Source: Candidatus Nomurabacteria bacterium (GTDB lineage Bacteria > Patescibacteriota > Minisyncoccia > Phycocordibacterales > UBA9973). Taken from it: DNA of 64,000 nt. Location: contig CALQYS010000001.1 in the NCBI GenBank assembly GCA_943348755.1, positions 1,467-65,466 of the forward strand. The letters are read 5' to 3'. Shown here in pieces: positions 1 through 64,000 of the stretch (position 1 is its first letter; each line of letters begins with the position of its first letter). The translations under genes were made by a program, and so were the position numbers. The notes under the pieces were generated by a model. That model ran no database searches, was not told the DNA's origin, and saw nothing but the letters and a program-made list of their open reading frames with translations.

Positions 1-27
1 TTTTTTGTTTAAATTAAACCCAAAAAT

Positions 28-1845
28 ATGGAAATTAGAAACATAGCAATTATCGCGCACGTCGACCATGGCAAGACTACCTTGACTGATGGTTTGATGA
101 AGCAGAATGGTGCCTTTAAAGATGAGGCAGCGTCAATGGATTCAAATGCCCTCGAAAAGGAGCGTGGTATCACTATTTATGCCAAAAATACTTCTATTAG
201 TTACAAAGGTACGAAAATAAATATAGTTGATACTCCTGGTCATGCGGATTTCGGTTCAGAGGTAGAACGTGTTTTGCGTGCTGTTGATTCAGTTTTATTA
301 CTGGTTGACGCAGTAGAGGGTCCGATGCCACAGACTAGATTTGTTTTAAAGAAGTCTCTTGAACTTGGCCTCAAACCAATCGTAGTGATAAATAAAATAG
401 ATAAACCAGCTGCTGAACCTGAGCGAGTCCACAATGAGATTTTAGAATTATTTTTCGAATTAGGTGCGAATGAAGAACAGGCCAATTTCGAGACGATATA
501 TGCTATCGGGCGCGAGGGCAAAGCTTTCCAAAAGTTAGGGGATACATCGACAGATTTATCTCCACTCCTCGATTTGATTCTAGAAAAAGTTCCTCCAGCT
601 TCGGTCAAGCCAGACGGCAAGATGTCTGCGCAGGTTTTTAACTTGGGATATGACAATTTTCTAGGCAGAATGGCGGTGGCCAGAATTTATTCCGGTAAAA
701 TTTCTTCTGGCAGTAATATTTTTATCAAGGGCGAAAAGGGGACACGTAAGGGCAAGATAACAAAACTTTTTTCTTTCCAGGGAATAGAAAGAAAAGAAGT
801 AGATTCTGCGACTTCTGGTGACATCGTGATGCTTGCCGGGATTCCTGACATATATATAGGTGAGACTTTATGTGAAGATGAGTCTGTAGAGCCATTACCC
901 CACATTGCTATCGATGAACCCACCCTCTCCTTAAATTTTTTAGTGAACGACTCTCCATTTGCTGGCAAGGAAGGAAAATTTGTGACTTCAAGACAGATAA
1001 AGGAAAGATTAGAGAAGGAATTAGAAATCAACGTTGGTCTAAAAGTCGACTTTTCTCCGGATCAAGGTGATAAATTCGGCCCCAGTTTTTTCAAGGTCTA
1101 TGGGCGAGGAGAACTTCACATTGCTATTCTTCTAGAATATATGCGTCGAGAGGGATTTGAAATGCAGGTTTCTCAACCAGAAGTGATCATTAAAGAAGAA
1201 AATGCAAATGGACTTACTGTTAAAACAGAGCCCTATGAAGAGCTGGTGATAGATGTCCCAATGGAGGCAAGTGGTGGGGTGATAGAAAAAATAGGTAAAA
1301 GACGTGGCATTATGAAGGATATGGTAGAGAAAGAAGGTATTGCCAGGATCATTTTTGATATACCGACACGCGGATTACTCGGCTACCGTGGAGAATTCAT
1401 CATTGACACAAAGGGTGAAGGTATCATGAGTTCTCGGGTGACTGGATTCAAGGAATATGCAGGCGAAATAAAAAAGAGAGAGTATGGTTCTATGACTTCG
1501 ATGGTCTCTGGCAAGGCAGTAGCCTTCTCGCTTGCAAATTTACAAGAACGTGGTATATTGTACGTAGGACATGGTACAGAAGTTTATGAAGGAATGGTGG
1601 TGGGCAATGTTTTAAAGGGAGAGGATATGGCGGTCAACCCTACGAAGGGCAAGCAATTGACCAATATGAGAGCTTCTGGTACCGATGAAGCTATCGTACT
1701 CAATCCTATCTTTACCCTGAGCATTGAACGAGCGCTAGAGGTAATGAATGGAGACGAATACTTAGAAATTACCCCAAAATCTGTTCGACTTCGCAAGAAA
1801 TACTTAACTGAACTAGACCGAAAAAAGCATGGTGAAAAGAAATAA
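28..1845 (+). CDS. typA: Translational GTPase TypA/BipA
   Basis: N-terminal G-domain AHVDHGKTTL and DTPGHADF motifs; ~605 aa, the typical BipA length. Confidence 0.9.
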   Translation: MEIRNIAIIAHVDHGKTTLTDGLMKQNGAFKDEAASMDSNALEKERGITIYAKNTSISYKGTKINIVDTPGHADFGSEVERVLRAVDSVLLLVDAVEGPMPQTRFVLKKSLELGLKPIVVINKIDKPAAEPERVHNEILELFFELGANEEQANFETIYAIGREGKAFQKLGDTSTDLSPLLDLILEKVPPASVKPDGKMSAQVFNLGYDNFLGRMAVARIYSGKISSGSNIFIKGEKGTRKGKITKLFSFQGIERKEVDSATSGDIVMLAGIPDIYIGETLCEDESVEPLPHIAIDEPTLSLNFLVNDSPFAGKEGKFVTSRQIKERLEKELEINVGLKVDFSPDQGDKFGPSFFKVYGRGELHIAILLEYMRREGFEMQVSQPEVIIKEENANGLTVKTEPYEELVIDVPMEASGGVIEKIGKRRGIMKDMVEKEGIARIIFDIPTRGLLGYRGEFIIDTKGEGIMSSRVTGFKEYAGEIKKREYGSMTSMVSGKAVAFSLANLQERGILYVGHGTEVYEGMVVGNVLKGEDMAVNPTKGKQLTNMRASGTDEAIVLNPIFTLSIERALEVMNGDEYLEITPKSVRLRKKYLTELDRKKHGEKK

Positions 1846-1871
1846 TTAATCACCGAAAATATTAAAAAATT

Positions 1872-2900
1872 ATGTCAACGATAACTTTCAAACCAAAAAA
1901 AGTAACAAAGAAAATAATTTCACAGCTCGCTCCACGCGCGTCTGATGTTATTATGAATCGTTTTGGTTTGACAGCTGACGGTAAAAGAAAAACTCTCGAA
2001 GAAATTGGCCAGAAATATAACATTACTAGGGAACGTGTGCGTCAAGTTGAGGACGCGGCCTTAAACCTTATTAAAAAGTCTGATGTTTACCGAAGGGAAC
2101 AGGCTGTCTTTGATGAGTTAAAACAATTAGTGCGCAAATTAGGATCAATCGTTGCTGAACATGAACTATTGCCTTACATTTCTAAAGACAGGGCGACTCA
2201 AAACCACATAAATTTCTTTATGGTTTTGTCTGATGCTTTCAAAAGACATCGGGAAGATGATCATTTTCATACTCGCTGGAGTGTCGAAGATGAAGTGGTG
2301 GATAAAGTACATGAAACTCTTAGGAAACTCTACGCTAGTTTGAATGACGAAGATCTAGTCCCAGAGACAGAGATGATTAAGAAATTTTTTGAACACATGG
2401 GAACTCTCTCAGAAGAGTACAGGGATGATGAGATCGCCAAGAGATGGCTTTCTATGTCTAAGACAGTAGCTAAAAATCCACTTGGAGAATGGGGTAAGGC
2501 TAGTTCTGCAAATATTCGCATTCGCGGAGTCAAGGATTATGCGTATCTGGTTATGAGGCGTCATGGGACACCGCTACATTTCAAGGAAGTCGCGGACTCT
2601 ATATCTAAAACTTTTAATAAAAAGATCCACTATGCTACTTGTCATAATGAACTCATCAAAGATCCCCGATTCGTGTTGGTGGGCAGGGGCATGTATGCTC
2701 TCGCTGAGTGGGGTTATAAGAAGGGTATTGCTCGTGAAGTCATTGCCGATATTTTAAAACGGGAAGGACCGCTGTCTAAAGAAGACGTTATCAAGAAGGT
2801 GAACAAGGAAAGATATTTCAAGAAAAATACTATTTTGGTCAATCTGGTAAATCTAAAATACTTCAAAAAGAACAAAAGTGGACTTTACGTGACAGTTTAG
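1872..2900 (+). CDS. Hypothetical protein with an N-terminal sigma-70 region-4-like HTH (ITRERVRQVEDAAL) and a C-terminal domain of unknown function
   Basis: Region 4.2-like motif near the N-terminus; the remaining ~280 aa have no recognisable signature; first gene of an apparent 3-gene operon. Confidence 0.45.
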   Translation: MSTITFKPKKVTKKIISQLAPRASDVIMNRFGLTADGKRKTLEEIGQKYNITRERVRQVEDAALNLIKKSDVYRREQAVFDELKQLVRKLGSIVAEHELLPYISKDRATQNHINFFMVLSDAFKRHREDDHFHTRWSVEDEVVDKVHETLRKLYASLNDEDLVPETEMIKKFFEHMGTLSEEYRDDEIAKRWLSMSKTVAKNPLGEWGKASSANIRIRGVKDYAYLVMRRHGTPLHFKEVADSISKTFNKKIHYATCHNELIKDPRFVLVGRGMYALAEWGYKKGIAREVIADILKREGPLSKEDVIKKVNKERYFKKNTILVNLVNLKYFKKNKSGLYVTV

Positions 2901-2913
2901 ATAAAATGTAGGT

Positions 2914-4224
2914 ATGCTTGCTCCAGTGCTTCATTTTTTTAACCAAATAATATTAGCCGTTTTACCCTTCATAGCCATTATATTACTTGGTCGCATCGCT
3001 TGGAAATTTTGGCTTCATTACATACAACAGGATTTTATTTCCGGTATTGATTTTGTCTTGTTGGAGATAACCCCTCCGCGTGATGTTCTACGCAGTCCTA
3101 AGGCCATGGAGCTCTTTATCACCAACGCTCTTTATCACATGAGCTTAAAAGGCGGTAAGGAAGAATATTGGCAAGGTGCCGTGTGGTTTTGGTTTTCACT
3201 AGAAATTGCCTCTATTGATGGGCAGGTGCATTTTTACATTCGCACCCCGACGCGCGTGCGGGGTTTGATCGAAACTCAGATGTATGCCCAATACCCTCAA
3301 TCACAAATAAGGGCTGTAGAAGATTACACATTAGCCGTCGATGAGATAACCCCAAAAAGCGCTTGGAATGGCTGGGGCTGTGAATTCAAGCTAGAAAAGC
3401 ACGAAGCCTTCCCAATAAAGACATATGTTGATTTTGGGCTAGACAAAGATCCAAAAGAAGAATTCAAAGTTGACCCTGTTTCTCCAGTCGTAGAGCTTTT
3501 TGGTTCTATGAAAAAGGGGGAGCAGATGTGGATGCAGATTGTGATTACTCCCACAAAGAAAACTTGGCATACTCACGGCACCTGGTTTGGAAAGCATGAT
3601 TTTATAATAGAATCTCAAGAGGTAATCAATAAAATGTTAAGACCCTATACTCGTTTACAGCAAGGTATAGATAAAAAAGAATATGCGAAAGAAATACGAC
3701 CTCCTAAATTTTTCGATAATGTGCTGACGGCTATGACTGCTAAGACTGGCAAGGTTGGTTTTGATACTGGTATTCGGGTGTTCTATGCGGCCAAAAAGGA
3801 GGTTTTTGATCCAAATAATAGGAGAAATCTTCGTCTCGCTTTTCGTCAATATGCAAAGCCAGACTGTAACCAGTTGGCACGTTGTAACAGCACCCAAGCG
3901 GATGCTTATAGTGGAATATTTCTAGCTTCCAAAAAGACCATTATGACTTTAGCCAACAGAATGCTCAGAGAATACAGAGAACGTTCTTTTTTTCACGAAT
4001 CTTTGAGACAACAGGTATTTGCCAAACCGCATTTCCAATGGCCAATCATGGATGTTTTTACTGTAGACAGTATTATCAAGGCCTACTTTCATCCAAATAC
4101 TTTCGTTTTAAACACTGAAGAGATAGCGACCATGTGGCACTTCCCAGGCCAGATCTTGAAGGTTCCTACTTTGGAACGTATCGAATCCAAAGAAGCTTCG
4201 CCACCTACCAATTTGCCGATATAG
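2914..4224 (+). CDS. Hypothetical membrane-anchored protein (one N-terminal TM helix plus a ~400 aa soluble domain)
   Basis: Hydrophobic N-terminal stretch ILAVLPFIAIILLGRIAWKFWL; long ORF with consistent codon usage; sits between the sigma-r4-like gene and Cys-rich paralog A. Confidence 0.5.
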   Translation: MLAPVLHFFNQIILAVLPFIAIILLGRIAWKFWLHYIQQDFISGIDFVLLEITPPRDVLRSPKAMELFITNALYHMSLKGGKEEYWQGAVWFWFSLEIASIDGQVHFYIRTPTRVRGLIETQMYAQYPQSQIRAVEDYTLAVDEITPKSAWNGWGCEFKLEKHEAFPIKTYVDFGLDKDPKEEFKVDPVSPVVELFGSMKKGEQMWMQIVITPTKKTWHTHGTWFGKHDFIIESQEVINKMLRPYTRLQQGIDKKEYAKEIRPPKFFDNVLTAMTAKTGKVGFDTGIRVFYAAKKEVFDPNNRRNLRLAFRQYAKPDCNQLARCNSTQADAYSGIFLASKKTIMTLANRMLREYRERSFFHESLRQQVFAKPHFQWPIMDVFTVDSIIKAYFHPNTFVLNTEEIATMWHFPGQILKVPTLERIESKEASPPTNLPI

Positions 4225-4245
4225 GGGTTTTCGTTTTATCTAAAT

Positions 4246-6024
4246 ATGAATTCAGAAAAGAAGTGTTGTCAAAACTGTAAAAAGGACTTCACGATAGAAA
4301 TTGAAGATTTTTCATTTTATGTAAAAATGAAGGTACCACCTCCGACTTTTTGTCCCGAGTGCAGGCTTATTCGGCGACTTGCCTTTCGGGAAGAGCGATC
4401 TTTCTATAAAGATGAATGTGCTAAATGTGGAGAAAAAATTGTCAGTTTATTTGCGCCCGAAACTTCTTTTACTGTTTATTGTTCTTCTTGTTGGTGGAGT
4501 GATAGTTGGGATGGCACAGATTATGGTAAAGATTATGATTTTTCCAAGCCGTTTTTCGAGCAATTGTATGAATTGCAAAAAGTTGTTCCATTGCAAGCAA
4601 CAAATCTAAGAAATTGTACTGATTGTAAGTATTGTCATGGATGTATTCGCTCTAAGAATTGCACTTTTGTCTTTACTAGTCTTCAATCCATTAATTGTTA
4701 CTATTGCGAAACACCAGTTTTTTCTAGAGATTCCTTTGATTCCAATTTTATTATGAATGCTGATCATGTTTATGAAGGTGTTAATATAGGCGGGGTGTAT
4801 AATTCAAAATTCATATATTTTTCAGACGAATGTCTTGATTGCTCCTTCGTTTTTAATTGTCTTGGTTGTTCTGATTGTTTTGGATGTGTAAATTTAAGAA
4901 ATCAAAAATATTGTATTTTTAACCAAAAATACACAAAAGAAGATTACAAGAAGGAGATTCTCAGGTGGGACTTGGGTAGTTATAAAATAATCGAAGAAGC
5001 AAGAAAAAAATTTACAGAACTTTATTATAAAACGCCAAGAAGATTTGCGTTAATTTCACGTTCTAGTGATGTTAGCGGTGATGACATTCAAAATACCAAA
5101 AACTGTAGGGTATGTTTCTCGGCTGTTTATGGTGTAGAAAATTGTAAATTTATTTTTCATGGAGGTCTTTTATTAAAAGATAGCTATGATTTTACTTTAG
5201 GTGGAGATAATTCTGAACTTTTATATGAAGTCAGCGGGAGTACCCAATCACAACGAATTCTTTTTACCCGTGGAAGCAATGAAGCCATCGATGTTGAATA
5301 TTCAGATCAGATTTATGGAGGTTTTAATTTATTTGGTTGCACAAAGTTGAGAACAAAAAAATATTGTATTTTAAATAAACAATACACCAAAGAAGAATAT
5401 GAAAAACTAATTCCCAAAATAAAAAAACACATGAATGATATGCCATATATAGATAGCAACGGAAGGATATATAAATATGGAGAATTCTGCCCGCCTGAGC
5501 ATTCTTTGTGGGCATACAATGAATCATGGGCACATCAATATTTTCCCATCAAAAAAGAAGAAGCTATAAAACAAGGATATAAATGGCGCGATTCTATAGA
5601 AAGAGATTACAAAGTAAGCATTAAATCAGGAGATCTACCCGATCATATTAAAGATGTTTTGGACTCTATTTTAGATGAAGTGATAGAATGTGAACATGAC
5701 GGTAGTGATTGTAACCAGCAGTGTACTGCGGCATTTAGAATTTTACCAAACGAGTTGCAATTTTATAGACAAATGAATTTGGCTTTACCCAGATTGTGTC
5801 CAAATTGTCGTCATTATGAACGTTTAAAGAAGGCTAATCCACCCAAACTTTGGCATAGAAAATGCATGTGCGGGGGTGTGGGATCAGAGAATAAAGAATA
5901 TGAAAATACAGCTAGACATTTTCATGCTACAGATCCTTGCCCAAACGAATTTGAGACTGCGATAAGTGACTCGAGGGAAGAAATAGTGTATTGTGAGAAG
6001 TGTTACCAAAGCGAATTTATATGA
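4246..6024 (+). CDS. Cys-rich zinc-ribbon repeat protein, family member A (592 aa, ~45 Cys)
   Basis: N-terminal CxxC-x24-CxxC and a second CxxC..CxxC; central repeats rich in CxxC; duplicated KYCI[FL]NKQYTKEEY motif; C-terminal LPRLCPNCR...LWHRKCMC...YCEKCYQSEFI; paralogous to six other ORFs in the window. Confidence 0.7.
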   Translation: MNSEKKCCQNCKKDFTIEIEDFSFYVKMKVPPPTFCPECRLIRRLAFREERSFYKDECAKCGEKIVSLFAPETSFTVYCSSCWWSDSWDGTDYGKDYDFSKPFFEQLYELQKVVPLQATNLRNCTDCKYCHGCIRSKNCTFVFTSLQSINCYYCETPVFSRDSFDSNFIMNADHVYEGVNIGGVYNSKFIYFSDECLDCSFVFNCLGCSDCFGCVNLRNQKYCIFNQKYTKEDYKKEILRWDLGSYKIIEEARKKFTELYYKTPRRFALISRSSDVSGDDIQNTKNCRVCFSAVYGVENCKFIFHGGLLLKDSYDFTLGGDNSELLYEVSGSTQSQRILFTRGSNEAIDVEYSDQIYGGFNLFGCTKLRTKKYCILNKQYTKEEYEKLIPKIKKHMNDMPYIDSNGRIYKYGEFCPPEHSLWAYNESWAHQYFPIKKEEAIKQGYKWRDSIERDYKVSIKSGDLPDHIKDVLDSILDEVIECEHDGSDCNQQCTAAFRILPNELQFYRQMNLALPRLCPNCRHYERLKKANPPKLWHRKCMCGGVGSENKEYENTARHFHATDPCPNEFETAISDSREEIVYCEKCYQSEFI

Positions 6025-7019
6025 AAAAATTGGCAGATAAGCTTAAATTATTTCGAGTTACTTTTCCTTTAATCTTTAGCACTATTAAATTTCGTGTAAA
6101 AGTTTTTTTCTATAAAATTTCTAAAAAGACCACATTCTTTTCAGGAAAGATTCTTATTTTTTTATTTGGATTGGCAATATTTTTTTCTCTTTTATTTTTT
6201 TTCTTTTTAAATTCTCCATCTGATTTTCCAGTTGGGACGATTTTCAGAGTGGAGCAGGGAAGCAGTTTAAGAAGTGTGTCTTTGGGGTTAAAGGAACAGC
6301 ACATTATACGTTCGCGTTTAGCATTTGAAGCCTTTGTGATACTTTTTGGTAGAGAAAAGGGCGTCGTATTTACGGATTATTATTTTGAAGATAAGTTGTC
6401 AGTCTATGAAGTTGCGCACCGTATATCAAGAGGTGAACATCACATGGCGCCAATTGTTGTGACTGTTCCAGAGGGGTTTACGATAGCCCAGATTGCTGAC
6501 ACTTTTGCTGCCAAACTAACTAATTTCGATAAAAATAAATTTACGTTAGAAGCAAGAGGATTAGAGGGGTATCTTTTTCCAGATACTTATTTTTTCTTAA
6601 TTAATGACGATGATACTAGAGTGCTTTCTTCAATGAGAGAAAATTTCAATAAAAAAATGCTTTTAATAAAATCAGATACTAGTCTTTCTAGGAAAACAGA
6701 AAAAGAAATCATCACAATGGCTTCTCTAATTGAAGGGGAAGCAGAAGGAGATACAGACCGAGCTTTCATTTCTGGGATTTTATGGAAAAGACTTACAATT
6801 GGTATGCCTCTCCAGGTAGATTCATCATCTGATACATATAAGAAAAGGGGTTTACCAGAGAGCCCAATCAATAATCCAGGTCTCGAGGCGATTAAAGCTG
6901 CTATTTATCCACAAAGTTCACCATATCTTTATTATTTGCATGACAAGAATGGCGTTATCCATTACGCACGAACTTTTCAGGAACACACAAAGAATAAGTT
7001 AAAATATTTGACCCACTAA
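6021..7019 (+). CDS. mltG: Endolytic murein transglycosylase MltG (YceG family)
   Basis: N-terminal TM helix and GYLFPDTYFF motif; ATG overlaps the upstream TGA stop (ATGA). Confidence 0.8.
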   Translation: MKKLADKLKLFRVTFPLIFSTIKFRVKVFFYKISKKTTFFSGKILIFLFGLAIFFSLLFFFFLNSPSDFPVGTIFRVEQGSSLRSVSLGLKEQHIIRSRLAFEAFVILFGREKGVVFTDYYFEDKLSVYEVAHRISRGEHHMAPIVVTVPEGFTIAQIADTFAAKLTNFDKNKFTLEARGLEGYLFPDTYFFLINDDDTRVLSSMRENFNKKMLLIKSDTSLSRKTEKEIITMASLIEGEAEGDTDRAFISGILWKRLTIGMPLQVDSSSDTYKKRGLPESPINNPGLEAIKAAIYPQSSPYLYYLHDKNGVIHYARTFQEHTKNKLKYLTH

Positions 7020-7045
7020 GTAATTTTGTTAGACTAGACAGTGTT

Positions 7046-8248
7046 ATGAAAAAAGGGTTAGTTTTTGTAGGAATATCCGGCGGTGTTGATTCCGCAGTCA
7101 GCGCAGCATTGCTTCAAAAAGCAGGTTATGAAGTCGTGGGGGTTTTTATCAAGACTTGGCACCCGGATTTCCTAGAATGCAATGAAGAAGAAGAGCGACG
7201 GGATGCCATGCGCGTGGCTGCTTTTTTAGATATTCCATTTTTAACTTTTGATTTTGAGGATATTTACAAAAAAGAGGTGGCAGACTATATGATCCGTGAG
7301 TACAAAGCTGGAAGGACACCCAATCCAGATGTGATGTGCAATAAGGAAGTAAAGTTTGGTGCTTTCCTTAAAAAAGCTCTCGCTATGGGGGCGGATTTTG
7401 TGGCAACTGGGCATTATGCACAAGATGGAAACCTGAAGAATTCTCCCGCCTTCGCCCTCGGAGACAAAAGGACAGGGGACCGACACGGCTCCTTTAATTC
7501 TTCAGGTTTCCATCTTTTTAAAGGTGTTGATTCTTCTAAAGACCAAAGTTATTTTTTGTGGACACTCACACAAGAGCAATTAAGTAAAATTTTATTTCCA
7601 GTCGGACATTTAAAGAAAACAGAAGTTAGAGAACTAGCAAAAAAGTTGGCACTGCCTGTGGCAGAAAAAAAGGACAGCCAGGGGATATGTTTTTTGGGCG
7701 CTGTAGATCTAAAAGAATTTCTAAAACATTATATTAAAGAAAAAAGAGGCAAAGTTTTAAATGAGTCGGGTGAGGAGATTGGTTATCATTCTGGTGCAGT
7801 TTTCCATACGCTTGGCGAACGTCATGGCTTTACTATTACCAAGAAAAATCCAAACGATGGACCGTACTATGTAGTGGAAAAGGATGTCAAAAAGAATATT
7901 TTAATCGTGTCACAGGATAAAAATACAGAAAAATTCCTTTATGAAAGGCTACGGAGGCCGACGGGCCGAGTCTTGAGCGAAAATTCAGCAGAATTTTACG
8001 CGTCCTTTCAGAAAGGAGATTTTACTCTATTTTTAGATAATACCAATTGGATTTCCGAAATTCCACAATCAAATAAGACCTATACAGCTCAAATCCGTTA
8101 TCATGGAGAATTCTTACCATGCAAAGTTGGAATCATAAGTAAGACAAAAGCAAAAATTATCTTCAAACAACCAATTGTTGTGGCTTCTGGCCAGTCTTGT
8201 GTTATTTATGATAAGAGTATTTGTCTTGGTGGCGGAGTTGTTATATAA
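7046..8248 (+). CDS. mnmA: tRNA-specific 2-thiouridylase MnmA
   Basis: PP-loop SGGVDSAV, a conserved Cys, and the C-terminal MnmA fold motifs. Confidence 0.9.
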   Translation: MKKGLVFVGISGGVDSAVSAALLQKAGYEVVGVFIKTWHPDFLECNEEEERRDAMRVAAFLDIPFLTFDFEDIYKKEVADYMIREYKAGRTPNPDVMCNKEVKFGAFLKKALAMGADFVATGHYAQDGNLKNSPAFALGDKRTGDRHGSFNSSGFHLFKGVDSSKDQSYFLWTLTQEQLSKILFPVGHLKKTEVRELAKKLALPVAEKKDSQGICFLGAVDLKEFLKHYIKEKRGKVLNESGEEIGYHSGAVFHTLGERHGFTITKKNPNDGPYYVVEKDVKKNILIVSQDKNTEKFLYERLRRPTGRVLSENSAEFYASFQKGDFTLFLDNTNWISEIPQSNKTYTAQIRYHGEFLPCKVGIISKTKAKIIFKQPIVVASGQSCVIYDKSICLGGGVVI

Positions 8249-8255
8249 TAAATCC

Positions 8256-8732
8256 ATGCTTGAATTTTTGACACAAAATAACGATATGACTTTGAAGCTT
8301 GTAGTGGCAGTTGTTCTTGGGATGGTTATTGGGGCAGAACGTATTTTGGCGCACAAGGAGGCTGGCATGAAAACTCATGCTCTCGTCTCTCTCGGGTCAG
8401 CTTTGTTTGTTATTATTTCAGAAATGATATTTATAAAATATGGTGTAGTTGGGGATTTTGATCCGACCAGAATTGCCTCCCAGATAATTGTGGGTATTGG
8501 GTTTTTGGGTGCCGGTTCTATAATTCTGCAAGGGAATAAACTTTTAGGTCTTACCACAGCCGGGGGGCTTTGGGTCACAGCAGGCATTGGTATGGCTGCA
8601 GGATTCGGATTTTTTGGATTGGCCACCATCACCACTGTTCTTGTATTACTCGTATTGGTTTTAATGAATATCTTAGAAAGACCTATCAGAAAAATGTTCG
8701 ATAATACTGACCAATCTGGAGTCAAACAATAA
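8256..8732 (+). CDS. MgtC/SapB family membrane protein
   Basis: AERIL.HK...G.KTHALVSLGSALF and Gly-rich TM segments typical of MgtC; start moved to the internal ATG at 8256 to avoid overlapping mnmA. Confidence 0.75.
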   Translation: MLEFLTQNNDMTLKLVVAVVLGMVIGAERILAHKEAGMKTHALVSLGSALFVIISEMIFIKYGVVGDFDPTRIASQIIVGIGFLGAGSIILQGNKLLGLTTAGGLWVTAGIGMAAGFGFFGLATITTVLVLLVLVLMNILERPIRKMFDNTDQSGVKQ

Positions 8733-8736
8733 GACT

Positions 8737-10377
8737 ATGCAATCAGATGAAATTCGGTCAAGATTCTTAAAATTTTTTGAAAAAAGAGGACATAAAATAA
8801 TTTCCTCATCTTCACTGGTTCCAGGAGATCCAACAGTTTTATTTACAACTGCCGGAATGCAGCAGTTCAAGCCCTACTATACAGCTCCAGAAAATGCTCT
8901 TCGTGATTTTAGTTCAAAAAATACTACTTCGGCACAAAAATGTGTCCGTACTGTCGATATAGATGAAGTCGGTGACTCTACCCACCTGACTTTTTTTGAG
9001 ATGCTCGGCAATTTTTCTTTTGGTGGCTATGGTAGGCATAATGCCATAAATTATGCTCATGAATTTATCACAAAAGAATTAGGCCTGGAGATTTCTTATG
9101 TGACTTTTTATAAAGGAGAAGGTGTTGTGCCGAGAGACGAAGAATCTAAAGACATTTGGGCGGAGCTGGGTGTAAGAGACATACGTGAAGATGGCAAAGA
9201 TGTCTTTTGGGGGCCAACAGGGGATTCAGGTCCATGTGGTCCGACGACGGAAATTTATTGCAAAAATGCTGATGGGCAAGATGTAGAAATATGGAACATA
9301 GTTTTCAATGAATATTTTTGCGATGGTTCGCGTGAAAAACTAGATAAGGGTGAAGCCAAATTAAAAAAATTAGATGTGCTCGGGGTAGATACTGGCATGG
9401 GGCTAGAGCGGTTGGCTGCGACAGTCCAAAAAAAGAAAGATGTTTACCAGACAGATCTTTTTAATAATGAAAAGACTAGAGAAAAGCGTGTTGTCGCTGA
9501 CCATGTCAAAGCTTCCCTTTTTATGATTTCTGATGGAGTCTTACCTTCAAATGCTGGACGTGGATATATTTTACGCAGATTAATCAGGCGAGCAGTTAGG
9601 TTTTCTAAAAATCCACTCTCAGAAGAAATAGAAAAAATAAAGAAGATATATAAAGGTGTATACATTCTAGATGATAAAGGAGAAATTAAAAAAGAAGAAG
9701 ATAAGTTTAGAGAAACACTTGCAAAAGGTATAAAGGAGTTTGAGAAGGGTATTGACCCGTTCATTTTATTCACGACATGTGGTTTTCCCATAGAACTTAC
9801 TCTTGAACTTGCAAAAGAAAAAGGAAAAGAAATTAACCTGGAAGACTTTAATAAAAAAATGGCTGAGCATCAAAGACTTTCCCAAACTGCCTCTGCGGGC
9901 ATGTTTAAGGGTGGTCTCGCGAATCATAATGAAAAAACCATAAAATTACATACTGCACATCATCTGCTTCTGGCTGGCTTACAAGCTATTGTCGATAAGA
10001 ATATTAAACAGCGAGGAAGTAATATAACTGAAGAACGTTTGCGTATAGACTTTCTCTGTGATCATAAATTGACAGACGAAGAAAAGAAAAAAGTGGAAGA
10101 TTGGGTCAATGATAAAATCAAATCTGGACTAAATGTTGTTCGTAAGGAGATGCCTCTAGCTGAAGCGCAAAAGATAGGCGCAGAGATGGAGTTTGGGGCG
10201 AAGTATCCTGAAACTGTGTCTGTATATTTTATCGAAGACAAAAACAGTAATCCGATTTCTAAAGAATTCTGTGGTGGACCGCACGTCAAAAATACTAGCG
10301 AATTAGGCCAGTTTAAAATTCAAAAAGAAGAGGCGGTGTCTCAAGGTACCAGGCGTATAAAAGCAATTCTTGCATAG
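8737..10377 (+). CDS. alaS: Alanyl-tRNA synthetase, compact form (catalytic core plus editing HxxxH/CxxxH core; no C-Ala domain)
   Basis: FLKFFEKRGHKIISSSSLVP...TVLFTTAGMQQFKP; GRGYILRRLIRR; editing-domain HTAHHLL and FCGGPHV motifs; only 546 aa. Confidence 0.8.
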   Translation: MQSDEIRSRFLKFFEKRGHKIISSSSLVPGDPTVLFTTAGMQQFKPYYTAPENALRDFSSKNTTSAQKCVRTVDIDEVGDSTHLTFFEMLGNFSFGGYGRHNAINYAHEFITKELGLEISYVTFYKGEGVVPRDEESKDIWAELGVRDIREDGKDVFWGPTGDSGPCGPTTEIYCKNADGQDVEIWNIVFNEYFCDGSREKLDKGEAKLKKLDVLGVDTGMGLERLAATVQKKKDVYQTDLFNNEKTREKRVVADHVKASLFMISDGVLPSNAGRGYILRRLIRRAVRFSKNPLSEEIEKIKKIYKGVYILDDKGEIKKEEDKFRETLAKGIKEFEKGIDPFILFTTCGFPIELTLELAKEKGKEINLEDFNKKMAEHQRLSQTASAGMFKGGLANHNEKTIKLHTAHHLLLAGLQAIVDKNIKQRGSNITEERLRIDFLCDHKLTDEEKKKVEDWVNDKIKSGLNVVRKEMPLAEAQKIGAEMEFGAKYPETVSVYFIEDKNSNPISKEFCGGPHVKNTSELGQFKIQKEEAVSQGTRRIKAILA

Positions 10378-10411
10378 TTTTTTTTAACTCGTTTGTGTTA
10401 TAATTCTGGGA

Positions 10412-11611
10412 ATGGGAATTTTTTCAAGAAATAAAGAAAAAAGTAAACTCGTGTTGGTTTTTTATGTTGGATCTTCTTCTGTCGGTGGAGCACTTTTTTG
10501 GACAGATAAATCCGGAACCCCAAAGATAATCTACTCTGTTCGAGAACCAATAACTTTAGAGGAGGATATCAAGGCTGATCGATTCTTGTCTTCCACTATT
10601 AAATCTTTAAAAATTGTCGCCAATCTTATACACAATGCGGGCGTTGGTGTACCAGAAGAGGTATTTTGCGTTCTTTCTTCACTTTGGTATGTTTCTCAAA
10701 CTAGAGTTATAAAACTTGAAAAAAATGCTTCTTTTCTTTTTACCCCTAAATTAGCTGATGATTTAATTAAAAAAGAGGTAGCTTTATTTGAAGAAGAACA
10801 TTCAGCACAATACGCGCGTTCCGGTACCCCAGTCCGTTTGATTGAACTCAAGAACATTAAAACTACTCTAAACGGTTATGAAACATCAAATCCCATAAAT
10901 CAAAAGGGGAAAGATCTAGAAATGACCGTTTTTATTTCGATCAGCAGCGAACAAATATTAGGGAAGATCGAAGAAGCGATCAAAAAGCACTTTAATTTTA
11001 AAGAGATACATTTTTCTTCTTTTGCTCTTTCTTCTTTTGCAGTAATACGCGACATGTATGTACACAGCGAGAATTTTCTGTTGATTAATATTGGCGGAGA
11101 GGTGACAGATATATCTATGATTAAAAAGAATATATTGCATGAATCTATTTCTTTTCCTCTTGGCCTTAATTTCATAATACGTGGAGTTGCATCTTCATTT
11201 CGCTCATCACTTAGTCAAGCCAAATCACTCATCTCTCTTTTTAAAGATGGGCACGCAGAAGAGTCTGTAGTGAAAAAACTTACTCCCATTATGGATAAAT
11301 TAAAAAAAGAATGGCTTGTTAAATTTCAAGAGTCTTTATCTAATCTTTCTCATGATATTTCCGTCCCGGCGACTATTTATCTAGCAGTGGATAAAGAAAT
11401 GGCCACTTTTTTTTCAGAGATAATTAAAAACGAGCAGTTTAATCAATACACCCTAACTGAGTCAAAGTTCCAGGTTGTTTTTTTGGGCCCAGAAGTCTTT
11501 CATGGAATGGCAGTGTTTAAGGAGAATGTGGTTCGCGACCCTTTTCTGATTATTGATTCGATATATATCAATCGTTTTTTAATTAATCACGCCGAGTCTT
11601 CAAAAATATAA
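10412..11611 (+). CDS. FtsA/PilM-like actin-fold (ASKHA) protein, hypothetical
   Basis: Phosphate-1-like VLVFYVGSSSVGGALF and phosphate-2-like LLINIGGEVTDISMI motifs. Confidence 0.45.
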   Translation: MGIFSRNKEKSKLVLVFYVGSSSVGGALFWTDKSGTPKIIYSVREPITLEEDIKADRFLSSTIKSLKIVANLIHNAGVGVPEEVFCVLSSLWYVSQTRVIKLEKNASFLFTPKLADDLIKKEVALFEEEHSAQYARSGTPVRLIELKNIKTTLNGYETSNPINQKGKDLEMTVFISISSEQILGKIEEAIKKHFNFKEIHFSSFALSSFAVIRDMYVHSENFLLINIGGEVTDISMIKKNILHESISFPLGLNFIIRGVASSFRSSLSQAKSLISLFKDGHAEESVVKKLTPIMDKLKKEWLVKFQESLSNLSHDISVPATIYLAVDKEMATFFSEIIKNEQFNQYTLTESKFQVVFLGPEVFHGMAVFKENVVRDPFLIIDSIYINRFLINHAESSKI

Positions 11612-11613
11612 TT

Positions 11614-12876
11614 ATGGCCAAAAATTTACTACAAGATATGGTAAAAGTAAAAAAGGCTAGGGAAAAGATCCGTATTCCTGCTGAAGAGTTGCCCACTGGT
11701 GGGGTTAAGCAAGTAAAAGGTCAGGTTAAAAAACCTCGATACAAGATTTGGCTTGTAGCCATCATATCTATCACCTTTTTTATTTTTGCTGTTTCATATC
11801 TATTTACCAAAGCAGTGGTTACGGTGAATCCCAAAACTAAAGAATTAGTTTTAAATCAAGATTTATCAGCTAGTAAAGATTCTGCTACCGAAGGGTTGTC
11901 TTTTGATCTTGTTGTTATTTCCGGTGAGGAAAATAAAACGCTAAAAGCTGATAGTGAAAAAGATGTAAAGGAAGTGGCTACTGGTACAGTTGTAATTTAT
12001 AACGCTTTTGGCTATTCTCCACAGCCACTTTCGATAGATACAAGGCTTACTGGTTCAAACGGAAAAATTTATAAAACAAAAACCAAAACGGTTGTACCGG
12101 GAATGAAAAAGGATGGAATTCCTGGATCAGTAGAAGTAAAAATATATGCAAGTGTCGCAGGTGCAGAATATAATAGTATGCCGCTCGATTTCCAAATTTT
12201 TGGTTTCAAGGGGACTCCCAAATATTCTAAGATTTATGCTAGATCCAAAGGAGAAATAACGGGTGGATTTGTGGGGAAGGCCCCAGTCGTCTCGGATGCC
12301 GATAAGGCACAAGCTATTAGTGATCTTAAAACCACTCTCCAAAACAAGCTTCTTAAAAACGCTACAAACCAGATTCCCACAGGCTTTGTTTTGTTTAAGA
12401 ATGCAATTCTTCTCAACACTAATAATGTGAACAATGAACCAAATATTTCTTCGATTTACAATAAAGACAACAGCCTGACCCTAAAACTCAAGGGGACTTT
12501 AGAGGGTATTCTTTTAGATGAACAAAAACTAACGAAAAAGATTACGGAAAAAGATGTTGCTGAATATAGTGGTAGCCAAGTATATGTTTCAAATCTTCGA
12601 GATTTGAATTTCTCCATGTCTAATGGTGATACGAATATTTCTAATGATACCAAAAACATTAATTTTAATTTATCCGGTTCTGCCAAGGTTGTGTGGAAGT
12701 TAGATGAGACCAAGTTGGTAAACGATCTCCTAGGTAAATCGAAAAAAGATTTTAGTCAGATATTGTTACAATATCCAGGTGTTGATTCTGCAGATGTGGT
12801 TACCACTCCTTTTTGGAGGACATCTCTGCCCGATAAGTCAAAAGATATACAAGTGATTGTTAATTATCAGAAATAG
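11614..12876 (+). CDS. Hypothetical bitopic membrane protein (cytoplasmic basic N-terminus, one TM, large extracytoplasmic domain)
   Basis: TM helix IWLVAIISITFFIFAVSYLF; adjacent to the actin-fold gene, so possibly its membrane partner. Confidence 0.4.
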   Translation: MAKNLLQDMVKVKKAREKIRIPAEELPTGGVKQVKGQVKKPRYKIWLVAIISITFFIFAVSYLFTKAVVTVNPKTKELVLNQDLSASKDSATEGLSFDLVVISGEENKTLKADSEKDVKEVATGTVVIYNAFGYSPQPLSIDTRLTGSNGKIYKTKTKTVVPGMKKDGIPGSVEVKIYASVAGAEYNSMPLDFQIFGFKGTPKYSKIYARSKGEITGGFVGKAPVVSDADKAQAISDLKTTLQNKLLKNATNQIPTGFVLFKNAILLNTNNVNNEPNISSIYNKDNSLTLKLKGTLEGILLDEQKLTKKITEKDVAEYSGSQVYVSNLRDLNFSMSNGDTNISNDTKNINFNLSGSAKVVWKLDETKLVNDLLGKSKKDFSQILLQYPGVDSADVVTTPFWRTSLPDKSKDIQVIVNYQK

Positions 12877-12903
12877 TATTCAGTCTTTATTTTTCAAGCC
12901 CAT

Positions 12904-12932
12904 TTGACATTAATGTCTATATTTATTATAGT
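12904..12932 (+). promoter_or_regulatory. Sigma-70-type promoter TTGACA-N17-TATAGT upstream of infA
   Basis: Consensus -35 at 12904-12909 and -10 at 12927-12932; ATG at 12945. Confidence 0.45.
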
Positions 12933-12944
12933 TGTAACATATAC

Positions 12945-13178
12945 ATGAGCGATCCAAAAGACCTAAAAATATTAATGGCAAGGGGAGTAGTAACTGAAGC
13001 TCTACCTTCCACCCTGTTTAGAGTAAAAATAGAAGATAAAGTGGAAGGTGATAAAGAAATTCTCGCATATCTGGGTGGAAAAATGAGGATGCATAGGATC
13101 AAAGTTTTAATTGGAGATTCAGTCGAAATAGTATTAGACCCATATGGGGGAAAGGGACGTATCGTTAAAAGGTTGTAA
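12945..13178 (+). CDS. infA: Translation initiation factor IF-1
   Basis: S1-like OB fold; GKMRMHRIKVLIGD motif; 77 aa. Confidence 0.9.
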   Translation: MSDPKDLKILMARGVVTEALPSTLFRVKIEDKVEGDKEILAYLGGKMRMHRIKVLIGDSVEIVLDPYGGKGRIVKRL

Positions 13179-13289
13179 TTTTTAAAAGAATGGTGTATTA
13201 TAGTGGTTACCGCTTAACAACGGTTTTTTAGAAAGGAATAGATTGAAAAATAAGGGTTTTTCCTTGTTTTTTCTTTTTTTGTAATCAAT

Positions 13290-13400
13290 ATGAAAATAAG
13301 ATCAGCAGTAAAAAAAATTTGTGATAATTGCAAAATGGTTCGACGCCAGAGGCATTTACGTATAACTTGTTCTAATCCTAAGCATAAGCAAAAACAATAA
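13290..13400 (+). CDS. rpmJ: 50S ribosomal protein L36
   Basis: [36 protein letters not shown] (C-x2-C...C...H zinc ribbon); below the ORF-track size cutoff; coordinates within about 1 nt. Confidence 0.75.
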
Positions 13401-13404
13401 TCAT

Positions 13405-13785
13405 ATGAGAATAGCTGGAATTACAGTGCCAAATGAAAAGAGGCTTGAAATTGGACTAACTTGTCTTTACGGTATTGGTGTTTCAAGAGCACGAAAAATC
13501 TTAGACCAGGTTGGTATTGATCGTGGCAAGAAAGCTAAAGATTTAAGTTTAGACGAAGAGAATAAAATCCGTGTTGTGGTGGAGAGTATTCCAATCGAGG
13601 GAAATTTAAAAAGAGAGATATCAGCCAACATTAAGAGATTGAAAGATATTAAAAGTTACCGAGGCATTCGTCACATGAAAAGATTGCCCGTTCGCGGACA
13701 GAGAACAAAGACAAATTCAAGAACAGTCAGGGGTAATGTACGAAAGACAATGGCGTCCGGTAAGAGGAAAGAAACAAAGACATAA
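13405..13785 (+). CDS. rpsM: 30S ribosomal protein S13
   Basis: MRIAGITVP...GIGVSRARKIL; basic C-terminal tail. Confidence 0.95.
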   Translation: MRIAGITVPNEKRLEIGLTCLYGIGVSRARKILDQVGIDRGKKAKDLSLDEENKIRVVVESIPIEGNLKREISANIKRLKDIKSYRGIRHMKRLPVRGQRTKTNSRTVRGNVRKTMASGKRKETKT

Positions 13786-13788
13786 AAA

Positions 13789-14226
13789 ATGGCAAAAGAT
13801 AAAACAACAGAAGTAAAAAAAGAAGAGGTGGTGGTAGGAGCTGAAGCTCCTAAAGCCGCCCCAAAGACTCCCAAGAAAAAAGTAATTTCCGGTATTCTTT
13901 ACATTGATGCGACCTTTAATAATACAAAAGTACTTTTTGCGGATAAAATGGGGAACACACTTTTTTGGTCCAGTGCCGGAAGCTTGGGTTTTAGGGGAGC
14001 TAAAAAGGGTACCCCGTTTGCAGCTTCCAAGGTAGGTGATGTGATTGGAAGTAAGGCAGCCATTCTTGGAGTCAAAGATGCAGATGTAGTAGTTCTGGGG
14101 GTCGGATCTGGTCGTGAACCTGTGATCAGGGCATTCATGGCGCATGGCATTGAAATCAATTCTATCGCCGATAGTACCCCAGTGCCTCATAATGGACCTC
14201 AAGCGAAAAAGCCAAGACGAGTATAA
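13789..14226 (+). CDS. rpsK: 30S ribosomal protein S11
   Basis: ATFNNTKVLFADKMGN...GSLGFRGAKKGTPFAA. Confidence 0.95.
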   Translation: MAKDKTTEVKKEEVVVGAEAPKAAPKTPKKKVISGILYIDATFNNTKVLFADKMGNTLFWSSAGSLGFRGAKKGTPFAASKVGDVIGSKAAILGVKDADVVVLGVGSGREPVIRAFMAHGIEINSIADSTPVPHNGPQAKKPRRV

Positions 14227-14249
14227 AGTTAAAAGTATAAACAAGAATT

Positions 14250-14855
14250 ATGATAAGTAAACCAAAATTTAAAATTTGCAGAAGACTAGGACCGGGCGTT
14301 TATGACAAATGTCAAACTGCCAAGTTTTCGGCTACCACTGGTAAAATGGCTCTAGCAGGTGCGCGTCGTCCCAAGGCTCTGACCGAATATGGAGCTCAAC
14401 TTGTCGAAAAACAAAAAATTAGATTTTCATATGGCATCTCTGAACGTCAACTTTCCAATTATGTAAAGAAAGCATCTCTCGTTAAGGGAGTTGGCACTGT
14501 CGAAAAATTTTATGAAGAGCTCGAATCTCGTCTCGATAATGTGATTTATAGGATGGGGTTAGGGGCGAGCCGCAGAGCTACCCGCCAAATGGTCTCTCAT
14601 GGACATTTTATCGTCAATGGACAGCGAGTTACTATACCTTCTTATGAATTAAAGTCGGGTGATGTTATAAAAATTCGCGAAGGGTCAAAAAGTAAAAAAA
14701 TATTTGAAAATATGGCTGAAAAGATTAAAGATTACAATCCTCCAGCATGGTTAAGTTTTGATGCCGGAACCATGGAGGGAAAGATTTTAGATAAACCGAA
14801 AAATACGGAGAGTTTTATAGACCTTAACGCCGTGTTGGAGTTTTATAGTCGTTAA
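14250..14855 (+). CDS. rpsD: 30S ribosomal protein S4
   Basis: S4 domain; RLDNVIYRMGLGASRRATRQMVSHGHFIVNG. Confidence 0.95.
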   Translation: MISKPKFKICRRLGPGVYDKCQTAKFSATTGKMALAGARRPKALTEYGAQLVEKQKIRFSYGISERQLSNYVKKASLVKGVGTVEKFYEELESRLDNVIYRMGLGASRRATRQMVSHGHFIVNGQRVTIPSYELKSGDVIKIREGSKSKKIFENMAEKIKDYNPPAWLSFDAGTMEGKILDKPKNTESFIDLNAVLEFYSR

Positions 14856-14912
14856 CATTATTAATATTATTCAGCCCTATCGGCTGATTCGCCATTGAGG
14901 CGAAAAAAAATT

Positions 14913-15893
14913 ATGCCAGAATATAAAATAGTTATGCCTTCCAAGCCTCGTGTCGTAAAAGAGGAGGAAAATAAGGGAGTATATGAAATAGATGGTCTAT
15001 ATCCAGGGTATGGTCATACATTGGGGAATAGCTTGAGACGAATCATCTTGTCTTCATTGCCTGGTGCTAGTATAACCTCTATTAAGATCGATGGCGTAAA
15101 CCACGAGTTTCAAACTCTCGACGGAATAAAAGAAGACGTGATTGTCATGATTTTGAATTTAAAAAGAGCTAGTTTCAAGATGATATCTGACGAGCCTCAG
15201 GTAATTACTCTTTCTGTAAAAGGTCCAAAAAGCGTTACCGCCGGAGATATAAAGACTGGCGGGCAAGTCGAGATCTTAAATCCTGAGCTTCACATTGTGG
15301 ATGTAACAGGTAAAGTTAATTTAAATATTGAAATAAGGATTGAGAAAGGGTTAGGTTTCATTCCTAAAGAAATTTTCCAGAAGGATAAAGTTGATGTCGG
15401 CACTATTGCGGTAGATGCTATCTTTACTCCGATCCGCCGAGTCTCTTATGAGGTTGAAAACATGCGTGTTGGTGACAAGACAAACCATAACCGCCTACGT
15501 ATCTCCCTTGAAACAGATGGTACATTAACTCCTCGCGAAGCTCTCTCGCGTTCTATAGAGATTATGATTAATCAACTCAAAGCCATTGTTGATTTTAAAG
15601 AACCAGAAGTTCCTGTGACTGAAGAGCCAGAAGTTCAAGCCAAAGGTGCTGCAAAGGAAGATGGTGAAGAAAAGAAGGGAGAGTCCTTTGCTGATGTTCT
15701 AAAGACCAGGACTGACAGCCTCGATCTTTCAACTAGGACACTGAACGCTCTGACTGGTGCAAACATCCGCACATTGGGGGGATTGGCTCGAAAGAAGAGG
15801 GAAGATTTACTTGAAGTTGAGGGTATTGGAGAAAAAGGAATTTCTGAGATTAAAAAAGTACTTGGGAATTTCGGTCTTAACTTAAAAGAATAA
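14913..15893 (+). CDS. rpoA: DNA-directed RNA polymerase alpha subunit
   Basis: N-terminal dimerisation domain and C-terminal aCTD (RTLNALTGANIRTLGGL); start taken at the internal ATG at 14913. Confidence 0.9.
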   Translation: MPEYKIVMPSKPRVVKEEENKGVYEIDGLYPGYGHTLGNSLRRIILSSLPGASITSIKIDGVNHEFQTLDGIKEDVIVMILNLKRASFKMISDEPQVITLSVKGPKSVTAGDIKTGGQVEILNPELHIVDVTGKVNLNIEIRIEKGLGFIPKEIFQKDKVDVGTIAVDAIFTPIRRVSYEVENMRVGDKTNHNRLRISLETDGTLTPREALSRSIEIMINQLKAIVDFKEPEVPVTEEPEVQAKGAAKEDGEEKKGESFADVLKTRTDSLDLSTRTLNALTGANIRTLGGLARKKREDLLEVEGIGEKGISEIKKVLGNFGLNLKE

Positions 15894-15896
15894 TAT

Positions 15897-16250
15897 ATGC
15901 GACACGGTAATAATAAAAGAAAATTTGGTAGAGTTCGAAAAGTTAGGAATGCTTTGATTAATACTCTCGCATTGAATTTGATCGTGCGTGGAAAGATAAA
16001 AACAACTGAGCCAAAAGCAAAGGAGTTACGACCCTTTATTGAAAAGCTAGTAACTGATGCGAAAAGGGGAGATGCAGCTACTCGCCGAGTGATCATTTCC
16101 AAGCTTATGAATCGACGTCCAGAAGTCAAAAAGCTTTTTGATGTTATTTCCCCGAAGTATGCTGATCGAAAAGGTGGATACACAAGGGTTTTAAAATTAG
16201 GAGCGAGAAAGTCGGATGGTGCAAAAATGGCCATTATTGAGTTTGTATAA
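15897..16250 (+). CDS. rplQ: 50S ribosomal protein L17
   Basis: MRHGNNKRKFGR...GGYTRVLKLGARKSDGAKMAIIEFV. Confidence 0.9.
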   Translation: MRHGNNKRKFGRVRKVRNALINTLALNLIVRGKIKTTEPKAKELRPFIEKLVTDAKRGDAATRRVIISKLMNRRPEVKKLFDVISPKYADRKGGYTRVLKLGARKSDGAKMAIIEFV

Positions 16251-16255
16251 AAATT

Positions 16256-16624
16256 ATGAAAAATATCAAAGAGCAGAAAAAAGAAATAGTAATCGATAGC
16301 AGTGGCAGGACTCTCGGACGAGTGGCGAGCGAGGTGGCTATGTCTCTAATGGGCAAGACCAAGGCGACTTTCGAGCGCAATGTATATTCTGGTTTTCCGG
16401 TAAAAGTCATTAATGCTTCTAAGGTTCGTATCACTGCAAAAAAGCTGGATTCGATTTATCACACTCGATATTCCGGCATTCCGGGCGGATTGCGTATTTT
16501 AAAGGGCACAGAAACAGCTGAGAAAAGAGGGTTGAAAGAGTTGATCAAGCTCGCGACAGAACAGATGCTTCCTGACAACAAGCTACGAAGGACAATGATG
16601 AAAAATTTAAAAATAGAGGATTAA
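16256..16624 (+). CDS. rplM: 50S ribosomal protein L13
   Basis: GRTLGRVASEVAMSLMGK...HTRYSGIPGG pattern matches the L13 family. Confidence 0.85.
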   Translation: MKNIKEQKKEIVIDSSGRTLGRVASEVAMSLMGKTKATFERNVYSGFPVKVINASKVRITAKKLDSIYHTRYSGIPGGLRILKGTETAEKRGLKELIKLATEQMLPDNKLRRTMMKNLKIED

Positions 16625-16630
16625 TATTTT

Positions 16631-17056
16631 ATGGATAAAGAAACAAAAGGGAAATACATAGAAGCTGTAGGTAGAAGGAAGACTTCAACCGCTCGCGTTC
16701 GCATTAACGAATCAGCTAAAGCTAGTTTCGTAGTGAATGACAGAGATGCAAAAGATTATTTTAAAACAGAAGGTGAACGTCGTCTGATCTTGGGTCCAAT
16801 CGTAAATGGAATCAAGGCAGAGGCAGGCAAGGTAGTCCCAAAGTGGAACGTCGAGGTTCACGTCATGGGTGGTGGAACTCACAGCCAAGCGGAAGCTATC
16901 AGCCACGGCCTCGCTCGAGCCCTCGTAGCTTTTAATGTAGAACTTCGTGGAAATCTAAAAACACTCGGATACTTGAAACGCGATCCTAGGGCAAAAGAGC
17001 GTCGCAAATTCGGTCTCAAAAAAGCTCGAAAGGCTCCTCAGTGGTCAAAGAGATAG
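16631..17056 (+). CDS. rpsI: 30S ribosomal protein S9
   Basis: GGGTHSQAEAISHGLARAL...KRDPRAKERRKFGLKKARKAPQWSKR. Confidence 0.9.
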   Translation: MDKETKGKYIEAVGRRKTSTARVRINESAKASFVVNDRDAKDYFKTEGERRLILGPIVNGIKAEAGKVVPKWNVEVHVMGGGTHSQAEAISHGLARALVAFNVELRGNLKTLGYLKRDPRAKERRKFGLKKARKAPQWSKR

Positions 17057-17061
17057 AAAAA

Positions 17062-17088
17062 ATCCCTCTGGAAAGAGGGATTTTTTTA
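17062..17088 (+). terminator. Rho-independent terminator after rpsI (ATCCCTCT-GGAA-AGAGGGAT plus T7)
   Basis: Perfect 8-bp stem with tetraloop followed by TTTTTTT. Confidence 0.7.
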
Positions 17089-17097
17089 TGTTAGAAT
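17089..17097 (+). promoter_or_regulatory. Extended -10 promoter TGtTAGAAT placed 6 nt before the grpE ATG (leaderless transcript)
   Basis: TG at 17089-17090, hexamer TAGAAT at 17092-17097, ATG at 17104. Confidence 0.45.
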
Positions 17098-17103
17098 GCA
17101 CAC

Positions 17104-17730
17104 ATGAGTGAAGAACCTGCCCGCAATGCTTCGCATAACGATGCAGGCGGGGAAAATAAAAAAGACCCAGAAAATACTTTAGATAATTCTGAAGTTGTTG
17201 AAATGGAATTCAACGAAGATGGCGAGGAGGATCTAAAGAAAACTTTAAAGAAACTTCGAGCCGATTTGAAGGAAGCTAAGGCTCAAAAGGAAGAATATTT
17301 GACTGGCTGGCAGAAAGAGCGGGCGGAGTTTGCTAACTATAAAAAGGGGGAAGACGACCGCAAGGCGATGTTCTCGGAATCAGTGCGTGAGAGGATACTT
17401 GCTCGTTTTTTGACCGTTATCGATAGTTTCAACATGGCTTTTGCTAATAAGGAAGCATGGGAAAAGGTAGATGCAAACTGGAGACAGGGGGTGGAATATA
17501 TTTATGGACAGATGAACACTATATTTGAAGAATATGGGGTAAAGCCAGTGGGAATTGTGGGAGAGACTTTCGATCCGAACATCCACCAGCCGATCGAGAT
17601 GGTTTCGACAGACCAAAAAGAGCAAGACCACAAAGTTTCCGTTGTCATCCAAAAGGGCTACAAGTTGGGCGGCAGAGTGATGCGTCCAGCCAGGGTGAAT
17701 GTTTATGAGTACAAAGAAAGAGTTGAGTAA
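17104..17730 (+). CDS. grpE: Nucleotide exchange factor GrpE
   Basis: Acidic N-terminus, coiled-coil, C-terminal GrpE fold motifs (RFLTVIDSF...GVKPVGIVGETFDPNIHQPIEMV). Confidence 0.85.
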   Translation: MSEEPARNASHNDAGGENKKDPENTLDNSEVVEMEFNEDGEEDLKKTLKKLRADLKEAKAQKEEYLTGWQKERAEFANYKKGEDDRKAMFSESVRERILARFLTVIDSFNMAFANKEAWEKVDANWRQGVEYIYGQMNTIFEEYGVKPVGIVGETFDPNIHQPIEMVSTDQKEQDHKVSVVIQKGYKLGGRVMRPARVNVYEYKERVE

Positions 17731-19372
17731 AATTTGTACCGATTGTAAGGAAGAATTCATAATAAATTCTGGTGATTTAGATTTATACAAAAAAGTTGGG
17801 CTAGAGTTGCCGACTTCTTGTTTTCTTTGTCGAATAAAGCACTTATTTTCTTTTTGGACTTTTGGAAAATTTCGCAAAGGCAAGTCTGATCTCTCGGGGG
17901 AAAGTTTAATCACCGTCTTGCCGAAAAAGAGCCGATATCCTATTTATAAACTCTCCGAGTGGCATAGCGACAAATGGGATGCCATGGATTATGGAGCAGA
18001 TTACGATCCCAAAAAGTTATTTTTTGAACAATTTAAAAATCTTCAGGAAAAAGTACCCAGGCCGCATCAAAATGGCACTAAAAATACTGGTTGTGATTGG
18101 TCTGAGGATGTCTGGAGTTCCAAGAACTGCTATCTGTCACGTTCAATGTTGAACTGTGAAGATTTATTTTATTCATATAGAAATTTGAATGTAAAAAATT
18201 CTATTGATGTAGTAATTTGTTTTGATTGTGAAAAATGTTACAGCTCTGGAGAATGCCATAATTCATATAGACTTTTCTATTCAAGGCATTCTCGCGATTG
18301 TATAGATTCATATTTCCTTTACGACTGCCGCAATTGCCAGAATTGTTTCATGTCATGGAATCTTCGCAATAAATCTTATTGCATAGAAAATGTTCAGTAT
18401 TCCAAGGAAGCTTATGAGGAAAAATTGAAGTCTTTTAATCTGGGCTCTTATGAATCTGTCCAATCTTTAAAACGCCGTTTTGAACTTTTGGCGGGGGAGG
18501 AAGCAGTACATAGAGAGAATTTTAATTTGAATGCATCTAATTCGAGTGGCAATTATCTAATAGATGTTAAAAATTGCCAAAATTGCAATACTATATCGGA
18601 GTCTGAAGATTCTGCAAACTGTGTTCGTAATCTCGGATTGAAATCCAGCATCGATATTGTCGGTTCTCAGCATCCGGAATTATCAGGTAATTGTTGTTTT
18701 TGTCAGGGCAAAATATATTCTCTCAAATACTCTTTTGGGTCCACTTCTCGCTATTCCGAATATCTAGACTTATGCATAGAATGCGAATATTGCTTCGGCT
18801 GTGTTGGTCTCAAAAAGAAAAAATATTGCATTTTGAATAAACAATATACCGAAGACGAATACGAGGCGCTGAAAAATAAAATTATTGCGGAGATGAAGAA
18901 TAGGGGAGAATACGGTAAATTTTTGCCTTATTCCATGAGCGCCGGACCCTTCAATTTCTCTAACGGATTCTTTTATTTTCCGGAGACAAAAAAAGAAGAT
19001 ATCTTGAGACTTGGCGGATACTGGGAAGACATAGACGAAACTCACATAGAAGGCACTGCCACAAGTGAATTGCCCGATTCCATTTCTGATGTCGAAGATG
19101 ACATCACTACCAAAGCTCTTATCTGTCCTGAAACTGGCTGGCGTTTCAATATATCTCAAAACGAGCTTATTTTTTATAGAGAAAACAATATACCGTTACC
19201 TAGGTATCACTTTGACGTAAGGATAAAAAAGGCTCTAAAATATCTTACTGTTCTTCAATCATATCCATATAAATGTTTTTACTGCCAAAAAGATATAATG
19301 GCTTATTATCCACCAGAGTGGGGTTATAAGAAGATTGCTTGCGAGAATTGTTACAAACAAAATATAGCCTAG
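17699..19372 (+). CDS. Cys-rich zinc-ribbon repeat protein, family member B1 (divergent)
   Basis: CTDCKEEF..YKKVGLELPTSCFLCR N-terminus; W.SDKWD..DYG.DYD..K.FFEQ; duplicated K[SK]YCI.N.QY[ST]KE.YE; overlaps the grpE end by ~30 nt. Confidence 0.65.
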   Translation: MFMSTKKELSKICTDCKEEFIINSGDLDLYKKVGLELPTSCFLCRIKHLFSFWTFGKFRKGKSDLSGESLITVLPKKSRYPIYKLSEWHSDKWDAMDYGADYDPKKLFFEQFKNLQEKVPRPHQNGTKNTGCDWSEDVWSSKNCYLSRSMLNCEDLFYSYRNLNVKNSIDVVICFDCEKCYSSGECHNSYRLFYSRHSRDCIDSYFLYDCRNCQNCFMSWNLRNKSYCIENVQYSKEAYEEKLKSFNLGSYESVQSLKRRFELLAGEEAVHRENFNLNASNSSGNYLIDVKNCQNCNTISESEDSANCVRNLGLKSSIDIVGSQHPELSGNCCFCQGKIYSLKYSFGSTSRYSEYLDLCIECEYCFGCVGLKKKKYCILNKQYTEDEYEALKNKIIAEMKNRGEYGKFLPYSMSAGPFNFSNGFFYFPETKKEDILRLGGYWEDIDETHIEGTATSELPDSISDVEDDITTKALICPETGWRFNISQNELIFYRENNIPLPRYHFDVRIKKALKYLTVLQSYPYKCFYCQKDIMAYYPPEWGYKKIACENCYKQNIA

Positions 19373-19374
19373 AC

Positions 19375-21069
19375 ATGAAACCTGAAACAAAAAATTGTAA
19401 AAATTGCCAAAAAGATTTCGTAATCGAAGCTGAAGATTTTAATTTTTACGAAAAGATAAAAGTTCCACCGCCCACGTGGTGTTTCAAATGCCGACAGCAT
19501 AGACGTTATGCTTGGAGAAATGAGCGGAATCTTTACAGGCGTAATTGTGATCTGTGCGGTAAAAGCACGGTGACTATCTATTCTCCTAATAAGCCTTACA
19601 AAGTCTATTGCCATGAATGTTGGTGGGGAGACGGCTGGGATTTTACTTCATACGGACGGAATTTTGATTTTTCTCGTCCCTTTTTCGAACAATTTGCCGA
19701 ACTTCAGCATGAAGTACCCCGCATGGCGCTTTTAAACAAAAATAGCGTGAACTCAGAATACACAAATCACTCGGCGGACAATAAAAATGTCTATCTGACT
19801 TTTTCCTCTTTTGGTAGTGAGAATGTCATGTACAGTACTTGGGTTTTTTACTCGCGGGATTGTATGGACTGTAGCTTTATTTATGAAAAAGGGGAACGTC
19901 TGTATGAAACCATAGACTCTCGTTCTTGTTATCAGTGCCAGTACAGCCTGTTTTTGAAAGATTGCTCGTCTTGCTACTATTGTTACGATTGTCACGGATG
20001 TAACGAATGTTTTATGTCTTCTAACTTACGCAATAAAAGTTATGTATTTAAAAATAAACAATACACTCGCGACGAGTATCTAAAGAAGATGAAGGAATAT
20101 GAAATGTCCTCTTTTACCGTTCGCCAGGGTCTCGAAAAGGAATTTAAAGATATGCTAGAAAACATTTCTGTGCATCGTTACGTTTTGAGCGAGAGAAATA
20201 TAAACTCTATTGGATCTATGATTTTTGACTGTAAAAATGTGCTTCAGTCTTTTGAGGTGAACAAAGGAGAAGACCTTAAATATTTTTATGGAGGGCTTGA
20301 GGCTAAAAGCTGTATAGATGTGTATCATGCGGGGCTTAATTTGGAGCTTTGTTATGAACTCCATGGATGCACCCGTCTTTCAAACTGTCAATTTTGTCAT
20401 CTTTGTTATGATAATATGAACGTGATGTATTCTGATACTTGTCAGAATAGCCAGAATCTTTTTGGCTGCGTCTCTGTGAAAAAGGGGGAGTATATGATTT
20501 TTAATAAAAAATATTCTAAAGCTGATTATGAAGCTCTTAAAGAAAAGATTGTCGAGCATATGAAGCAGACAGGGGAGTACGGTGAATTTTTCCCGCCACA
20601 GATTGCCCCAGTGTATTATAATGAGACACAAGGGAACTTGTATATGCCGATGACCAAAGAGGAAGTACTAGCTAAGGGTTGGCATTGGGAAGATAATATC
20701 CTGGGAACTTTCGGCAAGGAAACTATTTCTAGTTCATCTATTCCAGACAAGATAGAAGATGTGCCAGATTCCTACCTCAATGAAATCTTTGCCTGCGCAG
20801 ACTGTTCAAAAAATTATAACATAACTAGAAACGAGCTACTTTTCTATCAAAAAGAGAATCTTCCATTTCCCAGAAAGTGTCCGAATTGCCGTTACAAGAG
20901 AAGGTTTGATCTGCGTCCAAAGAGAGAGCTCTGGCATCGCACTTGCATGTGCGATAAAAAGCACAAGAACCACGATGGGTCTTGTAAGGTCGAGTTTGAG
21001 ACATGTTATGCTCCCAACCGCACAGAAAAGATATACTGTGAGAAATGTTACCAGCAAGAAGTGTACTAA
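19375..21069 (+). CDS. Cys-rich zinc-ribbon repeat protein, family member B2
   Basis: MKPETKNCKNCQKDFVIEAEDFNFYEKIKVPPPTWCFKCR...; C-terminal CPNCRYKRR..LWHRTCMC..IYCEKCYQQEVY; 2-nt gap to B1. Confidence 0.7.
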   Translation: MKPETKNCKNCQKDFVIEAEDFNFYEKIKVPPPTWCFKCRQHRRYAWRNERNLYRRNCDLCGKSTVTIYSPNKPYKVYCHECWWGDGWDFTSYGRNFDFSRPFFEQFAELQHEVPRMALLNKNSVNSEYTNHSADNKNVYLTFSSFGSENVMYSTWVFYSRDCMDCSFIYEKGERLYETIDSRSCYQCQYSLFLKDCSSCYYCYDCHGCNECFMSSNLRNKSYVFKNKQYTRDEYLKKMKEYEMSSFTVRQGLEKEFKDMLENISVHRYVLSERNINSIGSMIFDCKNVLQSFEVNKGEDLKYFYGGLEAKSCIDVYHAGLNLELCYELHGCTRLSNCQFCHLCYDNMNVMYSDTCQNSQNLFGCVSVKKGEYMIFNKKYSKADYEALKEKIVEHMKQTGEYGEFFPPQIAPVYYNETQGNLYMPMTKEEVLAKGWHWEDNILGTFGKETISSSSIPDKIEDVPDSYLNEIFACADCSKNYNITRNELLFYQKENLPFPRKCPNCRYKRRFDLRPKRELWHRTCMCDKKHKNHDGSCKVEFETCYAPNRTEKIYCEKCYQQEVY

Positions 21070-21071
21070 AT

Positions 21072-22778
21072 ATGAAACCAAAAACAAAAAATTGTAAAAA
21101 TTGTAAAAAAGACTTCGTGATCGAAACTGAAGATTTTGATTTTTACGAAAAAATAAAAGTACCGCCGCCGACTTTTTGTCCAGAATGCCGAAGAGTTCGT
21201 CGTTTTGCGCAGACGAATGAAACTGTGCTTTACAAGCGCAAGTGTGACTTATCTGGTAAAGATATTTTCAGCATGTATCCGTCCGATGCGCCATTTCCAG
21301 TTTATGAAACCGACGTTTGGTACTCAGATCAGTGGGATCCTTATCAATACGGTCTAGATTTCGATGAAAATAGGCCATTTTTTGATCAATTTTTTGAACT
21401 TCAGAATAAGGTCCCGCGAATGTCTCTAGTGCGACAAGGCTTGGCGGTCAACAGTCCTTATGCTCATAGAGTCACGGACCCAAAAAATTCATATATGACT
21501 TTCCGGGCCTCCTATCCAGAAAATTGTTTGTTTGTTTACAACAGCAATTATTCTAAAGATTGCACTGACTCCAACTGGATTTTTAATTCAGAGCTGTGTT
21601 ATGAATGCGTAAATGTGCAAAATTGCTACAATGTGAAGTTTAGTCAAGAAGTCAAAGATTGTCGGGACTCCTCTTTTTTATACGCTTGTCGAAATTGTTC
21701 TGATTGTACCGCTTGCGTGAATTTGGTAAACCAAAAATACTGCATTTTTAATGAGCGTTATTCAAAAGAGGAATATTTTAAAAAATTGGCAGAATTAAGA
21801 ATAAATAGTCACTCGGGGATCTCCGAAATGGCAGAGAAATTAAATGTGTTTCGGAAGAAATTCCCACAGCGGGCGATCGTTTCAGTAAAATCAGAAGATG
21901 TCTCAGGCAACTGGTTTGCTGGATGTAAAAATGTGCATCAATCCTTTGACTGCATCAATGTCAAAGACGGCAAACATCTTTTCATGGTTTTTTCCGCTGA
22001 AGACTGCATGGATTATTATGAATGGGGCAATAAAGCGGAACAAATTTACGAATCAGTGAATTGTGGTCTGAACATCGCCCGGCTTTATTTTTGCAACCAG
22101 TGCTGGATGGGTGCGACTGACTTGTATTATTGTAATACCTGTCCCGGTGCTCGGAATTGTTTTGGGTGCGTAGGATTAAAGAAGGGGGAGTATTCGATAC
22201 TAAACAAAAAATATTCTAAAGAAGAATATGAGATTTTAAAAGAAAAAATAATAAAACAAATGCAAGAAATGCCATTTAAAGACAAAAGAGGCATAAGTTA
22301 TTCTTTTGGGGAATTTTTCCCCGAAATGTTTTCTGATTTTGCTTACAACGAGACTATTGCCAACGTCTTCTTTCCACTATCCAAAGATGAAGCTTTGTCT
22401 CGTGGCTATAAATGGAAGGATAAAGAGAAGAAGAATTACCAAGCCACTCTGAAGCCGAGCGATTTGCCGGAAACTATCGGGGAAGTGAAAGACTCCATTT
22501 TAAATGAAGTTATCGAATGTGAAGAAAAGGATGATCCAAATTCGGTCGGGGCTTTTCGAATCACTCAGAACGAATTAAATTTTTATCGGAAGATCGATTC
22601 GCCCTTGCCAAGAGCTTGCTTTGACATTCGCCATTTGCGTAGGATGAACAAACGTCCGAAACTTAAATTTCTCCGACGAAATTGTTCTAAATGCAGCTCA
22701 GAAGTAGAAACTATTTATGATAAAGATTACGCGCCGATAATTTATTGCGAGAAGTGTTATCAGCAAGAGGTATATTAA
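21072..22778 (+). CDS. Cys-rich zinc-ribbon repeat protein, family member B3
   Basis: MKPKTKNCKNCKKDFVIETEDFDFYEKIKVPPPTFCPECR...; C-terminal IIYCEKCYQQEVY; 2-nt gap to B2. Confidence 0.7.
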   Translation: MKPKTKNCKNCKKDFVIETEDFDFYEKIKVPPPTFCPECRRVRRFAQTNETVLYKRKCDLSGKDIFSMYPSDAPFPVYETDVWYSDQWDPYQYGLDFDENRPFFDQFFELQNKVPRMSLVRQGLAVNSPYAHRVTDPKNSYMTFRASYPENCLFVYNSNYSKDCTDSNWIFNSELCYECVNVQNCYNVKFSQEVKDCRDSSFLYACRNCSDCTACVNLVNQKYCIFNERYSKEEYFKKLAELRINSHSGISEMAEKLNVFRKKFPQRAIVSVKSEDVSGNWFAGCKNVHQSFDCINVKDGKHLFMVFSAEDCMDYYEWGNKAEQIYESVNCGLNIARLYFCNQCWMGATDLYYCNTCPGARNCFGCVGLKKGEYSILNKKYSKEEYEILKEKIIKQMQEMPFKDKRGISYSFGEFFPEMFSDFAYNETIANVFFPLSKDEALSRGYKWKDKEKKNYQATLKPSDLPETIGEVKDSILNEVIECEEKDDPNSVGAFRITQNELNFYRKIDSPLPRACFDIRHLRRMNKRPKLKFLRRNCSKCSSEVETIYDKDYAPIIYCEKCYQQEVY

Positions 22779-23321
22779 TTACTTTCCGAAAGTTTCAAAA
22801 AGGAATTTTTTAGTTTCTTCGTCTACAAATTCTGTGACAATGATCATCATCTCAGTGGTCAATCCTAAATCTTTTTTGATATTCGTGAATAAGTGCTCAA
22901 AAGGGAAGGGGGAGATCCATGCAGAATTTTTAAGACAGACGAAACCAGCTTTCTTCAAAAGGTAGCGCAGACTCTCACGTTCACTTTTTCTATTCTCTGG
23001 AAGGTCGAGTAAAATAATTCTCCAGAATCCATCCCATGTGGTGTTGACTAGGGTTGTATTGCTATCCAGTTTTAGGCTGTGAACCTTCTTCTTGCCCTCT
23101 TTTGTCAGGCGGGCATATTCACTATGTGGAGAGGCTATTTGTTCTATTAGACCACCCTCCTTGAGTCCTTTTAATGAGCGTGTAATGGCGTAATTAGCGT
23201 TTTTCGAGCCACCCTCCATGTTTATCTTATCTGTGATTTCAGGTAGGGAAATAGCCGGTTTTTGCCCTAAAATCTCTAATATTTTATTAGAATATTGGAT
23301 TTTCTGGTTTTTTCTTGACAT
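22779..23321 (-). CDS. PaaX-family-like winged-helix transcriptional regulator (short form)
   Basis: N-terminal wHTH; C-terminal W.GFWRIILLDLPE..R..LR..L...GF..L..S.WISP signature of the PaaX C-domain. Confidence 0.5.
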   Translation of the reverse strand: MSRKNQKIQYSNKILEILGQKPAISLPEITDKINMEGGSKNANYAITRSLKGLKEGGLIEQIASPHSEYARLTKEGKKKVHSLKLDSNTTLVNTTWDGFWRIILLDLPENRKSERESLRYLLKKAGFVCLKNSAWISPFPFEHLFTNIKKDLGLTTEMMIIVTEFVDEETKKFLFETFGK

Positions 23322-23378
23322 GCATATATATTATAGTATATATTGTCTTTTGACAAGTATTTTGTGGTCACGAAAAAC

Positions 23379-23407
23379 TTGCTAAAAATAATAGATGGGT
23401 ATATAAT
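23379..23407 (+). promoter_or_regulatory. Sigma-70-type promoter TTGCTA-N17-TATAAT upstream of dnaK
   Basis: -35 at 23379-23384, -10 at 23402-23407; ~120-nt leader to the dnaK ATG; no CIRCE or HAIR element seen. Confidence 0.35.
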
Positions 23408-23526
23408 AGGTTCACAAAAATAATTATTAGCATTGCTCGAAAAAAAATCAAACTTTCCTGCGTTAGGTCATAAGGATAAGGCTCTGGGAAAGTTTATTTT
23501 TTTCTCGCAATTAATTTAAAAAATTT

Positions 23527-25428
23527 ATGAGTAAAATAATAGGTATAGATTTGGGTACAACAAATTCAGCGGTCGCATTTATCGAAGGAGGTGCGCCGAA
23601 GATTATTGAAAATATTGAGGGCAATCGCACGACTCCCTCTGTCGTGGCGACCGCGAAAAATGGTGATCGCATTGTCGGCCTTCTTGCTAAAAGACAGGCA
23701 ATCACGAATCCAGAGAATACGATTGCAGAAATTAAGCGCTTCATGGGGCACCGCTTTGATGACCCAGAAGTGCAGAAAGATAAAACGACATCATCGTTTA
23801 AGATTGAACAAGCAGATGGCGGCGGAGTGAAAGTAAAAATGCTGGATAAGTTTTATCGACCAGAGGAAGTGTCTGCGATGATCTTGCAAAAGATAAAGGC
23901 GGACGTGGAAGCTAAGCTCGGAGAAAAAATTACGGAAGCAGTTATCACTGTGCCTGCGTACTTTAACGACGCGCAAAGAAAGGCGACAAAGGATGCGGGA
24001 GCTATTGCGGGCCTCGATGTAAAGAGAATCATCAACGAGCCGACAGCGGCAGCACTCGCTTATGGTTTCGATAAAAAGAAAAATGAAAAAATAGTAGTCT
24101 ATGACTTTGGTGGGGGTACTTTCGACGTGTCTGTGCTCGAGATCGGTGGAGATGTGATCGAAGTGAAGTCTATCGATGGGGACAGTCACCTGGGTGGAGG
24201 CGACATTGACCGCTTGATCGTCAAATGGATCGCGGAGCAATACAAAAAAGAAGCTGGCATAGATGTGACGAAGGATCCTCTAGCTCATCAGAGGCTTCGT
24301 GAGGCGGCAGAAAAGGCCAAGCACGAACTTTCTACGACTATGGAGACGGAAATAAACATTCCATTCATTACTTCCGATGCCACTGGTCCGAAGCACCTTC
24401 TTATGAAGATGTCGCGCGCGACACTTGAGACCTTAACCAAAGATTTGATTGATCGTTCTATCGAGATCACAAAAAGGGCCCTCAATGCTTCTCCATTTAA
24501 AATGAATGAGATCAATGAAGTTATCATGGTGGGCGGACAGACAAGAATGCCACGAATCGTCGCTGCTGTTAAAGAACTTTTCGGCAAGGAGCCAAACATG
24601 TCTATCAATCCTGACGAAGTGGTGGCGCTTGGTGCAGCGGTGCAGGCCGGTGTGCTCGCTGGTGATGTGCGCGATGTTCTCTTGCTCGACGTTATCCCTC
24701 TATCTCTTGGCATTGAAACTCTTGGAGGAGTGGCGACAAAGTTAATCGAAAGAAATACAACTATCCCTTCTTCTAAATCACAAGTCTTTTCTACTGCAGC
24801 GGATAATCAAACTTCCGTGGAGATACATATAGTGCAAGGTGAGCGCCCAATGGCTTCGGACAATCGCTCTCTCGGACGATTTATCTTAGACGGAGTACCA
24901 CCAGCACCTCGCGGTATGCCCCAGATCGAAGTTTCATTCGATGTGGATGCGAACGGTATCTTAAATGTTGCAGCGAAAGATAAGGCTTCTGGCAAGAGTC
25001 AGTCTATCAAGATAGAAGCAAGTTCTGGACTCAAAGATGAAGATATAAAAAAGATGCAACAGGATGCAGAGCTTCATGCGACGGAAGATAAAAAGAAAAA
25101 AGAAGTGATTGATCTCAAAAATACTGCAGAGATGATCATCTACACTGCGGAGAAAGCTGTAAAAGATAATGGTGACAAAATTGATGCCAGTTTGAAGGAT
25201 ACTGTAAACGCGAAAATCACTACACTTCGAGGTTTGAAAGACGGCACTGATGGCGACGCGATCAAGAAGGCGACAGAAGAGCTTTCTGCCGAAATGTCTA
25301 AAATAGGGGAAGCGATGGCGAAGGCTGGTAAGGCTGGACCTGCCGGCGGAGCCCCAGAAGAACAGCCAGCGGAAGTAAAGGATGCGGAGTTTAAGGAGGG
25401 GAAGAAGGATGAAGGCGAGAAGAAATAA
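23527..25428 (+). CDS. dnaK: Molecular chaperone DnaK (Hsp70)
   Basis: [30 protein letters not shown] motifs; acidic/Gly-rich C-terminal tail. Confidence 0.97.
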
Positions 25429-25442
25429 AATTACTAACTAAA

Positions 25443-25466
25443 AGCCCCCATTCGGGGGCTTTTAGT
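25443..25466. terminator. Bidirectional rho-independent terminator (AGCCCCC-ATTC-GGGGGCT plus TTTTAGTTT)
   Basis: Perfect 7-bp GC-rich stem flanked by A-run and T-run; lies between dnaK (+) and a convergent minus-strand ORF. Confidence 0.75.
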
Positions 25467-25468
25467 TT

Positions 25469-25759
25469 CTATATCAATCTTTTTTCTCTCGCTTCATCTT
25501 CAGCTTTAGCCACTTTGGCTTCGGCGATCCTTCGGTTAATTTCTGCAACTTCTTTATCCCAAAGCGTACGTAAATCATCTGTCCAACCACCCTTTTTAGC
25601 TCTTACCGTTATTAACACTAAGTTACCCAAGAGGTTTATCATTTTATGAGCAATATCTCCTCTACCCAAAACATCAATTTTTTTTCTTAAATCTTCAAGA
25701 TCAGAAGTAGGAGGATCTCTCTTTTCTGGTTTTTGCAAATTACCTGAATCCATACTCAT
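25469..25759 (-). CDS. Hypothetical protein (96 aa)
   Basis: ORF ends at the bidirectional terminator; convergent with dnaK; no recognisable domain. Confidence 0.35.
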   Translation of the reverse strand: MSMDSGNLQKPEKRDPPTSDLEDLRKKIDVLGRGDIAHKMINLLGNLVLITVRAKKGGWTDDLRTLWDKEVAEINRRIAEAKVAKAEDEAREKRLI

Positions 25760-25855
25760 GAGATCATTGTATTAAAAAACTAACTAATAAACAACGGAGC
25801 AAACCACTAGAATAAAAAAACGGAGGAAAGAGCAAGTTTTCCCCCGTGATTGTCC

Positions 25856-25975
25856 CTATTTCAGGAACTTGGTTGCAACCACGACCATTGCTGCAATGAG
25901 CGCAATGATCGCGATAATGACAACCCCGTCCGCGAATTTTGGATGCTTGTCCATCCAGTCGAATAACTTATCCAT
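25856..25975 (-). CDS. Putative 39-aa single-TM membrane peptide (MDKLFDWMDKHPKFADGVVIIAIIALIAAMVVVATKFLK)
   Basis: Hand-translated minus-strand small ORF with an AAGAAGG-like RBS 6-8 nt upstream; hydrophobic core; below the ORF-track cutoff. Confidence 0.25.
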   Translation of the reverse strand: MDKLFDWMDKHPKFADGVVIIAIIALIAAMVVVATKFLK

Positions 25976-26465
25976 AACGCCCTTCTTTTGGTTGTTCAAT
26001 TTAATGCTAGCAGTTTTACATCTCCCATGCAATCTAGACGCAATGGGGCTTTTGGTTTTGTCTTTACTTATTTGACAATATACACATAAAGGAGTTGAAT
26101 ATTGTGGTGCGTAGAAGTTCTTTCCGTGGCAAAGAGATTATGGGGTTGATGGGGGCTCTCTGGTATTCACAACATTGCACGTTGCAATGCTGGATGTCGG
26201 AGTTTCCTCTATTAACACCATGAAAGCCCAACAGTTTATTGAAACAACCCGCTGCCAAGGAGAGTTTACAAAACTCTCCAGCTTCCTTACCATGCTTTCC
26301 CATGCTGTAAACGAAAACGCTGTGCTGAGCTCAAATCAGCAGCAATTTATTTACATGAGGATTAGCAGTTTACGACAAGAGTTGGAGAAAGGGGGTGGTG
26401 ATTTTACAAGGGTCATCCAAGATCTCGCCACTTACATGAACACATGCCAATGAATTTCGCGTTTC

Positions 26466-26502
26466 TGCCCGTCCCAGCTTCAGCTCGGCGGGCAAAAATT
26501 TT
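26466..26502. terminator. Hairpin TGCCCG...CGGGCA followed by A5T4 (bidirectional terminator-like)
   Basis: Inverted repeat at 26466-26494 flanked by A-run and T-run. Confidence 0.4.
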
Positions 26503-26531
26503 GCCTATTTTTAATAATTCTCTGGTATAAT
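26501..26531 (+). promoter_or_regulatory. Promoter TTGCCT-N19-TATAAT positioned 6 nt before the ATG of the 67-aa Cys-rich ORF (leaderless)
   Basis: -35 at 26501-26506, -10 at 26526-26531, ATG at 26538. Confidence 0.4.
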
Positions 26532-26537
26532 TTAAAT

Positions 26538-26741
26538 ATGCCTTTCAATATAGCCAAACATCTGTCGTCTAAGCATTGCAGTAAGTGCCATGGAGAAGGC
26601 GATGGATTTAAGTGTCCGAAATGTGGATACACTACAGCTGCGTATAATCCCCTGCATTTTAATGAATGTAAAGATAAATGTATGGTCCAGGTGAAATGCA
26701 AAAAATGTTCCGAAGCGGAAAGTAATTGCAAGTGCGTATAA
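26538..26741 (+). CDS. Small Cys-rich protein (67 aa, 12 Cys; CxxC...CxxC zinc-ribbon-like)
   Basis: HCSKCHGEGDGFKCPKCGY...CKDKCMVQVKCKKCSEAESNCKCV; dedicated promoter and two downstream hairpin terminators. Confidence 0.5.
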   Translation: MPFNIAKHLSSKHCSKCHGEGDGFKCPKCGYTTAAYNPLHFNECKDKCMVQVKCKKCSEAESNCKCV

Positions 26742-26750
26742 AAAAGAAAA

Positions 26751-26806
26751 CAAGGGACAAGTTTGGTCCAAGTCCCTTGTGGGGTAGCAAGAGCTACCCA
26801 GATTTT
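26751..26806. terminator. Two tandem hairpins (CAAGGGAC...GTCCCTTG and GGGTAGC-AAGA-GCTACCC plus TTTT) acting as terminators for both strands
   Basis: The second hairpin is followed by AGATTTT on the plus strand; on the minus strand the first hairpin is followed by TTTTCTTTTTT (end of the tRNA-like gene). Confidence 0.6.
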
Positions 26807-26889
26807 GGAGTGTCCGACGGGAATTGAACCCGCTTCTCTCAGTGTGCACGATCTTGAGTGCTTTGCCCTATAAGCTACGGAACACATCC
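26806..26889 (-). tRNA. tRNA-like gene with a canonical T-arm (GGGTTCAATTCCC), D-loop GG and encoded CCA, but an oversized 11-13 nt anticodon loop; identity undetermined
   Basis: Reverse complement reads ...TAGCTTATAGGGCAAAGC (4-bp D-stem)...CTCA-AGATCGTGCACAC-TGAG...GCGGGTTCAATTCCCGTCGGACACTCCA; acceptor pairs only if one U is bulged; no normal 7-nt anticodon loop can be drawn. Confidence 0.4.
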
Positions 26890-26993
26890 CGTGAAAGATC
26901 AAGCTTTTATGCTTACTAGAATTATATCACAAGAAATAAAAATTAATATAAAGTCTTGTTAGCAAAAAGTTGATTATATTGTATAATAACGAG

Positions 26994-29078
26994 ATGGAAT
27001 TGCCGGAAATACCTATAAATAAAGAGATAACATATCTTGGTATCACTACTTATCGGGACAAGAATCAGCTTTTTGGCATCAAGCGCAAGGATAGGCGCCA
27101 GCATGTTTATCTTCTTGGTAAATCCGGTACTGGTAAATCCGTGCTGATGTTCAACATGATCATCCAGAACATCAAGAATGGTGATGGAGTTTGTATGGTT
27201 GACCCGCACGGGGAAAATGTCGAAGCAGTTCTCTCCGCTATCCCTCCGCATCGCATCAAAGATGTCGTTTATTTTAATCCAGCTGACGCTGATCATCACA
27301 TCGGGTTCAACGTTCTTGAACTTATTGATCCGCAATACAAGCATTTGGTGGCTTCGGGGCTCATGGGTATTTTCACGAAGATCTGGGCGAATGCGTGGAG
27401 CGCCCGCATGGAATATATTTTGAATAATGCTATCTTGGCCCTACTCGATACTCCGGGTACGACTTTACTTGGAATTCCACGTATGCTTGTCGATAAGGAT
27501 TACCGCCAAAAAATAATTTCAAATTTAAAAGACCCGGTTATCAAGGCTTTTTGGGTCCACGAATACGAAGCTTGGCAAGATAAATTTAGAAATGAAGCGA
27601 TCGCTCCGATTCAAAACAAAGTCGGCCAGTTTTTATCTACTTCTATCATCCGCAATGTCGTCGGCCAGTCCAAAAGTACGATAAATATTTTTGACATGAT
27701 GAATGATGGCAAGATTTTCTTGGTGAACGTTTCCAAAGGGCGTATTGGTGAAGACAACTCTGGTCTCTTGGGGGGCATGATCATCACTAAAATCCAGCTA
27801 GCGGCCATGGAACGCGTGCGTATCCCCGAGGAATCCCGTAAAGACTTCTATCTCTTTGTAGACGAATTCCAAAACTTCGTCACCGATGCTTTCGCCGGTA
27901 TTTTATCTGAGGCTCGAAAATATAGACTGAATCTGACAGTGGCGCACCAATATACTGCCCAATTAGTCGTGGATAAAAGTTCTGCGGTGCGTGATGCGGT
28001 CTTCGGCAACGTGGGCACGACCATAGTCTTTAGAGTTGGTGCCGATGATGCAGAATTTTTAGAGAGTGAATTTGAGCCGGAATTTACCCCTCAAGATATA
28101 GTGAATTTGCCAAACTATAAGATTTATTTGAAATTAATGATCGACGGGGTCACTTCTCGTCCCTTTTCTGCTAAAACCTTGCCACCTCTTGTGAAAACTG
28201 GTGATAAAAAGATTGAAGAAGAAGTAATTAGATCTTCACGTGCTCTGTATTGTAGAAGCAAAGAAGTTGTAGAGAAAGAAATTAACGATTGGAGTGGGAT
28301 GTCGCTTGGCAATGAGTCTGATACTGGAAACAGCGTTTTAGAAAAATTCCCCGCAATTTGTTCATTTTGTAAAAAAGAAACGACCGTGCCCTTCAAGCCG
28401 GATCCAGGCCGAGCAGTATATTGTAAAGAATGTATTGCAAAGATAAAGTCTGGTGAGGTAAAAGTAGAAAAAAGTTCAGAAAATCAGATCAGACATGATG
28501 AAACCACCTTCTTCAGACCATTGGCTGATTTAGGTATAGAATTTAAACAAAATAATGGAACAAATGGAAACGGTGAGAGATATCCGCAAAGGGTGGACCA
28601 TCACATGGATAAACCTCATCCTGGGATGAAGAAATTTGTCCCTACAGCAACCAAGCCGGCGCCATTTTCGGCCAAGCCAGGGATTATCGGGGCTATTAAA
28701 AAAGTTTTCGTTAAAAGTGGGGTTTCAGCACCAGCCAAGGCTCCTGTTCCCAAAAAGCCAGCTAAAGATAATACTGAACTCAGAGAATTTTTAAATAAGA
28801 CACTAGCCGCAAACGCTCCCACCTCGACTCCGATTAGTAAGAGCGTCGTGAGTCCGGTAGTTAAAAATACTGGACCAGCGCCGGTTTCCTTAGACACTCT
28901 CAAAAACCCTGTGAAGCAGGCGGATAAAATAAACACATCTCCTAAGGATCGTGCTGCTAGTCCGGAAGATATGAATAAGTTGAAAGATTTAATCTCGTCC
29001 GCCTCTACTACAGGCTCCGGCGAGACAAAGAAGGTGAAAGAAGTGCCTGAAGACGTTCTGCGGAAAATTTTAGAATAA
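26994..29078 (+). CDS. FtsK/HerA-superfamily P-loop ATPase (DUF87/HerA- or TraD-like) with C-terminal ClpX-like C4 zinc finger and K/P/A-rich tail (ATPase 1)
   Basis: FGIKRKDRRQHVYLLGKSGTGKS (Walker A), VDPHGE, DFYLFVDEFQNF (Walker B), LNLTVAHQY; C-terminal CSFCKKETTVPFKPDPGRAVYCKECIAK; leaderless from TGTATAAT at 26980-26987. Confidence 0.75.
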   Translation: MELPEIPINKEITYLGITTYRDKNQLFGIKRKDRRQHVYLLGKSGTGKSVLMFNMIIQNIKNGDGVCMVDPHGENVEAVLSAIPPHRIKDVVYFNPADADHHIGFNVLELIDPQYKHLVASGLMGIFTKIWANAWSARMEYILNNAILALLDTPGTTLLGIPRMLVDKDYRQKIISNLKDPVIKAFWVHEYEAWQDKFRNEAIAPIQNKVGQFLSTSIIRNVVGQSKSTINIFDMMNDGKIFLVNVSKGRIGEDNSGLLGGMIITKIQLAAMERVRIPEESRKDFYLFVDEFQNFVTDAFAGILSEARKYRLNLTVAHQYTAQLVVDKSSAVRDAVFGNVGTTIVFRVGADDAEFLESEFEPEFTPQDIVNLPNYKIYLKLMIDGVTSRPFSAKTLPPLVKTGDKKIEEEVIRSSRALYCRSKEVVEKEINDWSGMSLGNESDTGNSVLEKFPAICSFCKKETTVPFKPDPGRAVYCKECIAKIKSGEVKVEKSSENQIRHDETTFFRPLADLGIEFKQNNGTNGNGERYPQRVDHHMDKPHPGMKKFVPTATKPAPFSAKPGIIGAIKKVFVKSGVSAPAKAPVPKKPAKDNTELREFLNKTLAANAPTSTPISKSVVSPVVKNTGPAPVSLDTLKNPVKQADKINTSPKDRAASPEDMNKLKDLISSASTTGSGETKKVKEVPEDVLRKILE

Positions 29079-29079
29079 A

Positions 29080-30741
29080 ATGAATCAAGAATGTAAAAAG
29101 TGCAAACAAAATTTCACCTTAGATAAAGATGATCTGTCTTTTTATGAAAAGATGAAAGTGCCGACACCCAAAGTCTGTCCAGACTGCCGTTTCAAAATGC
29201 GCGCGATGTTTCGCAATGAAACCACTCTTTACTCTGGGCGCAAATGCGCGCTTTGCGGTAAGGCACTGATTTCAATGTATAATCCGAAATCCCCATATAT
29301 TATTTACTGTCCAGACTGTTTTTATTCTGAAAAATGGGAGCCAAGAGACTATGCAAGAGACTATGATTTTAACAGGCCATTTTTAGAGCAAATGAAAGAA
29401 TTTCTACTGTCAGTTCCGAAAATAAGTCTATTCCTTAATTTTTCTGATGGCAAAAACGTGAATAGCGAATATTCGAATATGGCTGGAGGTCTCAAAAATT
29501 GTTATCTGGTTTTCAACACCAGTCCTGCGGAAGACTTGATGTATTCTAGGGGTATCCGGCATGGTAATGATTCATCGGATATATATTTTGGCACCAGTTT
29601 CGAGAGATGCTATGAGTGTGTGAATGTTCAACAATCTGCTGATATCCTATATGGTAAGAATATTACTGGAGGGGTGGATTGTGCTTTTGTTTCAAACTGT
29701 CGGGGGCTTACAAATTGCTTTGGCTGTGTAAATCTAAATAACAAGTCCCATTATTTCCTCAATGAGCCCATGGATGTAAAGGAATACAAAAAAAAGGTTT
29801 ACGAAATATTAGGCAGTTATAAAAAAACAGAAGAATTTAAAAAAGAATTTGGAAAATTTACACTTGGTTTCCCGGTACGAGAAAATAATAACATAAAAAA
29901 TGTTAATTCAACCGGAGATTATTTGTTTGAATGTAAAAATGTTCACGATTCCTTTGAGGCTGCCGGCGCAGAAGATTCCAAGTACCTGTTTTCTTCTAAA
30001 GGAGTTAAAGATTCCTTAGGCATTATCGGTTATGGCACACAATCAGAAAAATTACTCGAGGTTGTGGCTACAGGATATTCCAGCAACATAGTGGGTACGT
30101 ATGCCGCTGATAATTGCCGTGATATCTTGTATGGATTTTACGTCAAGAATTGTAAAGATTGTGTTGCTTGCGACGCTCTCAAAAACGGTAAATACTCAGT
30201 TTTTAATAAAGAATATTCCAAAGAAGAATATGAAAAAATTCGCGAACATATAATCAATGAGCTAAAAGAGAAGGATCTACATGGTCTTATGATGCCGCAA
30301 GAACTTGCCCCCTTTGCTTATAATGAAACAGTTGCACAGGAAAATTTTCCACTTACCAAAGAGGAAATATTGTCGCAGGGTTTCCGCTTCGAGGATGACA
30401 TACAAAAGACAGAAGGCAAAGAGACCATACAACCTCAGGATATTCCTGATCATATAAAAGATGTGTCAGATTCCATCACTACTGAGATTCTAGCTTGCAT
30501 AAATTGCAATCGTAATTATAAAATCACAGAGCAAGAGCTTTTATTTTACAAGAAAATGAATCTTTCGATACCAAGGAAGTGTTTCTATTGCCGACATCAA
30601 GATCGCATCATTCGTCGAGGGCCATATAAATTCTGGGATAGAAATTGCGCTAAATGTGGAAAGGGGATTACGACCAACTATGCCCCCGATCGGCCGGAAA
30701 TAGTGTATTGTGAAAAGTGTTATCAGCAAGAAGTGTATTAA
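29080..30741 (+). CDS. Cys-rich zinc-ribbon repeat protein, family member C1
   Basis: MNQECKKCKQNF..FYEKMKVPTPKVCPDCR; C-terminal CFYCRHQDRIIRRGPYKFWDRNCAKC...YAPDRPEIVYCEKCYQQEVY; starts 1 nt after the ATPase 1 stop. Confidence 0.7.
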   Translation: MNQECKKCKQNFTLDKDDLSFYEKMKVPTPKVCPDCRFKMRAMFRNETTLYSGRKCALCGKALISMYNPKSPYIIYCPDCFYSEKWEPRDYARDYDFNRPFLEQMKEFLLSVPKISLFLNFSDGKNVNSEYSNMAGGLKNCYLVFNTSPAEDLMYSRGIRHGNDSSDIYFGTSFERCYECVNVQQSADILYGKNITGGVDCAFVSNCRGLTNCFGCVNLNNKSHYFLNEPMDVKEYKKKVYEILGSYKKTEEFKKEFGKFTLGFPVRENNNIKNVNSTGDYLFECKNVHDSFEAAGAEDSKYLFSSKGVKDSLGIIGYGTQSEKLLEVVATGYSSNIVGTYAADNCRDILYGFYVKNCKDCVACDALKNGKYSVFNKEYSKEEYEKIREHIINELKEKDLHGLMMPQELAPFAYNETVAQENFPLTKEEILSQGFRFEDDIQKTEGKETIQPQDIPDHIKDVSDSITTEILACINCNRNYKITEQELLFYKKMNLSIPRKCFYCRHQDRIIRRGPYKFWDRNCAKCGKGITTNYAPDRPEIVYCEKCYQQEVY

Positions 30742-30744
30742 ATA

Positions 30745-32490
30745 ATGAAAGAAGAAACGAAAAATTGTCAAAACTGTAAGAAAAATTTCGTAATCGAATC
30801 GGAAGATTTTAATTTTTATGAAAAAATGCAAGTTCCACCACCGACTTTTTGCCCAGAGTGTCGGCTGATTCGCAGATTTATCTGGAGAAATGAAAGGAAT
30901 TTATACAAAGACGTTTGTGAACTTTGTAAAAAAAATATAATCTCAGTTTATGCCCCCGAGAGTCCTTATGTGGTCTATTGTCCAGATTGCTGGAAGGGGG
31001 ACGGTTGGGACCCCATCAGTTATGGGCAGGATTATGACTTCTCAAAACCATTTTTTGAACAATTTAATGAATTGTTAAAAAAAGTTCCCCGATCTGCTTT
31101 TCATCAGACCAATGTTATCAATAGTCCCTATGCTAATTATTCAGAGGATATAAAAAATGTCTATCTTTCTTATTCGATTATTCACGAATGCGAAAATGTC
31201 TTTTATTCTAGACTGGTTGATCATTCAAAACAAATTTTAGATTGTTGTGACTTGAGTTATTCAGAGATATGTTATGAAAACGTGAGTTGCAAAAAGAATT
31301 ATAATACTAATTTTGCCTATTTTTCTCGGAATGTCATAGACTCTACGTTTGTATATGATTGTATAAATGTATCGAACTGTTTTCTTTGTACAAATTTACG
31401 CAATAAGCAGTATTGTTATAAAAACAAACCCCATTCTAAGGAGGAATATTTAAAGATCATAAAAGATTATAATCTGGGTTCTCGTGATGGCCTGGATAAG
31501 GCAAAGAGTGAGTTCAAGGAACTGTACAGTCATGCCATACATCGTTTTACTCACCTTATCAATACGACAGATAGTACGGGGGAAAATCTGTATAATTGTA
31601 GGAATGTTAAATATTCTTTTAATGTGGATGATGGTGAAAACTCCAAGTATATTTTTCGTTCTCCCAGCGTTAAGGATTCGATGGATTCTTCACATTTGGG
31701 TGGGTCAGAACAAGTGTATGAGTATATGAATGGGGGAGCTACAGGTAGTCAATTCTTAAAATTTTGCATTAATTTAAAGCCAGCCAATAACAATGTAGAA
31801 TACTCAGATTATTGCGGTTCTGTTTCTAATGTATTTGCTTCTACTGGTGTCAGAAATAAAAAATACATTATTTTTAATAGGCAATATGAAAAGAAAGAGT
31901 ATGAAGCCCTTGTTTTAAAAATCAAAAGTCACATGGACGAAATGCCCTATGTGGATAAGAGGGGTAGGATATACAAATATGGAGAATTTTTCCCTAGTGA
32001 GCTTTCACCTTTTGCTTATAATGAAACTTTGGCTCATGAATATTTTCCTAAAAACAAAGATGAAATTGAATCAATGGGTTTTCGTTTTAGAGAAAGGGAA
32101 AAACGGAGTGAAATAAAAGCTATAAGCGCACAAGCGATCGGATCAAATATCAATGAAGTTTCTCCAGAAATCACTGATGAACTTATCGCTTGCGACAATA
32201 ATGGTAAAGAAGAAACACTCTGCACTTTTGCCTTTAAAGTATTACCAGACGAGTTTGCTTCCTATAAAAAAGCTAATTTACCCATACCAACTAAATGTCC
32301 TAATTGTCGTTATTTTGAACGTACCAAATTTGTTAATCCTCTTAAACTTTGGCATCGATCTTGCATGTGCTCCCAAAAGAGTCATAATCATAAAGAAGGG
32401 AGGTGTTCTAATGAATTTGAAACGAGCTATGCGCCAGACAGGCCCGAAATAATCTATTGTGAACGTTGTTATCAGCAGGAAGTTTACTAA
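30745..32490 (+). CDS. Cys-rich zinc-ribbon repeat protein, family member C2
   Basis: MKEETKNCQNCKKNFVIESEDFNFYEKMQVPPPTFCPECR; C-terminal CPNCRYFER..LWHRSCMC..YAPDRPEIIYCERCYQQEVY. Confidence 0.7.
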   Translation: MKEETKNCQNCKKNFVIESEDFNFYEKMQVPPPTFCPECRLIRRFIWRNERNLYKDVCELCKKNIISVYAPESPYVVYCPDCWKGDGWDPISYGQDYDFSKPFFEQFNELLKKVPRSAFHQTNVINSPYANYSEDIKNVYLSYSIIHECENVFYSRLVDHSKQILDCCDLSYSEICYENVSCKKNYNTNFAYFSRNVIDSTFVYDCINVSNCFLCTNLRNKQYCYKNKPHSKEEYLKIIKDYNLGSRDGLDKAKSEFKELYSHAIHRFTHLINTTDSTGENLYNCRNVKYSFNVDDGENSKYIFRSPSVKDSMDSSHLGGSEQVYEYMNGGATGSQFLKFCINLKPANNNVEYSDYCGSVSNVFASTGVRNKKYIIFNRQYEKKEYEALVLKIKSHMDEMPYVDKRGRIYKYGEFFPSELSPFAYNETLAHEYFPKNKDEIESMGFRFREREKRSEIKAISAQAIGSNINEVSPEITDELIACDNNGKEETLCTFAFKVLPDEFASYKKANLPIPTKCPNCRYFERTKFVNPLKLWHRSCMCSQKSHNHKEGRCSNEFETSYAPDRPEIIYCERCYQQEVY

Positions 32491-32526
32491 AATAAATCTA
32501 TGCTATGGCGTAGATTAAAAAAGACA

Positions 32527-34269
32527 ATGCACCAAGAAGAAACGAAAAATTGTCAAAATTGTAAGAAAAATTTCGTAATCGAATCGGAAGATTTTAATTT
32601 TTATGAAAAGATAAAAGTTCCGGCACCGACTTGGTGTCCGGAATGTCGAGCCATGCGCAGATTGATCTGGCGCAACGAACGTTCTCTCTATCACAACACC
32701 TGTGCTTTTTCTGGCAAAAATCTTATATCCATGTTTTCTCCGGAAACTAAATTAGTGATGTACGATCATGACATTTGGTGGAGCGATAAATGGGATCCGC
32801 TTACTTATGGACAGGATTATGATTTTTCTAGGCCATTTTTCGAACAATACAAAGAATTGTTGCAACGAGTACCACTTATGAATTTGGGCAATATAAATTG
32901 CTTACAAGGCGAATATGGCAATCACAATACTGATTGCAAAAAATTTTACTTAGCCTATGCATGTTATGGAAGTGAAAATATTTCTTATAGCCAAGGAACG
33001 GTGGGTGTGAAAGACTCTATAGATCTTTATACCGTAATGAAGTCAGAAAAGTGTTATGAAAATGTAACATGCACTGGCCTTTATCAAACCCATTTCAGCT
33101 ATGACAGTGATGATTCCATCGACTCTGCTTTTTTGACTTGTTGCATAAACTTACAAAATTGTTTGGGTTGCATCAATCTTCGCCATAAAAGCTATTGTAT
33201 TTTCAATAAGCAATATTCGAAGGCTGATTATGAAAATGAACGAGCCAAATATGATTTTGGAAGTTATCAGGCTTTAGAAAATTTCAAAGAAAAATATAAT
33301 GATTTTATTAAAACCGAACCTAGGCGATTTGCTAGTATTTTAAAGTCTACAAATGTAACTGGTGACAATATTATAAATTCAAAAAATAGTAAAAATATTT
33401 TTGATGTTTATGGTGATGTTGAGGATTCAAAATATGTAGCTCATGTGATGGATCTGAAAGATAGTTATGATTTATATGGTGGGGGAATTGCCTCTCTTTT
33501 ATATGAAGGTGTTGACGAAGGCGTCGATGCTTTTAAGCAGTTTTTTGGTCTCCTTACCCACAGCTGTCTCGAAACTAACTATACTTATATGTGTTACGGC
33601 TCCGAATACTTGTTCGGCTGCATTGGGCTTAGAAACCAAAATCACTGTATTTTGAATAAAAAGTATTCTAAAGAGGAATACGAAAAACTAATGCCGAAAA
33701 TGATTGAACACATGAATACCGTGCCTTACGTCGACAGTCTCGGCAGAATTTACCGATATGGAGAATTTTTCCCCACTGATTTATCTCCGTTTGCTTATAA
33801 CGAAACAATTGCGGGTGAGTATTATACTTTAAACAAGAAAGAGGCGAAAGGTTATGGTTTCAAATGGAAAGAGAAAGAGGAAAGGGATTACAAAATAGAA
33901 ATTAAAACTGAAAATCTGCCAGACCATATCAAAGAAGTTGATGAAAGTATTATTGGTAAAATTATCGGCTGTTTACATAAGGGCGAATGCGAAGAGCAGT
34001 GTACTGAGGCATTTAAAATATTGGATTCAGAGTTCCAATTTTATAAAAAAAATAATTTTGCGCTTCCAAGGCTCTGCCCAAATTGCCGTCACTTTCAGAG
34101 ATTAAAAAAGAGGAATCCGATAAAGCTTTGGCATAGGTCTTGTATGTGCGAAAAGCAAGGACATTTTCATGGTCAGGAAAAGTGCGAAGTGCAATTCGAA
34201 ACTAGCTACGCGCCAGACCGTCCGGAAATAATATATTGCGAGAAATGTTATCAGCAGGAAGTGTATTAG
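32527..34269 (+). CDS. Cys-rich zinc-ribbon repeat protein, family member C3
   Basis: MHQEETKNCQNCKKNFVIESEDFNFYEKIKVPAPTWCPECR (5' ~80 nt nearly identical to C2); C-terminal IIYCEKCYQQEVY; an alternative upstream start exists at 32500. Confidence 0.7.
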   Translation: MHQEETKNCQNCKKNFVIESEDFNFYEKIKVPAPTWCPECRAMRRLIWRNERSLYHNTCAFSGKNLISMFSPETKLVMYDHDIWWSDKWDPLTYGQDYDFSRPFFEQYKELLQRVPLMNLGNINCLQGEYGNHNTDCKKFYLAYACYGSENISYSQGTVGVKDSIDLYTVMKSEKCYENVTCTGLYQTHFSYDSDDSIDSAFLTCCINLQNCLGCINLRHKSYCIFNKQYSKADYENERAKYDFGSYQALENFKEKYNDFIKTEPRRFASILKSTNVTGDNIINSKNSKNIFDVYGDVEDSKYVAHVMDLKDSYDLYGGGIASLLYEGVDEGVDAFKQFFGLLTHSCLETNYTYMCYGSEYLFGCIGLRNQNHCILNKKYSKEEYEKLMPKMIEHMNTVPYVDSLGRIYRYGEFFPTDLSPFAYNETIAGEYYTLNKKEAKGYGFKWKEKEERDYKIEIKTENLPDHIKEVDESIIGKIIGCLHKGECEEQCTEAFKILDSEFQFYKKNNFALPRLCPNCRHFQRLKKRNPIKLWHRSCMCEKQGHFHGQEKCEVQFETSYAPDRPEIIYCEKCYQQEVY

Positions 34270-35012
34270 ATTTTATAGACTGCACGATATGTGGCAATGA
34301 TGGCAGCGGTTTCTCCACGTAGGGTTAAGTTGCCAAGAGATGCAGGTGTGTAGCCATGCTCTTTTGCTAGTGTAATTTCTTTTTCTGTGAATCCACCTTC
34401 GGGTCCGATAAAAATATTTACCGAACTTGCTTCTAGGCCTGGCGCATAGTCTTTGGTGTTTTTATCCGTATGGAAAATAATTTTTTCTTCAGCCTCTCCA
34501 TTTATTGCTTCAGAAAAATCAAAAATTTCAAACAATTCCGGCAAAGTGGCGCGGCCGCACTGTTCGCTCGCTTCTAGAATTATCTTTTCTAAGCGGGGAA
34601 TGTTGAGCCCTGTTTTTATCGTACGTTCAGTAATTATAGGTGTAATAGTTGATACTCCGCACTCTACTGCTTTTTGTACAGCTAATTCAAAATTTTCCTT
34701 CTTCAATATTGCTAAATATAAATTCACTTTTCTTGCCTCGCTGAAGCCTTCGGTGGAAGCGGGCCCGTTTGTTCTACTAGCTTTTCCAATGATTGTATCA
34801 TTAGATAAGAATTCTAAAGTAATTTGAGCTTCCTTTCCTTTACCGTCAGAAAGCGTGATCTGATCTCCTTTTTCTAATCTCAAAACAGACCTTATTTGCT
34901 TGATTGTTTTAGGGTCAGTTATGGCCACTTCTTCCTTTGAGATATCGTATTCTCCAATAAACCTGTGTATTTTCATAATGAACATGATACACATTTCCCA
35001 TTGAGTAATCAA
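34266..35012 (-). CDS. rsmE: 16S rRNA (uracil1498-N3)-methyltransferase RsmE
   Basis: N-terminal PUA-like fold (HRFIGEYDI...IRSVLRL.KGD), C-terminal SPOUT motifs (IFIGPEGGFTEKEI, LGNLTLRGETAA). Confidence 0.8.
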   Translation of the reverse strand: MITQWEMCIMFIMKIHRFIGEYDISKEEVAITDPKTIKQIRSVLRLEKGDQITLSDGKGKEAQITLEFLSNDTIIGKASRTNGPASTEGFSEARKVNLYLAILKKENFELAVQKAVECGVSTITPIITERTIKTGLNIPRLEKIILEASEQCGRATLPELFEIFDFSEAINGEAEEKIIFHTDKNTKDYAPGLEASSVNIFIGPEGGFTEKEITLAKEHGYTPASLGNLTLRGETAAIIATYRAVYKI

Positions 35013-35041
35013 TAAATAACTGCTAAAATGACGGTATCTAT

Positions 35042-36544
35042 ATGCCCAAGCCTAATCGAGTGCAAATAATCAAATACGGACCGCCGCCGCCAGAATTGCC
35101 CGTCTTTGGCAAGGTAAAACCAGAAGAGGTTTCTTTCATTGGGCGTACCAACTATGTGGCTTCTCTTGAGGAGAAGAAATTTATTTTCGGTATTAAACGT
35201 GTAGATCGTAGGCGTCACCTTTACATCATTGGCAAGTCCGGGGTGGGAAAAACGAAACTACTTGAACTGATGCTTCGCCAAGACGTGGCTTATGGTCACG
35301 GACTCTGCTTGATTGATCCGCATGGAGATGTGATCGATGCGATGCTAGATTATATACCAAAAGAAAGAATCGAAGATGTTTGCATCATAGACCCTACCGA
35401 CATTAACTTTCCTTCCTCTTTTAATCCACTTGCAAATGTGGACCCGATGTTCAAGTTTCAGTTGACCCAAGGCCTTATCGAAGTTTTCCAGAAGCAATTC
35501 GGCGCCAACTGGACGCCTCGCTTGGAGCACGTTTTTCGTTTTACTTGTTTGGCGCTGCTCGACTATCCGCATGCGACGATGCGTGGGATGATCTCGATGC
35601 TGACAGATAGAAATTATAGACAGAAAGTGGTGGAATATATAACAGATGACATGGTGAAAAGATTCTTCGCTATTGAATTTGCCGACTGGTCCGAAAAGTT
35701 CGATACTGATGCCATCATTCCACTGGTGAACAAACTCGGACAGTTCTTGTCCGACCCCTTACTCCGTAACATTTTCGGTCAGAAGCAGAACAAAATAGAC
35801 ATCAGTAAACTTATGAACGAACAGAAGATAATTTTGATCAACCTTTCGAAGGGTCGTCTCGGGGAAGAAAATTCTTCTTTCTTGGGTTCTATATTCTTAA
35901 CCAAAATAAAACAAGCAGGGATGGAACGTGCCGCTATACCTGAGAAAGATCGGTTAGACTTTTACCTATATGTAGATGAGTTTCAGAACGTTGTTACGCA
36001 GACTTTCGAGAACATCCTTTCAGAAGCCAGAAAATATGCCTTGAATTTGACTATCGCGCATCAGTATGTCGGTCAGATTATTCCCAGGGTTCATCAAGCG
36101 GTGCTAGGTAATTGCGGTAGTGTTATCACCTTTCGTGTTGGTGGTGAAGATGCAGTTAAAATGAAACCAGAGTTCGCCCCTCTTTTCGATGTAAAAGACA
36201 TGATAAATCTTGCAGTCGGGGAAATATATGTAAAAATGACCATTGATGGCGAGTCTTATGACCCCTTTTCAGCTGAAACTCTCCGGGTTCTTCCTCCGAC
36301 TCATCCATCATATAGAGAAGAAATCATTGATTCTTCTCGTCGAAAATATTCTATACCAAAGGACGATGCGGCGAAACTGATTGCTGCAGAAGAGGCGACC
36401 ATTATCCGCAGTGCGGAAGAAAAGGCTATTATTGAGGGAAAAACAAAGAAGAGAGACCAAGAGGAAAACGAATCTGATGATCAAGAAGATGGGGAAGAAA
36501 AACCAAAAGCAAAAACTTCACAAGAAGCTGAGCCTATGATTTAG
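35042..36544 (+). CDS. FtsK/HerA-superfamily P-loop ATPase (DUF87/HerA- or TraD-like), paralog of ATPase 1, acidic C-terminal tail (ATPase 2)
   Basis: FGIKRVDRRRHLYIIGKSGVGKT, IDPHGD, DFYLYVDEFQNV, LNLTIAHQY; promoter TTGAGT-N17-TAAAAT upstream. Confidence 0.75.
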   Translation: MPKPNRVQIIKYGPPPPELPVFGKVKPEEVSFIGRTNYVASLEEKKFIFGIKRVDRRRHLYIIGKSGVGKTKLLELMLRQDVAYGHGLCLIDPHGDVIDAMLDYIPKERIEDVCIIDPTDINFPSSFNPLANVDPMFKFQLTQGLIEVFQKQFGANWTPRLEHVFRFTCLALLDYPHATMRGMISMLTDRNYRQKVVEYITDDMVKRFFAIEFADWSEKFDTDAIIPLVNKLGQFLSDPLLRNIFGQKQNKIDISKLMNEQKIILINLSKGRLGEENSSFLGSIFLTKIKQAGMERAAIPEKDRLDFYLYVDEFQNVVTQTFENILSEARKYALNLTIAHQYVGQIIPRVHQAVLGNCGSVITFRVGGEDAVKMKPEFAPLFDVKDMINLAVGEIYVKMTIDGESYDPFSAETLRVLPPTHPSYREEIIDSSRRKYSIPKDDAAKLIAAEEATIIRSAEEKAIIEGKTKKRDQEENESDDQEDGEEKPKAKTSQEAEPMI

Positions 36545-36566
36545 GTGGTTTACGTAATAAAAAAAT

Positions 36567-37445
36567 ATGAAAGTTGCAGTTATTGGACCGGTTGTAAAAG
36601 ACATCGTAACAATTGATGGTGTATCAGAAAAATACATTGGGGGAATTCCATATTATGAATCACGTGTTTTGCGAGCTCTTGGTGCTGAAGTTGCAGCCTT
36701 TGTAACTTATGCCAAGGACGACAAACAGTTGGTTGAAAAAAATTTTAAGGGTGTAGAGATACATCCAATATATACTGAAACAACTCTTGTTCACGAGCTT
36801 ATATATTCCAGCAAGAATCCAGATGTAAGAAAAATAATTATTCATGAATATAGTCCAAATATTTTTTCCACAGGTAAGAAATTAATAAATACACTTGAAG
36901 GATTTGATTATATAATTTTGGGACCATTATATTTTGAAAATGTTCCTTATGAATTTTTTGAACAGATGAAGGGTTCCAATTTGGTCCTAGGGAATTACGG
37001 ACTTTTTACTTATAATATAAAAGGTATCCAAGTTAGAAAGAATCCAGAAAATCTTGCGAATATAGCTCAATTCTTAAAATTATTATTCCTTGATGAAGAC
37101 GAAATAAAATTTGCTGCTCAGAAAGAGACCATAGAAGATTCTGCAAATCACTTTTTAAAACTTGGTGTGGGCTGTGTGGTGGTGACTAAGGGTTCAAAGG
37201 GTTCTGAAATTTTTACAAAAGACAATAAATATTCTATACCAGCTTTTATTCCTCAAAAGATAGTTGATCCGACTGGCGCTGGTGACACTTATCTTTCCGC
37301 TTTTATTTATTCTGAGAAATTATTTAACGATATTCAGAAAAGAGGAGAATTTGCTGCAATGGCTGCTACAATAGTAATTGAGAAAAAAGGTGCATTTAAT
37401 GGGAGCACAGAAGAAATAATGGATAGACTGAAAAAACAGAAATAA
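36567..37445 (+). CDS. PfkB-family carbohydrate/nucleoside kinase (ribokinase-like)
   Basis: C-terminal DPTGAGDTY anion-hole motif; 292 aa. Confidence 0.75.
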   Translation: MKVAVIGPVVKDIVTIDGVSEKYIGGIPYYESRVLRALGAEVAAFVTYAKDDKQLVEKNFKGVEIHPIYTETTLVHELIYSSKNPDVRKIIIHEYSPNIFSTGKKLINTLEGFDYIILGPLYFENVPYEFFEQMKGSNLVLGNYGLFTYNIKGIQVRKNPENLANIAQFLKLLFLDEDEIKFAAQKETIEDSANHFLKLGVGCVVVTKGSKGSEIFTKDNKYSIPAFIPQKIVDPTGAGDTYLSAFIYSEKLFNDIQKRGEFAAMAATIVIEKKGAFNGSTEEIMDRLKKQK

Positions 37446-37472
37446 ATCACTGATTCCTATGCTTTCTTATTC

Positions 37473-37500
37473 TTGACCAAAATCTATCACCGGGTATAAT
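37473..37500 (+). promoter_or_regulatory. Promoter TTGACC-N16-TATAAT 8 nt upstream of the dnaJ ATG
   Basis: -35 at 37473-37478, -10 at 37495-37500. Confidence 0.4.
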
Positions 37501-37508
37501 GAAATTAT

Positions 37509-38594
37509 ATGGCAAAAGATTACTATGAAACATTGGGTGTAAATAAGGGTGCGTCGAAAGACGAGATAAAAAAGGCTTTTTATAAGCTGGCGCACAAATA
37601 TCATCCTGACAAAAAAGAGGGCGATGAGAAGAAGTTTAAGCAGGTCAACGAAGCTTATCAGGTGCTTTCTGACGATGCTAAACGTTCAAAATATGACCAA
37701 TACGGCTCTCAGTTTGAAAATATGGGAGCTGGAGGCTTTGGCGGCTCACAACAAGGGTTTGGGGGTTTTGATTTCAGTGGTTTTCAGAACGGCAGCGCAG
37801 AGTTTGATTTTGGTAATTTGAATGACATTTTTAGTGACTTCTTCGGGGGTGGAGGCAGTAGGGCGGAGGCAAGACGTGGCCGAGATATTTCAACCGAAGT
37901 TCAAATTTCTTTTCAAGATTCTATTTTTGGCACTGATAGGAAAATTTTGATCACCAAGACTTCTAGTTGTCTCACATGCCAAGGCTCGGGAGCAAAAAAG
38001 GGTTCGGGGATGATGACGTGTAAAACCTGCAATGGTCAGGGTCACATTCGTGAGTCTAAAAGGACAATTTTCGGAAACATTGCGAATACAAAAATTTGCG
38101 AAACATGTCTAGGTACCGGCGAAGTGCCAAAGGAAATCTGCGAGACATGCAAGGGTAAAGGAGTGCTACGCCGTGAAGAAGAAGTCTCGATCGTTATCCC
38201 GTCTGGTATTCGAGACGGAGAGATAGTGCGTATGACAGGTTATGGAGAAGCGGTTTCTAAAGGCACGACTGGGGACCTTTATATAAAAATAAATGTAGCT
38301 CCGCATGCAGTGTTCAAACGGGATGGTCATGACCTCGTAATGAATTTGAATTTGAAGCTCTCTGAGGCTCTACTTGGTACAGAATACACTATCCAGACTC
38401 TTGATGGAGAAATAAAGGTTACCATTCCGGAAGGCGTAGGCATCAACGAAGTCCTCCGCGTGCGGGGCAAGGGCGTGCCGACTTCCAAAAGCAAGCGTGG
38501 GGACCTCTTGATCAAGCTCAACATCAAAATGCCTGCAAAAATTTCCCGCAAGTCTCGCGAACTCATCGAAGAACTCAAAAAAGAGGGGATATAA
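37509..38594 (+). CDS. dnaJ: Molecular chaperone DnaJ
   Basis: J-domain HPD (KYHPDKK), G/F-rich region, four CxxCxGxG repeats, C-terminal domain. Confidence 0.93.
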
Positions 38595-38598
38595 TAAA

Positions 38599-39201
38599 AT
38601 GCCCCCTGAAGAAATTATCTTTTTAGGATTAGTCTTCTACGCAGTAGGCTATTATTCTTATCTAAGAGATATGTTTCTTGGAAATACCAAGCCCAATCTT
38701 GTATCTTGGTTTATATGGATGTTGGCTCCCCTCATTGCTACCTTTTTTGCCTTAAAAGCTGGAGCTGGACTTTCTGTCATACCGGTATTTGCGGGAGGTG
38801 TCGGCCCGATGATCGTTCTTTCTGTTTCTCTATTGCGTAAAAATGTTTCTTGGAAAATAACTCAAATTGACTTAATCTGCGGTGCAATGTCTCTACTTGC
38901 TTTGTCTTTGTATGTAACTACTCACAATCTTTCTATCTCGATTGTTTTTGCCATCTTAAGTGATGCGCTTGCTTTTATTCCAACCTTCCGTAAATCTTGG
39001 AGTCATCCAGAATCAGAAACAGGACTACTTTACATGGCTTCTGCGGTGGTTAATATTACGGGAGTGTTTGTTATCAAAAATTGGTCTTTTCCTATATATT
39101 CTTTCGGTACCTATCTTATAATAGCCAACATTGTTCAACTTTCAATTATGTATCGCAAGAAGATTTTTAAAACCGTGCAAGACGTAAAAATTGACAATTA
39201 A
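38599..39201 (+). CDS. Hypothetical polytopic membrane protein (~6 TM)
   Basis: Multiple hydrophobic segments; starts 2 nt after dnaJ. Confidence 0.5.
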   Translation: MPPEEIIFLGLVFYAVGYYSYLRDMFLGNTKPNLVSWFIWMLAPLIATFFALKAGAGLSVIPVFAGGVGPMIVLSVSLLRKNVSWKITQIDLICGAMSLLALSLYVTTHNLSISIVFAILSDALAFIPTFRKSWSHPESETGLLYMASAVVNITGVFVIKNWSFPIYSFGTYLIIANIVQLSIMYRKKIFKTVQDVKIDN

Positions 39202-39219
39202 AATCGTTGATGTAATATG
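39191..39219 (+). promoter_or_regulatory. Promoter TTGACA-N16/17-TAATAT at the start of a highly structured ~220-nt intergenic region
   Basis: Consensus -35 at 39191-39196; see the corresponding finding. Confidence 0.35.
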
Positions 39220-39443
39220 AAGGTATGAAAAGTTTTTCGGTTAGCCGAATAGTTCCCCCTACTACCAAGCCCTAAAGCGAGGTAGATTTTGTGTTTGTTA
39301 AAACTCTCACACGGACTGCCTCATCAGGGCGGTTTTTTGTTTCTCCCTGATGAAAGTTTATATATACGTGGATTCTCATTAGGGCAAAACATGTCCTAAC
39401 GCGTTAGGTGCGCGTTGCACCTTGAAAACAGAATAAGGATAGT

Positions 39444-39629
39444 ATGAAAGACACAGAATTAGATAAATTAATCGGTGAATACACTGCTCATGTGCGTAGC
39501 CTAAAGATTCAGTTGAGTCCAGAAAAAAAAGCAAAAAGGGAGAAGCAGCTTGCCGTGCTTGAGCTCAAGTTGGATCGAGCTATCGAAGACCAGCAGCAAA
39601 GAGTAGATCGAAGTTATGCCCTTCGCTGA
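39444..39629 (+). CDS. Small hypothetical coiled-coil protein (61 aa)
   Basis: ORF with Lys/Glu heptad-like periodicity; weak support. Confidence 0.3.
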   Translation: MKDTELDKLIGEYTAHVRSLKIQLSPEKKAKREKQLAVLELKLDRAIEDQQQRVDRSYALR

Positions 39630-39734
39630 GTGATCCACGAAGAGGCTAACTTATCAAAAAACCAGTACATCCGAAAGGAAAAAATGTATTGGTTTTTATT
39701 TTTGTGGTATATTACCTTTAAGTTAAAAAATTAT

Positions 39735-40070
39735 ATGGCAACGATAGAAGACTTTCAAAAATTAGATATCAGAGTGGGGAAGATCATTGAAGTAAATGAT
39801 TTTCCTGAAGCCAGGAAGCCTGCGTATAAGTTAAAGATAGATTTTGGTCCAGAAATTGGAATCAAGAATTCTTCAGTGCAGATTGTAGCTTTGTATACCA
39901 AAGAAGAATTAATGGGGAAACTTGTTTTGGGTGTGGTAAATTTTCCACCTAGAAAAATAGGACCATTTGAATCAGAAGTTTTGACGCTGGGTGTCCCTAA
40001 CGATGAGGGTAAGGTTATACTTATTAGACCTGACAAGAATAGCCCAACTCTGGGAGGGAAGTTGTTTTGA
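39735..40070 (+). CDS. csaA: tRNA-binding protein (CsaA/Trbp111, EMAP/Myf OB-fold domain)
   Basis: FQKLDIRVGKIIEV...VQIVALYTKEEL.GKLVLGVVNFPPRKIG; start at the internal ATG at 39735. Confidence 0.75.
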   Translation: MATIEDFQKLDIRVGKIIEVNDFPEARKPAYKLKIDFGPEIGIKNSSVQIVALYTKEELMGKLVLGVVNFPPRKIGPFESEVLTLGVPNDEGKVILIRPDKNSPTLGGKLF

Positions 40071-40088
40071 GTTTCATTTAAGCAATTT

Positions 40089-40592
40089 ATGACAGAAAAA
40101 ATTTCTACAGCTTCACAAGGGCATGAGGATCCTTTTAAGAAAGAGATTCAGAAGCAGTTGGAAATTGCGAAAAAAGGTATGAGTAGGGGGTGGGGTATTG
40201 AAGAGCTGACTAATATTGAACTTTTCCATTTAAGAAAAATAACTGAAGATTGTGTAAAGCAGTGGGCAGAGGAAGAAGTTCTCCAGAGGGAAGGAAAATT
40301 CCAAGACGCTTGGCGTAATAGAATCCAGCTTCCTCATGAAATAATGCTCAGATGGCTTCATGAGCTCTATGGTATTTCAAAAAATGAGCTCGATATACAT
40401 AGTTCAAACGTGGTATGGGACATGGATGGCAATATAATGCATGAATTCGATCAAGAGGATGACATGGGTCCGGAAAAAAAGTTTGAAGAGTTAAAGGCCA
40501 AAGGACATCACAATGTCGGTCATCTTTTTGTGCCATCTTCTCAATTCAAAGAATACATAAGAAGGTTGAGGCATAAGGCTCATATGCCTTAA
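40089..40592 (+). CDS. Hypothetical protein (167 aa)
   Basis: ORF with typical composition; no recognisable motif. Confidence 0.4.
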   Translation: MTEKISTASQGHEDPFKKEIQKQLEIAKKGMSRGWGIEELTNIELFHLRKITEDCVKQWAEEEVLQREGKFQDAWRNRIQLPHEIMLRWLHELYGISKNELDIHSSNVVWDMDGNIMHEFDQEDDMGPEKKFEELKAKGHHNVGHLFVPSSQFKEYIRRLRHKAHMP

Positions 40593-40594
40593 GC

Positions 40595-41950
40595 TCAAAT
40601 TCTTGAAACCTTCTGCCCCTCGTTAGTATCTTTAATTTCGTATCCAAGAGAATTTATTTCCTTGCGAAGTTCATCGGACTTTTTGAAATCTTTATCTACG
40701 CGGGCTTTTTCGCGCTCTAAAATGAGGAGTTTTACTTTTTCTGGAACTTTCTCTTCTTTTAGTTTATCAAACCCAAGTCCGAGCACTTGATCAAAGTCTA
40801 AGACGGTGGCTTTTTTATCAGCATTAGAAATTTTTTCATCTTTGAGCAGATCCCAGAGGACGACTAAAGCTCGAGGAGTATCCAGATCATCTTCAACGAA
40901 TGTTCTGAATTTATTTTGATATTCTGTATTTACTTTACCTATTTTCTCGCCTAGCTCTGTGTACAGGTGATAAAGGCGTTTGAGGGCCACCTCTGCGCCC
41001 CCTAAGGCTTCCCAGACGAAGTTTACTCGAGTACGGTAGTTTGCCATTAAAAGCCAGAATCTATAGGCTATGGGGTTTATATCCTTATCTGTAAGGTCTC
41101 GAAGCGTATAGAAATTCTTATCAGATTTAGCCATCTTTTTTTGATCCACCAGCACCCATTCATTGTGCATCCAATATTTCACAAAGGGCTTACCAGTGGC
41201 ACCTTCGGACTGGGCAATTTCATTTTCGTGATGCGGAAAAATATTGTCCACGCCACCGGTGTGGATGTCTATCTGTTCGCCGAGAGTCGCCATGGACATA
41301 GCCGAACATTCGATGTGCCAGCCAGGACGGCCTTTGCCGAGAGAGGTCTCCCAGAACACATCGCCATCTTTTTCATCCCACGCTTTCCAGAGAGCGAAAT
41401 CATGCACGTCGTCCTTACCATATTCATCCTTTTTTATCCTGCCGGAAGCATTTTCTTTCTGGTTTTCTATGACTAAGTGTGAAAGTTTCCCATAATTTGA
41501 GAATTTTTTAATATTAAAATAAACTGAACCATCTTCACTTTTATATGCTAGGCCATTTTTTAGTAACTTTTTAATAACATCTACCATCTCATCTATATAG
41601 TCAGTGGCCTTGGTGAATTTTTTCGGTGGCAGGATATTAAGAGATTTGATGTCTTTATAAAATTCCTCTGTGTAGAATTCTGTAAATTCTTTTAGCGTTT
41701 TTCCTTCTTTCTGTGAATCACGAATCGTTTTATCATCGATGTCCGTCAGGTTCATGATGTGTTTCACTTTGTACCCTCCGTATGAGAGTACTCGCTTTAG
41801 GGTGTCAGCGAAAATATAAGCTCGGTAATTTCCAATATGTGGATAGTTGTATACGGTCGGTCCGCAGCTATAAAATAAAACCTCCTTTTTACCAATGGGT
41901 GAGAAGTCTTCTTTTGCACGCGATAGGGTATTGTAAAATTTTAAAGCCAT
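40595..41950 (-). CDS. cysS: Cysteinyl-tRNA synthetase
   Basis: HIGN (CGPTVYNYPHIGN), KMSKS-like KMAKS, Zn-binding Cys. Confidence 0.93.
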   Translation of the reverse strand: MALKFYNTLSRAKEDFSPIGKKEVLFYSCGPTVYNYPHIGNYRAYIFADTLKRVLSYGGYKVKHIMNLTDIDDKTIRDSQKEGKTLKEFTEFYTEEFYKDIKSLNILPPKKFTKATDYIDEMVDVIKKLLKNGLAYKSEDGSVYFNIKKFSNYGKLSHLVIENQKENASGRIKKDEYGKDDVHDFALWKAWDEKDGDVFWETSLGKGRPGWHIECSAMSMATLGEQIDIHTGGVDNIFPHHENEIAQSEGATGKPFVKYWMHNEWVLVDQKKMAKSDKNFYTLRDLTDKDINPIAYRFWLLMANYRTRVNFVWEALGGAEVALKRLYHLYTELGEKIGKVNTEYQNKFRTFVEDDLDTPRALVVLWDLLKDEKISNADKKATVLDFDQVLGLGFDKLKEEKVPEKVKLLILEREKARVDKDFKKSDELRKEINSLGYEIKDTNEGQKVSRI

Positions 41951-41953
41951 ATT

Positions 41954-42961
41954 TTACTTGAAGTCATTTTTATAGATTGCTACCAGGGCATAAAGCAAAC
42001 TTATCGTTAGTGGTCCTAATAAAATACCAACAGGGCCAAAGAGGGAAATCCCACCGAGTATAGAAAAGAGAACTAATATCGGGGATATGTGCATTCCCTT
42101 ACTGACCATAAAAGGTCTTAAATAACTATCCAGTATTCCTAATACAACTATTGCCCAAATAAAAAGACCCACAGCGTATGCAACGTGTCCTCCTGCTAAA
42201 AGGAAAACAATTGCCGGAATCGAGACTAAGGTTGCTCCAATTGGTGGAATAAGTGAGCATATACCTGCTATTACGCCAAAGAGCGCTGCATTTGGTATAT
42301 AGAAAACCCAAAGTCCCAATCCAACAAATATTCCCTGAAAGAGAGCTACCAAAAGAGATCCTTTTATGACTCCATTTATTGAATTAACAAGATTGGCAAT
42401 TATTTTTTCATCCTTTTCATCACCTAGGGGGCTAATTCGGAGGATTAATTTTTTGAATTTTGTTTCGTTTTTCAAAAAATAGAAAATAATTAGGAGCATT
42501 AATATAAATGAAAAGAAAGCCGAAAAAGCAGTAGTAAATATCTTAGCTATGTTGTCTGATATATAGGAGATAAGATCAGTTGCTCTGTCATTAATATCAA
42601 AAGTTACACCCGAAGGTAGCACCCTTTCTATTTTAGAATTAATTGCATCCATGAATGGTTTGGCAGTTTTATCAGTTACAACTTTATGATAAACATTTTG
42701 ACTTTGGTTAAAAACCACAGCGCCAATTCCCAACAGAGGGCCACACACTAATATTGTAAAGAGAAGTACGGTAAGAAATGATGACAGGGCGTGGGGTAAT
42801 TTCTTATTAATGAACCATTCATATATAGGATAAAGAACTACGGAAAAAGATAACCCCAATACCAACACTACCCAAAAAGGACGAAAGATAAAAAAAGCCA
42901 AAAAAAAGGTCGAAAATAGAAGTCCAAAGAAAAAATACTTTTCTATTATTTTGGGTTGCAT
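41954..42961 (-). CDS. AI-2E family transporter (PerM/YhhT, UPF0118)
   Basis: 7-8 TM helices; conserved LIPPIGATLVSIPAIVFLL segment. Confidence 0.75.
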   Translation of the reverse strand: MQPKIIEKYFFFGLLFSTFFLAFFIFRPFWVVLVLGLSFSVVLYPIYEWFINKKLPHALSSFLTVLLFTILVCGPLLGIGAVVFNQSQNVYHKVVTDKTAKPFMDAINSKIERVLPSGVTFDINDRATDLISYISDNIAKIFTTAFSAFFSFILMLLIIFYFLKNETKFKKLILRISPLGDEKDEKIIANLVNSINGVIKGSLLVALFQGIFVGLGLWVFYIPNAALFGVIAGICSLIPPIGATLVSIPAIVFLLAGGHVAYAVGLFIWAIVVLGILDSYLRPFMVSKGMHISPILVLFSILGGISLFGPVGILLGPLTISLLYALVAIYKNDFK

Positions 42962-43020
42962 ATGCTGATTATTATAGCAAAAACTTGCCTTTTTGTGAAA
43001 TTTCATATAGTATGAAGCCC

Positions 43021-43338
43021 ATGGAATTCGCAGTAATACAAACAGGTGGCAAGCAATACAAGGTCTCGAAAGGGAGCTTTGTTTCTATTGAGAAAATAAT
43101 AGGTGAGTACAAAAAGGGGGATAAATTATCTTTTGACAAAGTTTTACTCGTAGAGGATGGTAAGAATACGACGATAGGCACTCCTTACATAGATGGAGCC
43201 AAGGTAGAGGGTGAAATCGCAGAAATAGGCCGTACTCGAAAAGTTCTTGTTGTAAAATACAAACAAAAATCTCGATACCTCAGACGCAACGGCCACCGCC
43301 AACCATTCTTCCAGGTAAAGATTACTTCTATAAAATAA
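43021..43338 (+). CDS. rplU: 50S ribosomal protein L21
   Basis: MEFAVIQTGGKQYKV...KVLVVKYKQKSRYLRRNGHRQPFFQVKI. Confidence 0.85.
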   Translation: MEFAVIQTGGKQYKVSKGSFVSIEKIIGEYKKGDKLSFDKVLLVEDGKNTTIGTPYIDGAKVEGEIAEIGRTRKVLVVKYKQKSRYLRRNGHRQPFFQVKITSIK

Positions 43339-43541
43339 TGAGTTCTCAGTTTAAAAAATTTTTACTCTTCTTGGTTTCAATGGTATTAGGTATTCTAACT
43401 TATAATTTGTTGTGTTTATTGTCTAATCCAAACAATGCAGATCTAGGGGCTCCTGGAGTTGCAATGTTTTATGTGAGTATTTCTTTAGTAGGCACATTCA
43501 CTTACTATCATTTTTTAAGAAAAAAATTTTTACCCAATTAG
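43338..43541 (+). CDS. Small hypothetical membrane protein (67 aa, 2 TM)
   Basis: ORF abutting rplU where rpmA would be expected; not L27-like. Confidence 0.3.
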   Translation: MSSQFKKFLLFLVSMVLGILTYNLLCLLSNPNNADLGAPGVAMFYVSISLVGTFTYYHFLRKKFLPN

Positions 43542-43546
43542 TCTAT

Positions 43547-44158
43547 TTATTGCCTATTTTTTAATGCATTTTTGAGGGTGTCGTTGTCTGAATATTCTAG
43601 TTCGGTACCGGTCGATAGACCTTTACCGAGAGAGGAGACTTTGATGCCGGATTTTTGAGCTACGTCTTTTATTTGGTCACGAACGTAGGAGTCTGTATGG
43701 TCACCTTGAGGGCTCAGGGAGAAGGCGAGGATTATTTCTTTTAGATTTTTCCCCGCGGACATCGCTTGTTTTAATTCCTCTATGCGGATTCGACTTTTTG
43801 TATTTTTCTCTACAATGGGTACAAGTCCGCCCAGAATAAAATATCTACCGTTGTACACCCGACTTTTCTTTACAGATTCCAAATCCGAGTCTTTTTCTAC
43901 CACCATTAGTATCGAGGCGTCAGTATTTACATTGTTGCAAATGTCGCATGATTTATCCTTCTTTTGATTCAAGATAAAGAATCGAAAACATTCCTTACAT
44001 TGTGCCACTTCTTTTTTTAAGTCTTTCATTAAGCCAGATAAATTTTCATTATAGGCAGGACTTCGTGACATCAAAAAATAAACAAAGCGTCTAGCTTGTC
44101 TCTCTCCGATACCAGGGAATTCCTTAAAAATTTCTGTCAGTTTATCTATGGTATCCAT
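43547..44158 (-). CDS. recR: Recombination protein RecR
   Basis: HhH N-terminus (EFPGIGERQARRF), C4 zinc finger CKEC..C..C, Toprim domain. Confidence 0.9.
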   Translation of the reverse strand: MDTIDKLTEIFKEFPGIGERQARRFVYFLMSRSPAYNENLSGLMKDLKKEVAQCKECFRFFILNQKKDKSCDICNNVNTDASILMVVEKDSDLESVKKSRVYNGRYFILGGLVPIVEKNTKSRIRIEELKQAMSAGKNLKEIILAFSLSPQGDHTDSYVRDQIKDVAQKSGIKVSSLGKGLSTGTELEYSDNDTLKNALKNRQ

Positions 44159-44166
44159 AAGAATTG

Positions 44167-45582
44167 CTAGAATTCATCCAAGCTTCCTTTGACTTTCGAT
44201 GGAGCAAACTCGCTTATGTTACTTTTTTCCAGAGTCTGGAAAGTAGTGGTTTTTTCATCAAAGTAAAGTTCTATTTTCCCCGTTGGGCCATTTCGATGCT
44301 TCTCAATTAAAATTTCCACAATATTTGTTTTTTCTGACTCATCTTTTCCTTTATCTTCTCGATGGAGAAACATAACTACGTCAGCATCTTGCTCTATGGA
44401 ACCGGAATCACGCAAGTCAGAAAGTCTGGGCTTGCCACCGCGAGATTCAACTGCGCGAGAAAGTTGGGAAAGTGCAAGGACCGGCACATCGAGCTCCTTG
44501 GCGAGGCTTTTGAGTGATCGGCTTATTTCAGTGACTTGGTTCACCATGCTATCGTAGTTTTTCGATGTTGACATAAGCTGTAAATAGTCCACCACGATCA
44601 GATCTAGACCTTTTTCTGCTTTTAGTCGACGAGTCAAAGCCTTCATTCTGACTATAGAGTTTCCTGGCTGGTCATCGATATATATTTTGGCTTTCGCGAG
44701 CTTATCGAGAGAATCTCTGAGTCGGGAGAATTCTTTATCGGAAGACAATCGTCCGGTTCGCAGATTCCAAGCGTTCACCCTACTTTCTGCGGAGAGCATT
44801 CTGTCCACTAATTGCTGTGAAGACATTTCGAGAGAAAATATAACCACTGATTTATTATGAGTGGTCGAAGCCATACGAGAGATATCGAGAGCTAGAGTGG
44901 TCTTACCCATACTTGGTCGAGCAGCCAAGATTACCAAGTCTGATTTCTGTAATCCAGAGAGCATGTTATCCAAATCTTTGAATCCAGTCGGCAATCCACG
45001 AAGCATGCCCTTGTTCTCGTGCAATTTTTCGAGTCGCTCGTAGGCTTCTGGCAGAGCGTCTTTTAAGTTTACATATTTTTGATTTTTAGGAGAAGAAACA
45101 ACGCTAAAAATTTTCTTTTCTGCCATATCCAGAATATCATCCATATGGTCGTCACTCTCTTCGAAGGCTAGTTCAGACACATAATCAGAAGCTTCGATCA
45201 AACTTCGGAGAATATATTTTTTCTGCACGATATCAGCGTAGTGCTTGATGTTCGTCGAAGACGGGACCACATTCACTATTTCCGCCAGATATGCATTGCC
45301 ACCGACGGCATCGAGCAACTTTTGTTCACCAAGCTTAGTGGAGAGGGAGAGCATGTCTATCGGTTCATTCTTGGTCGAAAGGTCGAGCATCGCCTGAAAA
45401 ATCATTCTGTGTTTTTCCACATAAAAAGATTCTGGGGTCACCATATCTTCTACTTCATGCATCGCATCTTTACGGAGCATGATCGAGCCCAAAACTGCTT
45501 GTTCTGATTCAATACTCTGGGGCGGTATGCGAGCATTCTTTTTTATGATGTTTTTTACGGCTGTAGGTCCCTTTTTTACCAT
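44167..45582 (-). CDS. dnaB: Replicative DNA helicase DnaB
   Basis: N-terminal domain, Walker A ARPSMGKTTLAL, Walker B, arginine finger; 471 aa. Confidence 0.93.
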   Translation of the reverse strand: MVKKGPTAVKNIIKKNARIPPQSIESEQAVLGSIMLRKDAMHEVEDMVTPESFYVEKHRMIFQAMLDLSTKNEPIDMLSLSTKLGEQKLLDAVGGNAYLAEIVNVVPSSTNIKHYADIVQKKYILRSLIEASDYVSELAFEESDDHMDDILDMAEKKIFSVVSSPKNQKYVNLKDALPEAYERLEKLHENKGMLRGLPTGFKDLDNMLSGLQKSDLVILAARPSMGKTTLALDISRMASTTHNKSVVIFSLEMSSQQLVDRMLSAESRVNAWNLRTGRLSSDKEFSRLRDSLDKLAKAKIYIDDQPGNSIVRMKALTRRLKAEKGLDLIVVDYLQLMSTSKNYDSMVNQVTEISRSLKSLAKELDVPVLALSQLSRAVESRGGKPRLSDLRDSGSIEQDADVVMFLHREDKGKDESEKTNIVEILIEKHRNGPTGKIELYFDEKTTTFQTLEKSNISEFAPSKVKGSLDEF

Positions 45583-45687
45583 AAGGTCATTCTAGCATAG
45601 TCAAAAAATTGTCAAAATAAAAAGGTGCGTAAAAGTGTTACTAAAATGTGGAGAATTATATGCAAAATCGCAAATTTTACATCTATG

Positions 45688-45696
45688 TGTTAAAAT
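45688..45696 (+). promoter_or_regulatory. Extended -10 promoter TGtTAAAAT 6 nt before the trpS ATG (leaderless)
   Basis: TG at 45688-45689, hexamer at 45691-45696, ATG at 45703. Confidence 0.4.
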
Positions 45697-45702
45697 TCCG
45701 AG

Positions 45703-46659
45703 ATGAGTAAAAAGGTATTATTGTCGGGCATTAAACCTACTGGTCGTCCGCATATAGGTAACTATTTCGGTGCGATGAAGCAGTTTGTGGATCTATCAAA
45801 TGATTATGATAGCTATATTTTCATTGCTGATTATCACGCGCTCAATTTTATACAAAATAAAACAGAAATGAAGGAAAATATAATAAACGTATTACTAGAT
45901 TACCTTGCTATCGGTCTTGATCCTAAAAAGGTTACTTTATATAAACAAAGCGATATTTCTGAACATACCGAACTTGCTTGGATTTTTGACACCATTACCA
46001 CCATGCCGTATCTAATGCGTGCCCATGCTTACAAAGACGCAGAAGCCAAAAACAAAGAAATAGTTGTGGGTACTTTTAATTATCCCATGCTTATGGCTAC
46101 AGACATCTTGCTCTATAGTCCGGATGTTGTGCCGGTGGGTGCTGATCAGAAACAACACGTAGAAATATCTCGCGACACCGCAGAAAAATTTAATCGTATC
46201 TTTGGCGACACTTTTAAATTGCCAGAATTAATGATCATAAAAGAGGTGGCGGTTGTTCCAGGCACCGATGGAAGAAAGATGTCTAAAAGTTATAACAATA
46301 CTGTTCCGCTTTTTGCTGAATACGAAGAAATAAAAAAGGCGGTGATGAGCATTGTCACGGATTCTGAAGAGGGGATCCCCAAAAATGTCTATGCCATACA
46401 CAACCTGCTTCGCCCCGCCTCCGAGCTTTTGCCTATATATAAAAGCAAAACAGGTAAGTACAAAGAACTAAAAGAACTACTGATAGAGGATTTAGAGAAA
46501 TTCATAGCTCCAATGCGTGAGCGAAGAAAAGAATTTGCAAAGGACATTCCAAAGGCCCTTGCTATCCTTAAAGCAGGTGGAGAGAAAGCTAAAAAGGTTG
46601 CTTCAAAGAAAATGGACGAAGTACGAGAGAAGATCGGGGTGAATGTTTATGAAAAATAA
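45703..46659 (+). CDS. trpS: Tryptophanyl-tRNA synthetase
   Basis: SGIKPTGRPHIGNY (HIGH-like), KMSKS, GADQ motif. Confidence 0.93.
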   Translation: MSKKVLLSGIKPTGRPHIGNYFGAMKQFVDLSNDYDSYIFIADYHALNFIQNKTEMKENIINVLLDYLAIGLDPKKVTLYKQSDISEHTELAWIFDTITTMPYLMRAHAYKDAEAKNKEIVVGTFNYPMLMATDILLYSPDVVPVGADQKQHVEISRDTAEKFNRIFGDTFKLPELMIIKEVAVVPGTDGRKMSKSYNNTVPLFAEYEEIKKAVMSIVTDSEEGIPKNVYAIHNLLRPASELLPIYKSKTGKYKELKELLIEDLEKFIAPMRERRKEFAKDIPKALAILKAGGEKAKKVASKKMDEVREKIGVNVYEK

Positions 46660-46936
46660 TTCCGAACAATATAAAAAAGAATTAATTGAAGTAATTTTTA
46701 AAATTGCCAAAGATAAAACACTCCTGGCCGATTTTGTTAAGGATATATTAACACCTCGAGAGTTCGATAATATTGGTGTCAGATGGCAAATAGTAAGGCG
46801 TCTGGCGAAAGGGGAGCGTCATGTAGATATTGCAGAACACTTACATCTCGGTGTGGCTACGGTTACTCGTGGTTCTAGAGAAATGCGTAAGAAAGAAGGA
46901 GGTTTCAGGAGGGCTTTAAAAGTTATCCACAACTAG
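46643..46936 (+). CDS. TrpR-related YerC/YecD-family DNA-binding protein
   Basis: LTPREFDNIGVRWQIVRRLAKGERHVDIAEHLHLGVATVTRGSREMRK matches the TrpR-like HTH family; overlaps the trpS end by 17 nt. Confidence 0.7.
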   Translation: MFMKNNSEQYKKELIEVIFKIAKDKTLLADFVKDILTPREFDNIGVRWQIVRRLAKGERHVDIAEHLHLGVATVTRGSREMRKKEGGFRRALKVIHN

Positions 46937-46972
46937 GCCTTATCACCCTTGATTTTATTCCTTATATATACT

Positions 46973-46988
46973 ATCATACTAGTATGAT
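46973..46988. promoter_or_regulatory. Perfect 16-bp palindrome ATCATACTAGTATGAT (ACTAGT core), candidate TrpR-like operator upstream of trpE/pabB
   Basis: Exact inverted repeat centred on CTAG, 37 nt downstream of the TrpR-like gene and ~200 nt upstream of the trpE ATG; overlaps candidate -10 hexamers. Confidence 0.5.
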
Positions 46989-47186
46989 GATATTCAATAA
47001 ATTTCGGATAATAAATATAAATAAATCAATGAAATTTTGGCGAGGCGCAGAGGCATCTGCTTTTGCGCTGTTTTGTTGATTTCTTTATCTATCTAAACAA
47101 GGAATCCATTAAGTGGCGCATGAGCGCCACCCTGTTCTTCCATTTAAGTAGTTCTTCACAACAAAAAACACAACCTAGTAGAAATT

Positions 47187-48725
47187 ATGATGACAAATTC
47201 GATTCAGATTCGTCCGAGCCTGGAGGAATTTCAGGTATTGTCTCAAAAAGGCAATTTGGTTCCGGTCTATTGCGTAATCAGTTCTGACAACAATACACCC
47301 GTGGGGGTGTTCCAGAAGTTGCGCACAGACTACTCCTTTCTCCTCGAGTCCGCTGAACGGACTGGGCAGATGGGCAGATACTCATTCGTGGGTAGAAATC
47401 CAGGCGTGATCTTCCGTAGTAACGGAAACGAGATTTCGCTTACAGAAGATGGGCAAACCCGATCTTTTCAGACTGAGGGTTACCCTCTTCGTGAGCTGGA
47501 AAGGCTTATGAATGGATATCACCATGTTCCTATAGCCGGTCTGCCTCCTTTTGTAGGAGGAGCAGTTGGCTACTTAGGGTATGACGCTGTTCGTCATTTT
47601 GAGCCAACCAAGCTCAAACCCGCGAGAAACGACCCTCTGAAAGTTCCGGAGAGTATCTACATGATTGCAAAACAGATCGTTTGTTTTGATCATCTGGAAC
47701 GTCGCTTGTATCTCATCTCCAACGCTTCCATCGTAGGTGGAGACATCGAAGGAGCATACAGGAAAGCTCGCCGAGAGGTTTTAGCGCTTGTGGCAGACCT
47801 ACGAAAGTCTGCTAATCTGCCTCACATATCACTTGAAGCCAAAGCCCCAGAAATCCAGTGGAAAAGTAACACTAGGGAGAGGGATTTTAAGGCGATGGTG
47901 AATCATGCGCAGAAACTCATCCTCTCTGGAGACATCATTCAAGTCGTCTTGTCTCAAAGGTTTGAGACAGAATACACTGGAGATCCTCTTCATCTCTACC
48001 GCACGCTTTGGATGATCAATCCTTCGCCCTACATGTTTTACATTACTTTCGGGTCGGAGCTCTCCCTTGTGGGTAGTTCTCCCGAGGTGCATGTGAAGTG
48101 CATGAACGGCAAGGTGCAGATCCGTCCCATTGCTGGCACGAGGAGACGGGGTGATACTCCAGAGAGAGACGTGGAGCTTGCAAAAGAGCTTCTAGAAGAT
48201 CCAAAGGAGATGGCAGAACATGTCATGCTCCTCGATCTGGCACGCAACGACATTGGCAGGATTGCCGAATTTGGGTCTGTGCAGGTCACAGAAAAGTTTC
48301 AAATTGAGCGTTTCAGCCATGTGATGCACATCGTGTCTAACGTGATTGGGCAGAAGTTGGGCCATTTAACTTCATATGATGTGATGCGGGCCACTTTTCC
48401 CGCCGGCACTGTCTCGGGTGCGCCCAAGATTCGTGCCATGCAGATCATAAGTGACCTTGAGAAATATCGGAGGGGTCCTTATTCAGGAGCCGTTGGATAC
48501 TTCGGCTTCGATGGCAATCATGATTCTTGCATTGCACTTCGCACTGTCGTTATCAAAGACAGCAAGGCATATGTGCAGGCAGGAGCTGGGATCGTCGCTG
48601 ACTCAACGCCCGATGGTGAGTTCGAGGAAACTCGAAACAAAGCCAAGGGAATGCTACTCGCTATCGCTCGAGCGAATGCAATGAAAGTCAAGAAAAAGGA
48701 AAAAGAACATCCACCGATGTGGTAG
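47187..48725 (+). CDS. trpE: Anthranilate synthase component I family (TrpE; PabB not excluded)
   Basis: Chorismate-binding domain motifs (LLESAERTGQMGRYSF, GAVGYLGYD, PAGTVSGAPKIRAMQII, GAGIVADS). Confidence 0.85.
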   Translation: MMTNSIQIRPSLEEFQVLSQKGNLVPVYCVISSDNNTPVGVFQKLRTDYSFLLESAERTGQMGRYSFVGRNPGVIFRSNGNEISLTEDGQTRSFQTEGYPLRELERLMNGYHHVPIAGLPPFVGGAVGYLGYDAVRHFEPTKLKPARNDPLKVPESIYMIAKQIVCFDHLERRLYLISNASIVGGDIEGAYRKARREVLALVADLRKSANLPHISLEAKAPEIQWKSNTRERDFKAMVNHAQKLILSGDIIQVVLSQRFETEYTGDPLHLYRTLWMINPSPYMFYITFGSELSLVGSSPEVHVKCMNGKVQIRPIAGTRRRGDTPERDVELAKELLEDPKEMAEHVMLLDLARNDIGRIAEFGSVQVTEKFQIERFSHVMHIVSNVIGQKLGHLTSYDVMRATFPAGTVSGAPKIRAMQIISDLEKYRRGPYSGAVGYFGFDGNHDSCIALRTVVIKDSKAYVQAGAGIVADSTPDGEFEETRNKAKGMLLAIARANAMKVKKKEKEHPPMW

Positions 48726-48784
48726 ATGCTTCATTGAGCAAGGAGAGGGACGTGCCTAATCATAAAAACGTCCATTAACAACCA

Positions 48785-48830
48785 GCAACACTCTAGAAAG
48801 GAGAAAGAGTTGCTGGTTTTTATTTTCAGA
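48785..48830 (+). terminator. Rho-independent terminator after trpE (CCAGCAAC...GTTGCTGG plus TTTTTATTTT)
   Basis: 8-bp stem with a long loop followed by a T-run. Confidence 0.6.
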
Positions 48831-49034
48831 TGAGCATAATAAAGACTTGATATTTCTTTTATAACGTAATATAATAAGATGGTATATGAATACGACCAAT
48901 AAATTTATAAATTTCTTCTATTTTTATCCTCTCTATTAGAGAGCTCATATTTGCTATTGTTTAACCGATAAAACTTGACGATACCAAAAACGAGCCCTCG
49001 AAGAGGGTTCGTTTTAGTTTATGTGCAAAAGTAT

Positions 49035-50831
49035 ATGAAAATAATTAAAATTATACCAATTAAAAGGCCGATCTCCGGGGAAATAAAAGTCCCAGGTTCA
49101 AAGAGTTACACACTCCGAGCTTTACTTCTCTCCGCGTTTTCTATCACTCCAGTGACTGTTTTGAATCCTTTGCAATGTGATGACACAGATGCGATGATCG
49201 ATTGTTTAAAAAATTTAGGAATTGAAGTTGAGTTAGGTAAGGACTTTATTAAAGTAAGGGGTTCTGTTAAAGATATAAAAAATAAAAAATATAAATTAAA
49301 CGCGCATCTATCGGGTGTGACTATTCGTCTGATTCTGGCGCTGCTTGTTATTGTTCCAGGAACTAAGATTCTTGAAGGGGAAAGTGGCCTCAACAAACGA
49401 CCCATCGGTCCTTTAGTGGATGCCTTGCGTCAATTAGGTGCAACAATAAAGTACTTGGATAAAAAAGGATATCCACCTCTTTTAATCCAACCCTCCAAAC
49501 TTAGATCTAAAAACATTTTTGTAAACGGGGAAATAAGTAGCCAATACATCTCAGCCCTGCTCATGATCCTGCCATTTATAAAAGTTTCCATAGAGGTAAA
49601 TGGCGAACAAGTCACCAAGCCTTACATAGACATGACTATTGATACGATAAAAGCTTTTGGAGTAGAAATAAAAAATAATGGATATAAAAGTTATGAATTA
49701 ACATCAAGAAATTCATATGATGCAAAAGAATATTCAGTGGAGGGCGATTTTTCAAGCGCTGGCTACCTTTTTGCTATCGCTGCTCTTACCAATTCTAAAA
49801 TCACCGTAAACAACCTTAACCCAGAGTCCGTGCAAGCTGATAAAAAGATTCTCTCTGTATTGGAGGGTATGGGTAATAAAATTACTTTTCACAAAAATGC
49901 AGTCACTTTAGAGGGGAAGGGGGTTCTTCCTGTATCCGTAGATATGGTGGATTTTCCAGACCAGGCGCAAACGCTCGCAGTGTTGGCCGCTTTTGCTAAG
50001 GGTCAGAGCGTTTTATCTGGATTGCAATCCTTGCGTATCAAGGAAACTGACAGACTTCAAGCTACGATAAATGAATTAAAAAAGATGGGGATAAGAACTA
50101 GGTTGAAAAATGACAGCTTGACTATTTATGGAGGGAAGCCCAAGGTAGCAAAAATAAAAACATATGGTGACCACCGCATGGCGATGGCTTTTGCCGTTGC
50201 TGGAACAAAATTAAAGGGAATGGAAATAGAAAATCCCGAAGTAGTTTCCAAAACTTTTCCTTCCTTCTGGGAGTCACTTGCATCTTTGGGTGTCGGAGTA
50301 AATGTCGCTAGTTCTAAAAATATTATTTTGATTGGCATGAGAGGTAGCGGTAAAACAACTATTTTAAAACTTCTAGCCCGAAAACTCAAAATTAAATTTA
50401 TCGATGTTGATGATCTTATTGTTGCGCATGCCGGTACGAGTATCGAAAAAATTGTTCAACAAAGCGGATGGAAATATTTTAGAGATATTGAATCAGAAGT
50501 TATTAAAAAAATACCTTCTTTATCTGACACTGTCGTAGCGACTGGTGGAGGTTCGGTCATTAGACCAAAAAATGTTAATTTTTTGAAGAAAAATGGTATA
50601 TTTGTCTTTTTGGATGCATCTAGTGATGTTTTACAGAAAAGAAACATTAAATCTTCCAAGAAGCCAAGGTTAACAGAAAAAAAGACCGTAAATGAGGAAA
50701 TAGCGATACTTTTAAAAGAAAGGATTCCTCTATATAAAAAATTAGCTGATATTACAGTTTCTGTAGACCAAAAAACGCCGATAAAAATTGTAAATGAAAT
50801 AATTACCCAACTTAGACTAAAAAATATATGA
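49035..50831 (+). CDS. aroA: Bifunctional 3-phosphoshikimate 1-carboxyvinyltransferase / shikimate kinase (AroA-AroK fusion)
   Basis: N-terminal EPSP synthase (VPGSKSYTLRALL, LFLGNAGTAMRPL-like regions); C-terminal ~170 aa shikimate kinase (IILIGMRGSGKTT Walker A, ATGGGSV). Confidence 0.85.
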   Translation: MKIIKIIPIKRPISGEIKVPGSKSYTLRALLLSAFSITPVTVLNPLQCDDTDAMIDCLKNLGIEVELGKDFIKVRGSVKDIKNKKYKLNAHLSGVTIRLILALLVIVPGTKILEGESGLNKRPIGPLVDALRQLGATIKYLDKKGYPPLLIQPSKLRSKNIFVNGEISSQYISALLMILPFIKVSIEVNGEQVTKPYIDMTIDTIKAFGVEIKNNGYKSYELTSRNSYDAKEYSVEGDFSSAGYLFAIAALTNSKITVNNLNPESVQADKKILSVLEGMGNKITFHKNAVTLEGKGVLPVSVDMVDFPDQAQTLAVLAAFAKGQSVLSGLQSLRIKETDRLQATINELKKMGIRTRLKNDSLTIYGGKPKVAKIKTYGDHRMAMAFAVAGTKLKGMEIENPEVVSKTFPSFWESLASLGVGVNVASSKNIILIGMRGSGKTTILKLLARKLKIKFIDVDDLIVAHAGTSIEKIVQQSGWKYFRDIESEVIKKIPSLSDTVVATGGGSVIRPKNVNFLKKNGIFVFLDASSDVLQKRNIKSSKKPRLTEKKTVNEEIAILLKERIPLYKKLADITVSVDQKTPIKIVNEIITQLRLKNI

Positions 50832-52069
50832 AAACCATCCTCCTTATTCATGGCCCCAACTTAAATTTATTAGGCAAACGTGATCCTCTACATTACGGTA
50901 GTTTAACCCTGGGAAAATTGGAGAATATAGTAAAAAGGAAAGCAAAAATTAATAATTTCATAATTAAAAGTTTCCAATCAAACCACGAAGGCGCGTTGAT
51001 TGATTTTATACAAAAAAATTCTCCCAAAGCGGATGGGGTTATTATAAACGCAGGAGCCCTTACCCATTATTCTTATGCGCTCCATGACGCTCTTATGGAT
51101 GCAAAATTGCCTGCAATAGAAGTTCATCTTTCGAACATTAAAGATCGAGAGAACTGGAGAAATAAATCAGTGATTAAAAAAGTGTGCCTTTTAGCTATTT
51201 CTGGTAAAAAAGAAAAAGGTTATCTTGAAGCAGTTGAAGTTTTACGAAAATATTTAAATTCTAACAAACCACCAATGATAAATATGGTTATAGGTAATCC
51301 AATCAAGCAAAGTAAAAGTCCTTTACTGCATGGGGAAATTTATAAATTTCTTAAATTAGATGCTGTGACTTTGCCTGTTTCTAATTCAAATGTCCGAAAA
51401 TTAGTATCAAAAATTAAAAAGGAATCAATTGGCTTAGCCGCTGTAACAATGCCATTCAAAAAAACTGTGATTCCGTTTCTCGACAGTGTTGATGCTATAG
51501 CCAAAAAAATAAATTCTGTAAATACAATTATCAATAAAAATGGAAAATTATTCGGGTATAACACTGATGTTGATGGAGTACAATACGCCCTGCGTAATGT
51601 TAAATTAAAGAATAAAAAAGTTTTGCTCCTTGGAGCTGGTGGCGCAGGGCGTACGGTCGCGGCTGTAATCAGAGAACAAGGGGGCCGACTTATTTATCTC
51701 AATAGAAAAGAAGAAGAATCTATCCAAATGAAAAAAAACTTCGGCGGTCAATCAATGAAAGAACAGAAGTTATCAGCTCAAGATATCGATGTAGTTATCA
51801 ATGCCACACCAGTCGGCATGTTTCCCCTCACTACTAGCTTATCTGTGCCGAGCAAACTTATAAGTAGACATCAGACTGTTTTTGATTTAGTGTATAATCC
51901 AGAGGCTACCAGACTTTTAAAAGTATCAAAAAGTAGGGGTGCAAAGGTTATTTCCGGTATAGATATGTTTATTGTTCAGGGTATAAGGCAGATTGAATTA
52001 TGGACCAATAAGAAGATTATTGATCCAAAATTAGTCTACCAACTTAAAAAACTTATCATAAAAGGTTGA
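50828..52069 (+). CDS. aroQ: Bifunctional type II 3-dehydroquinate dehydratase / shikimate dehydrogenase (AroQ-AroE fusion)
   Basis: N-terminal ILLIHGPNLNLLGKRDP...SNHEGALID...INAGALTHYSYAL...EVHLSN (type II DHQase); C-terminal SDH (GNPIKQSKSP, LLGAGGAGR Rossmann motif). Confidence 0.8.
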   Translation: MKTILLIHGPNLNLLGKRDPLHYGSLTLGKLENIVKRKAKINNFIIKSFQSNHEGALIDFIQKNSPKADGVIINAGALTHYSYALHDALMDAKLPAIEVHLSNIKDRENWRNKSVIKKVCLLAISGKKEKGYLEAVEVLRKYLNSNKPPMINMVIGNPIKQSKSPLLHGEIYKFLKLDAVTLPVSNSNVRKLVSKIKKESIGLAAVTMPFKKTVIPFLDSVDAIAKKINSVNTIINKNGKLFGYNTDVDGVQYALRNVKLKNKKVLLLGAGGAGRTVAAVIREQGGRLIYLNRKEEESIQMKKNFGGQSMKEQKLSAQDIDVVINATPVGMFPLTTSLSVPSKLISRHQTVFDLVYNPEATRLLKVSKSRGAKVISGIDMFIVQGIRQIELWTNKKIIDPKLVYQLKKLIIKG

Positions 52070-52097
52070 TTTACAAAGCTTTGTTTTACTGAATTAT

Positions 52098-53153
52098 ATG
52101 AATATAAAAATTATAAAAAAATTGCCACCCGTCGAAGAAATCACCAAACGTTTACCCATAAGCGAAAAGGTGCGCAAATTAGTATTAAAAGATCGGGAAG
52201 AGATCAAGAATATTCTAAATGGAAAAGATTCACGTTTTTTGATAATTGTGGGACCATGTAGTGCCTGGCCCAAGGAAGCTGTTTTGGAATACGCCAAAAA
52301 ACTTAAAGTTCTAGAAACAAAGTTCAAGGATCACCTGAAAATAATCATGCGCTTATTTATTCAGAAACCCCGCACGACCAAAGGTTGGACTGGTCCAGTA
52401 AATCAACCTGACCCTTTATCTAAAGCAGATATCGAAAAAGGCATTTTTTATTCACGAGAGATGATGATCAAAGTTGTAGAGCTTGGACTACCGATTGCCG
52501 ACGAAGCTCTTTTTACTCACAATCAAAAATTTTTCTTAGAGCTATTGTCTTGGGTTGCCATTGGGGCTAGGAGTGCGGAAGATCAAGAACATCGTATTTT
52601 TGCTTCTGCACTTGATTGTGCAGTGGGATTAAAAAATCCAACCTATGGTTCGGTAGAGATTGGCACAAATAGTGTATCCGCAGCTCAGCATTCCCACGTG
52701 GCTGCCTTTGATGGTTATGAGGTAGAGACCCACGGTAATCCTTATGCTCACTTAGTTTTGCGTGGTGGAAAACATGGACCCAATTATTCACTTGAATATA
52801 TCAGGACAGCTGTTAAAGAAATGGAAAAACACGATATAAAAAATCCATCGATCATTCTAGATGTTAGTCACGATAATAGTATTGTGGATGGAGTAAAACA
52901 TCACACCAATCAGATGGTTGTTATGCACAAATCTATGAAAACCCTAAAGGAGCATCCAAAACTTTTAAAAGTTGTAAAAGGTTTTATGATAGAGAGTTTT
53001 ATAAAAGAGGGCAATCAAAAAGTTAATCCTAGTGAGCCGGAAAAGTTGGATAGAGGTGGATTATCCATCACTGATGCGTGTCTGGGTTGGGAACAAACAG
53101 AAAAAATATTAACCGAATTGACTGAATTTAAAAAGCTACATTTGAATGATTAA
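52098..53153 (+). CDS. aroG: 3-deoxy-7-phosphoheptulonate (DAHP) synthase, class I
   Basis: RFLIIVGPCSAWP; KPRT.KGW.G motif; 351 aa. Confidence 0.85.
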   Translation: MNIKIIKKLPPVEEITKRLPISEKVRKLVLKDREEIKNILNGKDSRFLIIVGPCSAWPKEAVLEYAKKLKVLETKFKDHLKIIMRLFIQKPRTTKGWTGPVNQPDPLSKADIEKGIFYSREMMIKVVELGLPIADEALFTHNQKFFLELLSWVAIGARSAEDQEHRIFASALDCAVGLKNPTYGSVEIGTNSVSAAQHSHVAAFDGYEVETHGNPYAHLVLRGGKHGPNYSLEYIRTAVKEMEKHDIKNPSIILDVSHDNSIVDGVKHHTNQMVVMHKSMKTLKEHPKLLKVVKGFMIESFIKEGNQKVNPSEPEKLDRGGLSITDACLGWEQTEKILTELTEFKKLHLND

Positions 53154-53156
53154 GGT

Positions 53157-54281
53157 ATGAAAGATATTGAAATAAAGTTAAATAAAATACACCAAAACTC
53201 TTATTTCATTTTTACTGCATACAAATCTTTCAAACGCATATCGGAATTCTTACGCAAAAATTTCCCCAACAGCTCTTATGTAATTATAACTGATCAAATA
53301 GTTGAAAAGTTATATGGTGAAAAACTTTTTCAAATAATAAAAAGGAGTGGTAAAAAAACATTACTATTTTCTGTTCCTTCAGGTGAACGTTCAAAAAGTC
53401 AAAAATATAAGACAATCCTTGAAGAAAAGATGTTAGAAAACCATATAGACAGGCATGCCGTCATCATCGCTCTCGGTGGTGGGGTGGTGGGGGATTTGGC
53501 GGGATTTGTGGCTGCCACCTACATGCGTGGTATCTCGTATATTCAAGTCCCTACTACACTTCTTGCCATGGTTGATAGTTCGATCGGTGGTAAAACCGCT
53601 ATCGATACTCCCCAGGGTAAAAACATGATTGGGGCCTTTTGGCACCCGAGAGCAGTTTTTGTTGATTTAAAATTTCTTGAAAGTCTCCCACAAAAACAAT
53701 TTATCAATGGCTTGATCGAAGCTGTAAAAATGTTTATGACGTCTGATAGGAAAAGTTTTCTATATGTAGAGAGAAATATAGATATGTTGTTAAAAAAAGA
53801 TAAAAGAATTATAAAAAATGTTATTCTGAATGCTCTAAAAACCAAGGCTCGTGTGGTTGAGAGAGATGAAAGGGAAGTGGGAGAGAGAATGATTTTGAAC
53901 TTTGGTCACACGATTGGACATGCCCTTGAGAACTTAAGTAAATATAAAATACTACATGGATATGCAGTGGCACTTGGGGTTATTGTCGAAGCAAGACTTG
54001 CTGTGAATAATGGGAAGTTACGAGAAGAGGACTTTTTAAGGATTCGAAGGCTTTTAGTAAATAAAATGGGTATTGAACTAAAATACCTCCGTTCATATAA
54101 ATGGAGAGAAATTTTAAACCATTCTAAAAATGATAAAAAAACCAAGAATGGAAAGCCCCATTATGTTATATTGAAAGAAATAGGAAAGGTGTATAGAGAA
54201 AAGGATAAATTTGCTCATCCCATTTCTGATATGGCAGTTAGGCAGTCTCTAAAAGAGATCACCTTAGAAAATAACACATAA
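53157..54281 (+). CDS. aroB: 3-dehydroquinate synthase
   Basis: [40 protein letters not shown]; metal-binding His residues. Confidence 0.9.
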
Positions 54282-54285
54282 AAAT

Positions 54286-55371
54286 ATGCCTGGAAATACA
54301 TTTGGACAATTATTCAAAATTACGACCTTCGGAGAATCTCATGGTGGCTGTGTGGGTGTAGTTATCGATGGCTGTCCGCCTGGGCTTTCGATAACCGAAG
54401 CAGAAATACAGAAAGAACTGGATAGAAGGAAACCAGGGCAGAGTGCCATAACTTCGCCTCGGGCAGAGCAAGACATCATTCACATAATGTCGGGTGTTAG
54501 TGATGGTAAAACAACCGGAACCCCAATTTTACTTCTAGCCTATAATAAAGACGCTAGATCAGAAGATTACGATGAGCTTAAAAATATTTACCGGCCCGGT
54601 CATGCTGATTTTACTTTTCAGATGAAGTACGGACTTCGTGATTGGAAAGGAAGTGGACGTGCATCGGCACGCGAAACGCTTGGCCGAGTGGCTGCCGGAG
54701 CTATTGCAAAAAAATATTTAAAAGAAAAATTCAATATCGAGTTTATCAGCTATGTTGAACAAGTCGGAGAAATAAAAACTAATGTCGATTTTAAAGAAGT
54801 TACATTAGGCGCTATTGAATCAAATATCATTCGTTGTCCTGATCAAAATATTGCTAAAAAGATGATCAAACTCGTTCAGTCTGTCAAAGCAGATGGAGAT
54901 TCGGTTGGTGGCATAATTAGGGGTGTAATTAGAAATCTGCCCGTAGGTTTGGGTGAACCGGTTTTTGATAAATTACCAGCAGACCTTGGTAAATCTATGC
55001 TCTCTATAAATGCGGTCAAGGGTTTTGACTTTGGTGGAGGGTTTGGATCTGTTAGTATGCGCGGAAGTGAACACAACGACGAATTTTACACAGATAAAAA
55101 AGGCAAGACTCGAACCAAGAGTAACAATGCGGGGGGGACATTGGGCGGTATTTCAAATGGCGAAGATTTATATTTTCGCGTCGCTTTTAAGCCCGTTTCC
55201 ACGATAATGAAAAAACAAAATACCATCAATTTGCAAGGTAAAAAGGTCACCATGGCAGCTCGTGGCAGACACGATCCATGTGTTTTGCCAAGGGCTGTAC
55301 CCATCGTCGATGCGATGTCGGCACTTGTGATAATGGATCATTTATTAAGACACAAGGCTCAAAACCAATGA
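54286..55371 (+). CDS. aroC: Chorismate synthase
   Basis: [26 protein letters not shown]; RPGHAD; GRHDPC. Confidence 0.93.
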
Positions 55372-55667
55372 ATAGTTTAATGAAACTAAGAAAAAATATA
55401 GATCAATTTGACAGAGAACTTATAAATATATTTTATAAGAGATTTTCTGTCGTTAAAAAGGTTGCCATGTATAAAAAACAAAATAATCTAAAGCCCCTCG
55501 ACTCTACCAGATGGCATGAAGTTGTCAGTAAAATGGTGCGTCTCTCAAAAAAGAAAAAGATCCCAGAGAATTTCATCAAATCGATTGCAAACTCTATACA
55601 TAAAGAATCTTTAAGAATAGAGAGAAATATTATCTCAAAAAATTTATTAAAAAATGCAAAGAAATAG
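55368..55667 (+). CDS. Chorismate mutase (AroQ class, monofunctional)
   Basis: [30 protein letters not shown] matches the CM_2 helix-1 signature; ATGA overlap with aroC. Confidence 0.7.
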
Positions 55668-57003
55668 CAAAAAACATGTAGGAATTATCGGCGGCGGTAG
55701 GTTTACCGATACGCTTTTGCGACTTTTTGGTCAAGATTTCCAGATTACCGTTTGTGGTAAAAATAGAAAGTCTCTTCTTGCTCTTAAAAATAAATATTCT
55801 ATTAAAATAACAAAAAATCTAAAGGATTTGACAGTATGTGATGCAGTTATTTTTGCAGTGCCTATTTCTGAATTTGAAAAAGTAGTGTCGCAATATTCCC
55901 ATTTAATAAAAAAAGAACAGACTCTAATAGATGTTTTGTCCGTCAAGTCTTATCCTAAAAAGGTTTTTCGAAATATAATCAAAAATAAAAACATTAATAT
56001 TTTGTGCACACACCCTGTGTTTGGTCCAGACAGTAGCAAGGAAGGATTTAAAGGTTTACCCATGATGATCGATGACGGCATGTGTGAAAATGGTGAATCG
56101 AAATTTTGGAAGAAGTATTTTAAAAATAAAGGTTTGAGAATCATTGAAATTTCATGTAAAGAACATGATAAGCTAACGGCTCGTTCACAAGGCCTAACTC
56201 ATTTTATCGGTAGAATGCTCTCTGATTTTGATATTAAAACCAGCCCTATTGATACTTTGGGTACTAGAAAACTTTTTGAAATCAAAGAACAGACTTGTCA
56301 TGACACCTGGCAGCTTTTTTATGATTTACAGCACAATAATCCATATACTAAAGAGATGAGAATGAATCTCCAGAAAAGTTTCGATACCCTTTTTAATAAA
56401 CTTTTACCAGAGGTCGTGTATAAACGTTCTGCGATTTTTGGTATTCAGGGCGCACGTGGAAGTTTCTCCGAACAAGCGATACAAGAATACGTAAAAAGAA
56501 AAAATATTAAAAATTTTTCGATAAAATATTTATTTACATCAAAAAAAGTTCTCGACGAACTTTTTAAAGGGAAAATCGATTTTGGTTTATGCGCTCTTCA
56601 TAACAATATCGGAGGCGTAGTTGAAGAAACCCTACACGCAATAGCCCAACATAAATGCAGCATCGTTTTCGAATTTGGGATAAAGATCAGACATTTTCTC
56701 ATGAAAAGAAAGGATGTTAGTTTAAAAGAGATAACCCACATTATTGCCCATCCGCAGGTATTTAGGCAATGCAAGAATAATCTTAAAAGATTTTATCCAA
56801 ATTTAGAAACGATAAGTGGAAAAGGGGATCTAGTCGACACAGCTCGTGCAGCCGAATCTCTTTCGAAGAGTAAATTACCGAAGACTTACGCCATTTTAGG
56901 ATCAAAATCCATAGCGGATTTGTACAATTTAGAAATCATAAAATCAGATCTGCAAGATGATAAGGAAAACTTCACCTCTTTTGTTCTATTAAAGAGACTA
57001 TAG
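55654..57003 (+). CDS. tyrA: Fused prephenate dehydrogenase (TyrA) / prephenate dehydratase (PDT) protein, no ACT domain
   Basis: N-terminal Rossmann VGIIGGGRF and TyrA core (CTHPVFGP); C-terminal PDT-like domain (IFGIQGARGSFSEQA...IAHPQVFRQC). Confidence 0.65.
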   Translation: MQRNSKKHVGIIGGGRFTDTLLRLFGQDFQITVCGKNRKSLLALKNKYSIKITKNLKDLTVCDAVIFAVPISEFEKVVSQYSHLIKKEQTLIDVLSVKSYPKKVFRNIIKNKNINILCTHPVFGPDSSKEGFKGLPMMIDDGMCENGESKFWKKYFKNKGLRIIEISCKEHDKLTARSQGLTHFIGRMLSDFDIKTSPIDTLGTRKLFEIKEQTCHDTWQLFYDLQHNNPYTKEMRMNLQKSFDTLFNKLLPEVVYKRSAIFGIQGARGSFSEQAIQEYVKRKNIKNFSIKYLFTSKKVLDELFKGKIDFGLCALHNNIGGVVEETLHAIAQHKCSIVFEFGIKIRHFLMKRKDVSLKEITHIIAHPQVFRQCKNNLKRFYPNLETISGKGDLVDTARAAESLSKSKLPKTYAILGSKSIADLYNLEIIKSDLQDDKENFTSFVLLKRL

Positions 57004-57104
57004 ATTTTTAATCCATTATGTTAGAATAATTTTACTACTTGTCCCGTTAGAAAATCTGCGGGCTTGTGTGAATATAGATATTATTATTTTAATTTTCTAA
57101 TGGG

Positions 57105-58439
57105 ATGCAAAATAGGACTTATATTAAAGACTTAAAAGATCACGTTGGTAAGGAGATAATTGTGGCCGGATGGGTGGACGTCAGGCGTGATCAAGGGAAA
57201 ATGGTCTTTTTTGACATGCGAGATGTGACAGGTAAAGTACAGTGTGTGGCTTTGCCTAGCAGAGCTGAAGTTATAGAAAAAGCAAAGACAATTCGACCAG
57301 AATGGGTTTTAAAAATTACTGGCTTAGTCAATAAACGTCCAGCCAAAAATGTAAAAGCAGGAGTTTTAAATGGTGAGGTAGAGCTCGAAGTTACGATGAT
57401 CGAAGTTCTTTCTGGGGCATTAGATTTACCCTTTGAACTTAACGAATCAGTAAACCTCGATACGTATCTTGATAATCTTCCGTACACATTGCGTTCAGAG
57501 AGGACAAAAGATATTTTTACAATGCAGTCAACGATTCTTGAAGCCTACCGTTCTTCACTGCGATCTCAAGGATTTACAGAATTTGTCGCCCCAGCGCTTG
57601 TCGGTGGAGACGCCGAAGGGGGAGCAGCAGCTTTTAAGGTGGATTATTTTAAAGACAAGATAGCATTTCTGGCCACCAGTCCGCAATTTTATAAACAGAT
57701 CATGGTGGGTCCTTTTGAGCGTGCTTTTACAGTGGCGAAAATTTTTAGAGCCGAAAAAAGTGCAACCACTAGGCACTTAAGCGAGGCTACATGTTTAGAT
57801 TTCGAGATGGGTTTTATTGAAAATGAGTCTGAACCAATGAAAGTCCTTGAGAATGCGATAAAAGATACCGTGCGTACAGTGGGCAAGATGCACCAAGATA
57901 TCTTTACTCGTTTTAATTCATCTGTGCCGGAGATTCCAGAAAAAATCCCAGTCTTCACTCTTGCCGAAGCACAAGATCTTATCACTAAAGAATTTAATCG
58001 TACTACTGAAGATAAAAATGACATGTCTCCAGAAGACGAACGCCAAATATGTGAATACGCGAAGAAAAATCTTAAATCCGATTTTGTATTTATCACTAGA
58101 TTCCCTACAAAAAAGCGTGCTTTCTATACCTACGAAGATCCAAAGGAGGCGCCTTTTTCTCGAGGCTTTGATTTGCTTTTCCGAGGACTAGAAATAAATA
58201 GTGGAGCGCAACGCATACATAATTATGAAGATCTCGTTAGGCGTATTGTAGATAGGGGCATGGATCCAAGCAAATTCTCATATTATCTTCAAGCATTTAA
58301 ATACGGCATGCCCCCTCATGGAGGGTCTTCTACTGGCCTAGAGCGCTTCACTGCCAGAATGCTTGAACTTGTAAACGTAAAAGAGGCGACTTCATTCCCG
58401 AGGGACATGACTCGTATAGATAGTAGACTTTCAGAATAA
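57105..58439 (+). CDS. aspS: Class IIb aspartyl/asparaginyl-tRNA synthetase (compact archaeal/eukaryotic-type AspRS or AsnRS)
   Basis: N-terminal OB fold; motif 2 FRAE.SATTRHLSE; motif 3 GG...GLERF; 444 aa, no GAD insertion domain. Confidence 0.85.
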   Translation: MQNRTYIKDLKDHVGKEIIVAGWVDVRRDQGKMVFFDMRDVTGKVQCVALPSRAEVIEKAKTIRPEWVLKITGLVNKRPAKNVKAGVLNGEVELEVTMIEVLSGALDLPFELNESVNLDTYLDNLPYTLRSERTKDIFTMQSTILEAYRSSLRSQGFTEFVAPALVGGDAEGGAAAFKVDYFKDKIAFLATSPQFYKQIMVGPFERAFTVAKIFRAEKSATTRHLSEATCLDFEMGFIENESEPMKVLENAIKDTVRTVGKMHQDIFTRFNSSVPEIPEKIPVFTLAEAQDLITKEFNRTTEDKNDMSPEDERQICEYAKKNLKSDFVFITRFPTKKRAFYTYEDPKEAPFSRGFDLLFRGLEINSGAQRIHNYEDLVRRIVDRGMDPSKFSYYLQAFKYGMPPHGGSSTGLERFTARMLELVNVKEATSFPRDMTRIDSRLSE

Positions 58440-58445
58440 ATTTAG

Positions 58446-58784
58446 ATGCAGTATATAATTTCGGGCAAAGTGATAAAAGGTGATGAGTATGGCCGAAAAA
58501 TTGGCTTTCCAACAGTAAACTTAGAGGTGAATCTAGGGCAGCTTCCTTCTGATGGAGTTTACTGTGGCATGGCTACGCTTGATGTTAAGAAATACATGGC
58601 TGGAATAGTTGTCGGCCCAAAAGGTAAGATCGAGGCCCACATAATCGGCTATAGTGGAGACGCTTATGGTCGACCGGTGACTTTGCAGATAAATAAATTC
58701 CTCAGAGAATACAAAAAATTTGATAGTGAAGAAGAGTTGATCAAGCAGATAAAAAAAGATATAGACATATGTTCACAGGCATAA
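58446..58784 (+). CDS. ribK: Monofunctional riboflavin kinase (flavokinase domain only)
   Basis: GDEYGRKIGFPTVNL...DGVYCG......GRPVTLQINKFLREYKKFDSEEELIKQIKKD matches the RibF C-terminal domain; no FAD-synthetase domain. Confidence 0.7.
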   Translation: MQYIISGKVIKGDEYGRKIGFPTVNLEVNLGQLPSDGVYCGMATLDVKKYMAGIVVGPKGKIEAHIIGYSGDAYGRPVTLQINKFLREYKKFDSEEELIKQIKKDIDICSQA

Positions 58785-59395
58785 TTTCCAAAACTTCGAA
58801 AGTATCTAGTGTTAAGTCCAGCAGGGGTGGTTTCCTTTTAGAAGTTTCAAATAATTTAGGAAAATTAAAAATAGGTGAAAGCATCAATGTAAATGGCGTT
58901 TGTTCTACGGTCAAAAAATTTACCCCGAAGAAAGACGGGGCTGGCCAAAATATTTCTTTTGAATACATGCCAGAGACTTTACAACTTACCAATTTAACTA
59001 TCTTGAAAAAGGGTAATGTGGTGAATATGGAAAGATCTATGCAAGCGGGCGACAGAATAAGCGGACACATAGTACTAGGTCATATCGACGGAACAGGTAA
59101 AATAATTAGTATAAAAAAAGAAGGCAACTCGCAAGTTTTTGATATAAAAACGCCAGATAAAAAATTCATGAAATTTTTGGTCTATAAAGGATCAGTTGCA
59201 GTCGAAGGTGCAAGTTTGACTGTGGTAAAAGTAAAAAAAGATTCTTTTATTGTAAAAATTATTCCACATACTCTCAAACATACAAATTTAATATTCAAAA
59301 AAGAGCATGATGCAGTTAATCTAGAATTTGATATACTTGCCAAATATGCAGATAAAAGAAGGGGCAAAAAAGCCAAAGAACTTAGATGGAAGTAA
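58769..59395 (+). CDS. ribE: Riboflavin synthase alpha subunit
   Basis: MFTGII, two lumazine-binding repeats (NGVCSTV / GSVAVEGASLTV). Confidence 0.9.
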   Translation: MFTGIISKTSKVSSVKSSRGGFLLEVSNNLGKLKIGESINVNGVCSTVKKFTPKKDGAGQNISFEYMPETLQLTNLTILKKGNVVNMERSMQAGDRISGHIVLGHIDGTGKIISIKKEGNSQVFDIKTPDKKFMKFLVYKGSVAVEGASLTVVKVKKDSFIVKIIPHTLKHTNLIFKKEHDAVNLEFDILAKYADKRRGKKAKELRWK

Positions 59396-59801
59396 GTTAA
59401 GGGTAGGTATTGTTAATGCTCGCTGGAATTTTGAAATTACAAATGATCTTTTAAATAGTTCACTTAAAGCTCTAAAGGAGTCCAAGATTCTTGAAAAAAA
59501 TATTAAAGTGGCGCATGTGGCTGGGGCCGTCGAGATACCTTTTGCTTTACATAAATTTGCGCAGACTAAAAAGTATGATTTTCTGGTTGCCATTGCTTGC
59601 ATTATAAAAGGGGAGACTCCACATTTTGATTATGTATGTAAAATGGCGCAGGAGGGGATTTTGAAAGTCATGATTGAGGACAACATCCCAGTTGGTTTTG
59701 GTGTATTAACAATGAATAATCTGGAGCAAGCAAAGGCCAGGATTCACGTCGGCGGCGAAGCAGCCCTAGCAGCCCTTGAGCTTGCTTTGATGAAAGAATA
59801 A
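59346..59801 (+). CDS. ribH: 6,7-dimethyl-8-ribityllumazine synthase
   Basis: [10 protein letters not shown]...[13 protein letters not shown]...GETPHFDYV...GFGVLT; start at the ATG at 59346 overlaps ribE by 50 nt. Confidence 0.85.
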
Positions 59802-59803
59802 AT

Positions 59804-61039
59804 ATGGAAAACAAAACCACAAAAAAATATAAGTTGAATTCTATAGAAGAAGCTATTTCTGATATCAAATCTGGCAAGGTTGTGATAGTGGTAGATGACG
59901 CTAGTAGAGAGAATGAAGGAGATTTTATTACCGCTGCCGCCAATGTGACTCCCGAGATGATAAATTTTATGGCGACCCACGGCCGCGGTTTGATATGTGC
60001 GTCAATCACCGAAGAAAGATGCAAGGAACTTGAGCTTCCGATGATGTCTCCGAAAAATACTTCTTTCCAATCTACCTCTTTCACTGTTTCTGTGGATTTA
60101 CTGGGGCGTGGTTGCACGACTGGCATTTCCGCGCATGATCGAGCAAAGACCATACAGGCATTAATTGATCCCTCTACAAAACCCAAAGATCTCGGACGTC
60201 CGGGGCATATTTTCCCAATTCAAGAGAAAAGAGGTGGAGTCTTAAGACGTTCTGGCCATACAGAAGCTGCTCTCGACTTAGCACGTTTGGCTGGCATGAA
60301 ACCAGCCGGTGTTCTTGTTGAAATTATGAACAAAGATGGCAGTATGGCTCGCTTGCCTGACTTATTAAAAATAGCCAAAAAATTTGATTTAAAAATTATA
60401 AGCATTGAAGAGCTTATACGTTATCGACTTAAAAACGAAACTTTAATAAAAAGGGAAGTTCAAGTTAAATTGCCGACCCAATGGGGTGATTTTGATTTAT
60501 ATGCTTATAGCCGTAAAGATACGGGCGAAGAGCATTTAGCTTTAGTAAAAGGGAAATGGGACAAAAATGAGCCCGTGTTGGTGCGTGTGCATTCTTCTTG
60601 TATGACCGGAGATATTTTCGGTTCATTACGCTGCGACTGCGGTCCCCAGCTACACACTGCTATGGAAAAAGTGGCGCAGGAGGGTAGGGGTGTGATTCTC
60701 TATATGAATCAAGAGGGTAGAGGGATTGGCTTATTAAATAAATTAAAAGCTTACAAGCTTCAGGAAGGTGGCTTGGATACTGTAGAGGCAAATCTAAAAC
60801 TGGGTTTCAAGATGGACGAGCGTGATTACGGTATTGGGGCACAAATTTTACGGGACTTAGGTGTTTCTAAAATGAGACTTCTCACCAACAATCCGACTAA
60901 ACGTGCCGGCCTCGCTGCCTATGGTCTTGAAATTATAGAAAATGTGCCCATAGAGATAAAATCTAATGAAAATAATAAGTCATATCTTATTACCAAGCGC
61001 AACAAAATGGGCCATATATTAAATTTAGATGAGCTTTAA
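59804..61039 (+). CDS. ribBA: Bifunctional 3,4-dihydroxy-2-butanone-4-phosphate synthase / GTP cyclohydrolase II
   Basis: RibB: [21 protein letters not shown]; RibA: [20 protein letters not shown]. Confidence 0.93.
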
Positions 61040-61048
61040 AATTATCAC

Positions 61049-62089
61049 TTAGTGAATATAAGTATATAGTTTATCTGATCCAATTTTTTCTACTTTTGTC
61101 GGACGTAAGTTTAAAAGGGGTGCCCTTACGCCATCTTTTATTTCTTTGTTTGCTTGAAAGATAAGTATTTCATCCCATAAATCATTTTCAATAAAACTGT
61201 TTAGAAGCCGAGTCCCACCCTCTACCATCACACTTTGAATTTCTCTTTTATAAAGTCTTTTCAGGATTTGTGGAAGTATATTTTTTCTAAAATTAATTTT
61301 AATAAATTCTAAATTATTTTTTGAATTTGTCTTTTTTGCTGTAAATATGATCGTAGGGACACTTTGATCTAGCAAATTAAAATGTCTTGGTATTTTTAAA
61401 TCTCGATCTATTACTATCCGTAAAGGGTTTTTACCTTTTACCTCACGAGTTGTTAAGTGTGGGTTATCAAGTAGCGCCGTATTGGTGCCGACCATGATTG
61501 CTTGTACTTGGCTCCTTAATTTATGCGTTAAAACTTTTGATTCCTGGCCACTTATTTGCATTGCTTTTTTGGTGTCGCCGAAGGAACGTTTTGCATCAAT
61601 AAATCCATCGGCAGTCTCCGCCCATTTTAAAATGGTATAAGGACGTTTCTTTTCGTAGTAAGTAAAAAAAGTTTTGTTTAATCTTTTGCATTCTTTTTCC
61701 AATATGCTGATTTTTACATCAACACCGGCACTCTTTAGTTTCTTTATTCCTCGTCCATTTACTTTCGCGAAAGCATCTATACAACCGATGACAACGCGTG
61801 GAATTTTATATTTAATGATTAAATCAGCGCAAGGGGGTGTTTTCCCGAAATGTGAGCATGGTTCCAAATTTACGTATAGAGTAGCCTTTTGCAATAATTC
61901 TTTGTTTGAAACCGAATTTATTACATTCACTTCCGCATGAGCTTTTCCGTATTGCTCGTGATATCCAGTTCCTATTATTCTATTATCAGCCACAATTACA
62001 CTACCCACCATTGGATTCGGGGCTACATTACCCAAGCCTTTTACTGCAAGCTCAAGGCAAAGTTTCATATATTTTTCTTCTTTTGTCAT
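61049..62089 (-). CDS. ribD: Bifunctional riboflavin biosynthesis protein RibD (deaminase / reductase)
   Basis: CMP/dCMP deaminase Zn motif HAEVNVI...PCSHFGKTPPC; C-terminal RibD reductase domain. Confidence 0.9.
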   Translation of the reverse strand: MTKEEKYMKLCLELAVKGLGNVAPNPMVGSVIVADNRIIGTGYHEQYGKAHAEVNVINSVSNKELLQKATLYVNLEPCSHFGKTPPCADLIIKYKIPRVVIGCIDAFAKVNGRGIKKLKSAGVDVKISILEKECKRLNKTFFTYYEKKRPYTILKWAETADGFIDAKRSFGDTKKAMQISGQESKVLTHKLRSQVQAIMVGTNTALLDNPHLTTREVKGKNPLRIVIDRDLKIPRHFNLLDQSVPTIIFTAKKTNSKNNLEFIKINFRKNILPQILKRLYKREIQSVMVEGGTRLLNSFIENDLWDEILIFQANKEIKDGVRAPLLNLRPTKVEKIGSDKLYTYIH

Positions 62090-62100
62090 AACTTTCTTAT

Positions 62101-62979
62101 CTACTTTTTAGGGATTTCCAGTGTTTCCACTAACGTATCAAAAGTCACATTTTTCACTGCAATCGTATTAGTGATGAATAGTTCACTGCAAGGATTATTT
62201 AATATTTTCTCCGCGATTCTATGGCCAGCAAAGACCCCATGCGTCGCTCCCACGATTATCTTCTGTGCACCGCGAGATTTTAAGTGTTCGATGGCGCGAA
62301 TGACTGTCCCGCCAGTTGAGATGATGTCGTCTAAGATACACACATTCTGGCCTTCGACATCTATTTCTCCCTCCATCGTGTCTATATCAGCGTGAATGCC
62401 CGTCTCTATGCCCACTGCTTTGCTTTCTTGGCGGACTTTCTTAAGCGAGTGTCCTTTTTGTCCTTTTGCGTTTTCAATAAAATATGAAGATCCTTCATCG
62501 GGCGACACGACTACAAATTTTTCTTTGCCAAAATATTTCTTAGCATAAGCGAAAAGTTGCTTACCGGCCGACCTGTTTTCTATATTTAGTCCGTTCCTCG
62601 TAAAATTACCCGGCTTTGGTAGAAAATGACAGTCATAGGTAATTAATTTCTTCACTCCATAACTTTTTAAAAGTCCACACAGTACATCTGCACTGACAGC
62701 TTCGCCGTTTTTATTCTCTCTGTCTTGGCGAGCGTAGGGGAGGTAGGGGACAAAAAGTTCGATGTTTTTCGTTTCCCTTTTTAGGCGCGACAAAAGCATT
62801 AGAAGCTCAAAGATTCTTTTGTCTGGGTCAGAATATAGTCGGTGATAGACCATCACGTTTTTATTTTTTAAGCTCTTAATTTGAGGAATCAAGACATATG
62901 ATTCAGCATCAGGGAAATGTTTGATGATGACGTTTGGCTTACCGAAATCCGTGCAGTACGGGGTGATTAATTTTTGCAT
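62101..62979 (-). CDS. prs: Ribose-phosphate pyrophosphokinase (PRPP synthetase)
   Basis: VVVSPDEGS, PRPP-binding ILDDIISTGGT; start set at the internal ATG at 62979. Confidence 0.88.
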   Translation of the reverse strand: MQKLITPYCTDFGKPNVIIKHFPDAESYVLIPQIKSLKNKNVMVYHRLYSDPDKRIFELLMLLSRLKRETKNIELFVPYLPYARQDRENKNGEAVSADVLCGLLKSYGVKKLITYDCHFLPKPGNFTRNGLNIENRSAGKQLFAYAKKYFGKEKFVVVSPDEGSSYFIENAKGQKGHSLKKVRQESKAVGIETGIHADIDTMEGEIDVEGQNVCILDDIISTGGTVIRAIEHLKSRGAQKIIVGATHGVFAGHRIAEKILNNPCSELFITNTIAVKNVTFDTLVETLEIPKK

Positions 62980-63016
62980 GCACAGATTGTATATTATTGT
63001 GATAAAATATACAAAT

Positions 63017-63352
63017 ATGGTGAATGATTTATTAAAGAAAAAATGTGTGCCTTGTGAAAAGAAGGGAATAAAGCCCTTCGACAAGGCCGAAGCACAAAAA
63101 TATGTTGACCAAGCTCTTGGTTGGGTACTCGACCAAGATGCTAGAAAAATTTCTAAAGAATTTAAATTTCAAGATTTTATCGGGGCGATAAATTTCGTAG
63201 AGCGTGTGGCAGACATCGCCGAGATGGAGGGGCATCATCCAGATATTCATATTCACTATAACAAAGTTTTACTCGAGCTTTCCACTCACGCCATCGGCGG
63301 GCTTTCCGAGAATGATTTTATCGTTGCAGCCAAAATCGACGCACATAATTAA
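63017..63352 (+). CDS. Pterin-4a-carbinolamine dehydratase (PCD/DCoH)
   Basis: GW........F.F.DF..A..F...VA..AE.EGHHPD signature. Confidence 0.85.
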   Translation: MVNDLLKKKCVPCEKKGIKPFDKAEAQKYVDQALGWVLDQDARKISKEFKFQDFIGAINFVERVADIAEMEGHHPDIHIHYNKVLLELSTHAIGGLSENDFIVAAKIDAHN

Positions 63353-63361
63353 ATAAAAATG

Positions 63362-63397
63362 CTGCACCAAAAATTTAGATGCAGCATTCGTGAATTA
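63362..63397. terminator. Bidirectional terminator hairpin (AATGCTGCA...TGCAGCATT) between the PCD gene (+) and hisI (-)
   Basis: 9-bp perfect stem flanked by A/T runs. Confidence 0.6.
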
Positions 63398-63793
63398 TAT
63401 CCCAATACTGTTACTTATTTCTATGAGCATTGTTTTAAGTGAACCATGCTCTGAGTCAAGACTCGATCCGATCACTGAACGCCAGAAACAGGTATACTTG
63501 CCAGTGTGGCAGGCACCTTGTCCTTGCTGGATAACTCTATAGATGATTGCATCACCATCACAGTCGATGCGGATAGATCTCACTTTCTGGATATTCCCAC
63601 TTTCTTCTCCCTTTTTCCAAATTTTTCGGCGTGAAGTAGAAAAATAGTGAGCTTCTCCGGTTTTGAGCGTAAGCATAAATGCTTTTTTGCTCGCAAAGGC
63701 TACCATCAAGATGTTTCCTGTATTGTAATCTTGCGTTACCACTGTGATGAGCCCACCTCTTTTTGTAAAGTTGGGTACAAGGATTGTTTGCAT
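63395..63793 (-). CDS. hisI: Phosphoribosyl-AMP cyclohydrolase
   Basis: GLITVVTQDYNTGNILMVAF..EA...T...GEAHYFSTSR..IWKKGEESGN.QKV..I..DCDGDAIIY.V.Q.G.ACHTG. Confidence 0.85.
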   Translation of the reverse strand: MQTILVPNFTKRGGLITVVTQDYNTGNILMVAFASKKAFMLTLKTGEAHYFSTSRRKIWKKGEESGNIQKVRSIRIDCDGDAIIYRVIQQGQGACHTGKYTCFWRSVIGSSLDSEHGSLKTMLIEISNSIGI

Positions 63794-64000
63794 AATTTTC
63801 TAAAGAACTATCATACTCTTGTGGCGAGTAGCCAAGCATTGTAGGGGACAACGCAAAACCCCTTCCTGAACATTAGGAAGGGGTTGATTTCAAAAAATAA
63901 TTTCTAATAAATTACGAGCTCAAAAGCAACCCTTTCCCAAGTTTGGAAGGGGTATGATGTCTTGATATTCGAGATAGAACGAGGCGGTATCCGCCGAGGC

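Follow-up and report, generated by a model that had tools for sequence, protein, structure and literature searches.

The window analyzed here, a 64,000-nt stretch of a contig from Candidatus Nomurabacteria, a small bacterium of symbiotic type, contains seven open reading frames on the + strand that encode members of one protein family of 553–592 aa. Each starts with ATG at the position given by a first-pass annotation and is free of internal stops, in agreement with the view of that annotation that none is pseudogenized. Alternative upstream starts are found at 19339 (TTG), 21045 (ATG) and 32500 (ATG), the last of which is used in the public gene call for paralog 7. The seven genes are listed below with the predicted state of the four zinc sites of each protein (N1, N2, C1 and C2, from N- to C-terminus), of which two to four are intact per protein.

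4246..6024, + strand: paralog 1, 592 aa, 39 Cys, four sites intact
17699..19372, + strand: paralog 2, 557 aa, 32 Cys, only N1 and C2 intact
19375..21069, + strand: paralog 3, 564 aa, 37 Cys, four sites intact
21072..22778, + strand: paralog 4, 568 aa, 32 Cys, N1 and C2 intact
29080..30741, + strand: paralog 5, 553 aa, 28 Cys, four sites intact
30745..32490, + strand: paralog 6, 581 aa, 29 Cys, four sites intact
32527..34269, + strand: paralog 7, 580 aa (589 aa from ATG 32500), 29 Cys, N2 lost

Pairwise identity among the seven proteins is 31–48% (31–47% between paralog 1 and the others). When all six frames of the window were scanned with a family HMM, exactly these seven ORFs matched, at E-values of 1e-178 to 0, which is far beyond chance, and no eighth copy was found in the window. 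The initial proposal of a seven-member family with a single modular architecture was thus borne out, and the motifs quoted for it were present in the seven proteins, which are ancient, intact paralogs of one very large uncharacterized family. The 28–39 cysteines counted per protein are fewer than the 40–45 originally estimated. The proteins are soluble and modular; as first supposed, none of the seven has a transmembrane segment, the hydropathy of 19-residue windows peaking at 1.26, below the transmembrane level, and their pI is 5.9–7.5. Intergenic gaps of 2–3 nt are found in the window. A gap of 21 nt lies between ORF 2914–4224 and paralog 1, which overlaps the start of the YceG gene; paralog 2 overlaps the end of grpE, and paralog 5 starts 2 nt past the stop of a long ATPase gene.

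From N- to C-terminus, the modules are a zf_Tbcl-like finger, a CxxC-x17-CxxC finger, beta-solenoids A and B, and then the same finger pair again. In paralog 1 they were located as follows.

4246..4389, + strand: N1, zf_Tbcl-like treble-clef finger, CxxC ... FY.K.KVP.PT.CP.CR
4390..4503, + strand: N2, CxxC-x17-CxxC finger of the zf_Tbcl_2 type
4600..4911, + strand: predicted beta-solenoid A, built from some eight 12-residue coils in which every third residue is Cys/Ser, followed by the cap NLRN.KYCIFN.KYTKE.Y.
5071..5364, + strand: predicted beta-solenoid B, homologous to solenoid A
5677..5838, + strand: C1, second zf_Tbcl-like finger, homologous to N1
5839..6018, + strand: C2, second CxxC-x17-CxxC finger; an insertion separates its first two ligands, and it ends in the near-invariant tail ...IVYCEKCYQ.E..

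The internal duplications are supported by hhalign probabilities of 99.8% for core A versus core B (E 7e-29), 98.6% for N1 versus C1 (E 7e-16) and 87.6% for N2 versus C2 (E 3.5e-6), so that the duplicated core and the likeness of the terminal ribbons, both noted at first reading, hold at the profile level. The fingers share ligand spacing and flanking motifs with zf_Tbcl (PF13451) and zf_Tbcl_2/CxxC-x17-CxxC (PF23477, TIGR04272), whose HMMs match the family weakly in the right places but always below the curated cutoffs, and the inner fingers of many members are degenerate, unlike zf_Tbcl-type fingers. Foldseek matched the fingers to viral 'zinc-ribbon domain' proteins, including a BFVD 'zinc-ribbon domain protein' for N1 of paralog 1. 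The CxxC-x17-CxxC domain has been shown experimentally to bind zinc in small proteins of M. mazei (PMC12704099). Neither these proteins nor the ATPase finger described below, the named carriers of the domain, have the four-finger double-solenoid architecture or a known function.

Periodicity analysis of the core revealed a strict period of 3 for Cys/Ser together with a period of 12 for Asn/Asp. An AF2 model made for paralog 7 (pLDDT 80, pTM 0.83) placed short strands at 12-residue spacing, with a pLDDT of just 55–70 in the solenoid part. On this evidence the Cys-dense core is predicted to be a narrow beta-solenoid of 12 residues per coil, present in two homologous copies of about eight coils each. 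The closest likeness is to the beta-helix of the Tenebrio molitor antifreeze protein (TmAFP, PDB 1EZG), which is likewise made of coils of 12 residues, every third of them small and pointing inward (TCTxSxxCxxAx, against [CS]xx[CS]xx[CSV]xx[CS]x[ND] in the family). Although 1EZG was the top match of the solenoid-A profile among PDB sequences, its E-value of 0.099 was not significant, and there is no significant sequence homology. The Thr-x-Thr ice-binding ladder of TmAFP is missing from the family consensus, and whereas TmAFP is secreted and braced by i/i+6 disulfides, the family proteins show no evident signal peptide and no co-occurrence of i/i+6 core Cys pairs (mean r −0.09), and they hold two solenoids between four zinc fingers in about 580 aa. 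Pentapeptide-repeat proteins and left-handed hexapeptide beta-helices differ in having coils of 20 or 18 residues; the Pfam Pentapeptide and Hexapep models do not match the family, which also lacks an acidic DNA-mimic surface.

Two soluble VirD4/TraD/HerA-like ATPases and further genes accompany the arrays, an association that was missed in the first-pass annotation.

1872..2900, + strand: sigma-70 region 4 + HARE-HTH protein
2914..4224, + strand: single-pass membrane protein (precomputed PF26449), immediately preceding paralog 1
26970..29078, + strand: long ATPase, directly upstream of paralogs 5–7
35042..36544, + strand: short ATPase, 500 aa, closing the array

The ATPases form two VirD4/TraD-like orthogroups of the FtsK-HerA class, both below every NCBIfam equivalog cutoff, and only rsmE, on the minus strand, lies between paralog 7 and the short ATPase. 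Within the window, paralog 1 adjoins the membrane protein only, and the nearest ATPase to paralogs 2–4 is 4.2 kb away, beyond a PaaX-like gene and dnaK. The membrane protein is matched by the N-terminal half of phrog_5156, an entry with the ATPase as its C-terminal half; in 2 related loci membrane protein and ATPase are fused. The sigma-70 region 4 + HARE-HTH protein, an uncertain member of the system, recurs upstream of membrane protein, ATPase and family clusters in other lineages. The long ATPase carries a bona fide CxxC-x17-CxxC finger at aa 459–492 (nt 28344–28445), which scores 43.5 bits against PF23477 (cutoff 27) and 46.5 bits against TIGR04272 (cutoff 36), passing both, and is homologous by hhalign to family fingers N2 (96–97%) and C2 (93%). 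Next to this finger is a disordered Lys/Pro/Ala-rich tail, and such tails usually bind nucleic acid. Over about 1.3 Mb of neighborhoods, the finger motifs were found in no ORFs other than those of the family and the ATPase. No genes for the T4SS channel (VirB4, VirB6) were found in the window. Among CPR genomes, 5,713 VirD4-like coupling proteins of unknown role have been reported, just 148 of them near virB4 (10.1101/2025.01.22.634366).

We then surveyed 80 family loci from species-representative genomes of GTDB (Genome Taxonomy Database), in which 242 of the 243 family copies shared the majority strand of their locus. The ATPase module was represented in 29 loci (42 ATPases, 8 separate membrane proteins and 2 fusions). 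Of the 17 long ATPases, 15 lay directly beside a family gene, as did 18 of the 25 short ones; the other 51 loci, many of them short, had no ATPase within the fetched flanks. The typical gene order was long ATPase, array, short ATPase. In Nomurabacteria this order occurs in a dnaK..dnaJ background, and in Staskawiczbacteria, Harrisonbacteria and unclassified Patescibacteria (L007, L013, L014 and L042) in a background of sigma, membrane protein and ATPase genes. In the reverse search from the ATPase, 53 metagenome loci were 10 kb or longer, and 46 of these carried the family, at a median distance of 100 bp. Adjacency of genes does not in itself demonstrate interaction, and the loci are phylogenetically related.

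The family comprises 5,268 clusters at 50% identity, is hugely expanded in Patescibacteria and was found only in Paceibacteria-type members of this group (CPR), with at least 17 copies in tandem arrays of one contig. It is absent from viral collections and has no model in Pfam or NCBIfam; its members are always named 'hypothetical', and no characterized family matches it. Length and architecture are strictly conserved over thousands of members, and conservation between species is moderate and extends over the whole length, at about 70%. Every window paralog has orthologs elsewhere with 51–78% identity, compared with 32–48% to its closest paralog in the window, and the repertoire of orthogroups turns over between lineages. 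The solenoids have the highest entropy between orthogroups (1.86–1.96 bits), but within orthogroups their entropy of 0.77–0.86 is like that of the rest of the protein.

The initial view of these proteins was that they are cysteine-rich cytoplasmic metal-binding proteins, and a storage or redox function with a core holding many metal ions or clusters would follow the same line. Across 218 members, 21–49 cysteines are found per chain (median 34), and the terminal fingers certainly resemble zinc sites. Their cysteines are near-invariant or lost all-or-none, with co-variation r of 0.83–1.00 and a Cys-to-His replacement at one position, which points to 2–4 Zn sites per protein; the outer fingers N1 and C2 are almost always intact and the inner N2 and C1 often degenerate. 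In the same alignment, core cysteines reach a pairwise r of at most 0.47 without all-or-none loss, are exchanged for Ser, Val or Leu at frequencies of 12–80%, and vary in number from 10 to 31 between members of otherwise identical architecture. As judged from co-variation, therefore, only the four terminal treble-clef modules appear to behave as ligand sets, and given this free exchange and absent co-occurrence the core cysteines are more likely inward packing residues than metal-ligand or disulfide sets, the strict period of 3 with its 12-residue superperiod being characteristic of residues that face into a narrow solenoid. The CxxCxxCxxC coil that ends solenoid A (profile columns 205–214; 84–95% Cys) is nearly invariant and thus beyond the reach of co-variation, and could be a metal site; a conserved Cys ladder also ends solenoid B. 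Ferredoxin, metallothionein and radical-SAM models gave no match. On the whole, we consider a metal-loaded core very improbable; metal binding is supported for the terminal ribbons but not for some 40 cysteines as general ligands.

It is possible, if rather doubtful, that the proteins are intracellular binding scaffolds independent of the ATPases, in which the fingers bind nucleic acid or protein, the solenoids serve as spacers or recognition surfaces, and the ATPase adjacency is inherited synteny. Such zinc fingers are as a rule found in the cytoplasm, the genes lie in tight operons with the housekeeping genes grpE, dnaK, yceG and rsmE, conservation is moderate over the entire length, the fetched flanks of most loci contain no ATPase, and the ATPase tail beside the shared finger hints at a finger that binds nucleic acid. 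On the other hand, the near-neutral pI and net charge of −11 to +2 suit neither a basic nucleic-acid binder nor an acidic DNA mimic, the adjacency recurs across different genomic backgrounds in both search directions, the ATPase is the sole other carrier of the finger type in the neighborhoods scanned, and 7 to 17 or more large paralogs would weigh heavily on a sub-megabase genome were they simple regulators. The strict conservation of length and architecture and the retention of several paralogs as orthogroups would also suit subunits of a hetero-oligomeric cytoskeletal or envelope-associated fibre, packed end-to-end or laterally through their solenoids and assembled by the ATPases. We regard this as improbable: both solenoids are capped by a conserved coil-plus-helix in the compact model, leaving no free solenoid ends, and copy number and orthogroup membership vary strongly by lineage, unlike a fixed-stoichiometry machine.

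Since the arrays sit next to orphan secretion-type motor ATPases, the two are suggested to work together, and we tentatively favor the reading that the family consists of paralog-diversified clients of an orphan coupling-ATPase module. Signals of T4SS substrates are usually C-terminal. Like substrates or adaptors of coupling proteins (T4CPs; VirD4/TraD/TrwB), such as effectors encoded beside a T4CP, the family forms co-directional multi-paralog arrays adjoining VirD4/TraD-like ATPases, has no evident Sec signal and has a very conserved extreme C-terminus. It differs from known T4CP effector sets in being far more uniform in length and architecture, and from T4CP systems in that the ATPases are divergent, lack a transmembrane domain of their own and are not adjacent to virB4. 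Fast-evolving secreted effectors less typically combine four folded zinc fingers with moderate conservation over the whole length than intracellular proteins do. If the proteins are nevertheless clients of a membrane-anchored coupling-type ATPase, most likely as substrates for translocation, the constant finger ends and caps would provide a common docking framework, and the solenoid faces, which are the most paralog-specific part and yet are conserved within each orthogroup, may give each copy its own target.

Seven intact open reading frames (ORFs), all on the forward strand and encoding proteins of 553–592 aa, constitute the family in the window as follows:

4246–6024 (+), paralog 1
17699–19372 (+), paralog 2
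19375–21069 (+), paralog 3
21072–22778 (+), paralog 4
29080–30741 (+), paralog 5
30745–32490 (+), paralog 6
32527–34269 (+), paralog 7

When the six-frame translation of the whole window was searched with the family HMM, exactly these seven ORFs matched, with E-values of 1e-178 to 0, and no eighth copy was found. Paralog 1 is 31–47% identical to the other six. The sequence motifs quoted in the first-pass annotation were recovered in these ORFs, and its view that the proteins lack transmembrane segments agreed with our scan, in which no 19-residue segment of the paralogs reached transmembrane hydropathy; its cysteine count of 40–45 per protein was too high, the counted numbers being 28–39. The isoelectric points of the paralogs are 5.9–7.5, and the idea that the proteins mimic DNA was rejected on charge. 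Since every one of the seven copies in the window is intact, pseudogenised remnants were ruled out there. Among the family loci fetched from other genomes, a few copies split into two adjacent ORFs were observed, for example at L036 (19584–21320), L040 (498–2336) and L042 (19229–21006); these may represent frameshifts, stops or assembly errors, and pseudogenisation may thus occur occasionally outside the window.

Each protein is composed of modules in the order of a first finger (N1), a second finger (N2), a conserved aromatic linker, beta-solenoid A, a cap with helices, beta-solenoid B, a cap, a conserved middle region and two C-terminal fingers (C1 and C2). The two levels of internal duplication proposed from the sequence were both confirmed by comparing profiles built from segments of a 39-sequence alignment: core A matched core B at 99.8% (E 7e-29), N1 matched C1 at 98.6% and N2 matched C2 at 87.6%. 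N1 and C1 resemble zf_Tbcl (PF13451), with a best family score of 19.2 bits that is below the Pfam gathering threshold of 24 bits; this model matched 12 of the 39 members at E ≤ 0.01, always in the N-terminal module. Both N1 and C1 carry two CxxC knuckles of the treble-clef/ribbon type with four conserved cysteines, which are at least 98% conserved in N1 and 85–99% conserved in C1, where they are lost together and one position changes from Cys to His. In the AlphaFold2 model the finger forms a beta-hairpin and a helix with high pLDDT. A Foldseek search of BFVD matched the fingers to 'zinc-ribbon domain protein' with a probability of 0.99–1.00 and returned only such small zinc-ribbon matches.

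N2 and C2 are fingers of the CxxC-x17-CxxC kind (PF23477 zf_Tbcl_2 / TIGR04272), of which the domain in Methanosarcina mazei small proteins binds zinc as measured by ICP-MS (PMC12704099). Their best scores, 21.4 bits for PF23477 (cutoff 27) and 19.7 bits for TIGR04272 (cutoff 36), are below the curated cutoffs. The exact spacing is present in N2 of paralogs 1, 3, 5 and 6 and in C2 of paralogs 2, 4 and 5, while an insertion separates the first two ligands in C2 of paralogs 1, 3, 6 and 7. Across 218 aligned sequences, the finger ligands were near-invariant or lost as complete sets: three variable N2 ligands co-occurred with r of 0.98–1.00 and the C1 ligands with r of 0.83–0.87, 21 sequences having His in place of Cys at one position. 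Nearly every member has an intact N1 and C2; about half have lost N2 and about one sixth C1. In the window, four sites are intact in paralogs 1, 3, 5 and 6, three in paralog 7 and two in paralogs 2 and 4.

The AlphaFold2 model of paralog 7 (mean pLDDT 80, pTM 0.83) was confident for the fingers, caps and middle region but reached a pLDDT of only 55–70 in the solenoids, which were modelled as short strands with a 12-residue spacing. In the 218-sequence alignment, all Cys/Ser-rich columns of solenoid A (columns 127–223 with at least 15% Cys) share one period-3 register. At lags 3 and 12, Cys/Ser have an autocorrelation of 0.67 and 0.65, respectively, and Asn/Asp follow a 12-residue superperiod with an autocorrelation of 0.5 at lag 12. 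A 12-residue coil with a small inward residue at every third position is common to this solenoid and the Tenebrio antifreeze helix (TmAFP), and the TmAFP structure 1EZG was the top PDB sequence match of the solenoid profile, not significant at E 0.099. The family differs from TmAFP in having no significant sequence or structure match to it and no Thr-x-Thr ice-binding face; in addition, the disulfide pairs at i/i+6 expected in TmAFP have no counterpart in an indirect test, where Cys co-occurrence at distance 6 had a mean r of −0.09 and a maximum of 0.06. Hexapeptide (LbH) and pentapeptide repeats have coils of 18 and 20 residues, respectively, and the family showed neither these coil lengths nor a match to their Pfam repeat models.

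The first-pass annotation had presumed from the cysteine richness that these are cytoplasmic metal-binding proteins; for the core, the alignment did not favour a role as metal ligands. Cys occupies core positions in 15–80% of sequences and is replaced there by Ser, Val or Leu, and the pairwise co-occurrence of core cysteines is weak, with a maximum r of 0.47 versus 0.83–1.0 at the finger sites, so that the conserved, co-varying ligand sets of a metallothionein-like or Fe-S protein are absent from the core; this comparison applies to the core other than the CxxCxxCxxC coil at columns 205–214, where solenoid A ends, which is near-invariant. From this difference in ligand-set behaviour between finger and core cysteines, we conclude that each chain has two to four predicted structural zinc sites and that the solenoid cysteines, that coil apart, are putative packing residues. 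We hold this structural description of the family with high confidence.

The modules are thus of known kinds, namely treble-clef fingers and a TmAFP-like solenoid, but in our searches the architecture and the gene system had no counterpart among curated families, solved structures or papers. Searches of the paralogs against Pfam, NCBIfam, PADLOC and PHROGs returned only the sub-threshold finger matches and one weak match to an unknown phrog, no defence-system model was matched, and no description of the family was found in the literature.

The family is large and taxonomically restricted. An exhaustive profile search yielded 5268 clusters (50% identity) at E ≤ 1e-3, of which 2291 were at E ≤ 1e-30, and the best 150 clusters were all full-length at about 520–610 aa. 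A word-indexed search gave at least 7794 matches; among those listed, none had a Pfam domain and all were named 'hypothetical protein'. The homologs came from Candidatus Nomurabacteria and Paceibacterota metagenome-assembled genomes. No homolog was found in GenBank phages or IMG/VR, on which ground a phage-borne origin was rejected. Among species-representative genomes of the Genome Taxonomy Database (GTDB), 536 family loci were confirmed, and 80 of these were fetched as a neighbourhood sample, which covers Nomura-, Staskawicz-, Harrison-, Lipton-, Jorgensen- and Brennerbacteria, Minisyncoccia and unclassified Patescibacteria and includes a few short or probably mislabelled contigs. These 80 loci contain 243 copies, 242 of them on the majority strand of their locus; 55 loci have at least two copies and 16 have at least five. 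Among the large arrays are an uninterrupted run of 17 or more copies over 31 kb of JALLOO010000001.1 (two overlapping loci) and 13 copies in 39 kb of JAPLZC010000010.1.

The window paralogs have orthologs elsewhere at 51–78% identity versus 32–48% to the closest paralog in the window; the paralogs are therefore old and individually maintained, as judged from these identities. The repertoire turns over in more distant lineages, where 155 of 211 copies fall below 50% identity to every window paralog. Divergence between orthogroups is highest in the solenoids (1.86–1.96 bits), which within orthogroups are as conserved as the rest of the protein (0.77–0.86 bits), and the parts that stay constant across orthogroups are N1, C2, the caps and the middle region.

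The window lies within a 185.6-kb ENA metagenome contig, and its other genes include many housekeeping genes (typA, mnmA, alaS, rpsM, rpsD, rpoA, grpE, dnaK, dnaJ, cysS, dnaB and others). The family genes form operon-like strings with gaps of 2–3 nt or overlaps. The main site reads grpE, three paralogs, a PaaX-like gene (−), dnaK, a long ATPase gene, three paralogs, rsmE (−), a short ATPase gene, pfkB and dnaJ; the other site reads a sigma region 4/HARE-HTH gene, a membrane protein gene, paralog 1 and yceG. The ORFs accompanying the paralogs at these sites are as follows:

1872–2900 (+), protein with sigma-70 region 4 only (N-terminus) and HARE-HTH
2914–4224 (+), single-pass membrane protein with precomputed PF26449
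26538–26741 (+), 67-aa ORF with 12 cysteines and several CxxC pairs, just upstream of the long ATPase
26970–29078 (+), ATPase of the long orthogroup (560–835 aa), with a CxxC-x17-CxxC finger and a disordered Lys/Pro/Ala-rich tail
35042–36544 (+), ATPase of the short orthogroup (about 500 aa)

Homologs of the sigma region 4/HARE-HTH protein lie directly upstream of membrane protein/ATPase/family clusters in eight other loci. The 67-aa ORF may encode a small metal-binding protein or have arisen by chance; it falls within the 1.5 kb without a long ORF between dnaK and the long ATPase gene (25429–26969), where Rfam also placed a tRNA at 26809–26883 (−) with 31.2 bits, just above the gathering score, and ARAGORN made no call. 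A specific link to the grpE-dnaK-dnaJ chaperone operon was rejected because the arrays are elsewhere in other lineages. DnaK, DnaJ and CysS, together with SecF-like, CutA-like and EF-P-like proteins named by inspection of their sequences, were likewise set aside as recurrent housekeeping neighbours that reflect synteny. The window further contains, at 47187–57003 (+) and 58446–62089, a near-complete shikimate/aromatic amino-acid cluster and a riboflavin cluster, a scale of biosynthesis that is unusual for a Patescibacterium. The former includes anthranilate synthase I, DAHP synthase, DHQ synthase, chorismate synthase and fusions of EPSP synthase with shikimate kinase, of dehydroquinase II with shikimate dehydrogenase and of prephenate dehydrogenase with dehydratase; it is followed by riboflavin kinase, riboflavin synthase, RibBA and RibD.

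Clustering of the neighbouring ORFs gave one outstanding non-housekeeping partner, a soluble VirD4/TraD/HerA-like ATPase matching TrwB_AAD_bind, T4SS-DNA_transf, DUF87 and TraG-D_C. This partner comprises three kinds of gene, namely the short ATPase, the long ATPase and the membrane protein. The two window ATPases scored 40.5 and 25.3 bits for TrwB_AAD_bind (cutoff 20.5); the long one also matched T4SS-DNA_transf, TraG-D_C and DUF87, and the short one gave weaker matches to TraG-D_C and DUF87. Both window ATPases match the nucleotide-binding/all-alpha domain models of type IV coupling proteins (T4CPs) and show Walker A (GKSGxGKS/T) and Walker B (DEFQN) motifs, and neither reaches any T4CP equivalog cutoff of NCBIfam. 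No transmembrane segment is present in the ATPase ORFs. Within phrog_5156, the membrane protein corresponds to the N-terminal half and the ATPases to the C-terminal half, and in two related loci (L010, 12968–15352; L071, 1373–3757) the C-terminus of the membrane protein and the ATPase are fused into one 795-aa protein. This fusion matches the 824-aa phrog_5156 architecture, which recurs distantly in Bacillus phage G gp156 and SPO1-like phages. The membrane protein has 1901 homologs, all with precomputed PF26449, and its AlphaFold2 model was poor (pLDDT 47). Neither virB4 nor virB6 was found in the window. The tail that follows the finger of the long ATPase (28450–29078) has about 200 low-complexity residues rich in Lys, Pro, Ala and Ser and is reminiscent of histone-H1-like DNA-binding tails; its length varies widely among orthologs.

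The ATPases are linked to the family by position and by a common module. Among the 80 GTDB loci, a family gene directly adjoins 15 of the 17 long ATPase genes and 18 of the 25 short ones, and the usual order of long ATPase, array and short ATPase recurs in different genomic backgrounds. A reverse test that started from the short ATPase in metagenome contigs covered 53 loci of 10 kb or longer, of which 46 had the family, at a median distance of 100 bp, these loci being close relatives of one another and not independent. The finger of the long ATPase matched N2 at 96–97% and C2 at 93% by hhalign and, unlike the family fingers, passed both cutoffs (43.5 bits versus 27 for PF23477 and 46.5 bits versus 36 for TIGR04272). 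Within neighbourhoods totalling about 1.3 Mb, both finger motifs were confined to the family and the long ATPase.

On the basis of gene adjacency and the common finger module, we consider a functional link between the family and the ATPases to be probable. The constant ends of the paralogs would dock to a common partner, presumably a membrane-anchored coupling-type ATPase, and the solenoid faces would carry paralog-specific recognition. The paralogs would then be clients of this ATPase, most likely its substrates, the grounds for regarding them as T4CP substrates or effectors being the same adjacency and finger; that they are actually translocated is doubtful. A more far-reaching proposal, of low but real probability, is that the paralogs are the cargo of a previously unrecognised, Paceibacteria-specific protein-delivery system to which both VirD4/TraD-like ATPase orthogroups and the PF26449 membrane protein would also belong; the cargo could be, for example, effectors that these epibionts pass to their host cell.

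Three other explanations were weighed against these same data. An intracellular binding scaffold acting independently of the ATPases is a tentative possibility, against which the finger common to the long ATPase and the recurrent gene order speak for an ATPase partner. The paralogs could also be subunits of a structural hetero-oligomer, which we regard as improbable. Least probable of all is the proposal of the first-pass annotation that these are cytoplasmic metal-binding proteins, for which the predicted zinc sites speak and against which the exchangeable core cysteines stand.

Structurally, the family would offer a cytoplasmic counterpart to the insect antifreeze beta-helix, which disulfides brace; in the family, Cys/Ser packing would provide the stability and zinc fingers the caps, and this would be relevant to repeat-protein folding and design. 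Patescibacteria genomes are roughly 0.6–1 Mb in size, and despite these small genomes many of these bacteria give tens of kilobases to one unnamed family, whose thousands of sequence clusters keep one rigid architecture for which we found no database model or paper. A 2025 survey reported 5713 VirD4-like coupling proteins in 2918 CPR genomes, only 148 of them near virB4, and left their role open as possibly 'exapted for other functions' (10.1101/2025.01.22.634366). The consistent siting of the family by orphan VirD4/TraD-like ATPases provides a concrete and testable set of candidate partners, and the delivery system, if true, would explain the purpose of thousands of orphan CPR coupling-protein genes.

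Follow-up and report, generated by a model that had tools for sequence, protein, structure and literature searches.

Genes of the Hsp70 system are interleaved with arrays encoding large, cysteine-rich (CR) proteins in a 64,000-nucleotide stretch of DNA (the window) from a Candidatus Nomurabacteria bacterium, and this interleaving is real and conserved within a single, Nomurabacteria-type lineage of the ultra-small Paceibacteria. With moderate confidence, we explain it as a lineage-specific super-locus in which CR operons joined an ancestral cluster (PaaX-like(-)/dnaK/dnaJ) to the rpsI-grpE junction, which had been apart from it, and in which the CR proteins would work chiefly with ATPases. CR expression in this clade would be tied to the Hsp70 system via operon organization (grpE) and position (dnaK and dnaJ) rather than by a shared stress operator. 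The features concerned are as follows (window coordinates, with the strand where one applies):

1872..2900, + strand: gene for a protein with sigma70 region 4 and HARE-HTH (Pfam PF04545, 7.9e-13; PF05066, 2.5e-07), which opens an upstream cassette
2914..4224, + strand: hyp436, a membrane protein with one N-terminal TM helix (KD19 2.48, residues 12-30)
4246..6024, + strand: CR0, a seventh Cys-rich paralog (592 aa, 39 Cys)
17057..17086: rpsI terminator-like hairpin with A and T runs on either side, kept in L059, L064, and L076
17104..17730, + strand: grpE (PF01025, 2.5e-37)
17705..19372, + strand: CR1 (555 aa, 32 Cys), putatively coupled to grpE
19375..21069, + strand: CR2 (564 aa, 37 Cys)
21072..22778, + strand: CR3 (568 aa, 32 Cys)
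22779..23321, - strand: PaaX-like regulator (180 aa; PF20803 [PaaX_M], 1.7e-19)
23353..23382: 30-bp palindrome between the PaaX-like gene and dnaK, a candidate operator
23379..23407, + strand: dnaK promoter-like site (TTGCTA-17-TATAAT), followed by a leader of ~113 nt
23527..25428, + strand: dnaK (PF00012, 6.7e-243; TIGR02350, 905 bits)
25436..25467: terminator-like, palindromic hairpin (14 pairs) directly 3' of dnaK
26959..26987, + strand: T4CP_A promoter-like site (TTAGCA-17-TATAAT), with 7 nt from the -10 box to the ATG
26994..29078, + strand: T4CP_A (PF10412, 2.1e-10; PF23477, 2.6e-11; TIGR04272, 46.5 bits); the list of open reading frames starts it at TTG 26970, and 26994 is used here
29080..30741, + strand: CR4 (553 aa, 28 Cys)
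30745..32490, + strand: CR5 (581 aa, 29 Cys), the paralog chosen for structure modeling
32527..34269, + strand: CR6 (580 aa, 29 Cys), with an alternative start at 32500
35042..36544, + strand: T4CP_B (PF01935, PF10412, PF12696), shorter and without the zinc ribbon
37473..37500, + strand: dnaJ promoter-like site (TTGACC-16-TATAAT), 8 nt before the ATG
37509..38594, + strand: dnaJ, class A with a zinc-finger domain (PF00226, PF00684, and PF01556, i.e., the J, CXXCXGXG, and C-terminal domains)

The gene identities and coordinates bear out the claim of an earlier, sequence-only reading that three Cys-rich paralogs lie between grpE and dnaK: grpE is followed by CR1 to CR3 (555 to 568 aa, 17705-22778, with 2-nt intergenic gaps), the PaaX-like gene, whose stop abuts that of CR3 in convergent orientation, and dnaK, which is divergent from the PaaX-like gene and 205 bp away from it. 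The accompanying premise, that grpE and dnaK usually adjoin each other, applies to many bacteria but not to all; in Escherichia coli, for instance, grpE is unlinked. The second triplet, CR4 to CR6, does lie between dnaK and dnaJ as that reading had it, but the interval also contains two T4CP-like (TrwB/VirD4-like) ATPase genes, one on either side of the triplet, along with rsmE, pfkB, and a 1.5-kb spacer. In the upstream cassette, the sigma70 region 4/HARE-HTH gene is found again beside hyp436, T4CP, and CR genes in other genomes; in 7 of the 80 reference loci, hyp436, which has no Pfam family, has T4CP and CR arrays beside it.

From the sequence and its comparison with relatives, we infer several transcription units: (i) grpE-CR1-CR2-CR3, which would be driven by a leaderless extended -10 promoter with CR1 translationally coupled to grpE; (ii) dnaK alone, whose putative -35 box lies inside the palindrome common to the divergent PaaX-like gene; (iii) T4CP_A-CR4-CR5-CR6, probably with its own leaderless promoter; and (iv) further units comprising T4CP_B (perhaps with pfkB) and dnaJ (perhaps with hyp200), each with a promoter-like site. 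The start of CR1 (ATG 17705 or the alternative 17699) overlaps the grpE stop (17728-17730) by 26 to 32 nt, confirming an overlap noted earlier, and such an overlap is kept in 44 of 64 grpE-CR1 junctions. Because of this overlap, the 2-nt gaps, and the lack of terminator-like sites at the junctions of the unit in our scan (its two + strand matches both lie within coding sequence, of grpE and CR3), grpE and CR1 to CR3 very probably form one transcription unit. This supports grpE-CR co-expression and, with it, the proposed cotranscription of the first paralog with grpE. The leaderless promoter suggested for grpE likewise fits the sequence: the rpsI hairpin is followed by an extended -10 box (TGtTAGAAT, 17089-17097, + strand) with the ATG 7 nt past it, and TGcTAATAT or TGcTAAAAT lies 6 to 8 nt before the ATG in four reference genomes (L002, L059, L064, and L076). 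With 37 promoter-like matches versus 30.6 in shuffled sequence, the window shows no enrichment, so that single promoters rest on position and conservation in relatives. With promoter-like sites for grpE, dnaK, T4CP_A, and dnaJ each and a terminator-like hairpin after dnaK, a single Hsp70 operon is not supported.

The conserved operator-like element of the locus is the 30-bp palindrome (consensus ACAAGTaTTTnGyGrnCrCnAAAtACTTGy), which overlaps the -35 box on each side, that of the PaaX-like gene as well as that of dnaK. Of 37 PaaX-like/dnaK regions, all 37 contain it, with no other site in 2.0 Mb, and it also occurs in two loci without the CR insertion (L030 and L037); no copy precedes grpE, dnaJ, the ATPase genes, or any CR gene. 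A regulator binding site, for which the sequence-only reading had proposed a search, thus has a candidate, limited to the PaaX-like/dnaK pair. That reading had seen no CIRCE or HAIR operator upstream of grpE or dnaK, and we concur: CIRCE gave no match at ≤3 mismatches, and the two HAIR matches (versus 2.6 expected by chance) are not near any chaperone gene. Since the only conserved operator-like element is confined to that pair, no shared heat-shock regulon is visible, which runs counter to the heat-shock co-regulation suggested earlier. The PaaX-like protein, for which 2066 homologs were found, has a predicted N-terminal wHTH and a PaaX_M/Cas2-like domain (TIGR02277, 28 bits versus a cutoff of 264); its structure model is poor (pLDDT 52). 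Most likely, it represses dnaK and regulates its own gene, and it would take the place of HrcA/CIRCE or HspR/HAIR at dnaK.

The CR proteins (~580 aa, predicted to be cytoplasmic) belong to a very large, CPR-specific, uncharacterized family with >6368 homologs, all without a name, and 5555 representatives of 50%-identity clusters; the family has no Pfam entry and no match to a solved structure. They contain 28 to 39 Cys residues (5.0 to 6.6%, versus 0.56% in neighboring proteins), fewer than the ~45 first estimated. Treble-clef or CxxC-x17-CxxC zinc ribbons, putatively zinc binding, occur at both ends; the termini match zf_Tbcl_2 weakly, and the zinc-ribbon matches fall below Pfam and NCBIfam cutoffs. 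An AF2 model of CR5 (pLDDT 85, pTM 0.86) predicts two Cys-ladder, beta-solenoid-like repeats in the central region, of which 200 residues are modeled with moderate confidence (pLDDT 57 to 80). Paralogs are 31 to 47% identical to one another, and positional orthologs are 65 to 83% identical (73 to 83% for CR2 in L082-L094). The orthologs are conserved about as well as GrpE (e.g., in L087, GrpE 79%, CR1 75%, CR2 81%, and CR3 79%).

Family-wide, the recurrent partner of CR genes is an orphan T4CP-like ATPase and not a chaperone. We surveyed 80 reference-genome loci holding 235 CR copies: 27 to 28 of the loci have such an ATPase, directly upstream of a CR gene in 21 cases, and only 19 have an Hsp70 gene. 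Of 99 CR runs, 43 are single genes, many without an ATPase within 10 kb, so the ATPase link is frequent but not obligatory. T4CP_A is a soluble TrwB/VirD4/HerA-like P-loop ATPase (PDB match to TrwB, 1.8e-05) with no TM segment and with a CxxC-x17-CxxC zinc ribbon matching zf_Tbcl_2 above the Pfam threshold. Because the ATPases are the commonest neighbors of CR genes and one of them has the CR zinc ribbon, these orphan TM-less TrwB/VirD4-like ATPases are the most probable partners of the CR proteins, which would be their cargo, serve them as adaptors, or assemble together with them. CPR genomes are rich in orphan VirD4-like genes: a preprint (bioRxiv 10.1101/2025.01.22.634366) gives 5713 in 2918 genomes, only 148 of them near virB4.

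The synteny comparison that the sequence-only reading had called for showed that the grpE-CR-dnaK split is conserved, with the layout seen again in >60 independent metagenomic contigs and at least 4 reference genomes; loci selected via the PaaX-like protein rather than a CR protein have the same order (3 of 3). A T4CP gene follows dnaK in 9 of 11 loci, and in 10 of 12 loci, T4CP_B immediately precedes dnaJ. In RAAC4_OD1 (L037), dnaK and dnaJ are contiguous, and it is exactly at that junction that the T4CP-CR cassette sits. On the grpE side, 58 of 67 metagenomic loci have grpE immediately before the CR1 ortholog, an arrangement that occurs in both deep branches of the CR1 subfamily. This subfamily is distinct and monophyletic, has a conserved Cys pattern of its own, and has lost two zinc ribbons.

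This conservation might also be neutral, a reading that we consider unlikely: in the clade ancestor, CR and T4CP operons would have entered a region of highly expressed housekeeping genes a single time and then stayed, the grpE overlap would result from the compaction of a very small genome, and nothing functional would link them to chaperones. Collinearity does extend over the whole rpsM-to-trpS block in the clade, so that the grpE-CR1 adjacency is no more conserved than the terminator-separated rpsI-grpE pair, and tight or overlapping junctions are general in the window (T4CP_A/CR4, +1; CR4/CR5, +3; typA to its neighbors). CR copies between CR1 and the PaaX-like gene vary from 0 to 4, the block tolerates unrelated genes (an ABC transporter, CutA1, and ceramidase), and CR arrays of other lineages adjoin RNR, a pilB-type ATPase, FtsZ, PBP, or the rpsM cluster. 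Against neutrality, grpE and CR1 stay paired down to a CR1 identity of ~57% despite turnover in the remainder of the array, CR1 is a specialized paralog, and dnaK and dnaJ bound the insertion cassette precisely in the loci counted above.

We are similarly doubtful of a direct partnership, the client or co-chaperone relationship suggested by the sequence-only reading, with CR1 and perhaps other CR proteins acting as dedicated cofactors or obligate abundant clients of DnaK/DnaJ/GrpE, e.g., as metal-cluster proteins needing Hsp70 for folding or metal loading, much as HscA/HscB serve Fe-S transfer. If stoichiometric co-expression were selected for, this would account for CR genes coming after each of the three Hsp70-system genes, at separate junctions: grpE, dnaK (through T4CP), and, in some genomes (L016, L052, L053, and L061), dnaJ. 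The kept overlap and the grpE linkage across both CR1 branches are in keeping with this, as are the dense CxxCxxC(xxC) ladders of CR1, held at ≥90% conservation, and the 23% of CR copies (55 of 235) within 8 kb of an Hsp70 gene, versus at most ~6% by position in an assumed ~0.8-Mb genome. However, that enrichment comes mostly from one clade with generally conserved synteny, so its loci are not independent observations; 61 of the 80 reference loci have no Hsp70 gene within 10 kb, and 7 of the 67 CR1-type genes are preceded by a T4CP gene and not by grpE. Moreover, CR genes and dnaK have no common operator, the CR proteins show no J domain, HPD motif, or DnaJ_CXXCXGXG match, and ladder Cys residues of the other paralogs are often replaced by V, I, or S, so that the ladder looks structural rather than metal binding. 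The comparative data refute an artefact (mis-assembly or a chimeric contig) or a recent mobile insertion, to which we give a negligible probability: the order recurs in the independent contigs and genomes above, the GC of the CR region (0.35 to 0.40) is inside the range of the window, integrase and transposase genes are absent, and the paralogs are old with well-conserved positional orthologs.

The super-locus that we favor resembles several known systems in part. As in the Bacillus-type hrcA-grpE-dnaK-dnaJ/CIRCE operon, the three chaperone genes share a strand and keep their order, and the locus has a candidate dedicated repressor gene and a long inverted repeat, the candidate operator, at a promoter; unlike it, the window lacks hrcA and CIRCE, the chaperone genes are noncontiguous with separate promoter-like sites, and the putative repressor, a PaaX-like protein encoded divergently from dnaK, has a palindrome that differs in sequence and would serve dnaK only. 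The HspR/HAIR dnaK operon of Actinobacteria and Helicobacter likewise has a dnaK-linked autoregulated repressor and an inverted repeat at the promoter, as proposed here, but HspR is of the MerR type and encoded downstream in the operon, whereas the present protein is a short, divergently encoded wHTH plus PaaX_M protein and HAIR matches do not exceed chance. PaaX, which represses phenylacetate catabolism as a GntR-type regulator, has in common with the protein in the window a Cas2-like PaaX_M domain in the center, preceded by an N-terminal winged helix (here predicted), and a palindromic target (here a candidate); however, the protein in the window has 180 aa versus ~300, lacks the C-terminal PaaX domain, scores below the TIGR02277 cutoff, and has no paa genes nearby, its neighbor and putative target being dnaK. 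With the DnaJ zinc finger and the HscA/HscB system, the CR proteins share Cys-rich metal centers (putative in CR) and, by analogy, a possible specialized-client role, but not CXXCXGXG repeats, the J domain, or the HPD motif, and the locus has no Fe-S assembly genes. T4CP_A and T4CP_B match TrwB/VirD4 nucleotide-binding domains and are not beside virB4, like most of the 5713 CPR homologs in the preprint on orphan patescibacterial VirD4-like proteins, which raises possible exaptation (bioRxiv 10.1101/2025.01.22.634366); they differ from the proteins described there in having no transmembrane domain, in the CxxC-x17-CxxC ribbon of one of them, and in bracketing CR arrays, an association absent from the passages of the preprint that were consulted. 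Finally, the small Methanosarcina CxxC-x17-CxxC proteins (TIGR04272/PF23477 zf_Tbcl_2; PMC12704099) are stand-alone and <70 aa, unlike the CR proteins, which have ~580 aa, as many as four ribbons, and a large domain in the center and whose matches are subthreshold; yet the same spacing is found at the CR C terminus, in the second N-terminal ribbon, and in T4CP_A, and for the archaeal proteins, zinc binding has been demonstrated experimentally (PMC12704099).

In the window, the genes of the Hsp70 system are interleaved with those of an uncharacterised Cys-rich family (CR), seven paralogs of which (CR0 to CR6) are encoded there. CR genes, a short (180 aa) PaaX-like regulator gene, genes for two TrwB/VirD4-like (type IV coupling protein-like) ATPases (T4CP_A and T4CP_B), and other genes stand between grpE, dnaK, and dnaJ.

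Layout of the window (positions, strand, feature)
4246-6024: CR0, the seventh paralog, downstream of a sigma70-r4/HARE-HTH gene and the gene for hyp436, a membrane protein without a Pfam family
5' of grpE, +: rpsM-rpsK-rpsD-rpoA-rplQ-rplM-rpsI
17104-17730, +: grpE
17705-19372, +: CR1
19375-21069, +: CR2
21072-22778, +: CR3
22779-23321, -: PaaX-like gene
23527-25428, +: dnaK, followed by a 1.5-kb spacer
26994-29078, +: T4CP_A
29080-34269, +: CR4, CR5, and CR6
between CR6 and T4CP_B, -: rsmE
35042-36544, +: T4CP_B, followed by pfkB
37509-38594, +: dnaJ

The gene before grpE is rpsI, with a terminator, and the CR genes of the grpE-side array are spaced 2 nt apart. The window is of the Nomurabacteria type within the Paceibacteria (CPR), its closest reference locus being that of a Candidatus Nomurabacteria MAG; an identical CR5 protein is encoded on a 185-kb ENA metagenome contig. 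The spacer between dnaK and T4CP_A holds a 67-aa ORF with 10 Cys (26538-26741, +), which is of leaderless geometry (ATG 6 nt after a TATAAT box) and has a homolog in none of the fetched loci. A tRNA-like sequence in the same spacer (26809-26883, -), with a long variable region and an end reading CACTCCA, reached 31.2 bits against a gathering score of 29 for the Rfam tRNA model and is possibly a type II tRNA of unusual or degenerate form; ARAGORN called no tRNA across the 64-kb window, this sequence included, and an Rfam scan of 16 to 40 kb returned only this weak match and a spurious snoRNA match.

The CR proteins contain 28 to 39 Cys each, rather than the ~45 estimated in the sequence-only reading, which amounts to 5.0 to 6.6% of residues vs 0.56% in neighbouring proteins, and the paralogs share 31 to 47% identity with CR0. 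Searches recovered >6368 homologs, every one annotated as hypothetical and almost without exception from MAGs of the Paceibacteria type; a profile search gave 5555 representatives of 50%-identity clusters. CR-family loci were also recovered in MAGs labelled Aenigmatarchaeota, Burkholderiales, and Gammaproteobacteria (L080, L053, and L060; L-numbers denote fetched comparison loci). Since the gene order in L053 is entirely of the Paceibacteria type, contamination during binning is the most likely explanation of these labels. No family in Pfam, NCBIfam, or PADLOC covers the CR proteins, PADLOC matched neither CR nor hyp436 to a defence system, and we found no prior description of the family in the literature searched. 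The architecture is symmetric: two zinc ribbons, two Cys-ladder segments, each closing with a conserved helix (FGCxGLxxKxYCIxNKxYSKEEY), and two further zinc ribbons. Four Cys are conserved at 95 to 100% in the first and last ribbons, and the termini match the treble-clef models zf_Tbcl and zf_Tbcl_2 (CxxC-x17-CxxC) below threshold (16.7 to 21.3 bits vs gathering scores of 24 to 27). Zinc binding has been demonstrated for small Methanosarcina proteins with this motif (PMC12704099), and by analogy it is plausible for the CR termini. An AlphaFold model of CR5 (pLDDT 85 and pTM 0.86 overall; residues 130 to 330 weaker) recovered nothing in the PDB at E <= 0.001 with Foldseek, the best hits being weak ones to left-handed beta-helix enzymes (TM below 0.1), and local zinc-ribbon matches alone among viral structures; a PDB sequence search with the CR profile likewise gave nothing significant (best E, 0.064). 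Transmembrane (TM) segments are absent from the CR proteins and the HPD motif from all seven in the window, and they are therefore predicted to be cytoplasmic and not J proteins; searches against PF00226 (J domain) and PF00684 (CXXCXGXG zinc finger) gave zero matches.

To determine the company that the family keeps, we retrieved 80 reference-genome loci with the paralog alignment, in which CR genes occur in runs of 1 to 10 copies. In unbiased ORF clustering, T4CP-like ATPases dominated among the neighbours (27 of the 80 loci, with 50 genes), with 21 cases of such a gene immediately 5' of a CR gene. DnaJ (12 loci) and DnaK (11 loci) come next, and the neighbours cysS, a permease, and hyp200 belong to the same syntenic block as dnaJ and dnaK. 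CutA1 (divalent-ion tolerance) adjoins CR genes in 8 of the 80 loci (e.g., L077, 9574-10002) and ribonucleotide reductase lies near them in 8; CutA1 is also found between CR1 and the PaaX-like gene in L163 (8917-9222), and thioredoxin-like genes are close to CR in 5 loci. The CutA1 and thioredoxin-like neighbours may hint at metal or redox biology. Another recurrent context is sigma/HARE-HTH-hyp436-T4CP-CR(n), seen in L013, L014, L021, L042, and L054, with the hyp436-T4CP-CR part only in L007, L036, and L043; a sigma70-r4/HARE-HTH-hyp436-CR0 cassette lies at 1872-6024 of the window.

Both T4CP_A and T4CP_B match the nucleotide-binding domains of TrwB/VirD4/HerA (PF10412, 2.1e-10 and 8.5e-06, respectively, both over the gathering score; TrwB, PDB code 1e9r, 1.8e-05, spanning the Walker A region), and PADLOC returned only generic HerA/mad8 matches. 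No TM segment is predicted in either (maximum 19-residue hydropathy, 1.13 in A and 0.97 in B), and hyp436, a single-pass membrane protein, could be the membrane partner of such TM-less ATPases. T4CP_A bears a zf_Tbcl_2 ribbon, of the type at the CR termini, that scores above threshold (43.5 bits vs 27). We recognised no VirB4, mating-pair formation apparatus, or relaxase in the ORF lists of the window, and VirB4/relaxase-type genes were absent from the most frequent neighbour clusters scanned against Pfam. According to a 2025 preprint, 2918 CPR genomes carry 5713 VirD4-like genes, just 148 of which lie close to virB4, and its authors raise their possible exaptation; the portion of it considered here makes no mention of Cys-rich partners (10.1101/2025.01.22.634366). 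The reading that we favour, and to which we give an even chance, is that the CR proteins would belong functionally with these orphan T4CP-like ATPases and that, in the clade of the window, their operons would be embedded in, and partly driven from, the Hsp70 locus.

The split of grpE from dnaK, for which the sequence-only reading had proposed a synteny comparison, does recur in relatives, within one clade. The order rpsI-grpE-CR(n)-PaaX-like(-)-dnaK is found in four of the 80 reference loci (L002, L059, L064, and L076), and dnaK-T4CP-CR(n)-T4CP-dnaJ in about a dozen. Gene order is also the same in 3 loci picked through the PaaX-like protein, hence independently of CR. A T4CP gene comes next after dnaK in 9 of the 11 loci with enough sequence and next before dnaJ in 10 of 12. 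In RAAC4_OD1 (L037), the PaaX-like gene adjoins dnaK and dnaK adjoins dnaJ, which points to an insertion of the T4CP-CR-T4CP cassette between dnaK and dnaJ genes that were ancestrally paired. In L002, L114, L116, L124, L125, and L126, the CR array is separated from the PaaX-like gene by an ABC-transporter gene (permease and ATPase fused); the block therefore tolerates unrelated insertions. Convergent transcription of CR3 and the PaaX-like gene was rejected as a conserved antisense device, the gaps ranging from -4 to >2000 nt; many relatives have a hairpin or additional genes there. Short forms of DnaJ are encoded in L001 (17167-17820), L050 (15690-16361), L052 (9301-9960), L061 (1678-2328), and L053 (7323-8186); those of 216 to 223 aa lack the CXXCXGXG zinc finger and one C-terminal domain, and the 287-aa form retains the zinc finger. 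A CR gene lies directly 3' of dnaJ for 3 of 5 short forms vs 1 of 8 full-length ones, numbers too small for a correlation, so that an association of zinc-finger-less DnaJ with a downstream CR gene is only suggestive.

Within 8 kb of an Hsp70-system gene lie 55 of 235 CR copies, in excess of a positional chance of at most ~6% (assuming a genome of ~0.8 Mb), with the proximity concentrated in one collinear clade so that the events are not independent. Only 19 of the 80 CR loci have an Hsp70-system gene, and CR-Hsp70 linkage is not family-wide. Neutral synteny, by which the adjacency of chaperone and CR genes would be purely positional, is an unlikely but serious alternative, in favour of which stands the collinearity of the whole rpsM-to-trpS region in this clade.

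The junction of grpE and CR1 is conserved as well. In the window, the start of CR1 lies over the grpE stop with 26 to 32 nt in common; the overlap itself had been noted in the sequence-only reading. Scanning metagenomes with CR1 gave 80 loci (57 to 77% identity); among the 67 with upstream sequence, grpE is directly 5' of CR1 in 58, grpE-CR-CR1 occurs in 1, and a T4CP gene takes the place of grpE in 7. A stop/start overlap of 14 to 29 nt occurs at 44 of 64 grpE-CR junctions. CR1-type proteins form a monophyletic, long-branched subfamily, with grpE-linked members in both deep branches, that has entirely lost the second and third zinc ribbons and kept the dense central CxxCxxC ladders (at least 90% conservation). 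Between CR1 and the PaaX-like gene there are 0 to 4 further CR genes, depending on the locus; the core that is conserved thus consists of grpE and CR1, and CR2 and CR3 belong to the array, with orthologs only among nearer relatives. This comparative anatomy gives good support to the co-expression of grpE with CR1-3, the overlap and conserved junctions agreeing with the earlier suggestion of co-transcription. Conservation of the grpE-CR1 pair equals, and does not exceed, that of rpsI-grpE, an adjacency that is presumably not functional, so synteny alone does not choose among the readings. A direct partnership of the CR proteins with Hsp70, the second alternative, is about as unlikely as neutral synteny. 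An assembly artefact or recent mobile insertion has a negligible chance, being refuted by many independent contigs, unremarkable GC content, and paralogs that are old and individually conserved.

We then examined the control regions.

Promoter-like sites of the chaperone locus
grpE: TGtTAGAAT, end 7 nt before the ATG (17089-17104)
PaaX-like gene: TTGTCA-17-TAATAT, end 7 nt before the ATG (23321-23356)
T4CP_A: TTAGCA-17-TATAAT, end 7 nt before the ATG at 26994 (26982-26994)
dnaJ: TTGACC-16-TATAAT, 8 nt before the ATG (37495-37509)
dnaK: TTGCTA-17-TATAAT, with a leader of ~113 nt

The -10 boxes 7 to 8 nt from the ATG give the first four genes a leaderless or near-leaderless geometry, with no Shine-Dalgarno sequence, and with at least four such genes leaderless mRNAs may be a common feature of the organism. 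Relatives share the rpsI terminator and an extended -10 box 6 to 8 nt 5' of the grpE ATG, a 14-pair hairpin lies 3' of the dnaK stop codon, and the chaperone locus is not one operon. In the dnaK leader, a hairpin between A and U runs (23432-23511, +; dG -24.1 kcal/mol, z -3.0) could be an attenuator, a thermosensor, or an inserted repeat; Rfam gave no thermometer or riboswitch family there, and a near-identical element is present in L089 only, other relatives having unrelated GC-rich hairpins or a short leader. The heat-shock operators CIRCE and HAIR are lacking at grpE and dnaK, as had been read from the sequence: CIRCE (TTAGCACTC-N9-GAGTGCTAA), allowing up to 3 mismatches, had 0 matches in the 64 kb, and HAIR (CTTGAGT-N7-ACTCAAG) had none at the dnaK promoter, its 2 matches at 3 mismatches (4100 and 40757; 2.6 expected by chance) both lying elsewhere. 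Nothing HrcA-like was recognised in the ORF lists of the window.

A search for a regulator site, as the same reading had proposed, yielded a candidate. When PaaX-like/dnaK intergenic regions were aligned, a 30-bp palindrome emerged (ACAAGTaTTTnGyGrnCrCnAAAtACTTGy; 23353-23382), single copy in the window, whose arms overlap the -35 boxes of dnaK (23379-23384) and of the PaaX-like gene (23351-23356, minus strand). The degenerate pattern is found in 37 of 37 such regions, including those of L030 and L037, where the CR insertion is absent, and these account for all of its 37 matches in 2.0 Mb (window plus loci); upstream of grpE, dnaJ, T4CP, and CR genes it had zero matches. The proposed heat-shock co-regulation of chaperone and CR genes in a shared regulon is therefore not supported, the only conserved operator-like palindrome sitting at PaaX-like/dnaK and none at grpE or CR. 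The PaaX-like protein is highly conserved (75 to 87% identity among the best 120 of 2066 homologs); its only match is to PaaX_M (PF20803; residues 94 to 171 of 180), the C-terminal PaaX domain being absent. A PDB sequence search with it gave nothing meaningful, and its AF2 model (pLDDT 52) is too uncertain for a fold search. On the most economical reading of these sequence patterns, it would be an autoregulated repressor dedicated to dnaK, with predicted binding to the palindrome and relief under stress.

A large part of bacterial diversity falls within the CPR/Patescibacteria, and to our knowledge most of their lineage-specific protein families are without known function. The locus offers a handle on one of the largest CPR-specific families (>5500 clusters at 50% identity), with arrays of up to 10 genes, no Pfam family, and no solved-structure match, whose members have an operon tie to grpE and positional ties to dnaK, dnaJ, and thousands of orphan VirD4-like ATPases. 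There is nothing unusual about the Hsp70 genes as such. Several features appear to be new: the conserved alternation of these genes with those of an uncharacterised family of the CPR, the translational coupling of CR1 to grpE, the association of CR with orphan T4CP genes, and, at dnaK, the PaaX-like/palindrome pair, a candidate for heat-shock control where CIRCE and HAIR were not found. A bolder and distinctly speculative proposal is that CR, the TM-less T4CP-like ATPases, hyp436, and Hsp70 would form a CPR-specific chaperone-coupled translocation/assembly system, with CR1 as a GrpE-coupled Hsp70 cofactor or cargo adaptor and a new PaaX-like repressor/operator pair governing dnaK in place of HrcA/CIRCE in Paceibacteria. 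The chaperone link of the CR genes may be positional; if it is only that, the CR/T4CP module is still defined, with its Hsp70-locus placement limited to one clade. The locus is a good starting point for experiments.

T4CP_A and T4CP_B share the P-loop TrwB-homologous domain of the type IV coupling proteins VirD4/TrwB/TraD but lack their N-terminal TM domain. In HrcA/CIRCE operons, hrcA heads a contiguous grpE-dnaK-dnaJ, whereas in the window rpsI and a terminator precede grpE and the genes are dispersed; HspR/HAIR operons have HAIR at the dnaK promoter, unlike the window. PaaX proper (TIGR02277; 28.1 bits for the PaaX-like protein vs a cutoff of 264.55) controls paa genes, of which the window has none, whereas the neighbour of the PaaX-like gene is dnaK in 37 of 37 loci; the literature searched held no account of a PaaX-dnaK link or of HrcA in CPR. 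The arrangement agrees with that of a divergent repressor/operator pair, in that a conserved palindrome reaches into the promoter of the regulator as well as that of its putative target.

What the first reader, a model, noticed from the sequence alone, without database searches (positions are those of the whole stretch)
26994..36544. Candidate undescribed system: two paralogous FtsK/HerA-superfamily ATPases bracketing a tandem triplet of giant Cys-rich zinc-ribbon proteins
ATPase 1 (26994-29078) is followed by three tightly coupled ~550-590 aa Cys-rich paralogs (1-36 nt gaps). An inward-facing rsmE and a second ATPase paralog (35042-36544) lie downstream. Both ATPases have the HerA/DUF87-like core: G-K-S-G-[TV]-G-K-[ST] Walker A, DPHG[ED], hhhhDEFQN Walker B and AHQY. 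In known bacterial systems HerA-like ATPases pair with Sir2 or DUF4297 nucleases. TraD/VirD4-like ATPases pair with T4SS genes. Neither partner type is present here. The partners are instead non-secreted zinc-ribbon/Cys-repeat proteins with conserved termini. This could be an ATPase-driven handling system acting on proteins or nucleic acids, a defence module or a substrate family. I do not recognise this architecture as described.
Basis: partly seen in the sequence, partly recalled or inferred. Interest (0 to 1): 0.9.

Follow-up and report, generated by a model that had tools for sequence, protein, structure and literature searches.

The report
Orphan coupling-type ATPases flanking zinc-ribbon solenoid genes
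In a group of ultra-small bacteria (Paceibacteria), two soluble motor ATPases of the type that normally feeds secretion machines are almost always encoded on either side of a variable array of unstudied zinc-binding, beta-solenoid proteins, so these proteins are the first candidate partners for ATPases whose role was unknown.

Summary
ATPase 1 (26994-29078) and ATPase 2 (35042-36544) are 45% identical. Neither has a transmembrane segment. Both belong to the VirD4/VirB4/DptH branch of the FtsK-HerA superfamily, closer to type IV coupling proteins than to HerA.

Three tightly packed Cys-rich paralogs lie between them. Each has a pair of zinc fingers at both ends and a hexapeptide-periodic beta-solenoid in the middle. 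The window holds seven such paralogs, not three.

In 37 of 44 informative metagenomic loci chosen by ATPase 2, a Cys-rich gene lies within 1.2 kb. The array (0-4 genes) always lies between the two ATPases, in either gene order. Only about a third of Cys-rich arrays touch an ATPase, so the family is much larger than the module.

ATPase 1 always carries the same CxxC-x17-CxxC finger that ends the Cys-rich proteins. A 2025 survey reported about two orphan T4CP homologues per Patescibacteria genome and suggested they had taken on another function. It named no partner.

Function is inferred only. My preferred model is a coupling-type receptor/motor acting on a diversified client or cargo family (confidence 0.35). 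Defence is unlikely.

The parts
26994..29078 (+). ATPase 1 (694 aa). A soluble T4CP-like P-loop ATPase core (about aa 1-430), then a CxxC-x17-CxxC treble-clef zinc finger, then a basic disordered tail of about 200 aa with short conserved motifs.
27117..27140 (+). Walker A motif of ATPase 1 (GKSGTGKS, residues 42-49).
   Evidence: Read directly from the translation. Invariant in alignment A4.
28344..28442 (+). zf_Tbcl_2 / CxxC-x17-CxxC zinc finger of ATPase 1 (aa 451-483).
   Evidence: PF23477 43.5 bits (threshold 27) and TIGR04272 46.5 bits (threshold 36). This domain type binds zinc in M. mazei small proteins (PMC12704099).
29080..30741 (+). Cys-rich paralog CysA (553 aa), 1 nt after the ATPase 1 stop codon.
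   Evidence: CysA-type orthologues (mean 67% identity) directly follow ATPase 1 in 16 of 38 loci.
30745..32490 (+). Cys-rich paralog CysB (581 aa). Layout: two zinc ribbons, a beta-solenoid, an alpha/beta region, then two zinc ribbons.
32500..34269 (+). Cys-rich paralog CysC (589 aa). The second zinc site is partly degenerate.
34266..35012 (-). rsmE (16S rRNA U1498 methyltransferase). A convergent passenger gene present in only some related loci, so probably not part of the system.
   Evidence: Pfam and NCBIfam matches. Present in some loci and absent in others.
35042..36544 (+). ATPase 2 (500 aa). A soluble T4CP-like ATPase with an acidic C-terminal tail, extremely conserved.
   Evidence: 45% identical to ATPase 1. 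85-95% identical across 120 listed protein clusters. Pfam DUF87 and TrwB_AAD_bind above threshold. No transmembrane segment.
17699..19372 (+). Cys-rich paralog CysD, the most divergent one. CysD-type orthologues directly follow ATPase 2 in the alternative gene order.
19375..21069 (+). Cys-rich paralog CysE.
21072..22778 (+). Cys-rich paralog CysF.
4246..6024 (+). Seventh Cys-rich paralog CysG (592 aa, 39 Cys), inserted between the DUF8128 gene and yceG.
   Evidence: tblastn, 43.5% identity to CysB over the full length. More distant genomes have DUF8128 directly followed by YceG.
2914..4224 (+). DUF8128-family membrane-anchored protein (436 aa, one N-terminal transmembrane helix). A possible extra component on weak evidence.
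   Evidence: In 14 or more loci the order is SigL-DUF8128-c7-ATPase 2-Cys(n). In L049 and L081 DUF8128 directly precedes ATPase 1. The PF26449 assignment comes from precomputed hits on homologues. No fusions to the ATPase were seen among the 150 best of 1,753 representatives.

Best explanation
This is a conserved gene module of the Paceibacteria. Two paralogous, soluble ATPases of the coupling-protein type (VirD4/TrwB/VirB4 clade) bracket a variable-size array from a very large lineage-specific protein family. Each family member has a zinc-finger pair (zf_Tbcl plus CxxC-x17-CxxC) at each end and a fast-evolving, hexapeptide-periodic beta-solenoid in the middle.

The mechanism I think most likely (inferred, not shown) is as follows:
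- The two ATPases form a ring-shaped receptor/motor, possibly made of both paralogs.
- As canonical type IV coupling proteins and T7SS EccC do, this motor recognises a conserved terminal module on a diversified set of client proteins. Here that module would be the zinc-finger-bearing termini of the Cys-rich proteins.
- The motor uses ATP either to hand the clients to an export route (for example the patescibacterial T4SS encoded elsewhere) or to remodel or unfold them.
- The CxxC-x17-CxxC finger of ATPase 1, the same domain type that ends every client, would be the docking or competing element.
- The clients next to the ATPases are the 'core' ones. The many unlinked paralogs would be further clients, much as PE/PPE genes relate to ESX loci.

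Shown: the genes, the domain make-up, the conservation of the linkage, the absence of transmembrane segments, and the fold class.
Inferred: oligomerisation, physical interaction, direction of action, and export.
For: 1. Linkage seen from the ATPase side.
- 37 of 44 informative ATPase 2 loci have a Cys-rich gene within 1.2 kb.
- The array lies between the two ATPases in the order dnaK-ATP1-Cys(0-4)-ATP2-dnaJ, where Cys is upstream of ATP2 in 22 of 30 loci.
- It also lies between them in the order ATP2-Cys(0-4)-ATP1, where Cys is downstream of ATP2 in 13 of 14 loci.
- A third context, SecDF-SigL-DUF8128-c7-ATP2-Cys(n), also keeps the pairing.
- dnaJ and rsmE adjacency are lost between arrangements, but Cys adjacency is kept.

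2. In the 25 alternative-order loci, the ATPases (25 of 25) and the Cys-rich family (24 of 25) are the only near-universal gene families.

3. In the window, ATP1-CysA-CysB-CysC have gaps of 1, 3 and 9 nt. A hairpin terminator after dnaK sets this unit apart.

4. ATPase 1 orthologues all carry PF23477. The same finger type ends the Cys-rich proteins.

6. The termini of the Cys-rich paralogs are more conserved than the solenoid: 41-49% against 25-33% identity. The extreme C-terminus, YCExCYQQEVY, is nearly invariant. The family is multi-copy and turns over quickly, with up to 12 tandem copies in L030.

7. PMC12102498 reports 5,713 VirD4-type homologues in 2,918 Patescibacteria genomes, only 148 of them near virB4, and raises a change of function.
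Against: - There is no direct evidence of interaction, oligomeric state or export.
- The ATPases lack the N-terminal membrane anchor that defines canonical T4CPs. No channel genes lie nearby in the window.
- Four structural zinc sites make a poor substrate for a translocon that needs unfolded proteins.
- The clients have no signal peptide and no known secretion signal.
- About two thirds of Cys-rich arrays are not next to an ATPase. 11 of the 41 loci that hold both ATPases have no Cys gene between them.
- The gene orders share ancestry, so they are not fully independent tests.
- According to PMC12102498, the t4cp homologue of Ca. Southlakia epibionticum was not essential for epibiotic growth.
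- T4CP homologues occur across Patescibacteria. The named Cys-rich hits are all from Paceibacteria-type lineages.
- The ATPase 1 model is of modest quality (pLDDT 60.7).
Confidence: 0.35

Rival explanations
1. A nucleic-acid-handling machine. The ATPases are DNA (or RNA) translocases like TrwB, FtsK or DptH. The Cys-rich proteins, with a zinc-finger pair at each end of a rigid solenoid spacer, are nucleic-acid-binding loaders, bridges or specificity factors, for example for DNA uptake or processing in organisms that scavenge nucleotides.
For: The closest structural relatives include the DNA-dependent motors DptH/DndH, TrwB, HerA and FtsK. Treble-clef and CxxC-x17-CxxC fingers resemble TFIIB-type ribbons (PMC12704099). 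ATPase 1 has a long lysine- and proline-rich basic tail (pI 9.0). ATPase 2 is about as conserved as DnaK, which fits a core nucleic-acid function.
Against: No nuclease, relaxase, recombinase or recognised DNA-binding fold is in the module. It is hard to explain 7-12 or more fast-diverging paralogs per genome for a core DNA transaction. The proteins are near neutral (pI 6.1-7.5), not basic.
Confidence: 0.2
2. No functional coupling. The interval between the two ATPase genes is simply a tolerated site for expansion or insertion of a proliferating gene family. The adjacency is inherited synteny within one bacterial class.
For: Two thirds of arrays lie elsewhere, including inside conserved operons: between ftsW and murG in L003, and between DUF8128 and yceG in the window. 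The number (0-4) and the paralog type between the ATPases vary. 11 of the 41 two-ATPase loci have no Cys gene between the ATPases. The gene orders can be derived from one another by a single relocation of ATPase 2.
Against: Adjacency is 84% from the ATPase side. It is kept while dnaK, dnaJ and rsmE adjacency is lost. It extends to Staskawiczbacteria-labelled genomes (L081). The stop-to-start spacing is tight. ATPase 1 and the family share the PF23477 finger.
Confidence: 0.2
3. Metal (zinc) buffering or trafficking. The Cys-rich proteins store or buffer zinc or other divalent metals, and the ATPases load, unload or remodel them.
For: Each protein has 28-39 Cys, with runs such as CxxCxxCxxCxxC in some paralogs. 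In the alternative arrangement an Nramp transporter lies divergently upstream of ATPase 2, and CutA1 sits inside the module in 14 of 25 loci.
Against: Only the four terminal zinc sites and a few solenoid cysteines are conserved; the other Cys positions vary. No Nramp or CutA homologue was found in this window. FtsK-HerA ATPases have no known role in metal handling. The Nramp and CutA adjacency is limited to one arrangement.
Confidence: 0.07
4. An anti-phage or anti-plasmid defence system of the HerA, DptH or MADS type, with the Cys-rich proteins as sensors or effectors.
Against: ATPase 2 is 85-95% identical across many genomes, and the gene pair appears to be near-universal. It sits among housekeeping genes, not in a variable island. 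There is no nuclease, Sir2, methyltransferase or other effector domain. NCBIfam HerA_antiphage scores 17.9 bits against a cut-off of 800. The Cys-rich family has no homologues in the phage collection.
Confidence: 0.05

Closest known systems
Type IV coupling proteins (VirD4 / TraD / TrwB / DotL)
   Different: No N-terminal transmembrane domain. No linkage to relaxase or T4SS genes (PMC12102498). Scores are far below the curated TraD/VirD4 cut-offs (47 against 366 bits). Two paralogs are always paired. One carries a zinc finger and a 200-aa basic tail. The partners are a zinc-ribbon/beta-solenoid family.
Orphan T4CP homologues of Patescibacteria (PMC12102498, Microb Genom 2025)
   Same: About two VirD4-type homologues per genome, almost never near virB4, with a suggested change of function. 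This fits the ATPase 1 / ATPase 2 pair. That they are the same proteins is my inference, not checked protein by protein.
   Different: The paper's main text does not mention zinc, DnaK or any partner family. The conserved flanking of a Cys-rich array, the PF23477 finger on one paralog and the lack of transmembrane segments are reported here.
Type VII secretion: EccC ATPase with adjacent Esx/PE/PPE substrates and many dispersed paralogs
   Different: There is no sequence relationship between the client families. No EccB, EccD or EccE-like genes were identified. The ATPases have a single domain and are soluble. This is an analogy only.
HerA-family systems (HerA-NurA; HerA-Sir2 / HerA-DUF4297 defence)
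   Different: There is no room for a HAS-barrel N-terminal domain, because the P-loop starts at residue 42 or 64. No nuclease or Sir2 partner is present. HerA_antiphage scores 17.9 against 800 bits. The genes are housekeeping-like in conservation.
Cys-rich beta-helix proteins (insect antifreeze proteins, left-handed beta-helix hexapeptide proteins)

Membership tests
Type IV coupling protein (VirD4/TraD/TrwB) | FtsK-HerA-type nucleotide-binding domain with Walker A and Walker B motifs | tested here: met
Type IV coupling protein (VirD4/TraD/TrwB) | All-alpha domain inserted in the nucleotide-binding domain | tested here: met
   TrwB_AAD_bind scores 40.6 and 25.3 bits (threshold 20.5). The AF2 model has an all-helical insert at about residues 113-237, but at modest confidence.
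Type IV coupling protein (VirD4/TraD/TrwB) | N-terminal transmembrane anchor | tested here: not met
   The maximum 19-residue Kyte-Doolittle hydropathy is 1.13 (ATPase 1) and 0.97 (ATPase 2). The P-loop begins at residue 42 and 64 respectively.
Type IV coupling protein (VirD4/TraD/TrwB) | Encoded with, or functionally tied to, a relaxase or T4SS (VirB4 and channel genes) | tested here: not met
   No such gene was found among the window ORFs scanned. No further conserved ATPase or channel family appears in the 25 alternative-order loci. PMC12102498 finds only 148 of 5,713 homologues near virB4. Whether a T4SS lies elsewhere in this genome was not testable.
Type IV coupling protein (VirD4/TraD/TrwB) | Reaches the curated NCBIfam TraD/VirD4 cut-offs | tested here: not met
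   SXT_TraD scores 47 against 366 bits. conju_CD1115 scores 45.7 against 250 bits.
HerA helicase / HerA-based defence | HerA central (DUF87) domain | tested here: met
   PF01935 scores 30.6 and 27.1 bits (threshold 23.2). This is a generic domain shared with VirB4 and T4CP-like proteins.
HerA helicase / HerA-based defence | N-terminal HAS-barrel domain | tested here: not met
   Only 41 or 63 residues precede the P-loop, which is too short for a HAS barrel.
HerA helicase / HerA-based defence | Adjacent nuclease, Sir2 or DUF4297 partner, and curated HerA_antiphage score | tested here: not met
   No such domain is found in the module. NF042943 scores 17.9 against 800 bits.
CxxC-x17-CxxC / zf_Tbcl_2 (PF23477, TIGR04272) | Two CxxC pairs 17 residues apart that match the model above threshold | tested here: met
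   ATPase 1 aa 451-483 scores 43.5 bits (threshold 27) and 46.5 bits (threshold 36). All 120 listed orthologues carry PF23477.
CxxC-x17-CxxC / zf_Tbcl_2 and zf_Tbcl (PF13451) in the Cys-rich proteins | Model match above threshold at the N- and C-termini | tested here: inconclusive
   All hits are below threshold: 20.8 and 21.4 bits against 27, and 19.1 against 24. Only 9 and 12 of 52 members hit at E of 0.01 or better. However, the cysteine quartets are invariant or nearly so and are modelled as zinc ribbons at pLDDT about 90.
Left-handed beta-helix / antifreeze-type beta-solenoid | Hexapeptide-repeat sequence family membership | tested here: not met
DUF8128 (PF26449), for window 2914-4224 | Match to the Pfam model | not testable with these tools
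   The model is absent from the local Pfam copy. The assignment rests on precomputed hits on homologues P0408 and P0496, found with the window protein as query.

The most novel reading that the evidence does not exclude
The soluble T4CP-like pair is the substrate receptor of a previously unrecognised protein-delivery or protein-handling pathway in Paceibacteria, perhaps working with the membrane proteins DUF8128 and c7. The zinc-ribbon-capped beta-solenoid family, with thousands of members and up to a dozen tandem copies per genome, would be its diversified cargo. That would make it an analogue of PE/PPE-ESX or XVIPCD-VirD4 used for interaction with hosts by ultra-small symbionts.
Probability: 0.15. 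Interest if true: 0.85.

Novelty: new variant of a known kind. Interest (0 to 1): 0.62.

Why it matters
Patescibacteria (CPR) make up a large share of bacterial diversity. How they interact with hosts is largely unknown.

A 2025 survey found about two VirD4-type ATPases per genome that are not linked to the T4SS. It could only suggest that they had taken on another function. The results here supply a concrete and testable partner for them:
- a very large, unannotated protein family with an unusual architecture (zinc-finger pair, beta-solenoid, zinc-finger pair), with no Pfam model above threshold across it and no whole-chain PDB match;
- this family takes up about 19% of the 64-kb window;
- it is encoded between the two ATPases in most genomes examined.

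If the link is functional, it defines either a new client class for coupling-type ATPases or a new job for them. It would also give a function to thousands of 'hypothetical' proteins. Even if the link is only positional, the family is still a striking lineage-specific expansion in genomes that are otherwise minimal.

Tried and rejected
- Sequence searches of the PDB. ATPase 2 alone gave no hit. A profile gave only the TrwB P-loop at E = 5.6e-4. CysB gave nothing meaningful. DUF8128 gave nothing.
- Foldseek of the CysB model against the PDB found nothing. The afdb50 library was unavailable.
- PADLOC gave only weak mad8, HerA and DndH hits for the ATPases and none for the Cys-rich proteins. I rejected defence because of the extreme conservation and the housekeeping context.
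- I looked for a fusion of DUF8128 to the ATPase among 1,753 representatives. None appeared in the best 150. The shared 'GPPxxLP' motif at the DUF8128 C-terminus and the ATPase N-termini therefore remains an unexplained resemblance.
- Distant ATPase homologues on plasmids of Sulfitobacter, Embleya and Bacillus had no informative neighbours.
- The phage collection has no Cys-rich homologue.
- The 1.5-kb spacer before ATPase 1 is not conserved in any other locus. This applies to its small Cys-rich ORF and to two further small spacer ORFs tested. I judge it unrelated to the module.
- Literature searches for the family returned nothing relevant. The terms were cysteine-rich with Patescibacteria or CPR, DUF8128, and CxxC-x17-CxxC.
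- A mobile-element reading of the Cys-rich genes was considered. There is no room for terminal repeats: CysG is 21 nt from its upstream neighbour and overlaps the downstream one. There is also no transposase or nuclease domain.

Full report
**1. What is in the window**

- ATPase 1 is at 26994-29078 (+). The public gene call gives 694 aa.
- It is followed at gaps of 1, 3 and 9 nt by three Cys-rich ORFs: 29080-30741 (553 aa), 30745-32490 (581 aa) and 32500-34269 (589 aa).
- A convergent rsmE lies at 34266-35012 (-).
- ATPase 2 is at 35042-36544 (+).

The quoted motifs are in the translations: GKSG[TV]GK[ST], DPHG[ED], VDEFQN and AHQY. The two ATPases are 45% identical over 436 aa.

The organism is a member of the Patescibacteria/CPR, of the Paceibacteria/Nomurabacteria type.
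- The window is part of a 185-kb ENA metagenome contig.
- All named homologues come from Paceibacterota, Nomurabacteria, Parcubacteria or Minisyncoccia.
- The surrounding genes are housekeeping: bipA, a sigma-like gene, yceG, mnmA, alaS, rpoA, dnaK, dnaJ, cysS, dnaB and a shikimate pathway cluster.

**2. Corrections to the observation**

The triplet is not the whole story. tblastn finds seven paralogs in the 64 kb. The additional ones are at 4246-6024, 17699-19372, 19375-21069 and 21072-22778. They are 31-47% identical to each other and together take up about 12 kb.

The family is very large. More than 6,368 of the 8,000 scored candidates are significant, and every one that carries a name is 'hypothetical'.

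**3. The ATPases**
- *Family matches.* Pfam places both above threshold in TrwB_AAD_bind and DUF87. ATPase 1 is also above threshold in T4SS-DNA_transf and TraG-D_C. NCBIfam gives only far sub-threshold TraD/VirD4 hits.
- *Topology.* Neither protein has a hydrophobic segment, and the P-loop starts at residue 42 or 64. There is therefore no T4CP membrane anchor and no room for a HerA HAS barrel.
- *Extra domains.* ATPase 1 carries a CxxC-x17-CxxC finger (PF23477/TIGR04272, above threshold) and then a basic disordered tail. All 120 listed orthologues have the finger. ATPase 2 ends in an acidic tail.
- *Conservation.* ATPase 2 is 85-95% identical across the 120 best protein clusters. In the same loci that is about the level of DnaK (78-91% in most of them).

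**4. The Cys-rich proteins**

The AF2 model of CysB is good (pLDDT 82.5, pTM 0.84). It shows these parts in order:
- two N-terminal zinc ribbons (C8/C11/C36/C39 and C58/C61/C79/C82) with a short helical region, at pLDDT above 90;
- a central beta-solenoid in two halves (about 116-230 and 265-375, pLDDT 60-70);
- an alpha/beta region;
- two C-terminal zinc ribbons.

The N-terminal pattern 'FxIxxxExxFYxKxxxPxPxxCxxCR' recurs near the C-terminus. The architecture is therefore zinc-finger pair, solenoid, zinc-finger pair.

The termini are more conserved than the solenoid. Between window paralogs they are 41-49% identical, against 25-33% for the solenoid. The last residues, YCExCYQQEVY, are nearly invariant. 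There is no signal peptide or transmembrane segment.

**5. Is the linkage conserved?**

*From the Cys-rich side (genome scan).* In 79 loci, 31 of 97 arrays (69 of 210 genes) touch an ATPase 1- or ATPase 2-like gene. Many arrays have none, for example 12 tandem copies in L030 and 8 in L029. One copy sits between ftsW and murG in L003.

*From the ATPase 2 side (metagenome scan).* In 80 loci, 37 of the 44 with enough flanking sequence have a Cys-rich gene within 1.2 kb.
- In the clade at least 83% identical to ATPase 2, the order is dnaK-ATP1-Cys(n)-[rsmE]-ATP2-dnaJ.
- In the 72-80% clade, the order is ATP2-Cys(n)-ATP1.
- In both, the array lies between the two ATPases. The number of genes between them is 0 (11 loci), 1 (15), 2 (10), 3 (2) or 4 (3).

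A third context, SecDF-SigL-DUF8128-c7-ATP2-Cys(n), also keeps the pairing.

De novo clustering of ORFs in the 25 alternative-order loci shows that only the ATPases (25 of 25) and the Cys-rich family (24 of 25) are near-universal. The next most frequent families are CutA1 (14), an LTD secreted protein (11), a cytidylyltransferase (10) and Nramp (8).

The paralog directly after ATPase 1 is CysA-type in 16 of 38 cases. The one directly after ATPase 2 is CysD-type in 7 of 32. Orthology is thus partly conserved, with turnover.

The arrangements can be related by moving ATPase 2, so they are not fully independent. Even so, Cys adjacency persists where dnaK, dnaJ and rsmE adjacency does not.

**6. 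Literature**

PMC12102498 (Microb Genom 2025) reports 5,713 VirD4-type T4CP homologues in 2,918 Patescibacteria genomes. Only 148 are near virB4. It notes that the homologue in Ca. Southlakia epibionticum was not essential for epibiotic growth, and suggests a change of function. Its main text does not mention zinc, DnaK or any partner family.

I infer, but did not verify protein by protein, that ATPase 1 and ATPase 2 are the Paceibacteria representatives of those homologues.

The CxxC-x17-CxxC domain binds zinc in M. mazei small proteins (PMC12704099). Searches for the Cys-rich family and for DUF8128 found nothing.

**7. Interpretation**

*Shown:* a conserved module of two soluble T4CP-like ATPases around a variable array from a huge family of zinc-ribbon-capped beta-solenoid proteins, with a shared finger type on ATPase 1.

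*Inferred (confidence 0.35):* the ATPases act as a coupling-type receptor/motor on the conserved termini of these proteins. The proteins would be diversified clients, or cargo for export or remodelling. The closest analogies are T4CP with effectors that carry a conserved C-terminal domain, and EccC with Esx/PE/PPE.

*Against this:* there is no membrane anchor, there are no nearby channel genes, stable zinc sites are awkward for translocation, and most paralogs are unlinked.

*Rivals:*
- nucleic-acid handling with the zinc-finger proteins as adaptors (0.2);
- positional linkage without function (0.2);
- metal buffering, hinted at by Nramp and CutA1 in one arrangement (0.07);
- defence (0.05), which is disfavoured by the extreme conservation and the housekeeping context.

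**8. Verdict**

It is an undescribed conserved association, but the ATPase half belongs to a known (orphan) kind, and 'HerA-like' and 'defence' are the weaker labels. The function remains untested.

Noticed in passing
window 25430-26990: A 1.5-kb spacer between dnaK and ATPase 1 with GC 0.42-0.45, above the window mean. It starts with a strong bidirectional hairpin terminator at 25436-25467. The small ORFs tested from it have no counterpart in any of the 160 or so related loci, where the dnaK-ATP1 gap can be as short as about 140 bp.
   Followed up: partly
window 26809-26883 (-): A tRNA-like element. It scores 31.2 bits against Rfam tRNA (threshold 29) and has a 13-nt anticodon-loop region. 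ARAGORN finds no tRNA anywhere in the 64-kb window. It may be a degenerate or unusual tRNA. A public gene call (135 aa, minus strand) overlaps it and looks spurious.
   Followed up: partly
window 26538-26741 (+): A small ORF of 67 aa with 12 Cys (CSKC...CPKC...CKKC...CKC), just upstream of ATPase 1. It is not found in any other locus (tblastn), so it may be spurious or strain-specific.
   Followed up: yes
window 1872-4224 (+); loci L049, L071, L081, L134, L146, L149, L152-L162: A sigma70-region-4/HARE-HTH protein (1872-2900) and a membrane-anchored DUF8128 protein (2914-4224) form a conserved pair. In many genomes it is followed by a small transmembrane protein (c7) and then ATPase 2 and Cys-rich genes. 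In distant genomes it is followed directly by yceG-mnmA. The DUF8128 C-terminus (…SKKxGPPxGLxIFG) resembles the N-termini of the ATPases (GPPPPELPVFG).
   Followed up: partly
window 22779-25428 and 37509-38594: dnaK and dnaJ are separated by the whole ATPase/Cys-rich module plus a pfkB-family kinase. A PaaX_M-domain (Cas2-like) regulator is divergent from dnaK. In the other clade dnaK and dnaJ are about 1 kb apart and the module lies elsewhere (L134).
   Followed up: partly
loci L013, L039, L056, L058, L135, L137, L139, L144: In the ATP2-Cys-ATP1 arrangement, an Nramp divalent-metal transporter lies divergently upstream of ATPase 2. In many of these loci CutA1 and/or a small cytidylyltransferase sit inside the module, and a secreted lamin-tail-domain protein follows ATPase 1.
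   Followed up: partly
L030 (JALLOO010000001.1), L029, L003: Extreme local expansion of the Cys-rich family: 12 tandem copies in 21.6 kb (L030) and 8 in 15 kb (L029). A single copy is inserted between ftsW and murG in the cell-wall cluster of L003.
   Followed up: no
window 47187-57003: An aromatic amino-acid pathway cluster: anthranilate synthase, EPSP synthase fused to shikimate kinase, DHQase fused to shikimate dehydrogenase, DAHP synthase, DHQ synthase, chorismate synthase, and prephenate dehydrogenase/dehydratase. This is notable for a CPR genome, since CPR usually have little biosynthetic capacity.
   Followed up: no
plasmid hits H1-H10 (e.g. NZ_CP081110.1 99994-101181): Soluble, short T4CP/DUF87-like homologues of ATPase 2 (27-38% identity) occur on plasmids of Sulfitobacter, Embleya and Bacillus that are mostly typed non-mobilizable. 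The two neighbourhoods inspected show no T4SS genes.
   Followed up: partly
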